The notes under the pieces: generated by a model
Databases searched by the model: none
The model's input: only the letters and a program-made list of their open reading frames with translations
Told to the model about the DNA's origin: nothing
Program-made: the position numbers and the translations under genes
Assembly (NCBI GenBank): GCA_008632985.1
Contig: QPGO01000058.1
Location: 186,001-250,000 of the forward strand
Direction: 5' to 3'
DNA from: Psammoneis japonica
Lineage: Eukaryota
DNA: 64,000 bases
Shown: positions 1 through 64,000 of the stretch, piece by piece
Layout: each line of letters starts with the position of its first letter
How positions within the stretch are numbered: position 1 is the stretch's first letter

Positions 1-1707
1 GACATTGATTGGGAAGATGGGGATAACGAGGGCGTGGGAGCACTTGTTACTGCTGAATCCCAGGCCCAGATGGGTCGTGCCAGTAGTTCTGGCTCATCAA
101 GAGCGAAAGATGATATCGACGACGAGTTTCAATGCTCAGAAAACTCAGATTCGCACTCGGCGACAGATGGAAATCCTGAGGGAGGTACGGAATCTCGAGC
201 TTTAGCTTCGAAGGATAATTCGCTTCGCTTGGGGATAGACGATGACGAGGAACGCGCAACGCAGCATTTTCTGGAAGTTGCAGATTCACGCAATGGCAAC
301 GACGAAAATGACTTTTTCCATCAGCAAGATGTGGATGAGACGACTGCCGCATTAGAGCACGCGCAGGCAACGGCATCTAACCTAACAGATTGGGCAGGTA
401 GAGCTTTTCGACGAGCAATCGCAAAACATGCTGAGGAAACAGGCGTCCATTCGAAAAGGGTGCTAGATTCAAGCAAGAAAGGCCAAAATCATCCGTCTAG
501 TGACACTGCCGTTTGCGACAAAGAAGGGTCAGAAGATGCCACCTCGCAGCAAAATACGTTCAAGCGACATGTGGCTATCGTGAATGATCAGTCTATAACT
601 GCAGAAATAAGCGAGAATCCTACAGACCTCGATTATGAGCCGGTGATTCAAGAATACTCGAGCACAAGAAATAACCCAGGCGAAGCTGACGCAGAATATC
701 GGAATTCAGTGGATCTTTTGCAGGGACAGATGGAATCGCTGCAAGAGGAGGAGCTCAAACTCAACGAAGATCTAAATAGACAAGAACGGGACATGGACAG
801 TGTAACGGATGAAATGAGACAGGAAATTGTTTCGCTAGTTCAGCTTTTCGGTATTCCATACGTTGAAGCACCAGCGGAGGCGGAAGCGCAGTGTGCCATG
901 CTCGAGCAGTTGGGGCTTGTGGATGGCATAGTTACAGAAGACAGTGATGTGTTTGTGTTTGGTGGAAAAAAGGTCTACAAGAACATATTCGACGATCAGA
1001 AATATGTTGAAGCGTATCTCGCACAAGACGCAGAACGGGATTTGGCTCTCGGTCGAAATGAATTTGTGGCTCTCGCCATGCTACTAGGCGGTGACTATAC
1101 GGACGGTGTCAAGGGTGTTGGTATCGTGAATGGCATGGAAGTGTTACAGGCGTTTGACGTATCGGTCGACATCAAATTGGGTCTAAACAAGTTCAAACAG
1201 TGGCTTGACGGCTTTGAACCCGATGAGGCTCTACAAGGCCCTTGCAAAGAGAAAGGAACATCGTCAGCGGAGAAGGTGTTTCGAGCAAAACATAAGAGTG
1301 CTCGAAACCGATGGACGGCACCAAAGTCTTTCCCCGCTGATAACGTTATAAACGCTTACAGAAACCCAGTGGTCGACAAGTCGCGCCAGCGATTTTCGTG
1401 GGGTGTACCCGACTTACAAAATCTCATTGTATTTTGTAATCGACAGATTGGCTGGAGCAAGGAGGAGACAGAGCAGCTTATCATACCAGTTCTGAAGAAG
1501 ATGGAGAGTGGATCACGACAGACTCGGATGGAATCTTTCTTCATGAAGTACGAAGATGACATTAAGTTTGCGAGAATCAACTCAAAGCGCCTTCGAGACG
1601 TTTTCCGAGGAATTCAAAGTTCGAGGGATGACACTGAGCGAGAGCAGTCAACGCAGGTAGATCTTGGCTCTTCCCGAGAAATTCGAAAGAAGCGAAAGAC
1701 GAACTAA
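1..1707 (+). CDS. XPG: XPG/Rad2 structure-specific endonuclease, C-terminal part (5' end lies outside the window)
   Basis: The frame is open from base 1 (DIDWEDG...). It has the XPG-I motif PYVEAPAEAEAQCA..LVDGIVTEDSDVFVFGG, H3TH LLGGDYTDGVKGVGIVNGMEVL, PIP box QTRMESFF and basic tail RKKRK. The long acidic spacer distinguishes it from FEN1. Confidence 0.93.
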   Translation, partial: DIDWEDGDNEGVGALVTAESQAQMGRASSSGSSRAKDDIDDEFQCSENSDSHSATDGNPEGGTESRALASKDNSLRLGIDDDEERATQHFLEVADSRNGNDENDFFHQQDVDETTAALEHAQATASNLTDWAGRAFRRAIAKHAEETGVHSKRVLDSSKKGQNHPSSDTAVCDKEGSEDATSQQNTFKRHVAIVNDQSITAEISENPTDLDYEPVIQEYSSTRNNPGEADAEYRNSVDLLQGQMESLQEEELKLNEDLNRQERDMDSVTDEMRQEIVSLVQLFGIPYVEAPAEAEAQCAMLEQLGLVDGIVTEDSDVFVFGGKKVYKNIFDDQKYVEAYLAQDAERDLALGRNEFVALAMLLGGDYTDGVKGVGIVNGMEVLQAFDVSVDIKLGLNKFKQWLDGFEPDEALQGPCKEKGTSSAEKVFRAKHKSARNRWTAPKSFPADNVINAYRNPVVDKSRQRFSWGVPDLQNLIVFCNRQIGWSKEETEQLIIPVLKKMESGSRQTRMESFFMKYEDDIKFARINSKRLRDVFRGIQSSRDDTEREQSTQVDLGSSREIRKKRKTN

Positions 1708-1780
1708 AGCAGTGATTACTCCTTGAGAAGTTATCAACGTATGGTAACCTCCCTGCGTCATGGTCGATGATTCATCTCCC

Positions 1781-3628
1781 TCACACCACCACAAAATCAT
1801 CAAGCTCTGGTGAACTATTCTTCGCAGTGTCGTTGTGAAGTTCTCTTCCAGACGATACCAAGACGAGTTGTCCGAGAAGAGCATCAAACTTGGCCAGATC
1901 AGGTCGATACGAATCAATGTACACCACCTTGTAGTCAATCTTGTTGGAAACCAGGCTGGCACGGAACGGAGGGTAACCTTTTCCGACGCATACAACAACT
2001 AGCGCGATTTCTGGGTTGACTTCCTTTTTGTACGCGGCAAGCAAACTCGAAAACATGTGTCCCTTGTGTGCGGTGTTTTCCTCCTCGTCTGTCACCAATA
2101 CAAACATGTCGATGTGCTCCTTCTTGTCATAGTATGGCCACAATGCCGCTGCCAATGAAGTACAGCCGTTTGCACGGATCTTGTCGCACACTTCAAGCGT
2201 CTCATCTACGCTCGATGGTTTTCGATGTGGCGAATCCACAAGCCCCGATGCAAAGAAGCTCAACTCCCCGTCAAAGCATGCGGACACCATGCTAGCAAAA
2301 ATGGTGGCGGCTTCAATTGCAAGCTGCATACTGGAAGACGCGTCACCAAAGACCGCCACTTTGTTCCCCTTCCTAAGGAAACCCTTCCAGTACGATGTGA
2401 GTTCCTCTAGACGATGAGCCGCGACCGGAAGAATATCAGTAGCGAGACTCAACCTCATCCTACGGAACGTGAGGATTCGTTCAAGCAGTTTGCCGTATGA
2501 CGTTGCTTTTGATTTCGCCATAGTGTTGCGCACGTCATCCTTGCCACTCGTCAGACGCTCTTGAAGGATAGCCTCACAGTTCCTCGAGACCTTGTAGAAT
2601 TCTTCGAAATACCAGATGACAGTTTCCAATGGGGCGTGTCGCGCAATAAGCTCCATGATTAGTGGTCTAGTCGCGAGGCTTTCCTGGAGACGAATGAACT
2701 GATAGCCGAGAAATACTTGCGGATACTCTTCGGCTAGTGCACGGAACTTCAACTCAACGTCGGCGTCGTCAGACTTCTTCACTAGCTCCTTCAGCGAATG
2801 CACGAAGTTGCTTTCCATAGAGCAGTCGCTCTGTCCTTCATGGTCAGTCCCGTCTTGTCGATGGACGTCGACAAGGAAGTAAGGAAGAGCAAAGTTGTTA
2901 GGACTGAAATGCACGATATCAGCAATTGTCTTCCAAATGGTGGGAGGCATGGCTAGCAACATGAACTCGAGGGAATCACTTGTGAGACCGGTCTTCGCCC
3001 AGTTTCTGATTTTTCTTGCAAGGGCTCCAGATACAGACGAAGACTCAATCAACTCCTTCACTGCACTGCTTTCATGAGCTTCCAAGCATCCCTTGTTGTC
3101 ACAACGTGCGGCTTCACACTCAAGTTCCGAAACAATTCCTTTATGCCTTCCTCTATATACGTCAACTTTTCCGCGTGTTCGCTTTCGGTTGTTCCTCTTG
3201 AGCTCTTGGCCTTCGCTGTCGACACACGCATCACCTCGAATCACATGAGGTCTTTCGCTCTCAATCCGCATGATTTTTCGATTCAGCTGACGAGCTTTAC
3301 GTGGTCTGTCTAGCAGGGTCAGTGCCTTGGCAATATCGGATGGCTCACAATGTTGCAGAAGCATTGAAAGGGCCTGATGCTCTGAGAGAATGTGTAGGGC
3401 TGCAATAATGCGGGCCCTGACTCCACTGGAGACCACGGCGAAGGTGCCGCTTTCACACAAGAAGTTGAGAGCCTTCATGTAGCTGTCCTTCTCTGTCATG
3501 AGGACGTGCAAATGCCCAGCTAGGCAAGGCGTGCCCTGGAAGAACACCTCGAATGTCTTCTTCATAGTCATGCTGTTTCTTTCTCGTTTTTCTGTAAAAT
3601 ACGTTGCAGTATTCACTTTGTGAGACAT
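1781..3628 (-). CDS. vWA (MIDAS) domain protein, possibly TROVE-like; the true start may be 3644 or 3693 across a frameshift
   Basis: 615-aa ORF with VAVFGDASSSM (DxSxS), ANGCTSLAAAL and VLVTDEEEN, ending in ELDDFVVV. The overlapping frame 3453..3644 reads like the real N-terminus. Confidence 0.75.
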   Translation of the reverse strand: MSHKVNTATYFTEKRERNSMTMKKTFEVFFQGTPCLAGHLHVLMTEKDSYMKALNFLCESGTFAVVSSGVRARIIAALHILSEHQALSMLLQHCEPSDIAKALTLLDRPRKARQLNRKIMRIESERPHVIRGDACVDSEGQELKRNNRKRTRGKVDVYRGRHKGIVSELECEAARCDNKGCLEAHESSAVKELIESSSVSGALARKIRNWAKTGLTSDSLEFMLLAMPPTIWKTIADIVHFSPNNFALPYFLVDVHRQDGTDHEGQSDCSMESNFVHSLKELVKKSDDADVELKFRALAEEYPQVFLGYQFIRLQESLATRPLIMELIARHAPLETVIWYFEEFYKVSRNCEAILQERLTSGKDDVRNTMAKSKATSYGKLLERILTFRRMRLSLATDILPVAAHRLEELTSYWKGFLRKGNKVAVFGDASSSMQLAIEAATIFASMVSACFDGELSFFASGLVDSPHRKPSSVDETLEVCDKIRANGCTSLAAALWPYYDKKEHIDMFVLVTDEEENTAHKGHMFSSLLAAYKKEVNPEIALVVVCVGKGYPPFRASLVSNKIDYKVVYIDSYRPDLAKFDALLGQLVLVSSGRELHNDTAKNSSPELDDFVVV

Positions 3629-4396
3629 AAAACAAAGCTTGCATCTCTTTTGCGCGAGACGTGCGTTTGAGTCGTGCTCGCCAGTCGTGTCATACGAACA
3701 CCCGCGAATTCCTTCTTCTGCGTTTTTTCCGGAAAAGCTAGGTTTTTGTATATGGACTTATCACCTTCTTTCAATCAAGAAACATTGACCTTGTGGGTTA
3801 CACCGAGTGTGCCATCTACAAGGTCGGTAGTTCGAGGTTGGAACGAGCCACGACTTCTTCAAGCCTTGTGTTTCATAGCCAATCGGTGTCTATCACCCAG
3901 GTTAGCTAGAATAGTAACACGGTAGTTCGAAAGAACTCTTGCTTCTGATTAGGACCAAACTCAATCGGGGAATAAAAGAAGTCAAACTCGATACTCGTTC
4001 TTTTGTTTCTTGTCCCTTGGAATCCTTTTTGCCAAGATAAAGAGAAGAGTGTGCTGGACTCTTCACTTCTCATGCGTTCGCATTGCAGAGCCGTTGAATC
4101 AAGTCTCCCTCTATGCAGGAAGTGTTTTAGCATTAAGCATACGATGACTCGGGAAGTCGATGTGGCAGCGCTAACTGCATGCTCTACTCTAGCTAGAGTC
4201 TACGAGCAGTGAGGCAATAAAAAGGAGATGTGGGATGTCGGCTGTCTCGAGCAAATAAAATGTGGGCGAGTGTGCTCATCTGGGATGTTCGAGCTCTGTG
4301 TCGCGCTGTCATCAGTGGGGGTGGGATGCTCGAGATGGTCTTCAGGGCTTTGAGGAGCCTCCTTCAGATGCTCTTAAAACACATCTGCAATTGGGA
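3617..4396. repeat. Copy A of a duplicated ~700-bp segment (5' end/promoter of the vWA gene)
   Basis: Aligns by eye with 9444-10149 and partly with 4405-4858, e.g. ttcgaggttggaacgagccacgacttcttcaagccttg at ~3831 and ~9659. Confidence 0.9.
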
Positions 4397-4404
4397 GACG
4401 GCTT

Positions 4405-4858
4405 TTTCAAGCCTTGTGTTTCACAGCCCATCGGTGTTTCTCACCCACCCAGGTTGGCCAGAACAATGACATGGCAGTTAGAAAGAAAACCAAACTCAAT
4501 CGGGAAACAAAAAAGTCAAACATGACACTTGTTCTTTTGTTTCTTGTCCCTTGGAAGCCCCTTTTGCCAAGATTAAATTTGCATTGCAGAGCCATTGAAT
4601 CAAGTCTCCCTCCATGCAGGAAGTGTTTTGGCACTGAGCACGCGATGACTCAGGAAGTCGATGTGGCAGCACCAACTGGCAAAAGGAGATGAGGGATGCC
4701 GGCTGTCTCTGGCAAACAAAATGTGGGCAAGTGTGCTCATCTGGGATGTTTGAGCTCTGTGTTGTGCTGTCATCAGTGGAGGTGGGATGCTTGAGATGGT
4801 CTTCAGGGCTTTGAGGAGCCTCCTTCAGATGTTCTTAAAACACATCTGCAATTGGGGG
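4405..4858. repeat. Copy C: tandem, more decayed partial duplicate of 3857-4396
   Basis: gagatggtcttcagggctttgaggagcctccttcagatg occurs at ~4332 and ~4793; gaagtcgatgtggcagc at ~4153 and ~4654. Confidence 0.9.
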
Positions 4859-7800
4859 ACATTGTGGAGCAAAGCGATGCTGATTCCCTGACTGTGCTGA
4901 AAGAAATGGCATCTCCAGACAGCCACTCAGACTGTTTGCACAATGTGCATTAATGTGCAAAGGAGACCCAGAGGACAAATGTTGCCAGAGTTGAGCTGGC
5001 AGGGGGGTTCTCATGATTTTCCATCCAGGAAAAGTCAAAGCAGTTCAGGCTGTCTCTGCAAGGCTGTCTCTTTGATGAGACTTCAAACTCCTTGGTGCAA
5101 AAAGATGGACATGGTCTGGACTGTGATTTTGCCACATGACCTGTGCAGAAAAAGACACATGCTGGCAACAGGAGGACATTCCCTGCTGACAGGGAACACA
5201 GTTGCAGAAGTTTGTGGTGGCCAGATTGTTGGTGCAAATGTGCAGGGCCGTGAGTGGAACAGCTCTGAAGTTTTCAAAGGCATGTTGTTGCTGCCCAAAC
5301 AAACAAAATTTCCAACCCCCTTTTTGCTGCATGTCAACATCAGCTCTGAGTGCAGCAACTTGATTTGGGGCTTTTCAGGTTTTTGAGTGTGAGAATTGCA
5401 AGCTGGGTCATGAAGGAAACCAATTTGGGAAAAAGTGACCAAAACCCAAAAGAGAGCTGAAAGTCTTTTCGTCTTGGCAACTGTGCCCTGCAATCATGTC
5501 AAGGCAGCATTTTGGACATTTGTTGCATCAAGAGCAGCAGATGAACAGGAGGCAGGCATGAGACCAGTTGAGGTGTGGCAGACAAAAGATTCTAGATTGC
5601 TTCAGAGACTGGGCTCAAGCAGCAGACACAGTTCCGATGCAGGTTAAAAAGGACATGACAAGCTGCAGCTCAGCCCTCCACCACCACAACTTGAGCTGGG
5701 AGTCTCTCAGGGGCAACTTGCTTCAATCAGGCATGGAGGAGGATCTGGCCAGGTTTGTTTTGGAAGACAAGAGGGGCATTCCTGACCACTTCCAGGAGGG
5801 ACATCCTTGGCGCAACTGCAGTGGCATCCCTCCTCCTTCCCAGTTCTTGGAGCAGCACTGCCTTTGCCCCTTTGATGGCATCAATGCCAACAAGGCAAGG
5901 AGATGCCGGCTCTGTCAAACACAAAGGAGCATGGTGCAATGACAGCCAGCAGCACTGAAAGGAAGAAATTGGAGAAGGACACAGCAGAGGATTTCCCAAG
6001 TGATGGCAAGGAGGAGGAGATGCCTTTTGCTGCTCTGGCTTTGTTTCCAGGCTGCTCATTTTTGTTCTCATTGATGAAATGTTGCCAGGCACTGGAGCTG
6101 AGACTTCTGAAGTGAGCAACTTTTTGCGTGGCTCCAGACAATGGCGCTGAAGAGGATTTGGAGGACATGGGTGGCCAGCGGAACTGGCCATCTTGCATGG
6201 TGCTTTTGTGGAGCTTTGATGGTGGGTTGTTGGCTGGTTTGCTGGCTTCTTTGAATGCAAACAAAAAATCTTCATGCTCTTTTAGAGATGATGGCAAGCA
6301 ATGTCAATGGGGATGCTCATGTTGTCAGGGCTTTTTTGGAATCAGCGGTGGTGCGTTGGATCTTTTGGTGTGGTTGTTGGCGCTTTTTGCCATTGCAACA
6401 AATGAAAATGGGGGTGACAGCCATTGACATAAAAAAGGACTCTTGGGGTGCAGAATGAGGTGCATGAGAGAGGTTGGTGCAGCAAAGCAATTGTGCCCAA
6501 AAAAGGAAATTTGCTGTTGCAAATCACTGGACTGGTTGGCAGAGACATTGATTGCTGTCATCAGTGCATGTTGTTGCCACAGAGCTGAAGAATGAAAGTG
6601 TGCATGTCAACTCACATCAAACCCAGGACATCTGCTTGCCACTGGGGGCATCTTCTGGTTTTGGAAGGCGGATGTTTTGCTGCTGAACCATGGTTGCTTG
6701 ATGGCGGCGCAGCTCAATGAAAAAGTCAATTAAAACCATGCTCAACAATTTTTCTTTTTCTTTTTGATGCTGACAAGTTGGGTCCTTCCTGTCAATGTCA
6801 CCAACAAATTGATTTGTTGCGGCACAACAAGGCATGGTGTGTGTGATCTGGCGGCCCACAGCGTGAGTGACTCCTCAATTCCAAACAAGACTGAAAGACC
6901 CGTTGTCTGCTCCTCAATCCCCAACAAGACTGAAAGACCAACCACTGCATCTTAAAAGGCATTTGCGGCTTTTTTGGCTTGAATTTGGCCAAACAGCTCA
7001 TGGTTTGCATGATTTTTCCTGAATTTCACCATGCTTCACTGTGGTGAAAACATCAAGCCACAAGTCTGAGATGGGCGATGTGGTCCATCTGTCAAATCTC
7101 ATCTGCTTTGCATTTGTTGTGCATCAAAGGTCACACATGCACCAAATGTTTGAGGACAGACCACTGCATTTTGGAGAAATGTCAAGATTGCCACAATCAT
7201 TGTGCTCCAATCATGGTGCCAGATGTGGCCTCGTTTTCATGCACAACTGGGTGTGAATGTGAACAATTTTTGCACTCAAAAACAAACACTGCAAATGACT
7301 GTGGGGTTTGCGCTTCTTGGAGAAGAAAGAGGACAAAACACAACTGGTTGCCAGGTTGTGCAACTGGAGCGCATGAAACATCCTCACCTGATTGGATCTT
7401 GAGGACAATCTGGCAATTCTGGAAGCTGTGACTGAACCATCCTCCCAAGGCTTCTTCTTTGAGCTTCTCTTCTGCTTTGCATTGCAAAAGTGGCACCGTG
7501 ACACAACATCTTTGAAAGAGGCAGGTTTTGCCCCACTGGGTCTGACTTCCTGTGACTTTCTCAGCAAAGCTTGCAATGTTCCACCAGAGTCCATTAAGTC
7601 AGGAGCCTCCAGCCTCAATTGCCACTGTGTTTGCCTCAAATCTGAGACATTTCAACCAAGGCCCAGGGCAGCAGCAACACCAGTCAAGAAACACACTGAT
7701 GACTTTGTTGTTGCAGCACTTGCAGAAAATTGTGGGCTTGTCTTTCTCATTCAACGCAAGCTTGAGCAGAGCACAGATTGTCTCAAGGCTGCACAAATGA

Positions 7801-9179
7801 CATTCCCTGACCTTCTGCTGCATCAGTCAAATGAAAGAAGGCTCGATGATGCTGCACTTGGTTGAAAAAACATGTGTGATTGCAAGATGGCAGATGCCAG
7901 CAAAAAGGTGGAACATGACAAATTGCAAGACTTGCTGGGCATGGAAACATGGGGAGATCACACAGTTTGTGTTGTTCACCTTGTTGTGGCATGTCCAGGC
8001 AAGGTTTTGAAGCTTGAAGACACCAGATGGATTGCAAAAACATCACGGCATTGTGGTGCTTCACAGAAGAGCTTGCAGCACTGCCAGAAAGAGTCCCTGA
8101 CACAAATGAAGAAAAGCATCCATTGTTGGTCATTGTTGAGGAGAAGCTGTTGCAAAACAGTTGCTGGGTGACCATGTCTTTGGCAGATTGAAAGAAGCAC
8201 TGATGATGTGCCAATGAGTCTGTCTGATCTTTTGCCTTGTGAGGGTGGCACTGGCATGGTCGATGACAAAGAAGAGTGAGAACCTTTTGGTCACAGGGTG
8301 CCAAATGTGTGTTGCTTGCAGATTCCTTGTCATCTCACTGTCTTTGGCTTGCCACTTGCTCCCTCAGTTGTCAGAGCCAGCTGCTTGCGCTGCAGTCAAC
8401 TCTTTTTTTTTGGGGGGGGGGGGGGGAGATCAACCAGAGCATCTCTGTTGACCTCTTTCATTCAAGTGGTCACCATGCTTGACTTTAGGATCCACATGAA
8501 ATTGAGTGACAAGGTTGGCAGCCTGGTGACACCTGGTTTTCTGGCCTGGAGTTGAGCTGGCTGCAAGGCTCTGGGTGAAAAAGGGCTTCTGACAGCCCAG
8601 ACATCATTGTGGGTGAATCACTTTCCACAGTCAATTGTGGAATGCATCCACACTGGCAGCCAAGATCATCATGTTTCAAATCACAAGGTCCTTGTCATCT
8701 GGCCTTCTGAAGACCAACATTTCTCAGGAAAGTTCGTTCCGGTTGACCAACCCAGCACCGCGCCGGCAGTGGTGTGTCACCGGTGCTTTGCAGGTCTGGC
8801 ATGAGGCAAATGGTGAGAATTTTTTTGGATTTTTGTTTTTTTCTGTTGTTGAGTTTGTTCAGTTGTCGTCACCAACAATTGCCTGCTGCTTGTTTGTGAA
8901 AGGTTGCTTTGGGCTGTGAACACTCCAGCCCCATCCTCCAAAATGGTTTCCTGATGCCAGAAAGCAACCCAAGAAAGAGACCCCACCAACAGTCACACCT
9001 GCCATCCCCATGGACCATTCCAGACATTCTGCTGTCACCAAGCAGAGTTGAGGAACCAGATTTCAAGTCTGCAATGAATGGCAACTCTGCTTCTTAAAAT
9101 GTTCATTTGTCAGGCAACAAGACAGGTCTCGCAAAATCAGCAATGTTGGAAGCACAGTTGTTGAGCACATCTGCAAAAG

Positions 9180-9275
9180 AATGCAGAAGATGACTGCATC
9201 AAGCTCCATGCTGTGACAATGGTTGATCCTGCAACCCAATGGTTTGAGATCATTGAAGTCCCAACAAAGACATCT
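9180..9275 (+). mobile_element. Ty3/Gypsy-type integrase core fragment
   Basis: Translates KLHAVTMVDPATQWFEIIEVPTK, matching the TMIDPATGWFEI pattern of Gypsy integrases. The fragment is short. Confidence 0.6.
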
Positions 9276-9443
9276 TGTGCAGAATCGCAATCAAAGACAT
9301 CCAAAAGGAGGTCGAATGCCGACAAAAAGGAGGTGCAAACACTGACCCTGTTGAGTCTGGCCATTTTGCTCTTCCACTCTTGTTCAAACACAAGCCAGCC
9401 ATTGCCATGGCACATGGCTGTCCAGCGGAGTGTGACCAATGGA

Positions 9444-10149
9444 TTTGTGAGTCCATGAGACAAGAACCAGCTTTGATGTGAGGTGTGCATTTGAGTTGTG
9501 CTCTTCAGTCGTGTCATGCTGACACCCTCGGCAAACTCCTCTTTCTGTGTGTTTTTCTGGAAGAACAAAGTTTTTGCACATGGACTTGTCACATTCTTTC
9601 AATCAAGAGTCATTGAACTTGTGAGTTGCATCAAGTGTGGCATCCACAAGGTTGGTGGTTCGAGGTTGGAACGAGCCACGACTTCTTCAAGCCTTGTTTT
9701 TCACAGCCTCCCTTTTGTCCAAGCAGGCTGGAAAAATGGCAACACAGCAGTTTGAAGGAACTCCTGCTTCTGATTGGGATCAAACTCAATCAGGGAATGA
9801 AAGGAGCAAAACTTGATGCTCATTCTTTTGTCTCCAGTCCCTGAATCCCCTTTTTGCCACAACAGAGAGAAAGAGAAGCGCGTGCTCTGCTCTTCTGAAA
9901 AGAACTTTGACCTTTGGGTCGGTGTTTTTGTCACTTTCGCATTGTAGAGCTGTTGAATCAAGTCTCTCGCTATGTGCTCCGAGGAAGCATTTTAGCATTA
10001 AGGATGCCTCGGAAAGTCGATGTGGCAGCGCTAACTACATGCTCTATTTTAGAGTCTACGAGTAAAATGTGGTCTGTCGAGCAAATAAAATGTGGGCGAG
10101 TGTGCTAATCTGTGATGTTCGAGCTCTTTCTCGCGCTATCATCAGTGGG
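9444..10149. repeat. Copy B of the duplicated segment; its right end is the upstream region of the TTL gene
   Basis: Direct repeat of 3617-4320. The minus strand reads MTRLKSTTQMHTS, against MTRLASTTQTHVS at 3693. Confidence 0.9.
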
Positions 10150-10342
10150 GTTCCAGGTTGCGGGATCGAATATCTTTTGCGCCGCCGCGGAACCCAAGCG
10201 GAACCAGAGAGCGCACTTCATGCCGTATGCCGTCGCTTGTTCGGGAAGCATGTTGCGATTGCGCTTTTGCATCCTGCTTATTGTGGTTGTTTCGTTTGCA
10301 TTTGCGATTGATCGCGGAGAGGAGTGCACTGAGCCCAACACA

Positions 10343-11233
10343 ATGTCCGACAAAGATCGCCCCACGGTAGAAGAACTCTTGTCTCGCAGCAAGGATGAGA
10401 TTGTCACTTTTTTGTCTGAGATTTATGAACACTCTGCTTGGGTGGCGGAAAAACTGACAGAGCAAGATTACTCAGGCGTCAAGACCGTGTCATCCTTGGC
10501 CAACGCTATGAAGGACATTGTGAACTCGTCGTCGAGGCAGCCCAAGATGGATTTGTTACGTGCTCATCCCGATCTGTGTGCTCGCGTCGGGCAGCTGGAG
10601 GACTTGACGGCATCCAGTCAAGAAGAGCAGTCCAGTGCCGGCTTACAATCACTTACTGACCAAGAAATGAAGAAATTTACTGACCTCAATACAAAGTACA
10701 GCTCCAAATTTGGTTTTCCTTTCATCCTGGCGGTCCGAAATTCCACGAAACGAACCGTTCTGGCGGCACTAGCGGGACGCGTCACCAACAGTGAGGAGGT
10801 GGAGTTTAATATCGCCTTGCAGCAGGTTCACAAGATCGCATGGATGAGACTCTTGGCTTCTATAAATACAGATGACGCAGCAGGTTTTCTCACCTGTCAT
10901 GTCTTGGATACCGCCAACGGTTGTCCTGCGGCAAACATGAGAATTACCCTTCACCGTTTATCCCCGACCAAGGAATTGATAGGAGAGTATACTACCAACG
11001 ACGACGGTCGCCTAGAAAATGGACCTGCCCTCAAGGGAAAGGATTTTATGGTTGGAACTTATGAATGGACCTTTTATGTTGCTGACTACTTTGCCTTTCG
11101 GGGAACCGAGACTGCAGGGACTCCCTTCTTGGATCAAGTGCCGCTTCGATTTGGGATCGATAACCCTGATGATCATTATCATGTGCCTCTCTTGGTTAGT
11201 CCTTGGAGCTTCTCCACTTACAGAGGAAGCTAA
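10343..11233 (+). CDS. TTL: Bifunctional OHCU decarboxylase / 5-hydroxyisourate hydrolase (allantoin synthase)
   Basis: OHCU decarboxylase motifs YEHSAWVAE, AHPDL, SQEEQSSAGL and KFGFPFILAVR; HIU hydrolase motifs LTCHVLDTANGCPA, TNDDGR, HYHVPLLVSPWSFSTYRGS (YRGS terminus). ATG at 10343. Confidence 0.95.
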   Translation: MSDKDRPTVEELLSRSKDEIVTFLSEIYEHSAWVAEKLTEQDYSGVKTVSSLANAMKDIVNSSSRQPKMDLLRAHPDLCARVGQLEDLTASSQEEQSSAGLQSLTDQEMKKFTDLNTKYSSKFGFPFILAVRNSTKRTVLAALAGRVTNSEEVEFNIALQQVHKIAWMRLLASINTDDAAGFLTCHVLDTANGCPAANMRITLHRLSPTKELIGEYTTNDDGRLENGPALKGKDFMVGTYEWTFYVADYFAFRGTETAGTPFLDQVPLRFGIDNPDDHYHVPLLVSPWSFSTYRGS

Positions 11234-11539
11234 GATTCGATTTACATAAATCTTTGGTCTTTGACTACTGTTTGTTTTAAATTTTTATCTGCCGGCATGC
11301 GCATCCTGCGGTTTCACCCACACCCTGAATCCTTCAACCGGTTGTTGCTTGTTGTCATCACGCACCCGCGATTATTCATTTTCAGGCCATCTGTGTTCAA
11401 GACCATGATCTGGTATTTCCTTTTGTTCGCGTCTTTTCCCTTCCGTTTCTCCAATTTTGGTGCCGTGTTGCTGTCATGTTGTGCGGTGCAGCACGCACGA
11501 AATTGGCTTGACATCTTCGCTGACATCTGCCCCACTCCC

Positions 11540-12960
11540 ACAAGCCAGCTGTCTTGAGCACACACAGTGATGGAGCATTGTCCAGTGTCAATGAAGGAGG
11601 TCACACTGCCTTGCCTGTGTGACTAAAGTTCTGGATTCTGGGGGGCAGTGGTGGTGGGCAGTCTGGGTCACACAGCTGGCCGCTCACTTGTGGGGCCCAG
11701 TTGAAAGCCCGTTGGACTTAAAGAAAGACCAGCCAGTGGTGTGCCAAAATGGTGCACCCAACAAAACCTTGCAACTGCACCAGCAGCAGACCCATTGTCA
11801 TTGTGTGTGTCAAAGCTTGCTTTGTTTTGGGAGGGGGGTGAGAGCAAGATTCACCCCCATCACATCTTTGAAAAATGCAGCCCATTTTTGTCAAGGGCAG
11901 CACTGGCACACTGCTCCACGAGCAACAAGACAGCAAGAAAATGACTGGTGTAAGAGAAGGTGGTTGGGGCAAGAGCTGTCACACTTGCAGCTGTGGTCAC
12001 ACCCCCATGCCTTTGCCTTGAAATTGCAGAGGCCTGGGGGAGCATTTGTCTCCAGAAAAAACCAAACCTGGAACAGAGAGAATGGGTTTGTGGCCAGAGC
12101 CTCATTGTGTGACCCATGATCTGCAGCTTGCCATGGTGGCTTGCAGCTGTCGCTGCTTGTTGAGAGGTTGGTTGTGGCCATTTTGGACTTGCTTTGGCCA
12201 CAGCCAAAGTGGCGGGCTTTTGCCTGCTTCCATCATTGTGATGCTCTCATCCTCTGCCAGATTGGCATTGTCCCACAATCTGTCAGCAGCAGCACCTTTT
12301 CCCAGCAATTGACCCCCCTGTGCACACCATGATGTGACCAAAGAACCAAGAAGGAAACCAAGAAATGGAGAGAGAGAGAGAGCAGCACTCTTGCTGCTGC
12401 ACCTGAGTGTCTCTGGGCTCTTTTGTGGTCTTGCTTGGCTGTCATGACAAGACAGCCTCTTCTGCAGCTGGCTGGCTGGAGACAAGCACCACACATCATC
12501 ACACCCAACACAGTTTTATTTGCATGCTTTTCAGCTTGCCAGCCTCCAGAAGGTGAGCCTTTCTTCTCTCCTCTTCCTTTTGTGTGCGCCCCGGTGTGTG
12601 TGGGGGGGGTCTCTTTCCTGTGGATTTGCTTGCCTTTTTTTGCCATCCTCTCCCTTTCTCTGTCTCCTCTAGATTGGGAGAGCATGGGTTTGTGGAAGCT
12701 GGCCCTCCCTCCTCATTCATCCTCCTCATCTGTGACAGCTGCTGCATGCTGTGCAAGAGCTCTCTTGTGTCTTTTCAGCATGTTTGTTCTGGCGGTCAAC
12801 ACCAAAAGACAACCCCCTCGCACTTTTGACATGGGAAATGTTGTGCGTGCAAGTTGATGCATGATTTTCACTGTAAGACCACTAATGTAAACCGAAAGCG
12901 TGCAATCACAGAGCAAAATTCAAAGTGGTGCATCATGTTCAATGAGTGTGTGCGGTTGGC
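11540..12960. other. TpA/CpG-depleted island 2 (unidentified decayed repeat)
   Basis: Abrupt loss of TA and CG with TG/CA excess. Overlapping ORFs are almost Tyr-free and no domain is recognisable. Confidence 0.8.
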
Positions 12961-13739
12961 GGGAAGTTTTGTTCGTGCGTGAAAGTTTCGTGCCGCCGTG
13001 AGCGTCAATGATGATTACTCCATTACTAATTCTCTGTAGAATTCTACGTACCAGTATTGTCGCTGTCGCCCATTTTGAACCACCAATTTGAGATTCGTCC
13101 CGTGGTTTCTACATGATTTCAGTATTGGACTATATTGTAGAAGATTCGATATCTGACACCAGATTGCAGTTGTCACCGCCAGCTGATGTTCGCGAAATTT
13201 GGAAAAAAGCATCCATCATGTAGAATGTCAAAAAGAATGACGCACAATTCCAACGTCATACAGTATTCCTACTGGATACAAAAGAATCAAATCACGTTTG
13301 AACTTTCGCCGGTACATCTCTACGAGTGTCTACGTAGGGAAGTTCGTGCGTTGAATTGTACTCGGAGTAGCCACCAATTCGGGATTTGTACTGGTTTACG
13401 TAGATTTGTACGTGTGACACCGCGCCGTCAAAAAGCAATCAATGCAAGCAGTCAATGCCACTTTTTTCAGCGGTCAACCAAGACCCATCGCCCGCGTTGC
13501 GTTGTTTTGTAACAAAAAGCGCTTGCTCCAAAGGATGAATTGGTATGAGAAAACGAACACGCACGCCATGGTGCTGTTGTTCAGTCGCCGATTAATTCCT
13601 CACAACATTGATTAACCCGGGCTCTCTTCTTGCCTGAGCGGTGCTCCTGACGTTGCTTCTCTTTTTTTGATTGTCGCTAGAAGACTCCTTCACCTCGATT
13701 GATTCAAAACCCCATATTCCTTACGCTCTACGATATACA

Positions 13740-14437
13740 ATGAACGTCCCTACTGTTTCTGTTCCAGATCTCTCCAAGCTCTTTGCTGGAGACGAGGAAG
13801 ACTGGGAAGTAGCCTCAGTCGCACCTACTGAGGTTTCCCAAGAGGATGACCTCCGCGAACCTCTTCAGTGGCAGTTTCACGGCCTTACGCTCTTTCTCGA
13901 ACTCCAAGAGTATAACGAGGACTTGACGAATGCCTGTCGCGACGCCTCAAAATTGTATGGAGTGGAGCAAATCCCTCAGCCTCATGCCACCGCTATTTAC
14001 GGCATGACCCACCTTTCTCAAGAAGAGGCGACTGCGCTGTTGCACAAGATTCCGTCTGTCATTGACAAGTGGCCAATCTTTCAAAAACCGGTTGGAGTCA
14101 AGCAGGACATTGCCCAAGTCGGCAGACCGGGACAAGTGTGCAACATCTCTTGGGCTGAATTGACTCTGGCCTCCAATGATGAGCACGAGGCGGCGCTGGA
14201 TGCAGTCTACGAGCTCTTTGGCATGGGCAAGCGCACTGGCCTTGGACGCCACACAACTCCATCGCCTACGATAATCCCGAAGATACTGTCTTGTCGCTAG
14301 TTGACATTATTCAGTATCTCGCGATGCACCCCACCCTCTTGACGAAGGAGCGTGGTGTTGCGGCTATATCCTTGTGGAGTACGGAGGGGAAAATGGGGCA
14401 ATGGGAATGTATTGATAGAGTTTACTTTGACGAATAG
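13740..14437 (+). CDS. 2H phosphoesterase / cyclic phosphodiesterase-like protein (one frameshift near 14240)
   Basis: Two HxT/S motifs: PHATAIYG and, after a 1-nt shift, WTPHNSIAYDNPE...SLWSTEG..QWECIDRVYFDE*. Confidence 0.75.
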
Positions 14438-15125
14438 AGATTGTGTTAGATTGTCCTGCTCTACACTGAGCAGGACTTTGTGGTTCCCAATGCAGCTTTC
14501 TATGTTCTTTTGTAGCCTAGTACTTGCCTAGCATAACGGCGTCTCGCATCCTTGACGATAATACTTGTCCAGAACGAGTACGTCAACATTGATCGAGCAA
14601 TCGGAAAGTATTGACACTGAGGTTACATAGACGAATAGAGATTGTCCTGCTCTACTACACTGAGCAGGGTTGTGTGGTTCCCAATACGGTACTGTGTACA
14701 GCTTTCTGCTTCTATGATTTTCTCTAGCCTGCCGGTAGTAGTTGTCTGCTTCTATCATGGAATGCATACAGTACGGCGTCTCTCAACCGTTGACGAGAAT
14801 AATTCTATCTTGGTCGAGAAAGGGATGCATTGATCGAGCAATGGGAATGTATTTATAGAGTTTCATAGAGTCTACTTTGTCGAACAGAGATTGTGCTCGA
14901 TTGTCCTTCCTGCTCTACACTGAGCAGGACTTTGTGGATCCCAATACAGCTTTCTATGATTATGTGTAGCCTCTACGTAGTAGTTGCTTGTTGCTTTAGT
15001 ACAACGGCGTCTGGGTATGCATTGATCGATTTTCATTATACACAATCTTGCTCTACAGTACACTGAGCGTGATATGTGGTCCTGTGTCCCATTACAACTT
15101 TCCGCGTTCTTTTTGTAGTCTAGAG
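14398..15125. repeat. About four degenerate tandem copies (200-240 bp) of the 3' end/UTR of the 2H gene
   Basis: gcaatgggaatgtatt...tcctgctctacactgagcaggactttgtgg recurs near 14398, 14598, 14838 and partly near 15050. Confidence 0.85.
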
Positions 15126-15150
15126 TATGTACAGTATCATTCTATCGTAG

Positions 15151-16454
15151 TCAGAGTTCCTTTTGTTTCTCAACTTGCTTCGTCAAGATGAAACGCTCGT
15201 ATCCCCAAAACACCGAGACGAACACAAAGACATACAATCCAACGACAGCATAAAGTGGAGCGTCAATGGGATGTACCAAGGCCAGCGCCCCACCGAGGAG
15301 TGGCCCCATCATGCCGGCAGCGCTCTCCACGGCAGCCAAAATGCCAATCAGTCCGCCAATTCGTCAGAGGATGCCATTTTGCTAGTGTCTGCCGTCAGAA
15401 TCGTATTGACGACACCAAGCGCCGTTACAATGCCGGCAAACATAACGTACACAGCCGAGAGACTTGTCGTTTGGAAGGCAATGTACCTTCCAATGCCAAG
15501 CAGGACGCTGCAAACCAACAACACATTGACGCGGCCCTTGTTCGTTTTGACTCTAGCCAAGACGCGCTTGGCCACCAGACCTTGCGAGAGGGCATAGGTG
15601 AGACCGATAAACGACATGAATTTACCGTGGTCAGATGGTCCAAAGTCAAATCGCTCTTTCAAAGATACAGTCCAAATGGTGCTGAAGATATGAAATGCCA
15701 AGGCCATGGCGATACGAAGTGTCATGAGGTAGATGGCAGCAGGAGACTTGGCGGCCGGTACGTTTAGAAAGCTCCAAATGGACGATGACGACGATTTCGT
15801 TACTGACGATTCCTTTGAACGCTTGACATTTGGTATTTTCCACACCAATACTCCAGAAAGCACAGTAGCAACGATTCCAATGACTGTTGCTTGTTCGAAT
15901 GTTCTCAGCAACGTTGCTCCGACGAGCGGTCCGGCCATAAATGCCAGTCCTACAGACATGCCCAAGACACCAACACTCCCCGCACGGCCATCGTCTGAAT
16001 CTGTAATTTCGTTCTGATAATCACTTAAGAGTGCCTTGAGCACATTGAAATTTTGTTGAAAGAGCGCACCGGGAATCATGCTCAGGTACATGCCCTCAAC
16101 CGAAAACGTACACGCGGCAATCACGAGACCTGCCAACGACGCGACTGTGCCAATCACCAAACATAATTTTCGACTTGAATCCGACCATCGACCCATGAGC
16201 GCCGAACCCAACAATTGCAAGGTTGATCGTACCGATGTCATGCTTCCAAAACACATGGAATCGCATTCAAGTGCATCTCGGCGGCTTTGCAAATGAGGCA
16301 TGACCAAGGAAAAACTCAGCACCAGGAGCGCCAATGACAGCGAACCGTATAATGTTCCGTCGCGTAATCGCTTCTTAGCATCAACTTGTTGTTTTAGGTC
16401 ATGATTGATCAGGCTTTCTTGTTGTATTGTTTTAACTGTTGTTGTTGAACACAT
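15151..16454 (-). CDS. Major facilitator superfamily transporter (one frameshift near 15360)
   Basis: Multiple TM segments and motif A LMGRWSDSSRK, plus VGLAFMAGPLVGA. It continues in ORF 15151..15339 (IGGLIGILAAVESAAGMMGPLLGG). Confidence 0.85.
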
Positions 16455-16792
16455 TTTTGTTTGCTGTTCTCGTGATGCGTGTAACCTTTTGTTGGTTCGC
16501 TTCTTTACAAGCTTTCAAACCTTATGAGTCTTCCAATGGTAAAATGAAAAGTCAGGAACTACAGTACTCGAGTCAGTGAGAATACTCATGATGTCTTCTC
16601 ACATTTTCCTTCTTGTTCCGTTGCCACGTGCCAGTGTCGTTGATGCCGTGGTGCGTGGGACGAAGAATGACACAGGCATCGGCGCGAAGCACGACTGGAC
16701 GCGACTGCCTTTTTCCCGCCAAAAACAAGCGCGATGCGTCGCGCGCGGAATGGGCGGGCCAACCGGCCAATCGAGAAACAATTGCTGTCACC

Positions 16793-17437
16793 ATGGCGAA
16801 CGCCGCCGCAAAGAAGGCCGCTGCTGGTAAGAATACAGTGTAGAAGCAATAAATATCATGCGAGTCGTTAGTTTCCAAGCTCCGTGATTAGTTGTTGAAT
16901 CATTCTTTCAATAGTTCTGCTGAAGATTGTTTGACGCTCACACTTCACTCCGTTTGTGTCAGGCCGGGCTTCAGCGAAATCAACTTATTTTCCTCTCTTG
17001 TTGGGTACCAACCTAGTCTATGTGCTGCTTCGACTTTGGTTGCAAGAATTAGACTCGATTCTACAAACATGGGAAATCGTAAGAACCTTGCTGCTTTGGG
17101 GAGTCCAGTGGTATGCATATGTTGGTATTTTGGAGGACGCTGCAAACAACACGATAGCGACAAATCCGCACTTGTCGGAGGAGCTTCCTTGGATTTGTTA
17201 GGTTTGACTTGGCTCGTTCAGTTTGGTACCGTTCTTTGGAGTCCGAAATTTTATTGGCTCTTGTTGATATTGCCACCGTGGGCGGGTTGGAAACTCTATT
17301 CTGCTTTTGGATCGGCCATGCCATTTGGAGGGAAAGATACTCCGCCAGAAGCACCAGCTGCAACAACAAATACCAATTCACAAGCAGACGCGAAACGACA
17401 AAAGCGAGCAGAACGTCGTCGACAAAAGTGGTCCTAA
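16793..17437 (+). CDS. TMEM208: TMEM208/SND2 (DUF788) SRP-independent targeting protein; intron 16827-16962, frameshift near 17150
   Basis: Starts MANAAAKKAAA with a gtaag...cag intron. Contains LDLLGLTWLVQFG..KFYWLLLILPPWAGWKL and the basic tail KRQKRAERRRQK. Confidence 0.75.
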
Positions 17438-18044
17438 ATAGTTGTTTGCCTTGCCCAATGTGGCGCTATTTGAAGTGAAACTTGCGACACTTACAAAGTT
17501 TTCAAAATGCACATGTCTACAAGTCAAAGCGAGACTTGCGTCTCCTGCCAGAAGCACAAAACTGACCAAAAAATCAAGTCCACTGTAATTCTGTAAGCAC
17601 ATTATTTTAGCTACCAGCATGTCTCTAGTAGATGAACTCAAGTCTACTTTCGAAGCAATGAAGACCTCATCCAGCGCTTCCGGTTTAGCCGCGGTTCTTG
17701 TTACTGGTGGGCTTCGAAGATAGAAAGACGGCTTTACATAAGAGGTACAGAACCTAATAAGGCGGTCCATACTGACAGTAACTCTCAAAGTGCCCTCATG
17801 GAACGGCAAGCTAAGCGAGAAGCGAGCGAGCGAGCTCATTTTCAAGGGCTTGCAGCCCATCAGCCTGAAATCTATTGATGCGCGTTGTTGAGCTTGCGCC
17901 AAGCAAAACCCAAAACGCCGAGAGAACTCCCAGAAGCGAACAACAGCAACACAACAATAGCAAGAGAAACCAGTAAAGTAACAGGACAAGCATTGTACCA
18001 ACTCCGAGCGAAGCGGGAAGCGACAATAGGAATTCCAGTGCATC

Positions 18045-18901
18045 ATGTCGAGCGAAAGAAGTTTAGGATTAGGCCGTGATTCCAAGGTCAAGATTTTGCG
18101 AGAGCAGGCTATTTCACAGCTGGAAGATCTGCTTGCCCTCAAGCTCGAGGAGGTTGCGATCCTGCAGCAACAGTTGGCCACACTGAGCAAGGATCATGTT
18201 CGAGAGACGTACCTGGTGGATCCTTACGGAGACTCGGGATTGTACACGGGGCAAGTCAAAGATGACAAACCAAACGGGAAAGGTACCATGAAGTATGACG
18301 ATGGGAGAGTGTTTGTGGGGTCGTGGTCAGAAGGGAGATGGCATGGCCAAGGCCGGGCGACGTTTGCCAATGGAGATTCATACGATGGTCTCTATCGGTA
18401 CGACCAACGCCATGGGAAAGGTGTCTATGCCTGGAACGATGGAAGAATCTATGACGGTGAATTCGTGAATGATAAACGTGAGGGCAAAGGATCTTACACT
18501 TGGCCAGATGGCGCAAAATATGAGGGCAATTTCAAGGATGGCCAACACTATGGAAAAGGCTTGTATCGTTTTGCAGATGGAAGCGTATACAATGGTGAAT
18601 GGAAACGTGGAGTTTACAATGGACACGGGGTGTGTACGTGGTCTGATGGACGCGTCTACTCGGGAGGTAATGTTTGTTGTGTTCTTGGGACGAACACGGT
18701 AGTCTATGCAAGTTATTTGTTGCACTTGTCCGTTAACAAATTCATTGTTTTGTTTACATAGAGTGGAAGATGGGTAAGGCTCACGGCCAAGGCAAAGAGA
18801 CGAATCCTGATGGGACGACTCGTCACGAAGGACTCTGGCACTACGATGACCCAATAAACCCTGACGGAACGATTGTACAAGACGACTATGATGAAGAATG
18901 A
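18045..18901 (+). CDS. MORN-repeat protein; intron ~18667-18761; the start is uncertain and may lie upstream
   Basis: About eight YxGxWxxGxxHGxGxxxxxDG repeats. The last exon reads EWKMGKAHGQGKETNPDG...EE*. Confidence 0.85.
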
Positions 18902-19133
18902 GAAGAAGCGAGAAGCGCCAGGAGTGATGTCAACAGCCGGCAACTATGAAAGAAATGTTAATAAGTTAAGCGACGTGAAATATTGCAACGTATTGTATAA
19001 TGCATCTGTAGGCACCGCTCGAGCGCTTCCAGTTTCAATTCTCCTTTTGATTTTCTCTTTTGTTGTCAGAGTGCCCCAATCATCGCCTTGACGGTATTCT
19101 CGACCGTGAAGTTGATGTGCAACCCATCTGTAA

Positions 19134-20876
19134 CTATCTTTCGAACGTCTCCAAAATCATTTCACCCTCTGGTTTCTCTTCTGTTGACAAACAGGGTACG
19201 TAGGCTTCCCCTTGATTGTCTACTCGATCGCGACGTTGATGCGCGACCCATGGTTCTGTTGGGCGCCTTTTCGTGATTGCCCCAAGGATTGGAAAATACG
19301 AAGTTCCGCTGACATAAATGTTTTGAAAATGAAAGATAGTTTTAAAGCTGTCTGCGAATTCCATCCGTTGCTTCCTTCCTCTCACACTCTGCTGCCCCTG
19401 AGAGCTGACCTTGTCTTTCAAGTCGGGATTGATGAGAATGACGGGTCTATCGCCAGCGGCTTCTACCATCTCTTGGAGCGGTTGAATGATGGAGGACTCT
19501 ATGCCTACCATAGACTGAGGACACAGGAGAATAAATACATCATCTTGCTCCACGCGATTGCCGTCACGATCCGTATGGGCGTTCACTACATGCTCCTTTC
19601 CAATCTTGCCAAAGTTAACAAAATCTCCCACCATGCCCTCGTTTTCTTCGCCCGGTTCAGACTGCCAATCCATTCGTTCCAGTATTGTCGCGACTCCATT
19701 AAGTTGCTTCGGGACTCCAGTAAAAATCCCTACTCCCATTGAGCCTTGAACGCAAACGCGCACTCGTAGGTTTTGCTCAGCCAGACGAATTGCAATAGCT
19801 CTGGCCATTTCAAGAAGAGTTCCAATCCTTTGGACAAAGCGAAACGAGTAATAAACAAGTTTAGAGAGTTAGAACCAAATTCGGCGACATCTAACAAAAA
19901 CGTCGCATAGATGTGTTCGAGTGCTTTGTGTCTTACCGATAAGAGTCCATTGACGGATTAAGTTCTGGAAACATTGTCACCATCTTCATGCGATTGGATA
20001 TCTTGTGTTCGGAACACAAAATAACAGCTTCAAGGGCTGCGTCTGCCGCCATGTCGTAAAAGTATTGACGAACATATCGATTATGCGGTACTTGGTTCAA
20101 ATACAGGTCCTCGCGTATCTCTCCAACCTTTTCGCCTCCTATTTGAATGCCCAGTTGAATCAATTTACCCGTGACGGCTGGAAAATGTGCAATCTGACAC
20201 AATCGATTCAATCTCCTCACCAAGTCGTCCACGGGGTTTGGACTGCGAGGAACGGGAGGCATTGTTTGAACCCGTCTCTTCACTGGATCGGCATCTAATG
20301 AAAAGATAACTCTTTCCGTTTGTGGATTGGGTTTACTCCGAATTGTAATCGTGGCCTCTAGCTCAAGGTTGTCGGCGTCAATGTTCACCAATCGCGCCTC
20401 TTTGATCATGTAAGAGCCACCGCTAAACGCATTTTTCTTCGCCTGAACTCGTCCAAGTTCTGTAAACGTTTCTGCAAAGGCTGTCAGTAAATCTGTATGG
20501 TGCTTATTTAGATATCCCATCGCAAAGTCCAGCTAATCAAATACCAAAATGTGGCAGGAAGACAAACGATGAGCACAGGGGTGAGGCGACGCGTCAGGCA
20601 GAAAAGCATCTGTAACGTTTCCTCTTAATCACACCTCACCTGTTTCTCGTCTAAGTTTGATGGAGTCGAAGTGGCAGTCATCCAGAGCGGGGTGCGAGAT
20701 TTACATCTGCGACCTTGGTTTTCTGCTCTCGGAACCGAATTCTCCCACCTGCCAGCATGGCGGAATGGAGTATTACTCCATGTTGGCGAGAATCCACCAA
20801 CGGTAGCGAACCAATCAATGGAGAAAGCAGCGCAGAAAAGGAAACTCAAAGACCTCATCATCGCAAAACGATACAC
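19134..20876 (-). CDS. Plastid-targeted DUF2470-like + DUF1995 protein, 3 exons (20876-20640, 20532-19937, 19827-19134)
   Basis: GT-AG introns join in frame to give FPELNPSMDSYRIGTLLEMAR..RVRVCVQGSMGVGIFTG and RPVILINPDL. The N-terminus has a signal peptide followed by GF and YLNKHHTDLL. Confidence 0.8.
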
Positions 20877-21340
20877 ACCCAGGTTCTATAAGAGCAGCAA
20901 CAAAGAAGATGACGAAATACAGACAGCGACTAGAGTAGAGAAGACTGAAGTCACAACACACAAAACAGAACAAAATAGCCACCAGCGCAAAGTGCCAAAC
21001 TTGAAAACGGCGACAACAAAACCGCGCGCGCGAGACAAAAGATTCGTGACGTCACCGAATCTTCACACTTCAACTTTCATGAAAAATGAGATTCCCTCTT
21101 CTCGAATTCCCTCAGAACAGTGACGTGGTGAGCGATTTTGATTGGGCCGCGACCGAACGGCAACAGTCAAAATTGCCGCCAACAGCGAAACTCAAAAACG
21201 CCACCTCGCCAGTGCCTCCACGCATGGTCAATGCTCACGCATTCGTCCTGCCAAGCCTGTCGGACTGGGCTTGGTCGATACGATACGGTGTGCATCTGCT
21301 TCGTTTCCATCCTTGTATCCCATCATCGTTCGCAGTCACC
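20877..21340. promoter_or_regulatory. Bidirectional promoter with TGACGTCA (21047-21054) and TGACGT (21121-21126) bZIP-type sites
   Basis: Lies between divergent genes. Near-palindrome ATTCGTGACGTCACCGAAT. Confidence 0.4.
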
Positions 21341-22789
21341 ATGAAAAAATGCGGAAAACTTAGTCTTTTGCTACTTGTTGCGCTGAGCATGCGAGATAGT
21401 GGGGCCTTTACCCCTTCATCGTTGACGTCGCGACAAATGAGATCCAGCCAGCTGAGCATGGCTGGAGTTCCTTTTGTGGAAGAGTGGAAGGTAGATAGAA
21501 TGGGTCGACTCACAGGAATTGTGACTAATCATCCCGTGATTGAAGATGGGGATGTGATAACGACAAGCACTCTTGCGGACCCAAAAGCTGTAGCTGCTCA
21601 GACTGTCGTGGAGACACGCAGCGGATCAAAGTATAAGCTCGGAAAGCCAAAGAATGCTCCTAAAGCAGTTCCAAAAATTAACGGTCAGGAAGCAAAGCCC
21701 TCTACGACACAACAGCCCCTTCCATTTCTCGGTGGATTTCTATCCAAGCCGAAGCCAGCTAAAAAGTCGCCGTCCAAGTCGGTGCCTGTCAAGAAGAGTC
21801 CATCCGTACCTGTTGCAACGAAACCACGTGTCGAGAAAGAAAAATCACAAGCGGATGATGCAAAAGCACTGAAAGCTGCACAGCTACAAGCAAAACGAGA
21901 ATACGACCTTAACGGCGAAACAGTCGGAGATGGTCAGTATTTGTTGGTTGGTAAATCCAAACGCAGCACATCTGGAAAGAGTAGCATTTGGACTGCCTAT
22001 CGATCTGACGGCAACGGACTGCCTCAGGGGGATCCGGTTATAATTAAACTATCTGCTAACCAAGAGGTTCTCGAGCGAGAAACCGCAAACTACAAAAGAG
22101 TGACAAGCGGCTTGAGACGTGGCATGTTTGTAAACTTTTATGAGTTTATTGATCCTGCTGGAACAAGCACCTCAATGAAAAACAAATGTGCCCTGGTAAT
22201 TGAGAAAGGTGATCAAGATATGAAATCTTATTTTTCCCAGAACGGGGGAGTTGGATTGACCGGATCCGATTTACGTAATGCTGCTGCAGCTGCAGCACAA
22301 TGTATTCAGGCCGTCCATGCCTGTGGCCTTGTCTGGACTGATCTCAAGGCTGAAAACTTGGTTGTGTCGGAAGATAGCAACGGTGAATTGTTCTTTCGGG
22401 GTATCGACTTGGAAAGTGCCATGCCAAACAATGACAACCCGGTCGATTATAGTCCAGAAGCTTGCCCTCCTGAGTTTGCCGAGGCATTCTTGGCTGGTGA
22501 TGGTCCTTACTTTGTCTTGAACTACAGCTATGACATTTGGTCGTTTGGAATGGTCTTGTACGAATTAGCAACGGGACGTGCATACTTTGGCGGAAAGAAA
22601 CCGGCCCAAATCACCAGGGCGCTCAAAGTTCCTGGATATGAGTGGCCTGTGGAAGGAATTGAGGACAGTTCTCTTGAGGACTTGATTAAACAATGCCTGA
22701 AGTCGGATCCGAAGAAGCGACCATCGATCGGACAGATACTATTGCATCCCTATTTCTTGAAGACAGGAGTCGGCCCCTTCAGTTTTTAG
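21341..22789 (+). CDS. Ser/Thr protein kinase with a probable bipartite plastid presequence
   Basis: Hydrophobic signal followed by SGAFTP. Kinase motifs IIK, WTDLKAENLV, IDLE, YSPEACPPE, DIWSFG and DPKKRPSIGQILLHPYF. Confidence 0.88.
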   Translation: MKKCGKLSLLLLVALSMRDSGAFTPSSLTSRQMRSSQLSMAGVPFVEEWKVDRMGRLTGIVTNHPVIEDGDVITTSTLADPKAVAAQTVVETRSGSKYKLGKPKNAPKAVPKINGQEAKPSTTQQPLPFLGGFLSKPKPAKKSPSKSVPVKKSPSVPVATKPRVEKEKSQADDAKALKAAQLQAKREYDLNGETVGDGQYLLVGKSKRSTSGKSSIWTAYRSDGNGLPQGDPVIIKLSANQEVLERETANYKRVTSGLRRGMFVNFYEFIDPAGTSTSMKNKCALVIEKGDQDMKSYFSQNGGVGLTGSDLRNAAAAAAQCIQAVHACGLVWTDLKAENLVVSEDSNGELFFRGIDLESAMPNNDNPVDYSPEACPPEFAEAFLAGDGPYFVLNYSYDIWSFGMVLYELATGRAYFGGKKPAQITRALKVPGYEWPVEGIEDSSLEDLIKQCLKSDPKKRPSIGQILLHPYFLKTGVGPFSF

Positions 22790-22880
22790 GAGGCAGATCA
22801 AATAGAATATATGACAGAATGAGCGGTTTCTGAGGCTTGAAACTATATAAAAGCGTTTCTCTATGTTTGTTTGTTATTTC

Positions 22881-23846
22881 CTAGTAAGCAGGAACAAACT
22901 CAGCAGGGATTACAGCCTGAGGTTTGGATTCGCTCTCCTTCTTCACCCATGCGGTCGCTTGCTTTAGTGCGGCTTTGCTGATGAAACTCCTGACCGGCCC
23001 TGGAACAGCGCCTTTTAGCTTGACGTCGCATGCATAAAATACACGGGTGCAGCCCTAAAAAGCAGTATGACAAAAGTTGGCAATCATCAGTTGGATTCAC
23101 TTTTGAAAGCATGGACACATCAAATCGTTACTTCAAGAGTTGGCAATCATCAGTTGGATTCACTTTCTTGAACGCACGGACACATGAAATCGTTACTTCA
23201 TACTCACGGGTTTGCTAGGATGCTCTTCCAAATGCCAATGCCCTGCGACATCATCAAAGTCGCACTTCCTATCATAGTCTAGAGACCACACTACCGAGTC
23301 GCAGTCCGGGTCATAGGTATGATCATAATAGTTCTCATACTGCGAGTGGCGGGATACAATTCAAAACGTGAGGAGGCTACAGGTTGAAGGCACACCTCTT
23401 GAACAAGAAACTTGACATACCGAATAGCCTGGAATAACACTAACCACCATCTTTGTCTTGATGCAATGTGTCCCGTCGTCGAGTTTTTTGACCTTGTAGT
23501 TCTTGCATTCCTTCACTTTTGGAACCTTTCCAACATAATCGTTCAAATTGAGAATCTGATTTAAAACTGCAGATTTAGGAGCTTCGACATCCTGGATACA
23601 AATAGCTCGTCCTCCAGCTTCCTTTTCGTCCTCGATTTGTTTCATGACTGGTTTTCCCTTTCCCAGAATCTCCTCGTCTTTCTTTCCCAAGGCGATCATG
23701 TCGAAAGCACCTGGTTTGTACGGTGTTAATTTGCCACGATGATCATGCCCAATGCTGCGGTCGACTTTCTTGGATTCCACGGAATCGCAATGAATGAGAG
23801 CGAAAACAACGGCAAAAGCCACAAACATCGAAGATAGACGGATCAT
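22881..23846 (-). CDS. Signal-peptide protein with an SRPBCC/START-like (polyketide cyclase-like) fold, 3 exons
   Basis: In-frame splicing gives DVEAPKSAVLNQILNLNDYVGKVPKV...WSLDYDRKCDFDDVAGHWHLEEHP..GCTRVFY...ATAWVKKESE. The second intron holds a ~62-bp tandem duplication. Confidence 0.75.
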
Positions 23847-26800
23847 TTCTAACAGTAAGGATGGAAGCGTTTGATGTCGCTGAAAAGTAACAGGTGTAGC
23901 TTTCGGATGTGCGATGTGCGTTGCCATTTCGTATTTCGTCGATCGTGATGTCGCAGGTTTCGTGCCGTAGATAGCTTTTGGAAATTCATATTTTATTCAG
24001 ACTTGGATAGGCTATTTTTGGAAAACACGTATGTAGGGCCCTACTGTACGGTACCGTATGATGCAGTGCTCGTAGAGACATTGCATCTTTGCGATCCACC
24101 AGCTACCGGTAGCTCTAGCAGCTTGAGAGAGCAGATGCAAGCCAGGAAGGAGCTCCATTCCCCAAGATTTGCCATTCCATGGAATGATGACAGCGTCAGA
24201 ACAATTTTGTCAATGTTGTTTGACTGATTTTTTTCTTGAACCGCGCGCCAACTTCATTCTGCATTTTCACTCCCACCATCCGCCCCCCCACCAAGAACTC
24301 CCCCCTCACAAACACTTCGCTGAACTCGCTGCAGCTGCTTCGCTGAAGTCTTGAAAAGATCTGTCTGGTCAACGCCATTGCTCAAATGGGTTTGTGAATG
24401 TGATGACAACATTGGATTCATTGATGTGCTCATGCAAGGGCTGACAGCAACAGCTGGCTGCAGTGGCGGCACACACACAAGTTGAGTTAGACAACAAGTG
24501 GTGAGCCTTGGACACTGATGACATCATTTTGATTTTAAGCTCACTTGCCTTTTTACAAACACAAACTTTGACACAATGGGTGCTGGAAATCTGGCTGGTG
24601 GCTGGTGTGTGAAGAATCAAATGTGATTGTTTCATGTGCACTGCGTGCAGCTGTGTGTCTTTCCTTTTCTCCAAGCCAGATGCTTGTTTGATGTTGCTTC
24701 TGTGCCAGCTCTTCTTTGAAAAACAGCTCCATGCACACATGCTGCAGGGATTGTGTCAATTTCTTGGGAAATCCACATGAGCTTCAGTGCTCCCCCCAGT
24801 GCTCCTTCAAAGAATTTGTGTGCCAGAAACTCAGCTCTGCCAAATGGCCTGTGTTGCTGCTCAAGATGACAAGGGACATGCTCTAAAATGGCCTGTTGAA
24901 ATCTGTCCCTTGACAGACCCCAGGCACACCAAAAGACCATCTGCTGTGCTTGAGGACTTGCATGCCCATCTGTCGAGTCCAAACAGAACCCATCAATTGA
25001 CTCAGCTGCTCGAGTTAAAAAGCCTTCAGTCCTGCTTGCCACTCATCTCAATGACCAAGCAAGCAAGCCCAACTGAGTGCAGGCCTGATTCTCATCACCA
25101 GCCCATTTTTGTGTCTGGCCCAATAAATTCCTTCAGAATTGATTTTTTTCCCAAGTCAAAGGGTGGCTGCACACAAAACTTTTATTTTTTTATGTGCACT
25201 CACCTTTCGATTTTTGAAACGATAAAATTTGAAGGACTTTGATGTGCCAAATTGTGCAGAGAATTGAGCTCTCACATGATGGATTGCAGGTCACTTGTGG
25301 GACTGGAACAGGCCTGCACTCACAACCACAAGAGGGCTTTGCAGTCAAGATGGATGGATGGCAGCCAACTTTGAGCTGAAAATTTGACAAAAGTTGCTTC
25401 AAATGTGGTGGCGCCAACAAAAGTGAGATTTGCCCATTTGGCAAAAGCTGTCGCTGAGATTGCACTTTCCCAAAGGGTTGTCCTGGTGCTCAAAGAGAGA
25501 GCAGCAGAGCAGGCACAAGTCACAAGTGTCTTCTCTCATCATTGACACTTGTGAGGTCTCTCTTCACTTGTCAACCAATGCCACAGTGGACTGGTTTTGC
25601 TGAATCTGTCCCTTGCACCATGGCCCATTGTTGCAACCTTTCGCATCATGCTGCAGTGCATCTCTTGAAACTGCTCCTTTGTTGCTTCTTTTTTTGTTTC
25701 AAATCTTGGTTGGCATCTTGCAAATTTCTGCAGCATTTTTGGTCATGGAGTCCATGTTGTTGCCACATTTGCAAACTTTTTGCATGTCTGGCAAACAACG
25801 ACTGAAACAGAGTGAGTCACTTCAACAATGCCTGTTCCACAAAAAATGATCCTCAGCAAAATGCCGGCATGTGTTCAATGATTGCCTCCACAAATGTGAA
25901 AGCAGGAAGAGAAGCAATTCAATCTGAAGCCATTTTCTACAGCCCAAGTGGCTTGTGAATGTAACTTCAGAATTTCTCAATGACAAAAACTCTTGTGCCA
26001 TGCACTTCACTGCATGTGCGGCCAAATGTCAGCCCCCCTTTGAACCCAATTCAGCCCTGTTCTAACTGTTTCTTGCCCTTGGTGGAACTCATCTTGGCAT
26101 TGCTCTTCTTGGCATCTTTCTTCCCCACAGGTGTTTTGTTTTGCTGCTGCTCTTGCTCTTCTTTCCAGTCTTGCTTTTGTTGCTCTTCTTTCCACTGCTG
26201 TTGCTCTTCTTTCCAGTCTTGCTCTTGTCACCCTTTTTTCCACTGGCTGACATCACAGGATCCAATGGAAGAGCTGGTGAAATCAAAGGCTCAACACACT
26301 TGGGAAAGTTTTCTCTGTCCTCTGGCTTGAAAAGCAGAGTTTGCTCATCAACGGCTGGATCCAGTGTGAAGCAGCAGCCGTTGCAAGAGGTCAGGAAGAT
26401 CTTTCCATTTCCAAGCTTGAACAATCCTGTCACAAACAGTGTGTCATGATCCACAGAGACATTGAGAAGAGCCCCATTTGGGATGAACTTGGCTGGGCCC
26501 ATCAAGACAGTGAATCTGCCACCATCATTGGACCCAATGACAAATGTTTCCTTGGCACCTCACAGTGTGAGTTGCCCTCCTGGATTACAAAATCCAGTTC
26601 CAGGTTCAGAGCTCATCAATTTGAAGTTGCCACTTCCAACATTGCACTGTTGAAGGCATGCTCGCCAACATGGAAGTTGGCAATGGAGAAGCCAGGGCCA
26701 CTCAATGAGCAAATGACACTTTTGTGCACCAGGACATTGGCACATTTCTTGAAACAAGCACCAACAACAACTCCAATGGTTTCACCCTCGTTGTCACAAA

Positions 26801-29582
26801 CAACAACATCTTTTGAAAATTTGTTTGCATTGAACTGGTTGGTGACATTGATGCATTCTCCATCACATTCAATCCCTGTTGTTTCTTTCATGCCATTGGT
26901 TTGGCCATTGTTGTTTGTGTCACCACATTCTGCCAAGACAAATGCAGTTTGGATCAAACCAATGAATTCTTGGCAGGTTTGATGCACCAAATGCCAAGTT
27001 GGCACAGCGAATCTCTTCACCAACCTGTGCAACATTCCATCCATCATCATTGATGGACTTTCTAAACTGACCTGAGCCATCAGTGAAGCACTCGTCTGGG
27101 GTTGCTCCATCTTCTGCACCAAGCACATGAACTCTTCTTGAAAAGAACTCAGGCACCATGACAAGGGGGGCATTGGCAAGGAAGAGTGAAAAAGTTGACT
27201 GTTTCCAATTCTGTCTTCTTTGCAGCCTTGATTTCAATGCTTGCACTTTCCCATTCACCTGCCAACTTGATTGTGCTTTCAACATCATCCATGGATTTGG
27301 TGACAATTGCAACCTTGTTGTGCTCACTCACATGTGACAGCTTCAGCAAAGCCATGTTGAGGGGCTTCATGATGAAGTCAGTGATGTGGTTTCACATGCA
27401 TTTTGCTGTCAAAACTTTCACCCACTTTGATTGATTTGACAAGCCAGTGTGGAGCTTTTGCAACTAGATCATGGTTGAATCAAGCAGTCTGAATGGGCCC
27501 ACTGCATCACTGCATTGCACACCTCTGCCATCACTGCTGTTGTCATGTGCACAATCACACAATGTGGGAAAAAATGAGGAAGAATGTGATGATGCAGATG
27601 GCATTTCTGTGGTTGCTGCAATTCATTGTTCAAACAGCTTTGTGAACAAAGAAAAGTGGGTTGTTGGTGGTTGAAAAAAAATGTGAGCTCCTGTGCGTCA
27701 ACTGTGCGCACCAAGACTTGATCAAGACTCAAATGAATTTCATGCTCAATGCTCCATGGAAGCATGGGTGATGACTGTCTGTGCACTTCAATCAGGTCAT
27801 TTGACTCAGCACATCAATCATCAAAATAAAAACCTCTGGTGGGTCTGCTCACTCTGAAAGAAAAAGATGTTTGTGATGACCCCTGGTGCCACAGAGCTGG
27901 CATCACACAGATGTGCTTGTGCTTCTTCATGGCTTTACCATGCTGTGATTCAGGTCCCTGTCTTGTGTCTCTTCTGTGCACATCATTCTTGCACTGGCTC
28001 TCTCTTGCAACTTTTTCCTCCTCTTGGCTCAGCAGGATGGGCCACAGTGGTGGGTTTCTGTGTGTTGTCAAAAAACACCCAGTGCTGTGTTTGCGTTGAT
28101 GATTCATTGTCAGGCAAGCTCTTGAAAATGATTCAGCAGCAGTGTCTGTCAACACTGAGCACAGCAGCAGTGATGATGATGCAGCTCTCCATGATGAGAC
28201 TGTGTGCAACATGCTGGAGAGGTCAGAAAATGGACCATGCAACAGCCAAACAGTTGTGGGCAAAAGAGTGCAAGGTTCTTTGGTGGGTGCCAGGCATCAT
28301 TTTAAAACTGTGGTGGACAGGTTCAGGGTTGAATTTCTTGTCCGTGCAGCTCATTGTCACATGCACGTCTGAAAGTGGGGGAAATCTGAAGTTTGATGAC
28401 ATCTGGCTGTGGCAGCACTGCTGCTGGAGGTCAAAATGTGACCCACCACCAGCCAAGCAACTGCAGGACAAGGCTCTGATGAGAGTCTTTGGCAGGTGCC
28501 AGGCATCACTTTCAAATGATGGTGGTCAGTCACAGGGTCAATCTCTTGTCAGCTGGCCAGCTGGAAACCAGGCGCATCAGCAGTGCCAGCACCAACAACA
28601 CGTGGAAAGAGCTGTTGTTGGGAAAACGCAACTCAGTTTCTTCATTGGGGATGGCAACACCTTGACCAATTTGTCTGTTCATTGTGACATGTGAGAGCAG
28701 GTGTGCTGGAGAATTGTTCAAAAAAACCTCCTCCAGCAAGGCATGGAGCTGCTGTCAGAGTTGTCAGAAGTGCTGTGATTGTTGAGAAATGTGTTTGGAC
28801 TGACAAATGACTGAAACTCCAACCTGCAGCTGACATTGCAACACCAGTGATGAGCTGCAAAACAAAATGCAAAATCTGCATTTTAAATGCTGCCCGCTTC
28901 CACCACCCTGCACCTCTGGTTTGCATTGTGGTGAGCTCTCTCCTCTCCATTGACAACAAAATCTTCTGCTGTTGCTGAGACTGCCATGAAAAACCTGTTG
29001 GCAAGAACCTTCATGACTTGCAAAATCACAAGCAAAGTTGTGCCACTGCAAGAGTCATTTTTGCACCTGGTCCTGGGGCATGTGAAATTGATCCCACAGA
29101 ATTCTGTGTCCAATCTCTGCAGCAAAATTGTCAGGTGATGAATGTGTGTGTGTGTGTGATTGTCGACAGAAAAAGAGGCAATTTTGCACATGTGTGGACT
29201 GCTCTGCACACTTGAAGCACATCATTTTTGTTTTGCTCAGTCTTTTCTTCACAGACACAACAAAGAAGAAAATGCCTGCAGCTCATTTTTGTTCTTGTTG
29301 CAAATGGATGAAACAAAAACCTTTGGCTTTGAAAAACAGGAAGCATGAAACAATTGTGCAGAAGATCAAATGTGAAAATGTGCACACCCACAACATGTGG
29401 TGCACGACCAAAGAACTCTCATGTCACAGTGCAGGCCAGCAAAAGGTCCCACCCAGCCCCAGTTGTCATTGCTGCTCTTCAGCATTGCTGCACCTGTGAT
29501 GCCTTCAGCCAGATGACAAGATTGTGGCAGCAAACAAAGCAGAGTGCACAGCATCATCATTGTCATTGTGAGTTGTGGCATC

Positions 29583-29882
29583 TGTCTTGCACTCATCAAT
29601 CCACAACCAGCAGCACAGCCTTGCATCAGCTTGTGGTGCAGAACTCAGCATGCTTTTCACATGGTGACATGGTGCACTGTTTCTTGCTGCAAAATCCACA
29701 TGATTGCACATTTCATGCATGTTTGCCCCAAGTTGAGATTGTGGTGTCTGTCTTGCACTTGTTGGCCACAACCACAGGCTTGCATCAGCTTGTGCAGGAC
29801 TCAGCATGCTTTTCACATGGCCACATGGTGTGCTGCTTGCTGCAAAATCCACATGATTGCACATTTTGTGCACAGTTGCCCC
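29583..29882. repeat. Tandem duplication with a ~160-bp period
   Basis: cttgcatcagcttgtg...ctcagcatgcttttcacatgg...ctgcaaaatccacatgattgcacattt at ~29620 and ~29779. Confidence 0.85.
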
Positions 29883-32800
29883 CCCAACAAGTTGAGTGCA
29901 CATGTTTTCCCATGACCCAATGATCTCTGAGAATGCACAGGTCAAAATTGTTGAGCTGACAATGGCAACAACATTTCTGAAAAACAAGTCACCAGAGATT
30001 TGTCCACTGATTCAACAGTTGCACACAAGAAGCAACCATGTAAATTGTTGAAGTGCTGTCTGATTCTCTGGATCTGACATGATCTCCACAGGTTGAGCAT
30101 GTCTCCAGAGTGCTGGAGGGCATGCTCTTGACAGAAGCCATGAAACCATGCCAAAAGCCCCCTTGCTTTTGTTTTCCCAGCTGTGCCAGACCAGAAAAAA
30201 ATTGATTGGCTTGACAACTGTCAGTCTTGAAGCATTTGTGCTGCTTGCAAAGTTTTCTCAAACATCCAGTCTGTGTCCCCCAGAAGACATTTCCTTTGTG
30301 TGCAGCAGTCATCTCAGATCTGCGTGATCTTGGCACAGAGCACTTGATCAGCCATGTTGTTCAGTGTGTGGGCTTCATCAACTGGGAAATTGCCAGCCAT
30401 GGCACTTCTTGTTTTAGAGCTGATCTCTTGGTGTTGCCACTGCTGCTGCCTCTGGTGCACTGCAACAGGCAACCCTTCCTCCTGGTCACTGCCCTGGCCA
30501 TCCAATGTTGTGATTGCTCTTTCTGCTCTTTTGTCCAGCTGTCGCCATCAGAACTTTGGTGTGATGGCATTGCTGTTGCTGCAGGAGGTGACAGGAGCTG
30601 CTTGCAGCACACAATGTGGGAACTGTGAACTTGACAACTCTGTTCCCTCAAAACAAGCACCAACAATGAGGCTCCCAATGGTGTTTCCCAAATGTTCATT
30701 TTGGTCAGACCAAATTGGCACTTTGGTCAAACCAAAATGCTTTTGTCGACCAAATTGCCAGACCGACCAAATCAATTTGGTTGACCAAATTGACATTTGC
30801 AAAATCTTGACCAAAGTCATTTCATGTGCATTTCTGCACAAACAATGCTGACTCGGCTTCTGTGAAATTTGCACGGTGTGTCGACATGTGCGTTTTCCAA
30901 TGGAAGATTCCTGCTGAAATCGCGCCAAATTCCCCAACCAAAATGACACTTCATGTAATTTATGCCAGTCAACATCATGAATGTTTGTCTTTCATTTGTG
31001 TTTTTCGCATGCAAAAGCAATTGACACACTGCCTTCAATGGATGCTTTTTATGTGGACATTTGTTGCCATTTTGTTGATGTTTGTTTTTAACAATTCATT
31101 CGAATTTATTCTTTGCTTCAGTTCAATGCATTGCAACTTGACAACAATGTCACATTTGTTTTGAAACATTGTCTTTGATTGTTGTTTTCAATGGCTCCAC
31201 CTTGCAACTGCCCCACCACAGTGTCTGGTGTGTCTGCTGCACCCAAGTCACCCCCTTGCACATTTCCTGCCTCATTTTTCCAGCACCTCCCAGAATTTCA
31301 GTGCATGGCTCTCCACCCACCTTCGAGCACTCATTCTACATGCACAATTGTCTGCGTGTCTCACAACAGTGCATCCTCTCCCCAAACTGCATTTGACCTG
31401 AGCATGTGCTGTTGTGATCCACATGCATTCTACGCGAATGTCAACTGACCTCTTGCCATGGCAGTCAATGACTTTACCCCATCCCATGATGAGGTTGACC
31501 CCGGTCCTTCCTTCCAATTTCCCAACGCAATTGATTTTGATGACACAGAATGTTTCACCAATGGTTTTGGAATGGAGTTGTTCGGTCCCAAGCTCAAAAG
31601 CATGACTGCAATGCGTGCATCCAAAAAGCAGTTTTTGGAGATGACAAAATGGACTCCCCATCCGCAATTTCTTGCTCTTCCCTTCCTTTGCCACAAGCCA
31701 AAGTTGTGTCAAATTCCACATGTCACAGAAGTCATCCGCACCAACAATGTCATCAGAAAAACTCTTGGATGCCCTGACATTTGGTCTTGCATCAAGACTC
31801 GTGGTTGGACCCTCAAGAAATCCCGCACCCTGAAAGGTGAGTGTGTTTTTTGTTGTCGAAATTTGGAGGAAGCTCTCCGTTTCTCCAAAACACCTGGAGA
31901 GACAGTTAAAGAAGAGGAGCACCATGTTCAACTTCACTGCAACATCAAAGCCATGGCAGAATTTGTCTGTGCAATCATCGCTGGTGATGACCCAAATGAT
32001 CCTGTTTCTGGCAAGCCTTGTTTCTGTTTTCTAAAGTGCAGCAGTCTCCGATCATTGATCAGCGACCACGCACAAGACCTTCATGGTGCATTCTTTGTCA
32101 CTGATGTCATCGTGTGTCACATCCAGCACAAACCAAAAGACTTCAACCATTGGTTTGTGCAGATTTTTTGTCATGTCAAGACCCAAAAGGAGTGGCGCTT
32201 GTTTGTCAACAGCTTTCCAGTCTCATGTGATTCTAACAACCCAGGATCCCAGGCGGACAACATCAAGGAATTTCTCAAACTGGACCAAATTGGCAACACA
32301 AAGAACTCTGTGACAATTGCAGGTGATTCCCTTGCCCGTTGGGAGGCGTGCAAAGAAAAAATCAATTGCATGTTGAGCCATGAATTTGGGAAGCACTGTC
32401 CCAAGGAACAACCTGGCACATGACCCAAGTGCAGCAAGTTGCTCACAATCCTTCATTACAGAATGCATGATCAGAGGGCTGACCACATGGATGATGACAA
32501 CAAACAAGAGCATCATTCCAAAACCAAATGCAAAATCAGGAGGACCCACAAAGATGGCACCTGTTTGTGTGATGGTGTGTGCCACCCCCCCCCTTTTTCT
32601 TCATGCCACGCGTGCATCCGTCTTCTCATTTGTCCACATTTTTTCCTGTTGTTTCTACACGCACCACAAGATCCTTCCTTGACCGTCCCCAACAAGAAGT
32701 CCAAGACTGCATCATGCTCAAACCAGGCATGTCCTCTGCCATCTGGCGACATGCTGTCATCCAGGGAGGCGCACCGCACTCTTGCCGCCAACCTTCCCAC

Positions 32801-34030
32801 ATTGTCAGAAACTGTGGATTCCAACAAGTCTTCTTCACTGAAAGGTCCTCCCTCCAAGCCACCCGCCTCTCTGCCAGTTGGCACCGCAAAAGGCCCGGTT
32901 GCGTCATCCCCCCCACCAGACCCCAATGACATGTCATGGCTGGACAAGTCTGCACTCCGCCAGCACTTTGACCCGTCCAAGTGTCAATCTGTTGCCTCAG
33001 ACGAAGTTGCTGCCCGTGTGTCATGCCTTCACATTGTTGACAAGGCAACCAACATGGAGCGTGTGCTTCACCATTCCACTGCCAACTTTTACCTTGCAGA
33101 CAACCTCAGGGAAAACTGGCACATTTTTTCCAACAAATCCCCCACAAGCAATCCCAATGCCGCATCTCGAGTCAGAGCTGAGCACCCTCATCACCTGGAT
33201 CACTGTTCGGACGAACTCCCTGTTGCCTGACAAGCAAACTCTCTTTACAAAGGGCACTTTGGTTGCCTTTGTGCATGCATTCCTGCCCTTTTGCTTTTCG
33301 TTTTGTTGAAGGGCAAGTCAGAGGTCAAACGCAACGGATTGCTTGCAGTTGAGAAGGAAGACAGATGATGGATCAAGATTGGCTGTGCTGGGCGGTCATG
33401 TCACCCAAAGGAGCTTGGCTCTACAAAATCCACCAGACCCAAGGCCACACATGGTCTTGATGTTTTTGATCCTGACAAAAACTTTGACAAGAAAGAGTCA
33501 TCCAAAATCAAGGCCATGGTGGCTGACATTCTCGACTCGATTCAGCTTTGCAAAAATGAGGTCAAGCTTTGGAAGCTTGGCAATCCTCCACCATTCAACT
33601 GGTTGCTTCGGTGCAATGCGTGCTCAAAAGCATTTTGCGACAAAATGGGTTGTCTACATTTCCATTGGGAGGACATCACCATGCAGGGATTGTGCATGTC
33701 CCATGGTCAATTTTGTGATGGACACTGTGACGAAAAAAACTGCACCTGGCTTTGCCATCAGAAAACAGCGGCCAGTTGTTTCTTTGTCATGGATGCCTTC
33801 GGCGATGCATGGTCCTTCAAGGCAGTCACCACCAGCAGAAGTCCCACTGGTCAATGCTGCGACAACAAGTGTGACATGAAGCCGATGCTGACTCGGATGC
33901 ACCACAACCGAACTCAGCTTGACTTTGTGCTTGAAGACATGGACCTCCAACATGATGGTCCAACCCATCCTGACTTGGTGCTGACTGCCCGCACATTCAA
34001 AAATTTCTTGCTGGATGACAGCTGGCCATG

Positions 34031-34474
34031 TGCAGCATGCATGCAGACAAAAGGTCATTTTGCCACGCCCTTTGTGACATTTAAGGCTGCAACACGTCGC
34101 CGTGATGCACTGACTCTTGTCAGTGGCTGTGTGTTGCACTCCTCCCCAAGTGTCACGCGTCCATGCGGCTCGTCACTAACGTGCACTGACACTGCACGGT
34201 TTTGGCGGAACAGTGTGGGTACGTGCGAAGGAACATACAGAACTGCACAGAGTTCACGCGTCGACAGTGATCAACGTTGCTGCAGACAACTCCCACTCAG
34301 GGTTTCGAACCCCTGGCCTCCTCTGCCTGGTGGTTGCGATGTGCCACTCCGCTGTGAATTCACAATGCAGCATGCATGCAGACAAAAGGTTATTTTGCCA
34401 CGCCCTTTGTGACATTTAAGGCTGCAACACGTCGCCGTGATGCATTGACTCTTGTCAGCAGCTGTGTGTTGCAC
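34031..34474. repeat. 109-bp direct repeats (34031-34139, 34366-34474) flanking a 226-bp less-mutated insert
   Basis: tgcagcatgcatgcagacaaaagg...gctgtgtgttgcac appears twice. Confidence 0.9.
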
Positions 34475-37400
34475 ATGGGACAATGTTGTCATTGGTGGAG
34501 GCAGAGACACGGGAATTCCCCATGTGTGCATGGATTGGCTGAAGTTCCCAACATTCCCTGTGAGAGACTTTCACCTGTCCGCCCCAGCCACAGTCTGTCT
34601 GCACCATTTCAAGAACATTGTGCACAGATCTGGGCCAGATCCAAAATGAGTCACAAGATTGGCCATCCATGCTGGTCATCCAACGGGATGTCACCGACTC
34701 CACTGTGTTGGTGACAAGTGCCTGCCTGAGCTGTGTTGCCAAGGCATGGACCCATTTCCACAATTTGCTGATTGCTTGATGAACGAGTTTGGCATTTTGT
34801 TCGGCAATCCACAGGTGGGTGGGATCAGCCCCACCAATTTGACCTGCAAGAAGTTTGCTGAGGTTTTCATTGATGACAGGTGCATGAACACAGCCAACAA
34901 CCCAGTCGACCTGACCGTTGACCAAATCTGTGCAGTGCTGCTTTGGATCAATGACAATGTGATCACAGATGAGTTCTGTCCCAATTTAATGGAACAACAC
35001 TGCAAGGCTGCCTGCAATGTTTGGGCACACCGGGGAGCAGATTTCAGCAAGATTTGTCTCATGCCAGTGCTGCATTGTCTTGCGCCATCCGGTGTTGCAG
35101 TGAAAGACCACCCGCGTTTGAACAACATGGTGCATCCTGTCTTCAATTCTGGAGCTGCCACTCAACTGGCCCACATCAACCCAGAAGAATGACCACTCAT
35201 GATGCACCAATGGATGTCATTGGAGACCAGGACTGAAGAGCATGGTTGGAACAGAACAGAGCACAAACTTTGTGAGAATGCCAACAATTGCTGCACCTGC
35301 ACATTCAATTGCATGTTCCATGGTCCGTGTTCCGGACTGGACCTGTTCACATTTTCTCCATCAGGTCAGCATCTGCGTGAACCCCATGGATTGGTGGAGC
35401 ATCAAATGGTGGAGTGCGTTGACTCCAACCCAAACCTGCACAAGCAAAAAGTTGCAACAGCTCATGATGGAATTGCGGCTGACAATGAATTGCACTCTTT
35501 GTCTGGATCATCCAACAGCAATGGTTTCTTGTCATGCGATGGACTTGCTGCTGACAATGAATTGAACTCATTGTGGGAGCATCCGACATGGACAAATCCT
35601 TGACACATGACGGAGTTGTGGCAGAGACAATGAAACAAACTCCCAGTGGGAAGAATCCTCCATGGATGAAGAAAGCAAGGGAGCAGAGACCACCAGTCAC
35701 CAATCGTCATGTGATGGATTGGCCCATGACACAGTGGTCAATGGACACAATGCATCAGATTGCTGCACACCCATTGTTGCTCTAGATGATGATGAGGTTT
35801 CTGTTGATGCAACCAAAAATCGTGCAAAGGCACCTGACCTTTCACAATGTCCCAATCTGGATGTGGGTGAATGCGTGGACACAACTTCAGCACAAGTCTC
35901 ACATTTGTGCATTGTCCCACTCTGTTTTCTTGTTGTTCTTTTTGACTGGTGTGTCGAGTGCAATTGTGGCTCATGTGAGACTCTTGCTGCAATTTTTTTA
36001 ATGATGCACAGTCGCAACGGCAGCACCAAAATCCTGTGGCTGTGCACAACAAGGCCTGTCAATGCAGGAGAGCTGTCCTTTGATGAGCTTTGTTCTGACC
36101 AAGGTGTGGAGGCTGTGGCAAACACTCAGCATTGAAGAGACGAGGCAAGGTGTCAAGTTGCGGAGGACCTCCATGCAAACGCCACTGTTGAGGCACGCAC
36201 CGTCTCTCTGCAGGATGGAAGTGCCACACACCACCTTAAATTGCAACATTTCTGCCAAGGATTTCATTGTTCGCGTGAAGTCGCGATTCGGTGGTGAGAT
36301 TGATTTTAAGAACAGTGGATTTATCCAGATTTGCATGGACTGTTGCTGGATGCAATGCAGGGAGTGGAACATGACGTCTTTCGGAAGTCGCTTCTTCTGC
36401 AAAAACCCAAAAGAGATGATGCAATCATTGTTGCATCTGAAGTTTGAAAGGTGTCGCATCACAGTCCCACACAACCTGTGGTCCCTCACCCAAGTCATGT
36501 GCAACTTGGAGTGCACAGAAGAACATGCGCTGATTCAATGCATGACCCACAAAATGGCACTGGACAAAATTGTGCAATTGACAAGCAAGATGTTGATGCA
36601 TTAAGAGCAGACTCAACCATCAGCCATCCCACCTGTGGAATGGACCAGAGCGGGAGATGCGGACCACTTGCATTGGACAATGGTTTGGGAGGTGTGTGCT
36701 CACTGGTCATGGACAGAAAACAGAAAGGGTGTTGCATTTGATGCCAGGAAGCTGGCGGAATTTTTCGAGCAACAAGTCATCCGAGACACACATTGCAGGT
36801 TGTGGCAGTGCAATGAACTGGAGTTCTTTGAATTGACACCAAGGACGGTTGACAGTTGGATGTTGGAGATCATCGAGAAAAAGAACTTAGGTGAGGATTG
36901 CAGCTGTTGTTTGAGGACAAGCACGCAGCAATCCGGCAGAGATGTTGTCCAAAAATGAAGAAAGAAAAGATCTGTCATGATTGTGTTGAGCGTTTTGTTG
37001 GTTGTGTTCGTGAGGTGACAAACGCATTTGATTGCATGACTGATTGCTCATTCAAGGGGAGGTGCAGCGATTTTGTCATTGTCCATTTCAAGGAGAACAC
37101 CATGGAAGAATTGGATCAGAGATCCATCGTGGCTCCAAGTGGCATTTGAAGGATTAGAGAACATGGACAAAGGCTTCAGCCCTTCACAGGGATTAATTTT
37201 CATGCACAAATCTGCACAGTTGAAAGTTTCAAATGGAATGATCGAGTTGCACATGAAATTTATCATCAACAATTAATTGCAAAATTTGAACTGAACATTT
37301 CATCTGTTCAATTTAAAAATGAATGTAACCAAGGATGTTGTTTTCAAAAGAATCTATGAACATTGCAACTGCAAACATTTGGGAAAGAAATTTCAAGTTT

Positions 37401-37550
37401 AAAATGCACAAAGAGGGGAGGCACTGTCACAATCAGAGTGTCAAGAAAGAGGTTTGAAATTTTGCAAAGCTGGTCTTCCTCTGAAGACCTGTTGCACTGC
37501 ACAATTGCAGAAACTTTGTGCCTTTGCCACAACACATTAAGTCAAGAGCC

Positions 37551-38723
37551 ATGGGAAGGAAAAAGAAGAAGTCAGAGAAGGAGATGGCAGCAAAAGAGGC
37601 GCAGCCAAATGGCCCAAGGCTGACAGCGGCGTTGCAGCGGTTGGGTGCTGCTGGTGATCACAAATTGCTGAAGAGAGAGGTGGAAGAGGTGGCACAGAGA
37701 GAGCTGTTCCCAAAAGCAAAATTCCTTGTGAAGGCAGACATGGCGAGTGGTGGCAAGGTGTCGTGGCTGACACAGAAAAACACAGCAGATGGCAAGTTCA
37801 GCAAGCATGAATGGGCAGGATCATGGGAGGACTGGGTGAAGAAAAGCGTGCTCAATGCGATCAACACAAAAAGAAACACTGTGTGTCAGACAACAATGAA
37901 GAGTGCAATGAGTGGCAAGTGCGGTGGAGAGGCACATGTCCAAAGTGGGAATGGGTGTGGTGCTGCTGATGACATTCTCCTTTCCTTGAAGTTGTCATGA
38001 CAGAAAAAGAAGATGGGAAATCTGCGGGAGGAATGAACAAGCAAGGAAGAAAGCCAGGAAGTGGAAAAAGGGCAAAGCCAACATTGAAGAAGAATTCCTG
38101 GCAACTTGGGAGAGGATGGGACGGTTGACACAATTGTGTTTGAGAAGCAAAAGAACAGGGAGGCGTGCGCATGGTTCTACGACAACACACTCAAACACAC
38201 GAAGAGCGCTGTGATGTGTAGAAGGATGGCAGAGTCAGGCAGCACCAATTCTGCAGTTCTGGCAATGGCAAGCGACAAGGCACTGGCCCTGTTGATGATG
38301 GAAAACTGCTGGAAGGTTTGGGAGCACAAGACCATGCAGGTGGGAAATGACGAAGGAAGCAAAGAGGAAAAACCGGCGCCATTGTGCGCTGACCCATCAC
38401 AACAGCATGACTCTTGGAAGGATGAAGGAATGCTGCGCTTCAGTGCCCTGCTTGGGGAGATAAAGAAAGACAGGGCAAGTGAGCAGGGAGTGCATTTTGA
38501 CACATGGTGCACCAATGAAAAGAAAAAGGAGAGCAAAAGAAAAAAGGGAAGAATCACTGAAAAACCAGTGAACTCAGAGCAAAGAATGCAAGCAATGACA
38601 GAACTTTCCAGTGATGACAAGGAGGATGACAGCAATGTAAAGGATGCGCCAGCCAGCAACAGAGATGAGGAAGCCAGCCAAGAAGGCAGCAACAGAAGCA
38701 AAGAATTAAAAACTCCAGCATGA
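37551..38723 (+). pseudogene. Decayed transposon-associated accessory ORF
   Basis: LFPKAKFL..W..W.K..V..AINTKRN and SDKALALLMMENCWKVW...SWKDEGMLRFSAL..IKKDR resemble the SDEAFALLLLEN..W / GWS.EG..RFN.L pattern I associate with repeat-borne ORFs (recalled, not searched). Confidence 0.5.
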
Positions 38724-39849
38724 GCCAATTGGAAATGTAGAACGACTGGCCCCGCAGCATTGACTCAGTGGTGTCACTTGACAATCAATGTCAAAAAGAA
38801 AAAGCAATGCATCACTGTTGATTGAGAAGAGTGGATTGAATTTCCTTGCAAGCATCACTTTAAATGCAAAAATTGGCATGTGACGTGAAACAAACTAACG
38901 ACATTAATTTTCAGCTTCTGTGGTGGAGGAAGGCACATGAAGAATGTGAAAATGGGGGGGCTTTTAAAAAGTTAAAGTTGATTTCTTGCAGTTGTAAAAA
39001 GATGTCTCCACAGCCAATTCACTTGACTGTCACAGATTAAAATTTGTTGCCAGCTGCACAACTGACAAGGTTTGAAACCACAAATGTGTTAAAAAAGGAA
39101 CAAAAATCACTGTGACAAGGTGTGAGATGATCACTGTGTTGAGGCCTCTGATGTGGTTACAAGCATCAAATTTGTCAACAAATTTGGTCCAACCAAAATG
39201 CCAATTTGGTCCAACCAAAATGCACACTTGGGAAGCACTGATCTGACTGCAGTGGCAGGAGTGGAAAAGACAGTGGAATCATCTCTCAACCCACCAAAGT
39301 TGTGGCTGCTCTCTTGTCTGGTTGTTGCCATCAGAGCTCTGCTGTGATGGCATTGCTGTTGCTGCAGAGTGGTGACAGGAGCTGTGCGCAGCACACAATG
39401 CAGCAGAGATTCAGTGGGGACAGAGTGGCAGTCTCCTCTGGTCAAGCAACACTCAGTTGCTTTTGCAGGGAAACAAACAGGTGACAACATGTTTGCAGCA
39501 GCTCAATGATGTTTCCAGTCAATTGGCAACTTTGCAGCGATTCCAGCCAGATTTTGCAAAAGCTGCAAATCCAGTTGTTGACATCCCCAACAAGCTTTTG
39601 GAAAAATGTTGTTGGGTTTTAGCTTTGCATTTGCAGTCATGCACAGTGTTTGCAATGGCAGTGGATGCAGCCTTGGCAGAATGTGCTGAAATTTAGGGCA
39701 TCCCAAACCCCGCTCCACTCAGCAAACCATGTGGGAGTGGGGAGCAGGGGCCCTCCACTGATGGGACATGTGACGGGGGGGTTGGAGGCCACTGAACTGA
39801 TTCATGACCCACCATGCAATGTTGGAGTTAGAGGCCACTGAGCTGATTC

Positions 39850-41600
39850 ATGATCCACTGCTCTGCAAGTAGAAATGGACCCAAGGTCCAGTTTTGCACT
39901 GCATCCATTGACATTGACTTCACCACATCAGCATCGCTGACTGCGACAATGTGATTGCCACATTTGTCTTTGCCTCTCTGCAGCCACGGGAATGCCAACT
40001 GCAAGTCCCGCGGGAAACCCACTGCCACTGTCATCTGTGCTTCTGTCTCACTGCAGAACAACAGAGTTGTCTTTTTTGTTGACAAATGTTTGCTTCTCAC
40101 CATTGTCTTCTGGCAAGCAAATGTGGATGCAAAGGCATCCACTGAACAAATCAGGCTGATTTGACAGACTCGCTTCCCAGCACAAATGCAGCTTGCAGCA
40201 ATTTCTGTTTCTGCCCCATTTCATTGGGTGCAAAACTTGCTGGGTTTCACAGATCTGAAATCATCATTGCTTGTGTCATCAAAGGGTGTTGAACAGAGCT
40301 TGGAGCCAACAGAAAGGACCAGGGAGCTTTCCCAACTTCCCCCATGACAGCCTCAAAATCAGGGTGCTTCACCGCACTCAACAACAGCAGACAGCAACAT
40401 GTTAAAGAGGTTGGCCTTTTGGACTGCTTCTTTAACAAATTGAATGTCATCTTGCATGCCTTTTTGACAGCCTTTCCCAGTGCATGCATCCACCCTCAAC
40501 CAAGAAGTGGGCCTGGTCAATCCAGCTGGGCAATTCAGATGGCAATTTGCCATCACATGCTGCTGACAGAAAGACTTGCACAGTCCTTTGGGGGCAGTGT
40601 GCTCCAACCATCCAGCTTTGAAATGATCAGTGGCTCCATTGCATTGCTGCTCTCATCTTCTTGAATGTGGTGGAGATGAACTCTTCCTTCTGTGCAACCC
40701 AGAGAATGGCCTCTCAACCTGGGGTTTCATCAAGTGCAAATTTGTCATCCTGCCCTTCCACCATTCTTGCAGAGCAAAGCCCAACATGGAGCAAGTCCAC
40801 CTTGGTCTTCTCATGCAACATTGAGGCAGGGCTTCTAATCATGCTTGCAGCAGCCACAATGTCAAGTCATTTGGGAAGACAATGCTTTCACACCCCTTGT
40901 TCCAAGTGTTTGTCCTGTTCCTCCTTGTCAAATTGGAATGACCTCAAGATGCAGTGTGCAAGCTGTGTCAAGTGTTTGGAGCAGTGATTCTGGATGGTGA
41001 TGTTGTTGAAGATCTCTTTCTTGTCTGAGGAAGGGCTCTTTTGGATGGATCCCACAAGCTCCAAAAAGAAGCCGCCAAGGAGGCGGCCCCACCCTTCAAG
41101 TTGAGGCAACCTTGACTGGTTGCAGATTGTTCCTTCCATGTTGAGAATGGCATTGAGTTTCTTGGAGATCTCTTCTGAAGAAACTGGAGGAAAAACTTGA
41201 CTTGTTGTCCTTGTGTTCACAGATTTTCCAAGGTTGCTTTTGCATGACTGAACAGAAACAAGGAAGATTGCCATCCCAGCAATGACCACGGGTCTGAAGC
41301 CACTCAGTGCATGCAAAAGGGGACAAGCAAGACCTCAACATTCTTTTGGATTGGACCTGTTCTTCCAAAGCTCTGTTGCTGTGCAGGCTGTGGCCATGTT
41401 GGGTCTCATCAAAAGCAAAGAAGAAATCCAGGTCAGCTTGGATTCTGAGCACCAGTTGCTTGAGATTTTTCAAAACTTTGGTTTTGCACTTCAGCAGATG
41501 GTTGCACAACGCACTTGCTTTGTTTTGCATGTCCTCTGTCAACTGGCACATGAGCCATGACAGTGGACCATCAGAGGCACAGTGTTGGAAGGTCCACAGT
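39850..41600 (-). pseudogene. Decayed Crinkler-type (CR-NTPase) gene remnant
   Basis: Across frames: FFFAFDETQ (Walker B-like), RSCLSPF, PVVIAGMAI, LEGWGRLLGGF and LDE.PQV..AI. Confidence 0.4.
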
Positions 41601-42251
41601 GGCAGCATTTAGGCCAGAACAAAAGCTGAGACACAATGCTGGCTTTCTTCTTGCTTCTTGTTGTCTGTCACATCATTGCCATTGACAACGCTTTTGACAT
41701 CAACAGCAAGTTCAGAAAACAACTCATCAAATCCTCCTGGATCACCCCGGGATGGCAGATGCACAAGCCTCATTCCCAAAAACCCAAGCTGGAGTGGCAG
41801 GGCCAGAGGGCAGGAGAGGTGGGAGCATTGAAGCCATCTAAGATGGCCTGTTGCTCTTGGTTTGCTCTTCAGAAGAATGAGAAGAGCGAGTTGCTTTTTG
41901 AGAGAAAATGGCCATTGCTCTCATTGCTCGTGCACGTGCACTCAAAATTCAAAAACGGTTGTAAATGACCCGACGGTCAGAAGGGGTCATTTGCCTTGTC
42001 AAGCTCCACAAGGTTGGTGGTTTGCACCACCCGTCTTGTCAGTTCTCCTGCAGCCCTCTGGTTGCAGCAACTGGAGTTGCCAAAAGTTTCTAATGTGGTG
42101 GACTGGAATGGCTTTGCTGGCAGATGCACAAGCCTCATTCCCAAAAACTCAAGCTGGAATGGCAGGGCCTTCCAGCTCCACCCATCGTGCCATGCACTTG
42201 AGGGCACGCACATTTGGGAGGGCAGGTGGGTCCGGCTGGAAGGCTGGGGGA

Positions 42252-42960
42252 TCAGGTGTCTTGCGGTTGTTGATCATTCTGAGGAACATCGGCATTGGGG
42301 TGGAGTGCAAAGTCTCCACCGGCAAGCATGTCATGAGCAAAGTTGTGCATGACAGGCTCAGCCTGCAAATGGAGATGGTGCAACATTTCATCTGATCTCC
42401 ACCGGCCTGAGAGCCGGATCAGGTCGGTGGTGTCAACACGGGCACAAAGAAGGGCTGCTGCACTGGCAGCACAGAGGCACCGAGCAGTGATGTCTCCTGG
42501 GTTGAAACCAAGAGCAGCAGGGCTGAGAGCAGTGACAGCAGTGTGGAGCATGCTGTTGACATTGGCAGGGGACACTTGTTGCCAGGAATTGTTTTTAAAG
42601 CAAACACCCAGGGAAGTGTCAGGCAATGCACCATGAGTGCACAAGTGTGTCACACATTGCCGGATGAGAGCTTGAGCAGGGCACAGGTTGTGGTGTCCTG
42701 ACAAACCAAAGCCCAACACTTTGCCAGGGACTCCATTCTTTTGAGTGGTGAAGGCAAGAGTGGCAAAGTTTGTGGCGTCAAGCTGCGTGTGAGTGGCTTG
42801 AAACGTGTCAAGGTGCACGCCCCCCTGAGGACAAGCGCATGTCGGCCAGCCAAAAGGGCATTGCATTGGATGGTGTGGCAGCACATTCACCCAGGTGAAG
42901 CAAGAAAAAGAAGGCAATGGCCATCATGTTGGCGATGGCTTGCGTGCCAGGATTGTTGCT
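42252..42960 (-). pseudogene. Tyrosine recombinase of the Ngaro element
   Basis: AFFFLLHLGEC (for LLRPGEY), FTTQKNGV, LCPAQAL, DITARCLCAASAAALL and GRWRSDEMLHHLH (for MLRYLH). Confidence 0.88.
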
Positions 42961-43149
42961 GATGGCAGCAGCATGCATGTTCCACAGGACGACAGCCACT
43001 GGAGCTGGTTTGACACAGATGGGAGGTGGACTCTGCTTCTTGCAGCAATGGATTTGGTGGGGGCAAGGTGGAAATCCATGCCACCTTGGGATGTGTGGCG
43101 GGGATCCGTCCCCCCCATTGCAGCAAACATTTGCCCAGCCAAATGCCGA

Positions 43150-43830
43150 GGTGTTTAAGTGGGTGAGGGGATGCTTGAACATTGCAGAGGAGGTCTTGAT
43201 TGGCAAGATCTGCAACAGTTTCTGTGGCTGTGCAGAACAGCGGGGGTGAATTTGCCCAACCCATTGGTGGTCAGATTGAGAGGGCAACAAGTGGTGGTTC
43301 CCCAGGCAGGTTGGGAAACATGACACCCAACAGCGGCACTCTGTCGGGTGCCAGTTGCATGTGACAGTGGCCATCGGCTAGATCTATCTTCATGAGGCAG
43401 ACCTTGCCCTTCTTGGGGTCAGCAAGAAGGATTCATCATAGAAGGTGGTCGAAAGCTCATCCAAACTGCATGGACTTGACGGCTGCATTGGGCTGTGTGG
43501 CGGGGTCAAGGCCGCATGAGGTGCAGTTGACAACAGGCCTGGGTCGGCGGCCATGTTGTGGGATGACATCAACAGGACTGAGCCGCAATGTCAGGTTGTT
43601 TTGCACTTCAGCATGTGGAACCACAATCCAGAAGCCTTTTTCAATCATGTTGGCCATGTCTTCTTGCAGGAACTTGACATGCTCACAGGTGGAATTGTGA
43701 GGTCCCCTGTTGATGCTGGCGTCTAGCTCAGCCAATGTCCAGGGTGCGTCTGCCACAGTGACGGGCATGCCCCTGTGCTTGAAGGCGTGCAGCAGGCAAT
43801 GTGCTGGATGGCGTTGTGTGCTGCATGGCT
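43150..43830 (-). pseudogene. Reverse transcriptase N-terminal half of the Ngaro element (YxDD and RNase H deleted)
   Basis: RGPHNS, KGFWIVVPH, LRLSPVDVIPQHGRRPRPVVNC, SMQFG and MGWANSPPLFCTATETVADLAN. Confidence 0.85.
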
Positions 43831-46800
43831 GGCCCCAATCACCTCGACTGCTGTGCAAATGTGGCAAGCAGCTGAGTCCTTGATGATGCAAAATGGCAGC
43901 ATCATTGGAAATGTGCTCACCTGGTTTATCACTGTAAATGGCGGCAGCAACATCCTGCCCAAAAGTGGTGTGGCGGGTGTGTTGCCTCTTGAAACTCTCC
44001 ACAGTTGGGGTGTGTGGATGCAACAGTGCTGGAGCTGTTGCTGGGAGAGGCTCTTGGTGCCAAGTCCCTGCACTTGGACCATTGCGAAAGACCCATTCGG
44101 TCTTCCAATTTTCCTCCCCGCAGGCCAAGAAGTGTGTTTGTTCTGCTTCGGTGTGGTTGCTGTGATGATTGCAGCTTGCACCACAGTTGGTGTTGCACTG
44201 GCCTTTGACATGGCATGGGTTGCAATGCATGTGGCCTTGATCATCCTTGGGGAGGTCAATCCCTTCATGGGCACAGCGTTGCTTGACTTCACGGGATCAC
44301 ACATTGGGATGGTCACGCAGCTGGGCAAAGCACTCATCACAGGACAGGTTGTGCACAACAGAATTGCTGCCTGCGCTAGTGTTGGCAGGTGCAGGTGGTG
44401 GAGTTGGGAGATTGGAGTGAGCACCACTTGCAAGATGGGTTGGACCAGTTGCACTGATGCAGGCAGGCTTGGATGCCAATGCGTGGTGCCTTCAACTGCT
44501 TCCAAGACAATGCCAAGGGGTGTGAAGGGGACCGGCTGGTCACTGGTCACCTGGACCTGCTTCTTGAGCCAGTGTCATATCTTCACCTGTGCACAGCATT
44601 GAAAATTGGCCGGCAGCGTGGGATGGTGCAGGTGCTGAATGGCAAGCTTGTTCACACATCTGTCCACATCCATGTGCTGTCAAGTCAACCACTGTGTGAT
44701 GGGATGGTTGATGCCAAGCAGCATGGCAGAGAATGCAAGCTGGCATGGTGGTCGCAACAAGAGCTTTGTCTGGTGCCTCCAGCAGTTTGGCGTCCTGCAA
44801 TGATGGGACTCCTGCACCCCCCTGAACTTGAGCATGCATGGAGTTGTGACAGGCAATTTGCTCAGCATGCTCCAGTGTGGTGAGACCAAACATGAAGGGG
44901 TTGATGCCTTGCGTGGGCTTTTGTGGTCCGCGAGATCAAGATGAACAAGCTTCGTGATGAGACTGATGGTCACTGGGACATCGCAGCAGACCATGAGGGC
45001 TTGGCAATGCTTGTCTGCAGCATGCTGAACAACTGACAAATGGCCAGTCTTTTGGGCTAATGACAAGGCAGCCCACAGGGGTGGGAGTGTGGCTTTGGTG
45101 TAAATTTGACACCACCTCATGAGCTTGGTGACACCAACCACCCCCCAGAATCCCCCCAGGGTCTTGCCGCATGCAGAAGCTTGAGCTCGTGCCTCTGCAT
45201 CCAAGTGCTGCTGTTGCTGCTTGGTGGTGAGTCCTTCAATTGCTGCCATTGCTGATTGGAACTGCTGCAGCATCAGCTGATTGTGCTCCAGCCCACTTTG
45301 GGCATTGCACTCCACCTTGAGATTGAAATGCCAAATGAGTGCACATTGTTTGGTGGGCGCGGCACGGTGGGCCATGCTGGTGCAACAGCAGACTGAAGTT
45401 GGGCATTGGCGGCAGCACAGCATGCCACCCACAAAAAATCGAGAAGAGGCCCGACTGCAACAACTTTGTTGGCAGCCATTGCAGTCCCATGTGCCCATCA
45501 ACAGGCCTCCTTGGGCTTGAGTGGCTGACTCAAGAGGAGCTGTGCAAATTTGAATGGCACAAACATGGCCATGCAAGTCCTGACCTTGATGGATTTGGTG
45601 GCATTGGGCAGCACATGTGGGTGCAAACCATTGGGCACATTGGCGATGTGTCCGAGAAGCAAGGCGTGTGTGGGAACCCATGTGCCTTGCTGCGCCAGAT
45701 TGAAGGTGGCATCCACAAACTCGGCTAGAGCAAACTGTCCTCCAGTGTGGTCACCAACTGAATTTGACCTTTGTTGGCTGCATTGTTGGCTTGACAGTGC
45801 ATGATGATGGCCATGGGCTGGTCATGGCTTGATGCAGCCACAACGCGAGCATGCAGTGCACCCGGGTTACACCGCGACTGGCCCTGAACTGGCACGGCAA
45901 AGTCCAACATGGCTTCACCATGGTTGCCTTGGTGGGGGTCCTTTGCTGCCATGCCACAGCAGTCCTGATGCGTCTGAATGACTGGCGGTGCTGCTGGGAC
46001 AGCAGCTCCTGCCACTGGTGGTGGTGCAAGGGGTTGTTGCACACCTGCTGCAGGGGCCATGGGCACTTGCGGTGGTGGTGGCACATTTGCCCCTGCCCCT
46101 CCACCATTTGCTTGCTGGGGTGCCACATTGGGATGTGGCACATTTGCCACATCCTGAGCTGCTGGCACTGCTTCTTGCTGATTCATCATAGAGGGATGTA
46201 CATGCAGGCTTCCTGCAAACAAAACAAGAGACGGCGGAAGGTGTCCTGCACTGCAACGACAGCATTGAAACCATCTGAGACAGCCTGTTGCTCTTGGTTT
46301 GCTCTTTGGAAGAATGAGAAGAGCAAGTTGCTTTTTGAGAGAAAATGGCCATTGCTCTCATTGCTTGCACACACGCACTCAAAATTCAAAAACAGCTGCA
46401 AATGACCCAACGGTCAGAAGGGGTCATTTTCCTCATTGAACTCCACAAGGTTGGTGAATTTGGATGAAGTGGTCTGTCCCTGGATGGGACAGCCATTGGT
46501 GCACTCACGTGCACACAATCTAATCAAGTTCAGGTGCGCTTTGACACTGTCACTGCTTTCTTCAGGCTTGAGGTGTTGCACTTGCTCGTTTGCCACATCG
46601 AGATTTATTTGCTTGTCAGAGCCATCAGCAAAGATGCTGATTGAAGCGGCTGTGAACACAATTCATTGTGCATGATTGTTTGTTGTGTTGTTTGCATGGA
46701 ACGTGCAGCTGTGGAAATGGCACTGAATTGTGCACGCAGCATCAAAACATGAGAATTTTTGGATTGTTGCACACGAAGATGCGTCTCATGTTGCTCACAA

Positions 46801-47099
46801 CATCTGCTGAAAAGCTTGCAATGGGAAACACTCGCAAAGACAGTCACCATCCTCACATGTGCAATGGGTGTGGGGCAACTGTGGCATTGGGCAGTGTGCC
46901 CGAGTGTGTGCTCAACAATGTCAAATGACACAGGACTGATCACCCTGATGTTGGGTGGCCATGTGAACCCGTTGTCACAACACCATGAAGGCGCAGCCTC
47001 CATGACCATGCAGACTCACAACTGTTTGTTCCCTGTGTGGGACTCTGATGTTCTCTTTGCCACAGGATGGCAGCAGCAGCACGGGCAGTGGCACTTGCG

Positions 47100-50000
47100 A
47101 CTTTGGCCGTGGTGCCTGATGTCAATGCAGTCCTTTGAGTTTGTGGGATCACTGACCCAAACATGAGGGCAAGGTTGGTTTTCCATGAAGGATTTGCAAC
47201 TTTGGAGAATGTTGCAGTCATGGAAAATGACCACAATGTGGAAGATCTGGTGCAGAGGTCTGCTCATTGCACCATGGCAGATGGTCGTGTTGCTCTTGGC
47301 ACCATCCAAATCAAGAACTTGCAAACAAGCATTGGCAGGGCAGTGCCAAGACTCACTCAGAAGGAATCAGCCACTTGTTGCAGTGGATTTGAATGCAGCA
47401 GCTGTGGCTTCAGCTTGCAGTGGCAGGCGCATTGAAAAGGAACATGTGGAATTGGATGCGATGGTGAGTGGTCTTGCAAAGTTTAAGTCCAAGGACTTTG
47501 ATGTGTCAAGACACTTTCTTGAATCTCTTGGCACAGAAACATGGTGCATTGAAAGAGCCATTGCAATGTGTTGCAAGGACCATGCTGGCTCTGACTGCAT
47601 TTGTGGACACTCAACATGAACAGATGCACCAGTTGCCACTCGCTGGTGATGCGTGTGACAAGGACAATCACAGTGTGTGTCACATGTTGAAGGAACATTT
47701 GATGAACATGGCAGGATGGGCCTGGATTGAACCTTTTGATGCAATGGAAAATGGACGTGGAGCATTCAATGCATGGATCAATCATTGCAATGGACAGGGC
47801 AAGTTGAGCAAGCACATTCATTTGGCAATGGCAATGGTTGAAACGCCATTCTGCCAAAAGGATGGGGCACTGTCATTTGAGAAATTCAATGAGAAGCTCA
47901 CTGGTGCTTTTGCCACTTTAAACAAATCCCTGGACGATCTCGGAAATCTGAATGGCAGAAAGTTGACATTCTTTTGAAGGGCATTTGGACAGATGACCCT
48001 TGTCTTGTTGCTGCGATGGCTGTCATCAGCAGTCAGCATCCCCATGACTTTGCAGGGGCATGTGCTTGTTTCTCATTTGAAGTCTCTTGTTTGCATGCAG
48101 GTGCTCAGTTGGAGAAGCACAGCATTGTGCAAAGTGCAAGATCTCCTGGTGAGCCATGGAGGCGATGGTGGCTGCAATTTCTGTCAAGGTCGTGGTTGCG
48201 GAGGCAGGTTCAGTTGTGGTGGAGGTCATGGTGGATGTCAAGGAAGGGGCGGTGATTGTGCAACCATATTGACAGCGTTGATGCATCCGATCCTGCCAGG
48301 AGTTTTTCTCCTCAAGAATGGGGCAGGCTGCATTTCAGTGGGGGAATTGATTGTGTTTTTCAACTGTGCAAAACAGGGTTGCAGTGGTGGCCATGGATCT
48401 CCCACAGGATGACCTGGACATGATGGTGGAGGCAGGCATGTGGCTGAAGCCCATGTCCATTAAGAGGACCAAGGCCAAAACCAACAGCCGGATCAGACCC
48501 ACAGTCAAGGGGGCTGTGGCCGAGGTGCCGACAGTGACCGCGGTGGATGCAATGGATGTTCTTTGGGTTGGTGAGCTTGTCATGGTTCCACCTGACTGCC
48601 AGGGGTGGCGACAGCTGTTGGAGCTTTAGAGCATGTGTTGCACTTGTTTTTCTTGCTTGCGCTGCTCTTGTTGCTGTTGACCAAACCCCGCCGAATGTTT
48701 GGTTTGAAAGAAAAGGCAGCAACGAGGCGAATTGCTGTGATGCTGAAACGTTTGGTTTGATTGGCAAGTTCTGCTCCAATGGCTGACATGACAGCACCTG
48801 GTTTTGTTGCTTGGAATGAGTGTGACACTCACACGGATGCTTGTTGTGCTGGAGCAAGCTGGAAACTTGTGGAACTGACAAACCATGTGTGCAAGGTCCA
48901 TCCATTTCTAGAATCTCATGAGCCAATCAAACAAGTTCCTCTGGCACATTGTTGCACTGTGTGGACAGATCTGGAGACGACTCATGAACATCTGCTGGTT
49001 GGAGACCAGATGCCATGGTTTGGGACTGACACATGCAACACTCACTTTTGAATCCCAGCCAGGTGTGGGCACACAACATTCCTGTGCATGACAACCCCTG
49101 TGACACTCGAAACGGTTTTGGCATCAAAGCTGATGAGGCTTTCATCCCTTTTGACACCATGGGGATGATTGCATCTTTCAAGTCTCAGGTTCCTGCAGAT
49201 TGGGAGGAGCAGAACTTGCCAGTTGTGCTTTTGACAGGAGACGCATGTGATCTGATGGAAATCAACATGGGATTGCCGGGGCAAACTGGAGAACAAGCAG
49301 AGATGCACACCATTTGATTGTTGACTTCTGGCATGCAACAAGAGCAGGTTTTGGAGTTAAGGCGCAACAAGGTGAAGTCACAAGCGGTCAGTTGGGGCAA
49401 GGTCAAAGCAGAACTAACCCGTTTGTCCCCAGCTTGTCACCTTCAAGAACAATTTTGTGACAGGCTCATTGGCTCGGTCAATGTGACTTGCACGCATCGT
49501 GAAGATGTGGATGCCAAACAAAAGTCTGTTGAGGAGCTGCACAGCAAGGACAGACACTCCAAGGTTGGTGCCAAAGAGATGGCCCGGAAATGGAACATCG
49601 GCTTAGAAATGGTGAAAAACACCCTCAATGCAACTGCTCAACGAGGAGTGCACACGGCAACCCAGCCAATGTCAAGGAGAGCAAGAGTGGACCACCCAGA
49701 TCTGCACTGCAAATGCTTGAAGGGGACATGGTTCATGGACGTTGATGTCCAAGGTGAAATCTTTGCTTGGTGACACGTGTGCCAATGTTTGCACTCAGGG
49801 CAAATTTGTTAAAGTCGTGCCAATGGCCGCAAGGTTGGAGGCAGGTTTGTCTCTTGTTGAATTTACAGACAATGTTGGGGCACCGGAACATCTGATGTCA
49901 GACGGCACAGGCAAGTTCACTGGACATGCTGCTGAGTTTGTGAGGCACGCACATCATGTGAGGATCCAGCTCAGAACATTGGAACAAGGTTGCAAGAACC

Positions 50001-51655
50001 AGAGTCAAGCAGCAGAGCATTACATCAATTTCTTGGCCAAGCATTGGCGACTTCAAATGATGAAGAAAAAAAGGGTGCCAAAGAGATTGTGGGACTTTGG
50101 TCTCATTTGTGAGTCAGAGTTGATGTCACACATGGCAAGAGGCAGAGACAAGAGGACTGGGTGCAAAGAGGTCACTGGACAAATGCCAGAAACAGGCAAG
50201 CATTTGGACTTTGGTTTTTGCAACATGGTGTGGTGGTGGGACAGGCCCACCAAGCTGAGTGCAATGGATGACCTGCGATGGCTTGGTCAGTGGTTTGGCA
50301 TCACACACAAGGTTGGTTCAGACATGTGCTGCTGGATCATTGCAGAGAGCAGGAAGATGGTCTCCAAGACATTGGCAGAACATGCAAAGCAGGCCGACAT
50401 GGTGCAGCCCGACATTTGTGTCAAGGTTGACAAGTTCAATGAGCAACTGGATGAGTGACTGGATGATGCCAACTTTGTTCTGGAAGGCAATGAGGCAGTG
50501 CAGCATTTGCATTGGATGATCTTGCTGTGGATGACAACCCCGGTGTGGAACATGAAGGCGGCGTCATGCCAATGGATGAGGAACATGGGGACATGTTGTT
50601 GCCAGACGAACAACTGGATGATGACAATGAACAGGCGATCAACCAGCACCTGTGCATGGAACTCATGTTTGAGATTGGGATCAATGGTGAGCAATGAGGT
50701 GTTGCAACGAAATGGGCAAGAGGACAGGATGGGCATCCGATTGGGACTCGACATCAAAACCCTTTGTTCAACACTCAAGAGTGCAAAACAGAGCACACCA
50801 ATGGGACCACAGATGAACACACAGCCAATGTGATTGCCAAGAACATGTTTGCTCAGGTCAACAGCAAAGGCAACCAGCATTCTACATTGAAAGAGATGCA
50901 GGATCATGAGTTGATGGGTGACACAGTGCCAACAGCAGATGGAACAGTGCAAAGCAATGACGGGAAGGAGTTGAAAAGGATTGCTGCAAAAGGCTGGAAG
51001 CTGTTGGTTGCCTGGAAGGATGACAGCTCGTCATGGGTGAAATTGAAAGATCTGAAAGAGTCCAACCCTGTCAAAGTTGCTGGGCATGCTGTCACGAACA
51101 GGTTGACTGAGGAACCGGCATTTGCTTGGTGGGTCACGCACACATTGCATGAGTGGAGTCGCTTCATCTTGAAGATTGAGAGAAGAAGCATTGGCGCACA
51201 ACTCACAAATTCAGTGTTTGTTTGCCCAAGTCTATGAAGAAAGCCTTGCAGATTGACCAAGAAACGGGGACAGTGTTGAGAAGGTTCAGACCAAGGATGG
51301 ACACACAATTTTGGCAAGTTCACCGACGGCACATGTCAAAATGGCAATCAAGACGGTGGAAGGTCTCTCAGATGAAGACGGCAATGGGGAAGTCCTGAAG
51401 AACAGTGCCAAGGATCCCCTGCCCCCAAAGCACAAACCAGAGTTGGACATGATGGATGAATTGGGCCCTGACCTGGTGGACAGACATCTGCAGCTGGCTG
51501 GGATTTGTCATTGGAGGCGATCGAGTTGGGCCATGTTGATGTCTTGCACATGACATCTCAATCCTCTCCCAGCATCAAGCTAACCCAAGGAAGGGACATC
51601 TCGAGGCTTCACATCATGTGTTTGCGCATGTGAAGAAGCATCAAAATGTTGGGTT
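47100..51655 (+). mobile_element. CoDi-type Ty1/copia LTR retrotransposon remnant (gag-PR-IN-partial RT), 3' truncated
   Basis: Gag GWAWIEPFD..NGRGAFNAWINHCNGQG; protease NECDTHTDACCAG; integrase FTDNVGAPEHLMSDG...VPKRLWDFG; KGWKLLVAWKD.SSSWVKLKDLKESNPV...EPAFAWWV; RT end LSQHQANPRKGHLEA. The central RT is deleted near 51270. Confidence 0.92.
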
Positions 51656-52019
51656 TAGGTTCGAATTGACACTGTCACCACTTTCTCTTTAGGGCATTGT
51701 ACTTCCTCGTTCGGGTGGCGGTCTCCCCCGCACGCGTTGAACGTGGTGTTGACATCCGGGTCTCCAAGCGCAAGCCAACTACAATTACGTACTGTAAAAA
51801 AAGAGTCATACCGGTAGTCATCCTTGAAGAAGGCGACCGCGACATCCATCCCCCACCTACCACAGGCTCACACATACCATACCTACTAGACCTACCGGTA
51901 ACCTTACTTGTACAAGATTTTTTTTTTCTTCCAGAGCAGAAAAGCGATCTTTTGTTGATGCACATCGAAGACTTCATTGCAAAAAAAAAGGACTTCCAAC
52001 ACAATCAATTGCTTTCGAC

Positions 52020-54997
52020 ATGTCTATTCTTGGATCCAAAGGCGTGCTTCGTCTTCAGACAGCTTGCCGCTCTCGTGCCCTGGATGCCATCGCCCTGACT
52101 CTTCGCGAACTTGTTTCCGATGAAGCCGTTGCTCTTACAACACCGCTCATGCTATGGCTCTACAACGTGGAAAAGGGGGCTTTCCTTGTCCTTGCCTTGG
52201 CTTTGCAGGAAATCTTGAATGCATCCATTAAATGGATATGGCAGACACCTCGGCCTTTTTGGACTACAAAAGGGATCTACACTATTGGAAGTGTATGGGA
52301 GCAAGACTATTCCTTCCCCTCGAGTCATGCACAAATCGTGGCTTGTTGGACGACATCTTTGCTTTGTTTTGGATTGCATCGGACTTATCCAGGCATAGTT
52401 GCGGCTGTTCTACTCATCACTCTACTCACGGGACTTTCTCGCGTATATCTTGGCGTTCATACCTTGGGATGCGTCATCATGGGATGGGTGGTCGGATCCA
52501 TATTCACGGCGATGCTTTGGAAAGCGGAACTTGTGGAATGGTTCATGCTGCTAAGTCTACGTGAACAGCTTGCGTGGATTGCCACTGCCTTTTCGATGCC
52601 TTACGTCATTCTGTTTACCATTCGCTACACCGTCCCGTCTCCGCCCAAACACGTAACGGACCGATGGAACGCAATCGCCACAAGCAACCTTCGCCAGCAT
52701 GAAACGTCTTTTCCAGACAATGCCAAAAACAGAAGCGTCCTTCAGCCTCGGAGACTCAGCAAGTACGACCTTCAGATTTGGTCATTGGCTGGAGGCATGC
52801 TCGGAGCGGTTTGTTCCCTTCATGAAAACTTCAAGGGTCAACTCAAGTTTGTAGACGAGACGTGTTCGAGTAGCGACAGCTTGTGGATCCCCATGGCTCG
52901 GTGCGGATGGTGTCTGTTTATCCTGGCCGCGTTCATTATGCCTCTTGGTTTTGTGCTTCCCGTTTATCTTAAGACAAAAGCCCAGAAACAAGGTCTTCTT
53001 CTTCAAGTTTCGCCCCCTTTCGTTCGTTGCTTTGCGTTTGCTCTCGTGGGATTTTGGGCGACACATGGCTGCCCTAAATCCGCGTATAGTCTTTTTCGAC
53101 TCGAGCGCCCCATTCTACAGTCTTGCGAGGGCGTCCATGTCTTACCGCAAACCCAAGAAATTGAGTGCCCGAAAGAAAAGTACTGGGATAAGTACGTCAA
53201 CCAGAAAGGGATTTGGATGCCGGAAAATGTGGAAGAGTTGCAAAACATGGTAAAGGTTGCTCGCGAAAATGATTTAAAAATTCGAGCCCGCGGATCGTTC
53301 CATTCTAGTCCAGGCGTTTCGCACGAGACTGAGTATTACAAAAACATCGCGGAAGGCCGTAAAGATGTCAGTACGAATGTTGTCTTTTTGTCTCTGCGGA
53401 GTAAAAATTTTCAGGGCTACCGAATGGAAGAAGATCCAGAATCTGGTGATAAATTTGTCGTGGCAGGCGCTGGCATTACGATTGGCGAGCATCTTCATTT
53501 GAATGTCACTTGGGAAGAGTCATTGACTCATCGGATGTGGCAGGATGGACTTGCGCTCGTAAATTTGGGCGGCATTACCGGGCTCACTCTCGGCGGTTTT
53601 CTTTCTACTGGAGGCAATGGTGGCAGCTGGAAGCATTCTTTCAGCGACAATGTGATTGGGCTTCGTTTCGTTGACGGAAGGGGGAAAAGTTTGAGGTGTG
53701 GCGCAATTCGACATCAAAGGAAGGCATCCATGAATTTCATTATCTGTGGTCAACATTGGATTGTTGGGTGTGCTCTATGAGGTGGTCCTCAAACCAGTCC
53801 CAGCATACTGCGTCCACATTCCCGATGTTGCGGGGAGCGCATTTAGCGACTGGTTCTCTGATTCGAACTTCACGAAGGCAGTAGATTTCCTCGAGAAGAA
53901 CGATTACGTCAGGTTTGTTGTTGATTATATTCCGAGTTCTCCAGAGGACAAGAGAATCACAGCGGTAGCTTCTCTCGCCACTTCCGTTGACGACATTAGT
54001 TTCTGTCAGCACGACGATAATGTTGCATGGGAAGACTACGAGAGTTGGATTCTTTATTGGAATCTCAAGGTTGGGGGACATTGTTTCCTGGACCAGCTTC
54101 GAGCTGCCTCCGATTCGTTCGACTCCGCTGACGAGCGAAACATTTGTGCCGTCGAGGGATTCCGGGATTGGCATGATTTTATGAGAAACCGTGGACGAGA
54201 AAGCACAATGCACTTTGATCAATGCTTGAAGATTATTCAGGAAGAATGGATATCAGGTGGCATATTCAACATCAATAACAAAGCGGCGTTTGATGCAATC
54301 AAGAGACGGTGCGACGGCCCTTTGATTGGAAAGATACGCAATCGCTATGGCGAAAAGGAACACTATTATCGTTACTATCGAGGAGCCTTGGACGAATACA
54401 CCGTGGTGTCATCCAGAGGTGGCTTCGAGTTTAGTGAAATCGTATTCTCGGCAGATAGATACCCCATGCAAGCAGTGTTTGCGGTTCTGAAAGAGCTTAC
54501 ATACGAAATTGTCGCGGGTGGGCGCTTCTCAGCCCTCCTGCCCGAAATGTAAGTAAACGCGCACCAGATCTGTAATCAGTACATGAATGAAAAATTGAAT
54601 GGCACGCCCTTCTAACTTCCCTGAATCGTTTCTGAGCAGATACACAATGCCCGGAAGTCGCGATTTGATGTCTCCCTGTTACGGAACATTGCCGTGTCTT
54701 CGTATTTCTCTGATCTACTTGCCCATTGGCACCGAGCAAGCCAGATCGGAGTGCTTCACCGCGTTCCTAGATGCTTTTACATCCCGAGGATTGTACCCGA
54801 CTTTTCACTGGGGAAAGTGGATCCCACGGCGTGACCTAGTCGTTGTCCAGAAGATGCGCGAGCAGCTTGGACTCGAAGCGTTTTTGCGTATGCGAAGCAA
54901 GCGCGATCCGGACGATGTCTTCATGACAGAAGATTGGCATCATCTTTTGGTGGCAGATCTTGAAAACCAAGGAGAACAGGCAGCTGCACCGATGTAG
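52020..54997 (+). CDS. PAP2-family membrane phosphatase fused to an FAD-linked ALO/GULO-like oxidase (two frameshifts at ~53685 and ~53745; intron 54549-~54638)
   Basis: PAP2 motifs KWIWQTPRP, PSSH and SRVYLGVH. FAD domain motifs PENVEELQ..V, RARGSFHS, TLGGFLSTGGNG, VNIGLLGVLYEV, FHWGK and DPDDVF. Confidence 0.78.
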
Positions 54998-55955
54998 GCT
55001 CCTTACACTACTAGCTAGAGAGTAGCGTGACCCTTACACTACTAGTAGTAGCGCGTCGACAAAACGATCGAGATGAGGTACTCCTATTACCAAGTTATGA
55101 AGGGAGAAGAGAAAAGATTTCACCGAAGCTCTACATGAAGATCATAGTAAAATAAACAAGTCTAGGAAAGCACCACACTGGCTTTTCTCTAGGAGACTCT
55201 GATCTGGACCTAGCAAGAGGTAGGGCTGTAGTAGCCGGTGCAGCACTGTGGATCCGTTGTTGCTTGTGAAGCCACGGGGCTGGCAATCATGGGAGCTCTT
55301 TCGTGAAACTGTGGATGCCAACAAAACAAAAATTCCATTGAAAAAACGGGGTCCAAAAGTTTGCTGCTGCTGGCAGCATTGCACCACCCGCAAACGGCAT
55401 TGTTGTCATTCTTTCGAACCGACCCACACTTGATGACACTTTTGGACCTGACATCATCATTGTCACCACACCCCCACCACCAAATGGGAGCTTGTGGTGC
55501 CGGGTCAACATGGGACGCAGTGCCGTTGCACCTGGTGCTCTTGCAGTGCCGGTGCTTGGCATGGCAATTGTGCTTTGATTTGCGCACACGCATCCTTTGG
55601 TTGCACCGCCACCCTGGAAAGTTTGTTGTGCTCGTTCAATCACAGGGAATGGAATGTGGTGCATTTTTCCATCTGCCCATCTTTGCATCGATTGTCACAC
55701 CAACCAAAAGATTGTGCCATGGTCAGCTGTCACCATTGCAGTTCTGGCATTGCCCCACACACTCGAGTCCATTCCTTGTCTGGGCATGTTTTTCCTGTCA
55801 CACATGCTCTTTTGTTGTTTTTGGCCACTCACTCCATGGATGGAATGTTGCGCTGCACCACCGTCAGCAGGGACAGCAAGAGCACTCGATGGACTTGCAA
55901 CTGTTTTTGTTCAAAGTGCCACAGAGGCACCACAGACAGTGATGTGTCACTCACT

Positions 55956-56330
55956 TCAAGCATGCATTGGTGGGTGCTTGAAGGCCTTGGACAATTCTTT
56001 TGCACAACAACAACAAGGGCCCACATGACAACCAAGCCATGCAGAGAGGATTGTCCTGTGTTCACCAAATTTGCCCCCAAAAGGTGGCTCAAAAATGGCA
56101 GATGTCTTTCTGCAGCCATTTTTTCCAACCAAGACAATGTTCAGTGCACACCCTTTCTTCATCAACTCACAAAGCTGCTTGCCCATTGGTGTGGTTGGCT
56201 GTTCTGGTGCAAAGCCAATGTGCATGTCCATCCCACCCTGTGTGTGCGAGAGATCAACTTTGCCGAAAACTCCCAGCTTGGATGCTTTGCAAAGAGACAC
56301 AGCCACAGGTGCTTGCATCTCTGCCACCAC
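55956..56330 (-). pseudogene. P-loop NTPase fragment, possibly Crinkler-type
   Basis: NIVLVGKNGCRKTSAIF resembles a decayed Walker A (GxxGxGKT). Confidence 0.3.
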
Positions 56331-57234
56331 CGCTGCATCTCAATGTGTGCTTGCTGCTGCCAGGAGCTCACAATCAGAGCCATCAGCCATGCAGTCCAGG
56401 TGGACACTGGCAGATTGTGCATCCTGCACCTTCTGTCCATTCCAGGGCAGGGCAGCTGATGTCTTGAAGGGATTTGCCTCTTTCTCTTTTTCTGAAAAAA
56501 AAAACCGTTAGAACCCTTGTTGCAACAAGACTGTGGGAACACACATGAAGTTCAAGAGCAGCGCACTTGCCATCTCATTGTTTCTCAAAGATGCACTTGC
56601 ACAGCAAATTGCAAATTGCCGTGGGCATCCCTTGCAATGTGAGAGCCCTGTGGCAATCCTCTTCTTGAGTGGGAAGATTTCCACAGACAAGTCTGCTCAG
56701 ATGCTGCTCTCTCTCTCCAATCCAGACTTTGTGAGACCAGCCGTTGCATCAACACCGCTCCCTTTTGTTTTCCTCTGCATGCAGATGCCACACTGTGTCC
56801 TTGATGAAATCCATCCAGCGCTTGTCCTCCCACTTGTTTCATCCCATTTCATCTTGGACAGCCAGCCACTCATTGCAGTTGTTGTTTGTTTTGGTCACAG
56901 CATGTGACGGCAGCAAGTTGTTTGCAATTGCAATGAGAGGGCCATCACAAGTTGCAACAGAAACGAAATGTTTCACTTTCTGGTCACCATGGAGAGGCTC
57001 GTCTGTGCTTGGAACTTTGCCCACAGTGCACAGCTTGAGCCAATGGATGTCAACATGGAGAGAATTGCTGTGTGCATCCTTGATTGCAGTTTTCACATGA
57101 TGCACAGAAAATCTTTTTTCACTTCTGCACAACAAGGCTGGTCATCCCCAAGCTGACACCAGACTTCCATTTGTTGTCTGCTGAGAGAATCAAATCTCAT
57201 GTTGATGGGGTTGGTCTTTTCTGCTTCATGATTG

Positions 57235-57714
57235 CTGATGCCTCTCTTGTTCAGGATGTGTTGCATTCTGGAGTTTGCTCAATGCAGCGAGGGAGTGCAA
57301 AAGAGCGTTGATCAGTGAATGAACAGCTGCAATGGTCCTCATCACTCAACACCTTTTCCAAATTCAAAACATCTCCATTCACTCTCTTTGTGCAACTTCT
57401 CCCAAGCAGCCCCCTCTCCCACTCCCTCTGACAACCCAACCAATTTTGACACCTCTTCCTGTGCTCACTCACTGATGCCTCTCTTGTTTGGGATGTGTTG
57501 CATTCTGGAGTTTGTTTGGTGTGATGAGGGAGTGCAAAAACACCGTTGATCAGTGAATGAGCAGCTGCAATGGTCCTCATTACTCAACACCTTTTCCAAA
57601 TTCAAAACATCTCTCCATTCACTCTCTTTGCACAGCTTCTCACAAGCAACCCTCTCTCCCACTCCCTCTGACAACCCTGCCAATTTGACACCTCTTCCTG
57701 CGCTCACTCTCTGA
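57235..57714. repeat. Tandem duplication with a ~238-bp unit
   Basis: ctgatgcctctcttgtt...ctcaacaccttttccaaattcaaaacatctc...gctcactc at 57235 and 57472. Confidence 0.9.
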
Positions 57715-59489
57715 CCAGCCTGCACTTGAGTCACCCTCTTGTCCCTCCCAGTTGCATTCCCCACCCCAGAACAAATGGGTGAAGTTTGAAAACTCTGCCC
57801 TCTGCGTGCAAACACACCTGCTGCCCTCCACCATCTGACCCCAGAGTGATGCTCTCTCTCCAACCTTGAGAAAACCTCACTCAAACGCCAACCCGGCAAA
57901 GCTCTGCAACCTTTTGCAGACTCTGCCAATCATTGATGCAAGACACCTCCTGACCTGCAACCTCTGACCAGCCATGCTTGCTCTCTGTCCTCATCACTCA
58001 GTGCCTTTTCCAAAATTCAAAGCAGCTCAATCTGCAGCCAGGGCTTCACATGGTTGCTCATCTGAGACTCCTGAGGTTGTTGCACCTCAACATCATGACA
58101 ACTGGCTCAGCACCTGAGCCACATGCAAGAGGAGTCTAAAAAAAACACAAAAACAAATGGGGACAACAAGAAAGCCACAATGACAGCCACACATGCCTTG
58201 AGTGTCACAAACAACATCCATCTTCATCTTCTTTGTGAGATGTGTTCACCCCAACCACCTGTGTTTTTGTTGTTGCATTTCAACATGGTGAGTTGCACAG
58301 CACGTGAGCTGGGCAAGAGGAGAACAGCAATTCTCAGAAAACACAAAAAACAAAGGGAAAAGAGAGAGCCAAAATGACAGCTGCACACACACCTTGTGCC
58401 AGAACTTGTTGAGCACAAGTGCATCATCAAGAGCAGCATTGCCATCATCAAGTGCATTCTTTGAAAAGACTTTCAAATCCTTTTAAAGCACTCAGCACCT
58501 GGGTGCTTGGGGAGCATTGCAAAGCTGCAAACATGCCAGAAGTTGTTGAGCACTTGCACATTGCACAGCAGCACTGCTGGCATCATTGTGGATTTGCCTT
58601 GCAAAGAACTGAAAAACACAAAACTCAAGGTGCAAACTCAAACAAAATGTGTGTGCACCTGCACCTGAAAGAGCATGCAAAAAGAGAAAACATGCTGGGA
58701 GAAAGCACAGCAATGCCCCACATGGAATGAACACATTTTTGCATGCCTGGCACATCCTTCTGACTTTTTTCATCATGTTTTGCTGTTGTTGTTGGCAAAT
58801 GCACCAAACCTGAAGTGTGGTGTGGCACCTGAGTCATGCAAAAGTGACAAGAAGCATGCTTGGAAAGCACAGAAATGCTGTGCACAGAATGAGCATGCTC
58901 ATGGCATCATGCCAGCTCCACCACATGCAGTCATGCTGTCTTGCTGTCACAGCACTGTCAGAATGACTTGCAACAACCAGCCCTGGAATTTGCTTTCAGC
59001 TCTTTGTTGATGATGGGGCTGTCAGAAACTGGTCTCGGAGTGCTGCTGCTGCTTGCATCTTTTTTTTTTCTGTGCCTGGAAAGGTTGCCACATCAGTGAG
59101 TCACGTGCAACTTCTGAACCTCAGACTTTAATGCCAGGGTGCCATCAGGAAGAGCACTCCTTTTGTCTTTGTTTTTGTCAACTTGGCACCAAACAGCACA
59201 CCAGCTGCTTCCGCACAATGCACAGACATGCAAGTCATTGGATGGGCTGATGGACATCTGAGGGTTGGACAGACAGCTGGCTGCTGGCATTGCAGGGCTG
59301 GAGAGATGCTGGCAGCCCCAGGGCCCTGGGATCTGCTGTGTGGTGTTTGTGCTGATTCCATGGTGGATGCCAGGTTGGTTGTTGGCAAAGAGTGATGAAG
59401 CATTTCTCATCTTTGCTCCCTTGTTGAGCCCCAAGCAGGTTGTGTGAGTCATCTGTCTCATTGTCTTGTTTGCAGATGTGTGCTTGAGT

Positions 59490-59670
59490 TTGTCATGCCA
59501 TCATCAGACTCATTTGTGGCAAGACTCAGAAAAACTTGGTGTGCCCACAACATCAAAGCACTCCAAAAAATGACAGGAACAAACAAAGAGACATGTTTGC
59601 AACAGCGGCAATCATCAAGATCTCTCATGCTGTTGCAGTGCTCTTCCTTGCAGTTGTGTCTGCACCCTCC
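59490..59670 (+). pseudogene. Decayed copy of the promoter and signal-peptide region of the gene at 60509
   Basis: ggcaatcatcaagatctctcatgctgttgcagtgc against ggcaatcatcaagatcacccatgccgttgcagtgc. The ATG is lost. Confidence 0.8.
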
Positions 59671-60508
59671 ATTGCCTCACTTGCAACAATCAACAATTGA
59701 CATTGCTGTGCATTGTGCAGTCACATCGTCCTTTCCCAATCATTTTTTTGATGCAGCTCACACGCACGCCTTGTCATGTGAATTTTAAAGATGCTGCACT
59801 TGTTGCAGCAATGTTCCAAGCTTTGAAAATGGGCACAAGTTGTGCCCCACTTTTGGACAGTGTGATGGGTCTTTGCCAAAATGTTGCCCCTGACCTGCCC
59901 TCTCCTTGTGCCCCCGCCCACCCCCCTTTGAGCTGTGCAACAAAGAAGACGGCTGGCGGTGCAGCATCATGGTGTGTGCAGGGAGCAGAAGGCACTCCAC
60001 TGAAAATTTAAAAAAAAATGTTTGTGTGGACTTTTTCTCAAAGCTTGGTTTGCAAGAAAACCCTTGTCAATTCTGGCTGGGCCAGCCGCTGATGTGAGCC
60101 AGAACTTGGCAAAGCTGGTGGGAAAAGCTGCGCCACTTGATTTGCTGTGTTCAACATTGCTGGGAGGCCTTGTTTTTGATGTTTTGTTGAAGCTGTCAAA
60201 TGAGGAGCACAGTGGCGTTGCCTTTGGAACAAGGTTGACTGGTGGCTGGCTGGGCTGCACTGGTGTGGATCACGAAGATTAGATGAGTTGCAAACCCCAG
60301 AAAACGACCATGATCCGCGCACGCAGCACACCGCAAACTTGAGTCTCACAATGAGTCCCGCAAGATGCGCGTGCTTCAGTCTGATCGTGGTTCAGTCTGG
60401 TCACGCCACTTCGCGGCAAAACTCAGACAAAACTTGCTGTTGTGCTCACAATATATATCGAAACACTCGTAGAAGAAAAGATCAAACCAAAATACATTAT
60501 CTACAACA

Positions 60509-61123
60509 ATGGCAATCATCAAGATCACCCATGCCGTTGCAGTGCTTCTCCTTGCACTTGTGACTGCGCCATCTTTCACCACTGCCAAGCTTGGTGAGCA
60601 AGCCCGAAAGGAAACGGATGAGAAGGCTCTCAAGGACAAGCAACACAAGACCAAGCTCCAGCAACAGCAGGACAACCTCAAGCAGCTGAGTAAATCCCAA
60701 AAACAGAGAACCTACTTCTTCCCCTTCTGTGACTTGCCAGGCTGGTACGATGCAGATGGTCCTTACTACGATTGCGACTGGTATGCACAGGATAATAATT
60801 GCGCAACATACGGTCACGCTTACCCTGGACCCCCGCGTCCTCCTGACTATGAAGGGTTCTGGAATGAGCCTCTACAAACAGCAAACGAGGCGTGCTGCAC
60901 GTGCGGTGGCGGGGTGGTGCCCGTCCCTTGTCCAAACGAAACACATTGCCTTTGCTTTGACATTCCGAGCTTTGAACATGGGTGTACCCCATATCAAACA
61001 GGCGAGAAGTCTTGCGAGGTCGAAGGCAGACAGCCTATTCGGCAGTACTCGGTGGCAACAGCAAGGGACGTATGTTGCACGTGCGGAGGCGGGACACGTC
61101 GTGGCGCCGCACTAATTGAATGA
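60509..61123 (+). CDS. Secreted Cys-rich protein with two C.D...TA..(A/V)CCTCGGG modules
   Basis: Signal peptide, short coiled coil, CDLPGWYDADG..YDCDWYA...TANEACCTCGGG and TARDVCCTCGGG. Normal Tyr content. Confidence 0.8.
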   Translation: MAIIKITHAVAVLLLALVTAPSFTTAKLGEQARKETDEKALKDKQHKTKLQQQQDNLKQLSKSQKQRTYFFPFCDLPGWYDADGPYYDCDWYAQDNNCATYGHAYPGPPRPPDYEGFWNEPLQTANEACCTCGGGVVPVPCPNETHCLCFDIPSFEHGCTPYQTGEKSCEVEGRQPIRQYSVATARDVCCTCGGGTRRGAALIE

Positions 61124-61318
61124 ACCCCCGGTGCCTCTTTCTAAAAAGCATCAAACAGAAGCTCACATTACATTCGTACAGCTGTAGTCTCACGCGTATT
61201 ACCCCTCTCCCATGATTGCCGAACCGGTGGGTGGGCCCTAGCAATCGCTGGGTGGCAGGGATCCGCCCTTCCGTTGAGTGTGCCTAACGTACTAGCCGTG
61301 GTTGCACTTGTATTAGAA

Positions 61319-62833
61319 TCAACAACTACTTTGTTGATATGCTTTCAGCAATGCGTCATGGAATTCACCACCATTACTTCCCAAAATACCACCAACATTC
61401 TTTGAAAGCTTAGGCCCGACACTGAAATCAAGATTGTCTCCGTGAATGTCGCTCATTCTTCCTCCAGCTTCCTCTATCACTACGCTGCCCGCCGCATGGT
61501 CCCACACCCATTCAACGTATCCAGGCTGTGGCAAACGAACATAATATTCACTTCCTCCCCTCGCCAAAACTGCATACTTTGCTTGGCTGTCAATTCGATG
61601 AGCCTTGACTATCTCGCCTTGGCTATCTAAGGCACCTTTGCCGTGAAGGATTTCAGCCATTGTACTACATTGACCAAGTGCATCAGCGATTCCTTTTTCT
61701 ACCCCTGAAAACAGCATAAGGCAGTTTGAGTTGTAAGTTTGGCTGGGAAAGGTATCGCAAACGCAACGCTACACGAACGTGGGAACCGACGCACCAACAC
61801 AAAATCTTGCGTCTTCCACCTTCATGGTGGAGCAGTCATTAGGAGTGACATGAACCGACTCTGCTGGAAGGCCAGGCACGAGTGGTAGTTGAAGACATCC
61901 GCCTCCCTTGCTTGCACAAAAATACAACCTCTTTTCTCATGTTGTTTTCATCGGTTTCGTTTCATCCCATTCATAGCTGACATCGTCGACAGACACAGGC
62001 AAATTTGGGCACCCTAATATTCCTATCGTAGGCACACCTTCCTACATAAAGCAAGATATTTCGTTGGAAAGTGACCAATAGTCAAGCTGAGCAACTTCCA
62101 GCATAAAGAACCGGCACATCGATGAAAACTATGGTCCGCGGCAAAATCTACCTACCTCTAAGAGTGCTAAAGCAACTGCATACTGACCACCTTGTCTTTT
62201 CCCGCGCAGAAAGCCCTTTGTACCGTCAATTGGATCTAGACACCATACTCTAGGTGGTCTTCCTCCGTTGTTTTCCCATGCAAGATAAGACTTCCCCAAA
62301 TCAATACTCTGCTTCACGTGCTGCAAAGTCTCAAACTCAACAGCATTCAATATCGCCTGTGCTAATTCTTTTTGATCGTCTAAAGCTGCGCTAGATTCTT
62401 CTGCAATAAAGGAATCGTTCGGAAAAGCTTCGTGTAAATTTTGCAGCACAATGGCTTGAGCAGCATAATCCGCAACAGTCACGGGCGATAAGTCAGCCTT
62501 TGCAACTGTTCCAATTGCCTCCTTCGAATCCGGTTGAAGACGTTCCGTCACCACGCATGCTTTTCGAACCGCACTTAGCGCCACTAAAACGTCATTACGG
62601 CGAGGAAACTCGGTTGGTATTTCATCATGATCATCAAAAGCGGAGGCCGATCGTGAGGAAAGTGCCGACTGAGAACGAGTGGCAGAAACAGTAGTGTACT
62701 TTGAGCTACCGCTGCGAAATGCCGGGAGGAAGAAAGTCGCTCTCTTGGCACCAAGCTGACTCCACAACGATGTTAGTAAGCCGCATGACAGTACAAGCAT
62801 CATCGTCGTCGCACCGATTAGACTACGGTACAA
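61319..62833 (-). CDS. SAL1: 3'(2'),5'-bisphosphate nucleotidase (SAL1/HAL2/MET22 family), 3 exons; exon 2 has apparent frameshifts
   Basis: KADLSPVTVADYAAQA, AEE, WCLDPIDGTKGFLRG..QYAVALAL, GILGCPNLP, RIDSQAKY and EWVWDHAAG. Confidence 0.9.
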
Positions 62834-63040
62834 TCAATCGATCAATCGACCTTGTTGTCATGCATTTTATTGAAAGAGGTAATGAGTGCTCCAGTCACGA
62901 GTCGCAAATCATTCACGGCCGCGAGAACTTCGTAGAAAAACGTAATGTCCGTTTTCAGTTTTCAAGTTGGGACGTTGGTGCGGTCTACAATCTCACAATT
63001 TCCAAACAACCCGACAAACAACGCCACAACGCTCACCACA

Positions 63041-63319
63041 ATGACCACTACATGCAAAAACAGCAACAGCCAAACGACTGCCAATGCTACTAGTACGACG
63101 GAAACATTCTATACCAAAACACAAGATGACTTGATTCAGGGCGAGGACCAAGGCAAAACCAAGACAGTGACAACAACGACTACAGTGACTACATCTCGAA
63201 CTCCAAGTGTAATTCGTTACATCCATCCTATTTGCTGGATTCGACGCCTGGCCACTGGAAGTTGGGATCGGAAAAGGAAAACCGTGACCGTCACACAAGA
63301 AACAAGGAAGTTCCAGTGA
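63041..63319 (+). CDS. Small Thr-rich hypothetical protein
   Basis: ATG ORF divergent from SAL1 with a C/A-rich leader. No domain recognised. Confidence 0.3.
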   Translation: MTTTCKNSNSQTTANATSTTETFYTKTQDDLIQGEDQGKTKTVTTTTTVTTSRTPSVIRYIHPICWIRRLATGSWDRKRKTVTVTQETRKFQ

Positions 63320-64000
63320 TCAGGATGTTTCGATCGCTGTGGCAGCGTAGAGACTATCAAGATGAGACGCTTCTTTTTTGAAAGCTGGACAAATAATAAT
63401 GGTAACTCGCTCAGCAGATAAAGCATATCTACTAGAATACAATAGAGAAGTTCAACACTCTAGCAAAACATCCCTCGTGTCATGCACCATGCATCGTCCT
63501 GGTAAAACGGAATGGGCCGATTCTGTCCATCGAGCGATAGTGTCGATGCATGTCCTAGAATGCTAAGGTATGGGATGATCAGGTGCAGATCTGAATACCA
63601 ATGCTCCTACTTTGAACTTTGGTTTCACCACAAGACAGATACTCGTAGCTGCTGGTGGCTTTCAAGCAACGCAAGCTATCAAGCACGCATGTAGAAGTTG
63701 CAGCTACCGGTAGAGTAGAGAGCATAGTGAGCATGTTTAGCTAGTTACGGTAGCTACAGTAGAGCATAGCATAGAGGTACTGTAGCATTGAGCATAGCAA
63801 GACCGACACCAATCTAGAGTGCTGTCGAGAGAAAAGCACGCACGTTAGCCATAATAATTTGGTAGTTGGTGCAGAAAACTGCATGCACACGCGACGAACC
63901 ACTCGTGACTCGTGAATGAATGAATCCTGCATACCGCGCTCTCGGGTGAACCAGGCAGGTAGGGTAGCAATAGAGGGTCGACAATCAGAATGCTCATAAC

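Follow-up and report, generated by a model that had tools for sequence, protein, structure and literature searches.

Background

Silenced repeats are known to undergo context-specific hypermutation in fungi, in the form of RIP, and in methylated genomes, in the form of CpG decay. Fungal RIP, the work of a RID/DNMT4-type enzyme active before meiosis, is known to produce C:G->T:A transitions only, chiefly at CpA in Neurospora. Adenine, on the other hand, is deaminated by the A-to-I enzymes, of which ADAR acts on double-stranded RNA and TadA/ADAT on the U33-A34 step of tRNA. A RIP-like hypermutation at CpG has been described in basidiomycetes (Horns et al. 2012, PMC3318451). Transposons of diatoms are reported to be CG-methylated via DNMT5a, loss of which in Phaeodactylum abolishes DNA methylation and de-represses transposons, and DNMT4 is reported to exist in other diatom species (PMC9998398).

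Here we analyse a stretch of 64,000 nt of nuclear DNA from a diatom (the window), in which four islands have had their CG and TA replaced by TG/CA. Copies of one segment flank and enter island 1, and these duplicated copies constitute a natural experiment that separates location from copy number, in which location wins.

Organization of the locus

Island 1, a converted domain delimited by change-points at 4332-9879 with a step-like edge on both sides, lies between two divergent genes. To its left is a vWA-like gene on the reverse strand (open frame 1784-3574, ATG near 3572) and to its right, on the forward strand, the TTL gene (10220-11233), which encodes a fusion of OHCU decarboxylase with HIUase (transthyretin-like). 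Both parts of the TTL product are recognized by Pfam (PF09349 at 1.4e-39, PF00576 at 2.1e-33) and its closest relatives are diatom proteins, with identity up to 73%. The name vWA is weak, because the Pfam match to vWA_Ro60 (E=1.6e-5) scores 25.3 bits, under the cut-off of 27.7 bits. Depth in one run, X2 (recorded as "DNA?"), was seen in only 12 of 30 bins, which correspond to the gene regions and a high-copy repeat.

An earlier reading of the letters without database searches (the sequence-only reading) had noted the same ~700-bp segment on both sides of island 1. This was confirmed: copies of ~680 bp stand around an insert of ~4.7 kb, between the divergent genes. Copy A (3647-4320) is intact and is divided here into A-left (3647-4045) and A-right (4046-4320); copy B comprises B-left (9471-9870), which falls within island 1, and B-right (9871-10150), which lies beyond it. 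A and B, 674 and 680 bp long, are direct repeats with a start-to-start spacing of 5824 bp, and show 74% identity, gaps included, in a BLAST alignment of 720 columns. The third copy, C (4393-4858), arose by tandem duplication of A 3845-4393 and was converted in place; it comprises A's right part and 73 bp of the insert. This 73-bp extension (4321-4393), the left end of the insert, is common to A and C and absent from B, and at the time of the tandem duplication it was already poor in CG and TA (one CG, and one TA within TTAA). No further copy of the segment was found within the window, and contigs of the same sample hold additional diverged, unconverted relatives of A-left.

The three copies share a conserved core (A 3835-3880, B 9663-9708, C 4393-4428), in which CG sites survive even in converted copies. 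Three of the four CG retained in B-left fall within this core, at 9661-9679, and the identical 30 bases open one contig of the same sample. Searches with Rfam and for tRNA gave no match to the core, which is therefore regarded as no known RNA.

The sequence-only reading took A and B for an ancestral bidirectional vWA/TTL promoter, which they may be. Among 80 metagenome loci with TTL relatives, neither a vWA-like or XPG neighbour nor a CG/TA-free kilobase was found at any; since diatom-like loci with flanks are few among them (L007, L072), they say little about close relatives.

Sequence context and borders of the islands

TA is depleted more than CG in the islands, under a per-strand rule by which 5'-TA[T/C/G] becomes TG, and it is this that is new here. 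The island to non-island ratios are 0.09 for TA, 0.25 for CG and 1.56 for TG/CA. The word TTAA retains a ratio of 1.06 vs 0.004-0.23 for the 15 remaining NTAN words, similarly in all four islands, and its immunity follows from that of TAA. For the TA change T is the most favoured 3' neighbour, ahead of C and then G, and A trails by a wide margin. The NTAN and NCGN tables are fitted by an additive per-strand model, and the polarised events obey the rule, TTAB having given TG five times and CA never, and VTAA having given CA five times and TG twice (p=0.028). At CG, the change of C to T is ~2x faster after A or T and slower in GC-rich flanks. Changes of TA to TG/CA account for 15-16 of the 28-31 events in each comparison, and the cytosine events occur at CG. 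The islands show no bias between TG and CA, and a strand-specific process was rejected on this symmetry. The signatures of ADAR and APOBEC were likewise rejected, the contexts being unlike their usual preferences. A full-text literature search found no description that unites TA-over-CG loss, the three-base rule, TTAA sparing and step borders. The process also matters for genome annotation: the islands are without TAA and TAG stops, and long spurious ORFs therefore arise in these stop-poor regions.

Edges were located by Poisson change-points on informative sites, which number 9.0 per 100 bp outside and 0.9-1.0 within island 1. Its left edge was placed at 4332 (support 4305-4357) and its right edge at 9879 (support 9854-9938). 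Steps mark all eight island borders in the window; their support intervals are 31-139 bp wide, and two of these step edges lie 3' of genes (11519, with the TTL stop at 11233, and 55237, with an ORF end at 54994). The left edge of island 1 falls where A meets the insert (4320-4332), while on the right the island extends 400 bp into B, so that the borders may partly reflect the history of the block beside chromatin.

Conversion of the three copies

Copy B had been described as converted in its left part, with the right part intact, and the site counts bear this out. Compared with A, 30 of 34 testable CG/TA sites of B-left are converted up to 9863 (A 3653-4038), four CG being kept, whereas from 9879 on, in B-right, one of 29 sites is converted and 28 are kept (Fisher p=1.7e-12); the 28 CG/TA sites of B-right amount to 10 per 100 bp. 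The description of copy C as converted throughout also stands, since over 457 aligned columns there are 28 positions at which A is intact and C converted, and none of the reverse kind. C has lost 16 of its 17 TA sites, and out of 21 CG sites 13 are converted (62%), two were lost otherwise and six are kept. At the ten sites converted in both C and B-left the outcome is the same in three only, which indicates that the two were converted independently. An origin of C by copying from B-left was rejected, as seven of the ten doubly converted sites differ in outcome.

For copy A, the earlier claim of a converted right end could not be upheld. The sites quoted for it are present (4176 TG vs 10036 TA; 4307 TG vs 10137 TA), and in A-right there are five candidate conversions (4050, 4086, 4176, 4207, 4307) among ~30 sites, three of them of indeterminable direction because they are common to C. 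However, A-right and B-right differ by background transitions at 20 of 240 columns (8%), a level that predicts ~5 such differences; the excess of the TA type is marginal (4 seen vs 1.25 expected, p=0.04), and the density of CG/TA sites (25 sites, 9.1 per 100 bp) is that of normal DNA. A-left has 42 CG/TA sites, or 10.5 per 100 bp, a non-island level on which its intactness solely rests, because losses in A-left are invisible against a B-left that is itself converted. With copy A showing no measurable conversion, the supposed reciprocal pattern falls away. The gradient fares no better: conversion in B-left does not fade, being as complete as in the deep island, and ends within 16 bp (9863-9879).

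The central idea of that reading, that position decides and not pairing, is borne out by copies that were identical at birth. Of these tandem copies, C in the island has 28 conversions and A-right, just outside, has none. A second duplicate pair behaves alike, with 13 converted sites at 59513-59686, inside island 4, vs one at 60410-60588, outside it. Mutation of both copies, as expected of the repeat trigger in fungal RIP, is thus seen in neither pair (0 vs 28 and 1 vs 13). Since the domain interior is converted and the same sequence is spared a few dozen bases beyond the border, targeting is by position and not by repeat pairing. Since the A/C split, A has undergone ~1 change of any kind vs 18 non-process changes in C, a disparity that would also fit if A were strongly constrained or subject to gene conversion.

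Alternative explanations

A and B may instead be the LTRs of an old retrotransposon that lay between both genes, with the insert as its decayed interior. The promoter duplication would then be illusory, and the process would still be position-bound. We regard this as rather unlikely, although several features agree with it. Direct repeats of 674/680 bp that stand 5.8 kb apart are within the expected layout with a 4-10 kb interior; contigs of the same sample contain three or more additional relatives of the 3940-4009 piece (depth 262/317 at 3973), and island 3 contains another LTR-like pair (41824-42019 and 46261-46456), which is younger and only partly converted. The insert itself (4859-9470) is degraded, nearly CG/TA-free and partly transposon-like. 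The frame at 8940-9470, searched with HMMER against 1.84 billion representatives, gave two matches, of which P0121 is repetitive junk and P0122 a 127-aa fragment without a Pfam family. The remnant that matches P0122 (~9180-9300, forward strand; E=9e-4, 56% identity over 32 aa) we take to be integrase-like from its motif, and this weak homology, together with the contig depth, would be consistent with a transposon origin of the insert.

Against the LTR interpretation, no gag-pol domain was found: Pfam gave no match in the 63 ORFs of island 1 or in the six read-through frames of 4860-9470. Further island DNA gave no Pfam match in the six read-through frames of 24001-38000 and of 41800-46500, or for a 298-aa piece that resembles reverse transcriptase by eye; Atlas scores for the stop-free 128-aa part of that piece are <=0.86, at best a lead. 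Between the flanks (GCATCT before A, TTCCAG after B) no target-site duplication was seen, the repeat ends being blurred by divergence, and neither TG...CA ends nor primer-binding or polypurine sites can be clearly made out. The start of the integrase-like remnant abuts B, and a copia-type order would require the loss of ~3 kb. Moreover, sequence related to the vWA 5' end, though diverged, runs on into A-left (record 10, 3538-3714, 24 differences), from which it follows that A-left has long been adjacent to vWA.

Another account holds that the whole interval is exposed to the process, and that A and B-right were preserved by purifying selection or by gene conversion with an intact allele or paralogue as donor. 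All substitution types are indeed reduced in A in comparison with C, and the distance from A and B-right to the start codons downstream of them is 70-750 bp. The sequence-only reading had named selection on all substitution types as an explanation that would undo its own, and on this point it does not come through cleanly: the difference between A and C extends to the non-process changes (~1 vs 18). Nevertheless the account is improbable. The 674 bp of A hold ~67 CG/TA sites at normal density, nearly each of which would need defending, and A-right and B-right have diverged at 14.6% of positions even when process changes are set aside, so that they are not under strong constraint in the long term. 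In addition, the borders are steps at all eight places, including the two 3' of genes, which speaks against this account.

It is slightly more improbable still that a RIP-like burst, set off by repeats before meiosis or in a similar phase, struck the insert and leaked a few hundred bases into its flanks. RIP in Neurospora is known to leak past the duplication, and the converted lengths are similar on both sides, 400 bp of B-left on the right and 466 bp of C on the left. The insert also holds a member of a high-copy family (~6960-7300; contig depth 1474-4415 vs ~55-150 elsewhere), and diatom DNMT4 enzymes are reported to be related to fungal RID (PMC9998398). However, A shows no conversion vs the 28 in C despite a tandem partner identical over 548 bp. 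In the high-copy repeat, the window has CA/TG where most copies have CG/TA (six of the 14 variant rows listed); as most copies keep CG/TA, high copy number alone does not bring about conversion. Half of the events are A:T->G:C at TA, which RIP is not known to make. Furthermore, the extent of conversion varies with age and context: in C, TA loss is near-complete and CG conversion less so, and the younger LTR-like pair is partly converted, a gradation that fits slow accumulation; the faster CG change after A or T likewise resembles spontaneous 5mC decay.

A sequencing or assembly artefact is highly improbable: modified bases can give systematic miscalls on some platforms, but the contigs of a public run, which may come from the same sample as the window, equal the island (records 2-8 with 0-2 other letters, word depth 55-71), the conversions are fixed differences between paralogous copies in one assembly, and the trinucleotide rule is too regular.

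Proposed mechanism and implications

Probably, a positional, context-specific transition process has acted on both strands in the domain 4332-9879, within a structure of old A/B copies and a decayed insert. A and B would be two old direct copies that enclose a decayed 4.7-kb insert, derived in part from transposons, between the divergent genes, and a later tandem duplication would have put C inside the block. Both strands are hit, with C changing to T at CG and A to G at 5'-TA before T, C or G, and everything in the domain is converted, single-copy flank sequence included.

Most likely, the process is a context-specific deamination within a silenced chromatin domain. Such a domain would be a silenced, cytosine-methylated block seeded on transposon-like DNA, the spread of which may be halted by the chromatin of the neighbouring genes. 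Deamination of methyl-cytosine could supply the CG component. The TA component would need a second activity, for which adenine deamination on double-stranded DNA would be the simplest candidate, although we know of no enzyme that deaminates adenine at TAB in double-stranded DNA.

Taken together, we tentatively propose, as a serious possibility, an undescribed hypermutation of diatom DNA in silenced domains with near bp-sharp borders, which would combine methyl-CpG decay with an enzymatic A-to-G (or T-to-C) change on double-stranded DNA at 5'-TA[T/C/G], sparing TTAA and erasing transposon-like DNA by position and not by homology. If an enzyme drives the TA component, it would represent a natural adenine-to-guanine activity on double-stranded DNA, and the erasure of transposon-like DNA by such editing would, if true, be a new kind of genome defence. 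An enzyme of this type, if present, would be of relevance to genome defence, to the variation of mutation rate along chromosomes and to base-editing tools.

Comparison with known systems

With RIP in Neurospora and other ascomycetes, and with the RIP-like process of basidiomycetes, the islands share dense context-specific transitions, transposon-like nuclear DNA as the substrate and tracts that are kilobases long. Unlike in RIP, one member of a tandem duplicate is here wholly spared (28 vs 0). The exclusivity of C:G->T:A is also lacking, as about half of the events (15-16 of 28-31) are A-to-G at TA, and the cytosine context is CG and not CA. The immunity of TTAA and the position-bound step edges are further differences.

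The decay of methylated CpG in vertebrates and in diatom transposons has in common with the islands the change of CG to TG/CA in transposon-rich blocks, a slower rate in GC-rich flanks and the sparing of genes. The CG loss within the islands, at a ratio of 0.25, has step edges, in a domain whose methylation we infer. CpG is not the sole hypermutable dinucleotide here, however: TA is untouched in CpG decay, whereas in the islands its ratio is 0.09, lower than that of CG, and it follows a three-base rule of its own.

The A-to-I enzymes share with the TA component the deamination of adenine, read as G, and the targeting by TadA/ADAT of an A after U resembles the requirement for TA. A retro-copied, ADAR-hyperedited RNA was rejected as the source, given that C was converted after a tandem duplication of DNA and that CG sites change too. 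The order of 3' neighbours is unlike the preference of ADAR, and whereas ADAR, TadA and ADAT act on RNA, in copy C unique genomic flank DNA was changed in place.

Islands and genes

Four islands, in which conversion (replacement of CG or TA by TG or CA) is near complete, cover about 60% of the window (approximately 4332-9879, 11519-12874, 24117-51656 and 55237-60273). CG and TA are nearly absent from them and TG/CA is about 1.6-fold enriched, with a G+C content the same as outside. Contigs from a public run (records 2-8) reproduced the island letters, with 0-2 other letters; these possibly derive from the window's own sample and are hence not independent. Because TAA and TAG are almost absent from the islands, for example at 4860-9470, TGA is the sole remaining stop and each of the six frames shows long ORFs that are spurious and whose translations abound in Cys, His, Gln and Trp; gene finders would over-call genes there. 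A T run followed by a long G run lies at 8397-8436, where the public-run contigs break, and outside the islands diverged tandem repeats of about 200-440 bp occupy 14367-15045 in normal TA-rich DNA.

Divergent genes flank island 1. The TTL gene (10220-11233, plus strand) encodes OHCU decarboxylase fused to HIUase (Pfam 1.4e-39 and 2.1e-33), and the vWA-like gene (1784-3574, minus strand) has a weak Ro60-type vWA match (E=1.6e-5) below the Pfam cut-off. Since the nearest relatives of TTL are diatom proteins, with identity of at most 73%, and given the identities of the two genes, the window is diatom nuclear DNA, the diatom being probably a pennate. ORFs in the window are long and intron-poor.

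Conversion in the duplicated copies

Copies A (3647-4320) and B (9471-10150) lie as direct repeats on either side of island 1's insert. A 73-bp piece 3' of A (4321-4393), absent from B, holds one CG and one TA, the latter within TTAA. Copy C (4393-4858) arose by tandem duplication of A 3845-4393, this piece included, and since it carries the end of A together with the piece, the original order was A, insert, B. The later tandem duplication, of 548 bp, spanned the A/insert junction; at that time the 73-bp piece was already poor in CG and TA, and the A-derived part was still undepleted. No further copies were found within the window. A core of about 40 bp (3835-3880 in A, 9663-9708 in B, 4393-4428 in C) is conserved and keeps its CG sites even in converted B and C; it has no Rfam or tRNA match, and a 2336-nt contig from the same sample starts with 30 bases identical to it.

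The sequence-only reading held that A and B carry reciprocal mutation gradients, and it is confirmed in part. Between the left parts (A 3647-4045, B 9471-9870; 393 aligned columns), CG/TA of A is TG/CA in B at 31 positions and the reverse occurs at none, with 50 other differences (12.7%). Between the right parts (A 4046-4320, B 9871-10150; 240 columns), TG/CA is found in A at 4 TA-type sites and in B at 1 CG-type site, with 35 other differences (14.6%), 20 of them transitions. As the 8.3% background transition divergence predicts about 5 conversion-like differences among some 30 sites, the candidates in A are indistinguishable from background; TA-type sites are in marginal excess among them (p=0.04), and C shares three of the five, whose direction is therefore not assignable. 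A-left, A-right and B-right have normal CG/TA densities of 10.5, 9.1 and 10 per 100 bp, and B-left (1.25) and C (2.1) are depleted. Conversion is therefore one-sided, and "reciprocal" is unsupported.

Nor does conversion fade. In copy B the run of converted sites ends at 9863 and that of kept sites starts at 9879, beyond which 1 of 29 sites is converted (Fisher p=1.7e-12), so that a break replaces the supposed gradient. For island 1 the Poisson change-points fall at 4332 (support 4305-4357) and at 9879 (support 9854-9938), and the remaining six edges are as abrupt. At each of the eight borders informative sites drop in a single step, from 8.4-11.6 to 0.9-2.3 per 100 bp, and the support intervals span 31-139 bp. 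The borders lie about 120-800 bp from the nearest stop-to-stop open frames, at 5' and 3' ends of genes alike.

Evidence for position rather than pairing

When C arose it was identical to A-right, its neighbour, yet 28 positions are converted in C and 0 in A. Taking B as outgroup assigns 19 process changes and 18 others to the C lineage; the A lineage shows 5 apparent changes, 4 of which are really parallel conversions of C and B. Of 10 sites converted both in C and in B-left, only 3 have the same outcome, and the two copies were therefore converted independently, in place.

In island 4 an inner copy (59513-59686) is converted at 13 sites, against 1 in its outer counterpart (60410-60588), which sits about 140 bp beyond the island edge. 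The inner copy repeats, about 900 bp away and within the island, the 5' end of the ORF at 60500-61120; this ORF has a hydrophobic start, signal-peptide-like by eye. A member of a high-copy repeat family lies at 6960-7300 (contig depth 1474-4415 vs about 55-150 elsewhere; up to 48 variant contigs). It has CA/TG in the window vs CG/TA in most other copies in 6 of the 14 variant rows listed, and many copies of this abundant family are therefore unconverted. Taken together, the A/C contrast, the island 4 pair and the high-copy repeat support targeting by position, not by pairing or copy number, and strengthen what the sequence-only reading had proposed.

Strong constraint or gene conversion could also account for an unchanged A. 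Since the A/C split A has had about 1 change of any kind vs 18 in C (p=8e-5), and it is low in every change type, as selection on all substitution types, the outcome that the sequence-only reading itself named as counting against it, would leave it. Constraint alone is nevertheless unlikely: it would need to defend nearly all of the approximately 67 sites across the 674 bp of A, long-run divergence between A-right and B-right is 14.6%, and abrupt island ends are also found 3' of genes.

Sequence rules and tempo

TA loss exceeds CG loss (island/non-island ratio 0.09 vs 0.25). Among the 16 NTAN words TTAA is undepleted (ratio 1.06; 47 sites in 38.9 kb vs 27 in 23.6 kb of non-island DNA), and this sparing recurs in each of the four islands, with other TA contexts depleted 4- to 250-fold; ATAC, GTAC and ATAT fall to ratios of 0.004-0.027. 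These counts fit an additive per-strand model that changes the A of 5'-TA-x, the relative rate being near 2.5 when x is T, 2.3 for C, 1.5 for G and close to 0 for A, so that 5'-TA followed by T, C or G becomes TG and TAA is essentially unaffected. In the polarised events of three copy comparisons, TTAB became TG in 5 cases and CA in 0, and VTAA became CA in 5 and TG in 2 (p=0.028), in agreement with the model. One TTAA was converted, so its immunity is not absolute. At CG, a preceding A or T roughly doubles the rate at which C changes, relative to a preceding G or C. Conversion shows no strand bias. The process acts in place and is position-bounded, strand-symmetric and context-specific.

Conversion is graded. 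Copy C has lost 16 of 17 TA sites, with 13 of 21 CG sites converted. In island 3, an LTR-like pair of 196-bp direct repeats (41824-42019 and 46261-46456; 89% identity) looks younger, because both repeats are only partly converted. Its 4.2-kb interior (42020-46260) is higher in G+C; the minus strand is reverse-transcriptase-like by eye and has no Pfam match. As C has lost TA more completely than CG and the younger pair is partly converted, accumulation over time fits better than a single burst.

Origin of the flanking copies

The sequence-only reading took A and B for a duplicated vWA/TTL promoter, and we give segmental duplication of native sequence an even chance. A sequence related to the vWA 5' end, though diverged, continues into A-left, which favours a reading of A-left as probable native upstream sequence. 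No vWA neighbour was found at related TTL loci from metagenomes, all distant relatives. That A and B form an LTR pair is doubtful: their length and spacing suit LTRs and more relatives of the 3940-4009 piece are present in the sample, but a target-site duplication and, in the interior, gag-pol domains are absent, and the putative integrase start adjoins B directly. This start is a 32-residue match (56% identity, E=9e-4) of the insert, which lacks a Pfam match, to a protein fragment that we take to be the start of a retroelement integrase core. Something else accounts for the remaining probability.

Possible mechanism and known systems

The converted domain is probably a chromatin block, silenced and CG-methylated, that was seeded on transposon-like DNA. 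According to PMC9998398, DNMT5a methylates diatom transposons and RID-related DNMT4 enzymes occur in diatoms. The CG component would reflect deamination of 5-methylcytosine. For the TA component the simplest chemistry would be hydrolytic deamination of adenine, giving inosine, at TAB in double-stranded DNA; alternatively, a modified thymine may mispair with G. This component has no known counterpart, and searches of the main text of open-access articles found no account of joint conversion of CG and TA, in diatoms or elsewhere. With its highly specific, unexplained TA component, the process seems to be a new form of the hypermutation that affects repeats or heterochromatin.

Follow-up and report, generated by a model that had tools for sequence, protein, structure and literature searches.

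Repeat-induced point mutation (RIP), known from Neurospora and other ascomycetes, changes C to T at CpA, creates TpA, lowers GC content, and is triggered by duplication. Natural targeted DNA hypermutation from A:T to G:C first became known from one 2026 preprint on the chlorarachniophyte Bigelowiella natans, which describes T/A>C/G hypermutation, at TpA only, of silent integrated viral DNA (Mettrop et al., 10.64898/2026.01.13.699255). According to that preprint, two silent viral regions carried 231 mutations, of which 230 were A>G or T>C; these GC-biased mutations all fell at TpA, with a rate per site and generation of about 6e-7, and hypermutation was episodic between lines and about 1000-fold above background (10.64898/2026.01.13.699255). 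It also reports 124 TpA-poor, CpA+TpG-rich clusters in the B. natans genome, enriched in RT and DDE domains (10.64898/2026.01.13.699255). Diatom transposons are reported to be methylated, and loss of DNMT5a in Phaeodactylum tricornutum to remove methylation and de-repress transposons (PMC9998398).

We analyzed a 64,000-nucleotide window from the diatom Psammoneis japonica (GCA_008632985.1, contig QPGO01000058.1, positions 186,001 to 250,000). A sequence-only reading of this window had described islands poor in TA and CG and rich in TG and CA beside normal genes, and had known of no described pathway, a statement that the B. natans preprint supersedes. Observed/expected (o/e) values per kilobase and pooled counts confirmed four such islands. 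The pooled islands (38,600 bp) contain 135 TA (o/e 0.05), 548 CG (0.24), 4491 TG (1.79), and 4178 CA (1.81). The genes between the islands have a normal composition, and the pooled flanks (24,004 bp) contain 969 TA (0.59), 1329 CG (0.97), 1729 TG (1.16), and 1735 CA (1.15). At flank density, about 1558 TA and 2137 CG would be expected in the islands; arithmetic on the pooled counts gives a combined deficit of TA and CG of about 3012 sites and a surplus of TG and CA of about 3099, a balance that fits transitions inside the YpR class. Rises are limited to TG and CA and falls to TA and CG, and for the remaining 12 dinucleotides islands and flanks are much alike (island o/e 0.87-1.22). Because TA loss and CG loss shift GC content in opposite ways, it is flat (0.46-0.55 in the islands, the same as in the flanks), and scans of GC content are blind to the signature, as had been predicted.

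The TA edges of the islands were placed by change-point fits, with 2-lnL intervals of 50-200 bp (Table 1). The domains are sharp-edged and free of genes and end a few hundred base pairs before the neighboring genes; the gene between islands 1 and 2 has o/e values of 0.56 for TA and 1.01 for CG, and its diatom homologs share at most 73% identity with it. Change-point fits for CpG placed the edges inside the TA edges by 70-255 bp at six of the eight boundaries. CpG loss is uneven across blocks (o/e 0.04-0.49), including those of the single continuous island 3, which show no difference in TA loss; TA loss is uniform. TpA loss had been described as coupled to CpG decay, and this holds for their location, but the two are separable in their edges and in their evenness. 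There was no clear nucleosome-like periodicity of the surviving CpG, and a search for tRNA genes found none.

Table 1. Features of the window. Positions count from the first base of the window; island limits are the TA change points.
Feature	Position	Strand	Evidence
Spared repeat copy, ~660-740 bp, upstream of a Ro60-like gene; ancestral-state reference	3661..4399	+	Self-BLAST, alignment, polarized counts
Island 1	4260..9945	.	TA change points, o/e values, exact match to X1 contigs
Tandem second repeat copy, fully hypermutated	4398..4860	+	Alignment, polarized counts
High-copy dispersed repeat in island 1	6960..7300	.	X1 word depth 2893 (bin 6671-7337), many loose ends and joints
Third repeat copy, cut by island edge 9945: left mutated, right spared	9485..10150	+	
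Gene of normal composition separating islands 1 and 2: OHCU decarboxylase + HIUase/transthyretin	10112..11233	+	Pfam
Island 2, directly 3' of the OHCU decarboxylase/HIUase gene	11415..12870	.	Change points; one X1 contig running flank-island-flank
Island 3, single continuous 27-kb domain	24120..51580	.	o/e values, change points
A-rich stretch with surviving TTAA and xTAA refractory sites, inside island 3	38601..39200	.	
Direct repeat, LTR-like pair 4.4 kb apart	41824..42019 and 46261..46456	+	Self-BLAST
Degenerate Ty1/Copia-like LTR-retrotransposon remnant	47112..51686	+	phmmer, RVT_2, tblastn, codon fates
Island 4	55235..60450	.	Change points, o/e values

The surviving TA sites follow a flanking-base rule. 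TTAA is present in the islands at 0.96 of its flank density, half-blocked sites (TTAB or VTAA) at 0.04-0.23, and VTAB sites at 0.008-0.10, a series that fits two independent half-sites. TTAA is immune; a TA whose A is followed by another A resists, and an A followed by C, G, or T is efficiently hit. Among the polarized repeat copies, all five TTAB sites ended as TG, and VTAA sites ended as CA four times and as TG twice; the tetranucleotide gain per kilobase was +4.91 for TTGC versus +1.66 for TCAC. Seven of the 12 TA in the A-rich stretch of island 3 are TTAA (the others are three VTAA, one TTAC, and one GTAG), which rules it out as a gap of normal DNA. CG loss also depends on context, being stronger in WCGW (island/flank density 0.14-0.17) than in SCGS (0.40-0.46).

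The direction of change, TA to TG or CA in the sequence-only reading, was polarized with a spared repeat copy, Copia-like relatives, and repeat pairs as outgroups, and it held; the six duplicate strings quoted in that reading were all found where it had placed them. Compared with the spared copy, the tandem second copy has lost 16 of 17 TA, the sole survivor being TTAA, and about 15 of 20 CG, whereas other contexts are altered at only 4-6%, an excess over other changes that had been set beforehand as a test. The TA bases that differ show 10 T>C, 5 A>G, and 2 transversions. The same ancestral TA ended as TG in one mutated copy and as CA in another. In the LTR-like direct-repeat pair, 18 of the 22 mismatched bases are at sites where TG or CA in one copy faces TG, CA, TA, or CG in the other, and these include five double sites, TG versus CA; four such double sites occur in each of two further pairs. 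These independent hits show that the copies were mutated in place, after duplication. TG and CA are randomly interleaved in the islands, and runs tests there found no strand clustering of one versus the other (z from -1.32 to +0.98). Since the mutations leave one repeat copy entirely untouched and an island edge runs through another, targeting is set by chromosomal position or domain and not by sequence repetition.

The island sequence was compared with contigs built independently (Logan) from public run X1, a run, of one sample from one study, from which the assembly itself may have been made and which therefore gives no independence of sequencing chemistry. A 2232-bp contig matches 4802-7033 with no differences, a 1283-bp contig matches 8437-9684 with one difference, and a 4815-bp contig covers 9668-14476, passing from flank through island 2 into flank. 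Word depth in the islands is 54-71 and in the flanks about 63, and the longest X1 record is 315 kb. The bases are thus confirmed in reads at flank depth, in one sample of unrecorded library type. Twelve island variants between the window and the X1 contigs are among the 40 variant sites listed of 417, in a 20-kb stretch; six are CG versus TG/CA and one is TG versus TA. The depth of run X2 is very uneven, most island bins being without cover. The mutations are real and fixed in the germ line, and they arose in DNA already at its present chromosomal place.

One element in the islands could be classified, the Copia-like remnant, with a Gag-like part at 47112-48363 and a pol part at 48761-51653 that has an internal deletion. 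A phmmer search with the remnant gave 1001 hits, RVT_2 was present in three of six long hits, and the remnant was also matched by tblastn of open reading frames (ORFs) from metagenome relatives. The metagenome relatives came from a scan with a six-row alignment, and codon fates were scored against 44 related Copia-like loci. Tyr is kept at none of the 26 conserved Tyr columns; 13 have His (CAY), 9 have Cys (TGY), and 4 have another residue. Conserved Arg is replaced by His (9), Gln (6), Cys (5), or Trp (4), CGN having become CAN or TGN 24 times at conserved positions. The Copia-like relatives have TA o/e values of 0.38-0.88, and none of their 697 windows of 500 bp falls below 0.15; an intrinsic or foreign composition was therefore rejected. 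Among the 150 best library hits, one (P0209) lacks Tyr. Repeat copies, conserved Tyr codons, and TG-versus-CA double differences are three tests that support the direction of change. As a separate observation, conserved Tyr codons after a purine carry CA in 15 cases and TG in 3, a bias that is unexplained, the context class being equal on both strands.

Most of the remaining island DNA is unrecognizable by domain and homology searches. Pfam assigned no family to 16 island ORFs of at least 150 aa, and none of 230 scanned stop-to-stop ORFs had a transposon domain over its cutoff; these were taken from 327 of at least 70 aa, as all 140 of the first part and 90 of the remaining 187 picked by length. 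The best Pfam match, to ZSWIM1-3_RNaseH-like, lies at 29333-29920 and scores 19.7 bits (E 8e-4), below the cutoff of 27.2. A loose Pfam re-scan of 12 ORFs added nothing, and a word-based homology search with 31449-32420 and 43460-44296 gave no match. The description of the islands as transposon islands is thus borne out by the Copia-like remnant, the repeats, and a weak MULE-like match, which are what was recognized in about 39 kb, but not for most of their DNA.

Two context-specific transition processes have run nearly to completion inside the islands, and the earlier proposal of a second, A:T>G:C process at TpA, opposite to RIP and beyond 5-methylcytosine (5mC) deamination, is supported. The best explanation overall is probably an enzymatic, domain-targeted deamination of adenine in DNA together with 5mC deamination, serving as genome defense. 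In the first process, TpA has become TpG or CpA by an A:T>G:C change on one strand of each TA. An enzyme recruited to, or admitted by, a putative silent chromatin state would deaminate adenine to hypoxanthine in DNA, and the next replication would fix the change; it would be the same process as that seen live in B. natans mutation-accumulation lines. In the second, CpG has become TpG or CpA, presumably by 5mC deamination, because diatom transposons are CpG methylated, to judge from P. tricornutum. The outcome would be irreversible inactivation, with all Tyr codons lost, Arg CGN codons changed, and TATA-like signals removed, and would thus act as a genome defense analogous to RIP with opposite chemistry.

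From sequence alone, adenine deamination and a thymine-directed chemistry are indistinguishable. Oxidized thymine is mutagenic, and 5-hydroxymethyluracil in dinoflagellates prefers TpA. If the T of TpA were oxidized by a TET/JBP-type enzyme to 5-hydroxymethyl- or 5-formyluracil, its mispairing with G would give T>C and an identical sequence outcome, "A not then A" being equal to "T not after T," and sense-strand T>C is indeed the commoner change at conserved Tyr codons (16 CA versus 9 TG). We consider this unlikely, there being no evidence here of such bases or enzymes in diatoms and the B. natans authors favoring, as a proposal, adenine deamination (10.64898/2026.01.13.699255). We give the same low weight to a passive bias of replication or repair in heterochromatin, with islands that are merely old, for example through a mismatch glycosylase that resolves T:G or A:C toward G:C on methylated DNA. 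The near coincidence of the TA-loss and CpG-loss domains would suit such a bias, and aberrant thymine excision by TDG has been documented (PMC11488719). However, TA loss outpaces CpG loss and is more complete, reaching 16 of 17 sites in the youngest copy pair, which differs elsewhere by only 4-6%; TTAA immunity is full, and at six of the eight edges the TA domain extends beyond the CpG-decay domain. The B. natans process, as described, is moreover episodic, 1000-fold over background, and without a C>T component (10.64898/2026.01.13.699255).

The other explanations were rejected. Hyper-editing of transposon RNA or cDNA before insertion (ADAR-like A>I and APOBEC-like C>U) might be suggested by one remnant being a retrotransposon and by the 5' U preference of ADAR (stated in 10.64898/2026.01.13.699255), but it is highly improbable, being contradicted by interleaved outcomes affecting both strands, by direct-repeat copies of one locus that diverged through independent TG-versus-CA hits, by the repeat cut by an island edge with a spared copy as neighbor, and by the almost total depletion. 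Just as improbable is a sequencing or base-calling artifact at modified bases of methylated DNA. The unrecorded X1 library type and the origin of all three runs from one sample would leave room for it; against this, the island contigs are exact at the same depth as the flanks, the 315-kb record implies accurate reads, a misread symmetrically modified TA should appear as uniform stretches of TG or of CA, or as calls that disagree between strands, instead of interleaving, and the coding remnant carries the expected amino acid replacements. Least credible of all is that a repeat-induced C>T process, whether RIP itself or one like it and perhaps relying on the RID-related DNMT4 of some diatoms, explains everything: it could add to the CpG>TpG part, but RIP creates the TpA that is destroyed here (o/e 0.05, with GC as in the flanks), and the repeat copy adjoining a gene is spared.

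The saturated footprint in a diatom means that targeted A:T>G:C hypermutation is not peculiar to one chlorarachniophyte, that its targets extend to transposons besides viral inserts, and that guidance is by domain and not by repetition. More tentatively, diatoms and chlorarachniophytes may share an ancient, SAR-wide, chromatin-guided DNA adenine-editing defense, an A:T mirror of RIP unseen by GC scans, with a natural deaminase that recognizes T-A-(not A) within silent domains and removes all TpA from invading DNA; we hold this for possible more than for probable. The TTAA-immune rule offers a biochemical fingerprint for candidate enzymes, the offset between TA and CpG edges is a testable link to chromatin, and there are transformable model species among the diatoms. 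If it exists, a natural deaminase for adenine in DNA would be of interest to base-editing research. Islands without Tyr codons and TAA or TAG stops also inflate spurious ORFs and hide transposons from domain searches.

Compared with known systems, the islands resemble RIP in that transition hypermutation of particular dinucleotides irreversibly inactivates mobile DNA, and in the large islands of altered composition that this leaves next to normal genes. In contrast to RIP, the change in the diatom is A:T>G:C, which destroys TpA with GC unchanged, the duplicated copy at 3661-4399 is untouched, and edge 9945 falls inside a repeat. The CpG decay caused by 5mC in vertebrates and plants is similar in that CG is lost to TG and CA (CG o/e 0.24) within putatively silent domains; it accounts for about half of the TG and CA gain but cannot remove TA. 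APOBEC3 and ADAR hyper-editing is likewise a deaminase-based inactivation of mobile elements, with a 5' U preference in ADAR, but its targets are RNA or cDNA prior to integration, and its changes are strand-polarized and clustered, whereas the diatom changes arose in chromosomal DNA, are interleaved over both strands, and stop at domain edges. Our literature searches turned up no account of diatom transposons losing TpA, the sole precedent being the B. natans preprint.

The likeness to B. natans, as that preprint describes it, extends to exclusive TpA>TpG/CpA change (here 16 of 17 TA lost and 22 of 26 Tyr codons turned into CAY or TGY), to confinement of the changes to separate foreign or mobile DNA domains that leave neighboring genes unaffected (here four islands), to independence from repetition (here the spared copy and the edge-cut repeat), and to a long-term TpA-poor, CpA+TpG-rich footprint; its authors propose an ADAT2-like deaminase as candidate enzyme. 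The hosts and targets differ, B. natans being a rhizarian with NCLDV and virophage DNA and the diatom a stramenopile with transposon remnants, and any homology between these systems is hypothetical. Live mutation rates come from B. natans only, the diatom process being known from its footprint. TTAA immunity and edge offsets have been described for the diatom only, the preprint reporting no flanking-base rule, and CpG decay accompanies the diatom islands, whereas "CpG" has no occurrence in the preprint text. The footprint is also more saturated, with a TA o/e of 0.05 in the islands against 0.45 in the B. natans NCLDV region. The diatom is a second lineage with TpA hypermutation and adds saturated islands and CpG decay to what B. 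natans has shown.

Per-kilobase observed/expected (o/e) ratios and pooled counts bear out the sequence-only reading in its description of islands poor in TA and CG and rich in TG/CA among genes of normal composition, and the strings it quoted are present where it placed them. The observation is genuine. In the four island blocks, o/e is 0.00-0.19 for TA, 0.02-0.49 for CG, and 1.5-2.2 for TG and CA; in the genes between islands, TA is ~0.5-0.85, CG ~1.0, and TG/CA ~1.15. The pooled islands (38,600 bp) contain 135 TA, 548 CG, 4491 TG, and 4178 CA, against 969, 1329, 1729, and 1735 in 24,004 bp of flanks, with small differences for the remaining 12 dinucleotides. Taking flank density as expectation, the deficit of ~1423 TA and ~1589 CG approximates the surplus of ~3099 TG+CA, so that the accounts balance for transitions within the YpR class; the GC profile of the window is flat. 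Poisson change-point fits gave the TA edges (the island limits in the table) support intervals of 50-200 bp. The limits lie ~60-680 bp from adjoining ORFs, and the islands otherwise fill the intergenic space.

Features of the window discussed in the text
Feature	Coordinates	Strand	Remark
Island 1	4260-9945
Island 2	11415-12870
Island 3	24120-51580
Island 4	55235-60450
~700-bp repeat, copy A	3661-4399		normal composition
~700-bp repeat, copy B	4398-4860
~700-bp repeat, copy C	9485-10150
Dispersed repeat (island 1)	6960-7300		short, very high copy number, many different flanks
Deep-coverage flank segment	13341-14674 and 14398-14972		normal composition; internal direct repeats, 14398-14518 vs 14838-14972
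Transposase-like match (island 3)	29333-29920	+	sub-threshold
Apparent gap	38601-39200		A-rich
Direct repeats	41824-42019 and 46261-46456		22 differing bases
Gag-pol remnant	47112-51686	+	mapped with ORFs of metagenome relatives
Copia-like ORF (island 3)	49721-50455

The ORFs on the flanks belong to ordinary genes, namely those for XPG, a Ro60-like vWA protein, an OHCU decarboxylase-HIUase fusion, a kinase, DUF1995, inositol monophosphatase, and PAP2 with an FAD-binding domain. Among the closest relatives of the OHCU/HIUase protein, which share up to 73% identity with it, are named proteins of diatoms (Bacillariaceae, Mayamaea, Nitzschia, and Cylindrotheca); the host was accordingly placed with the raphid pennate diatoms, though it is absent from the database compared. 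The deep-coverage flank segment has by far the top depth, 1136-1835, in the public sequencing run X2, whose uneven profile is transcriptome-like, though the run is not recorded as RNA.

The direction TA to TG/CA, which had been read from duplicates, was confirmed by three independent tests: a spared repeat copy, repeat pairs within islands, and coding outgroups. Between copies A and B of the ~700-bp repeat, 16 of 17 ancestral TA were lost (10 T>C, 5 A>G, 2 transversions), the sole one kept being TTAA, and ~15 of 20 CG were lost; other contexts were altered only 4-6%. Copy C is mutated left of the island edge only, and right of it TA and CG change is not in excess (9% and 13-14%). With one gene-adjacent copy wholly spared and another cut by the edge, the target is set by the domain and not by the repeat. 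At shared ancestral TA, the two mutated copies often differ in outcome, one having TG where its counterpart has CA. The same is seen in the direct repeats of island 3, where 10 of the differing bases form five TG-vs-CA double sites, 2 further bases are TA vs TG/CA, and 6 are CG vs TG/CA; two more within-island pairs have four double sites each. Such double sites imply that the mutations arose after duplication, separately in each copy.

TA loss follows the flanking bases. The islands retain TTAA at 0.96 times the flank density (40 vs 26 sites), survival of TA with one T-or-A flank (TTAB/VTAA; B, not A; V, not T) is 0.04-0.23, and that of VTAB is 0.008-0.10. This pattern fits a model in which each strand offers its own half-site, independent of the other and blocked if A follows the target A. 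The polarised outcomes agree with this model (5/5 TG for TTAB; 4 CA and 2 TG for VTAA), and tetranucleotide gains tend toward it too. TTAA makes up 7 of the 12 TA in the apparent gap.

For the coding outgroups, we used the Copia-like ORF, which has 1001 homologues in a library of 1.84 billion proteins (best E, 6e-50); in 3 of 6 long homologues, the matching region is followed downstream by an RVT_2 domain of Copia type. Related metagenome loci (n = 44) reach 57% amino-acid identity across the whole ORF. Tyr occupies 26 of the 654 columns conserved in the relatives, where the window has no Tyr and instead 13 CAY (His), 9 TGY (Cys), and 4 other codons; conserved Arg are now His (9), Gln (6), Cys (5), and Trp (4). 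Conserved Tyr codons of the gag-pol remnant became TG in 6 and CA in 1 after a pyrimidine, which accords with the flanking-base rule. After a purine, they became CA in 15 and TG in 3, which the half-site rule leaves unaccounted for and which hints at a sense-strand T>C bias; the overall TG/CA balance lacks this bias. Conserved CGN Arg codons in the remnant changed to CAN in 15 cases and to TGN in 9. The island composition is not a trait of the element family: TA o/e in the 44 loci is 0.38-0.88 (CG, 0.21-1.45), and TA stays at or above 0.15 in all 697 of their 500-bp windows. One locus, L036, has mildly low TA (0.38, ranging locally from 0.20 to 0.55) and TG/CA of 1.3-1.4, and is possibly a partly affected copy from another organism. 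The Copia-like family also includes three public predicted proteins, P0124, P0125, and P0209. The last of these (149 aa) lacks Tyr altogether, its content of Cys, His, and Trp is ~4% apiece, and that of Ile is 0.7%. With Cys, His, or Trp at the relatives' Tyr positions, P0209 is probably another hypermutated copy from some public assembly. The transposase-like match in island 3, weakly similar to the RNaseH-like domain of ZSWIM1-3/MULE-type transposases (E, 8e-4), may represent a second kind of element. TAA and TAG are gone from the islands and TGA is the sole remaining stop codon, so that 327 frames, counting both strands, stay open for 70 codons or more, some for >320. These are liable to be miscalled as genes, with products lacking Tyr.

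The proposed coupling of TA loss to CpG decay amounts to co-occurrence in the islands, and the two are separable. At 6 of 8 edges, the change point for CpG is displaced inward from that for TA by 70-255 bp (2 are ambiguous), CpG loss varies among blocks whereas TA loss does not, and the metagenome locus L034 combines decayed CG (o/e, 0.21) with normal TA (0.72). CpG loss is greater in WCGW than in SCGS (W, A/T; S, C/G). By arithmetic from density ratios, decay of non-TTAA TA on a log scale is ~2x that of CpG.

A base-calling artefact is contradicted by independently built contigs and by the order of TG and CA. The public run X1 contains 93% of sampled words from 2001-12000, at depths of 54-71 in islands and ~63 in flank. 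Its Logan contigs are reference-free, although X1 is possibly the assembly's own data and may share its chemistry. A 2232-bp contig is identical to 4802-7033, a 1283-bp contig has a single difference from 8437-9684, and a 4815-bp contig runs uninterrupted from flank through island 2 to flank. Strand-wise misreading of a symmetric modified TA would produce either discordant calls or tracts, consistent by strand, of TG only or CA only. TG and CA are instead randomly interleaved in all 5 island segments (runs test, z -1.32 to +0.98), which argues against misreading whatever the origin of X1. Among the variants listed between window and X1 contigs (40 of 417 sites over the whole 20-kb stretch), 6 of the 12 in islands 1 and 2 are CG vs TG/CA; CpG decay is therefore apparently still polymorphic, with TA targets exhausted. 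X1 word depth is ~2900 in the dispersed repeat of island 1 and ~60 elsewhere.

The island changes are post-insertion, dinucleotide-specific, domain-bounded transitions on both strands; pre-integration editing and RIP are both contradicted, and the earlier interpretation as a second mutagenic process at TpA stands. CpG decay would follow from 5mC deamination. In diatoms, transposons are methylated, and in Phaeodactylum tricornutum loss of DNMT5a removes the methylation and de-represses them; some diatoms have a RID-related DNMT4 of unknown function (PMC9998398). TpA loss would be the work of an enzyme that deaminates DNA adenine with specificity for T-A-(C/G/T) and that is presumably recruited to, or admitted by, silent chromatin. 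Sequence data do not distinguish this from a rival mechanism, thymine oxidation with mispairing. A passive repair bias of heterochromatin fits poorly with TTAA immunity, near-complete loss, and a TA domain overshooting the CpG domain.

The sequence-only reading knew of no described pathway. In the literature on TpA loss, we found one precedent, a preprint on Bigelowiella natans (bioRxiv 10.64898/2026.01.13.699255) describing the same signature, which is therefore not categorically new. Two silent regions of integrated viral DNA accounted for 231 of the 302 nuclear mutations in its mutation-accumulation lines, and 230 of these 231 were A>G or T>C. The GC-biased mutations are, according to its text, all at TpA (~6e-7/site/generation), and hypermutation occurred in some lines only. 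The B. natans genome has 124 clusters poor in TpA and rich in CpA+TpG, enriched in RT/DDE domains. An ADAT2-like DNA adenine deaminase is proposed by its authors without a test, and their text makes no mention of CpG, diatoms, or flanking bases. The TpA process of the diatom may be homologous or analogous to that of B. natans. The diatom, remote from B. natans in phylogeny, provides a second case of the same TpA signature, with far greater saturation than the first, and contributes a sequence rule, domain behaviour, and co-occurrence with CpG decay.
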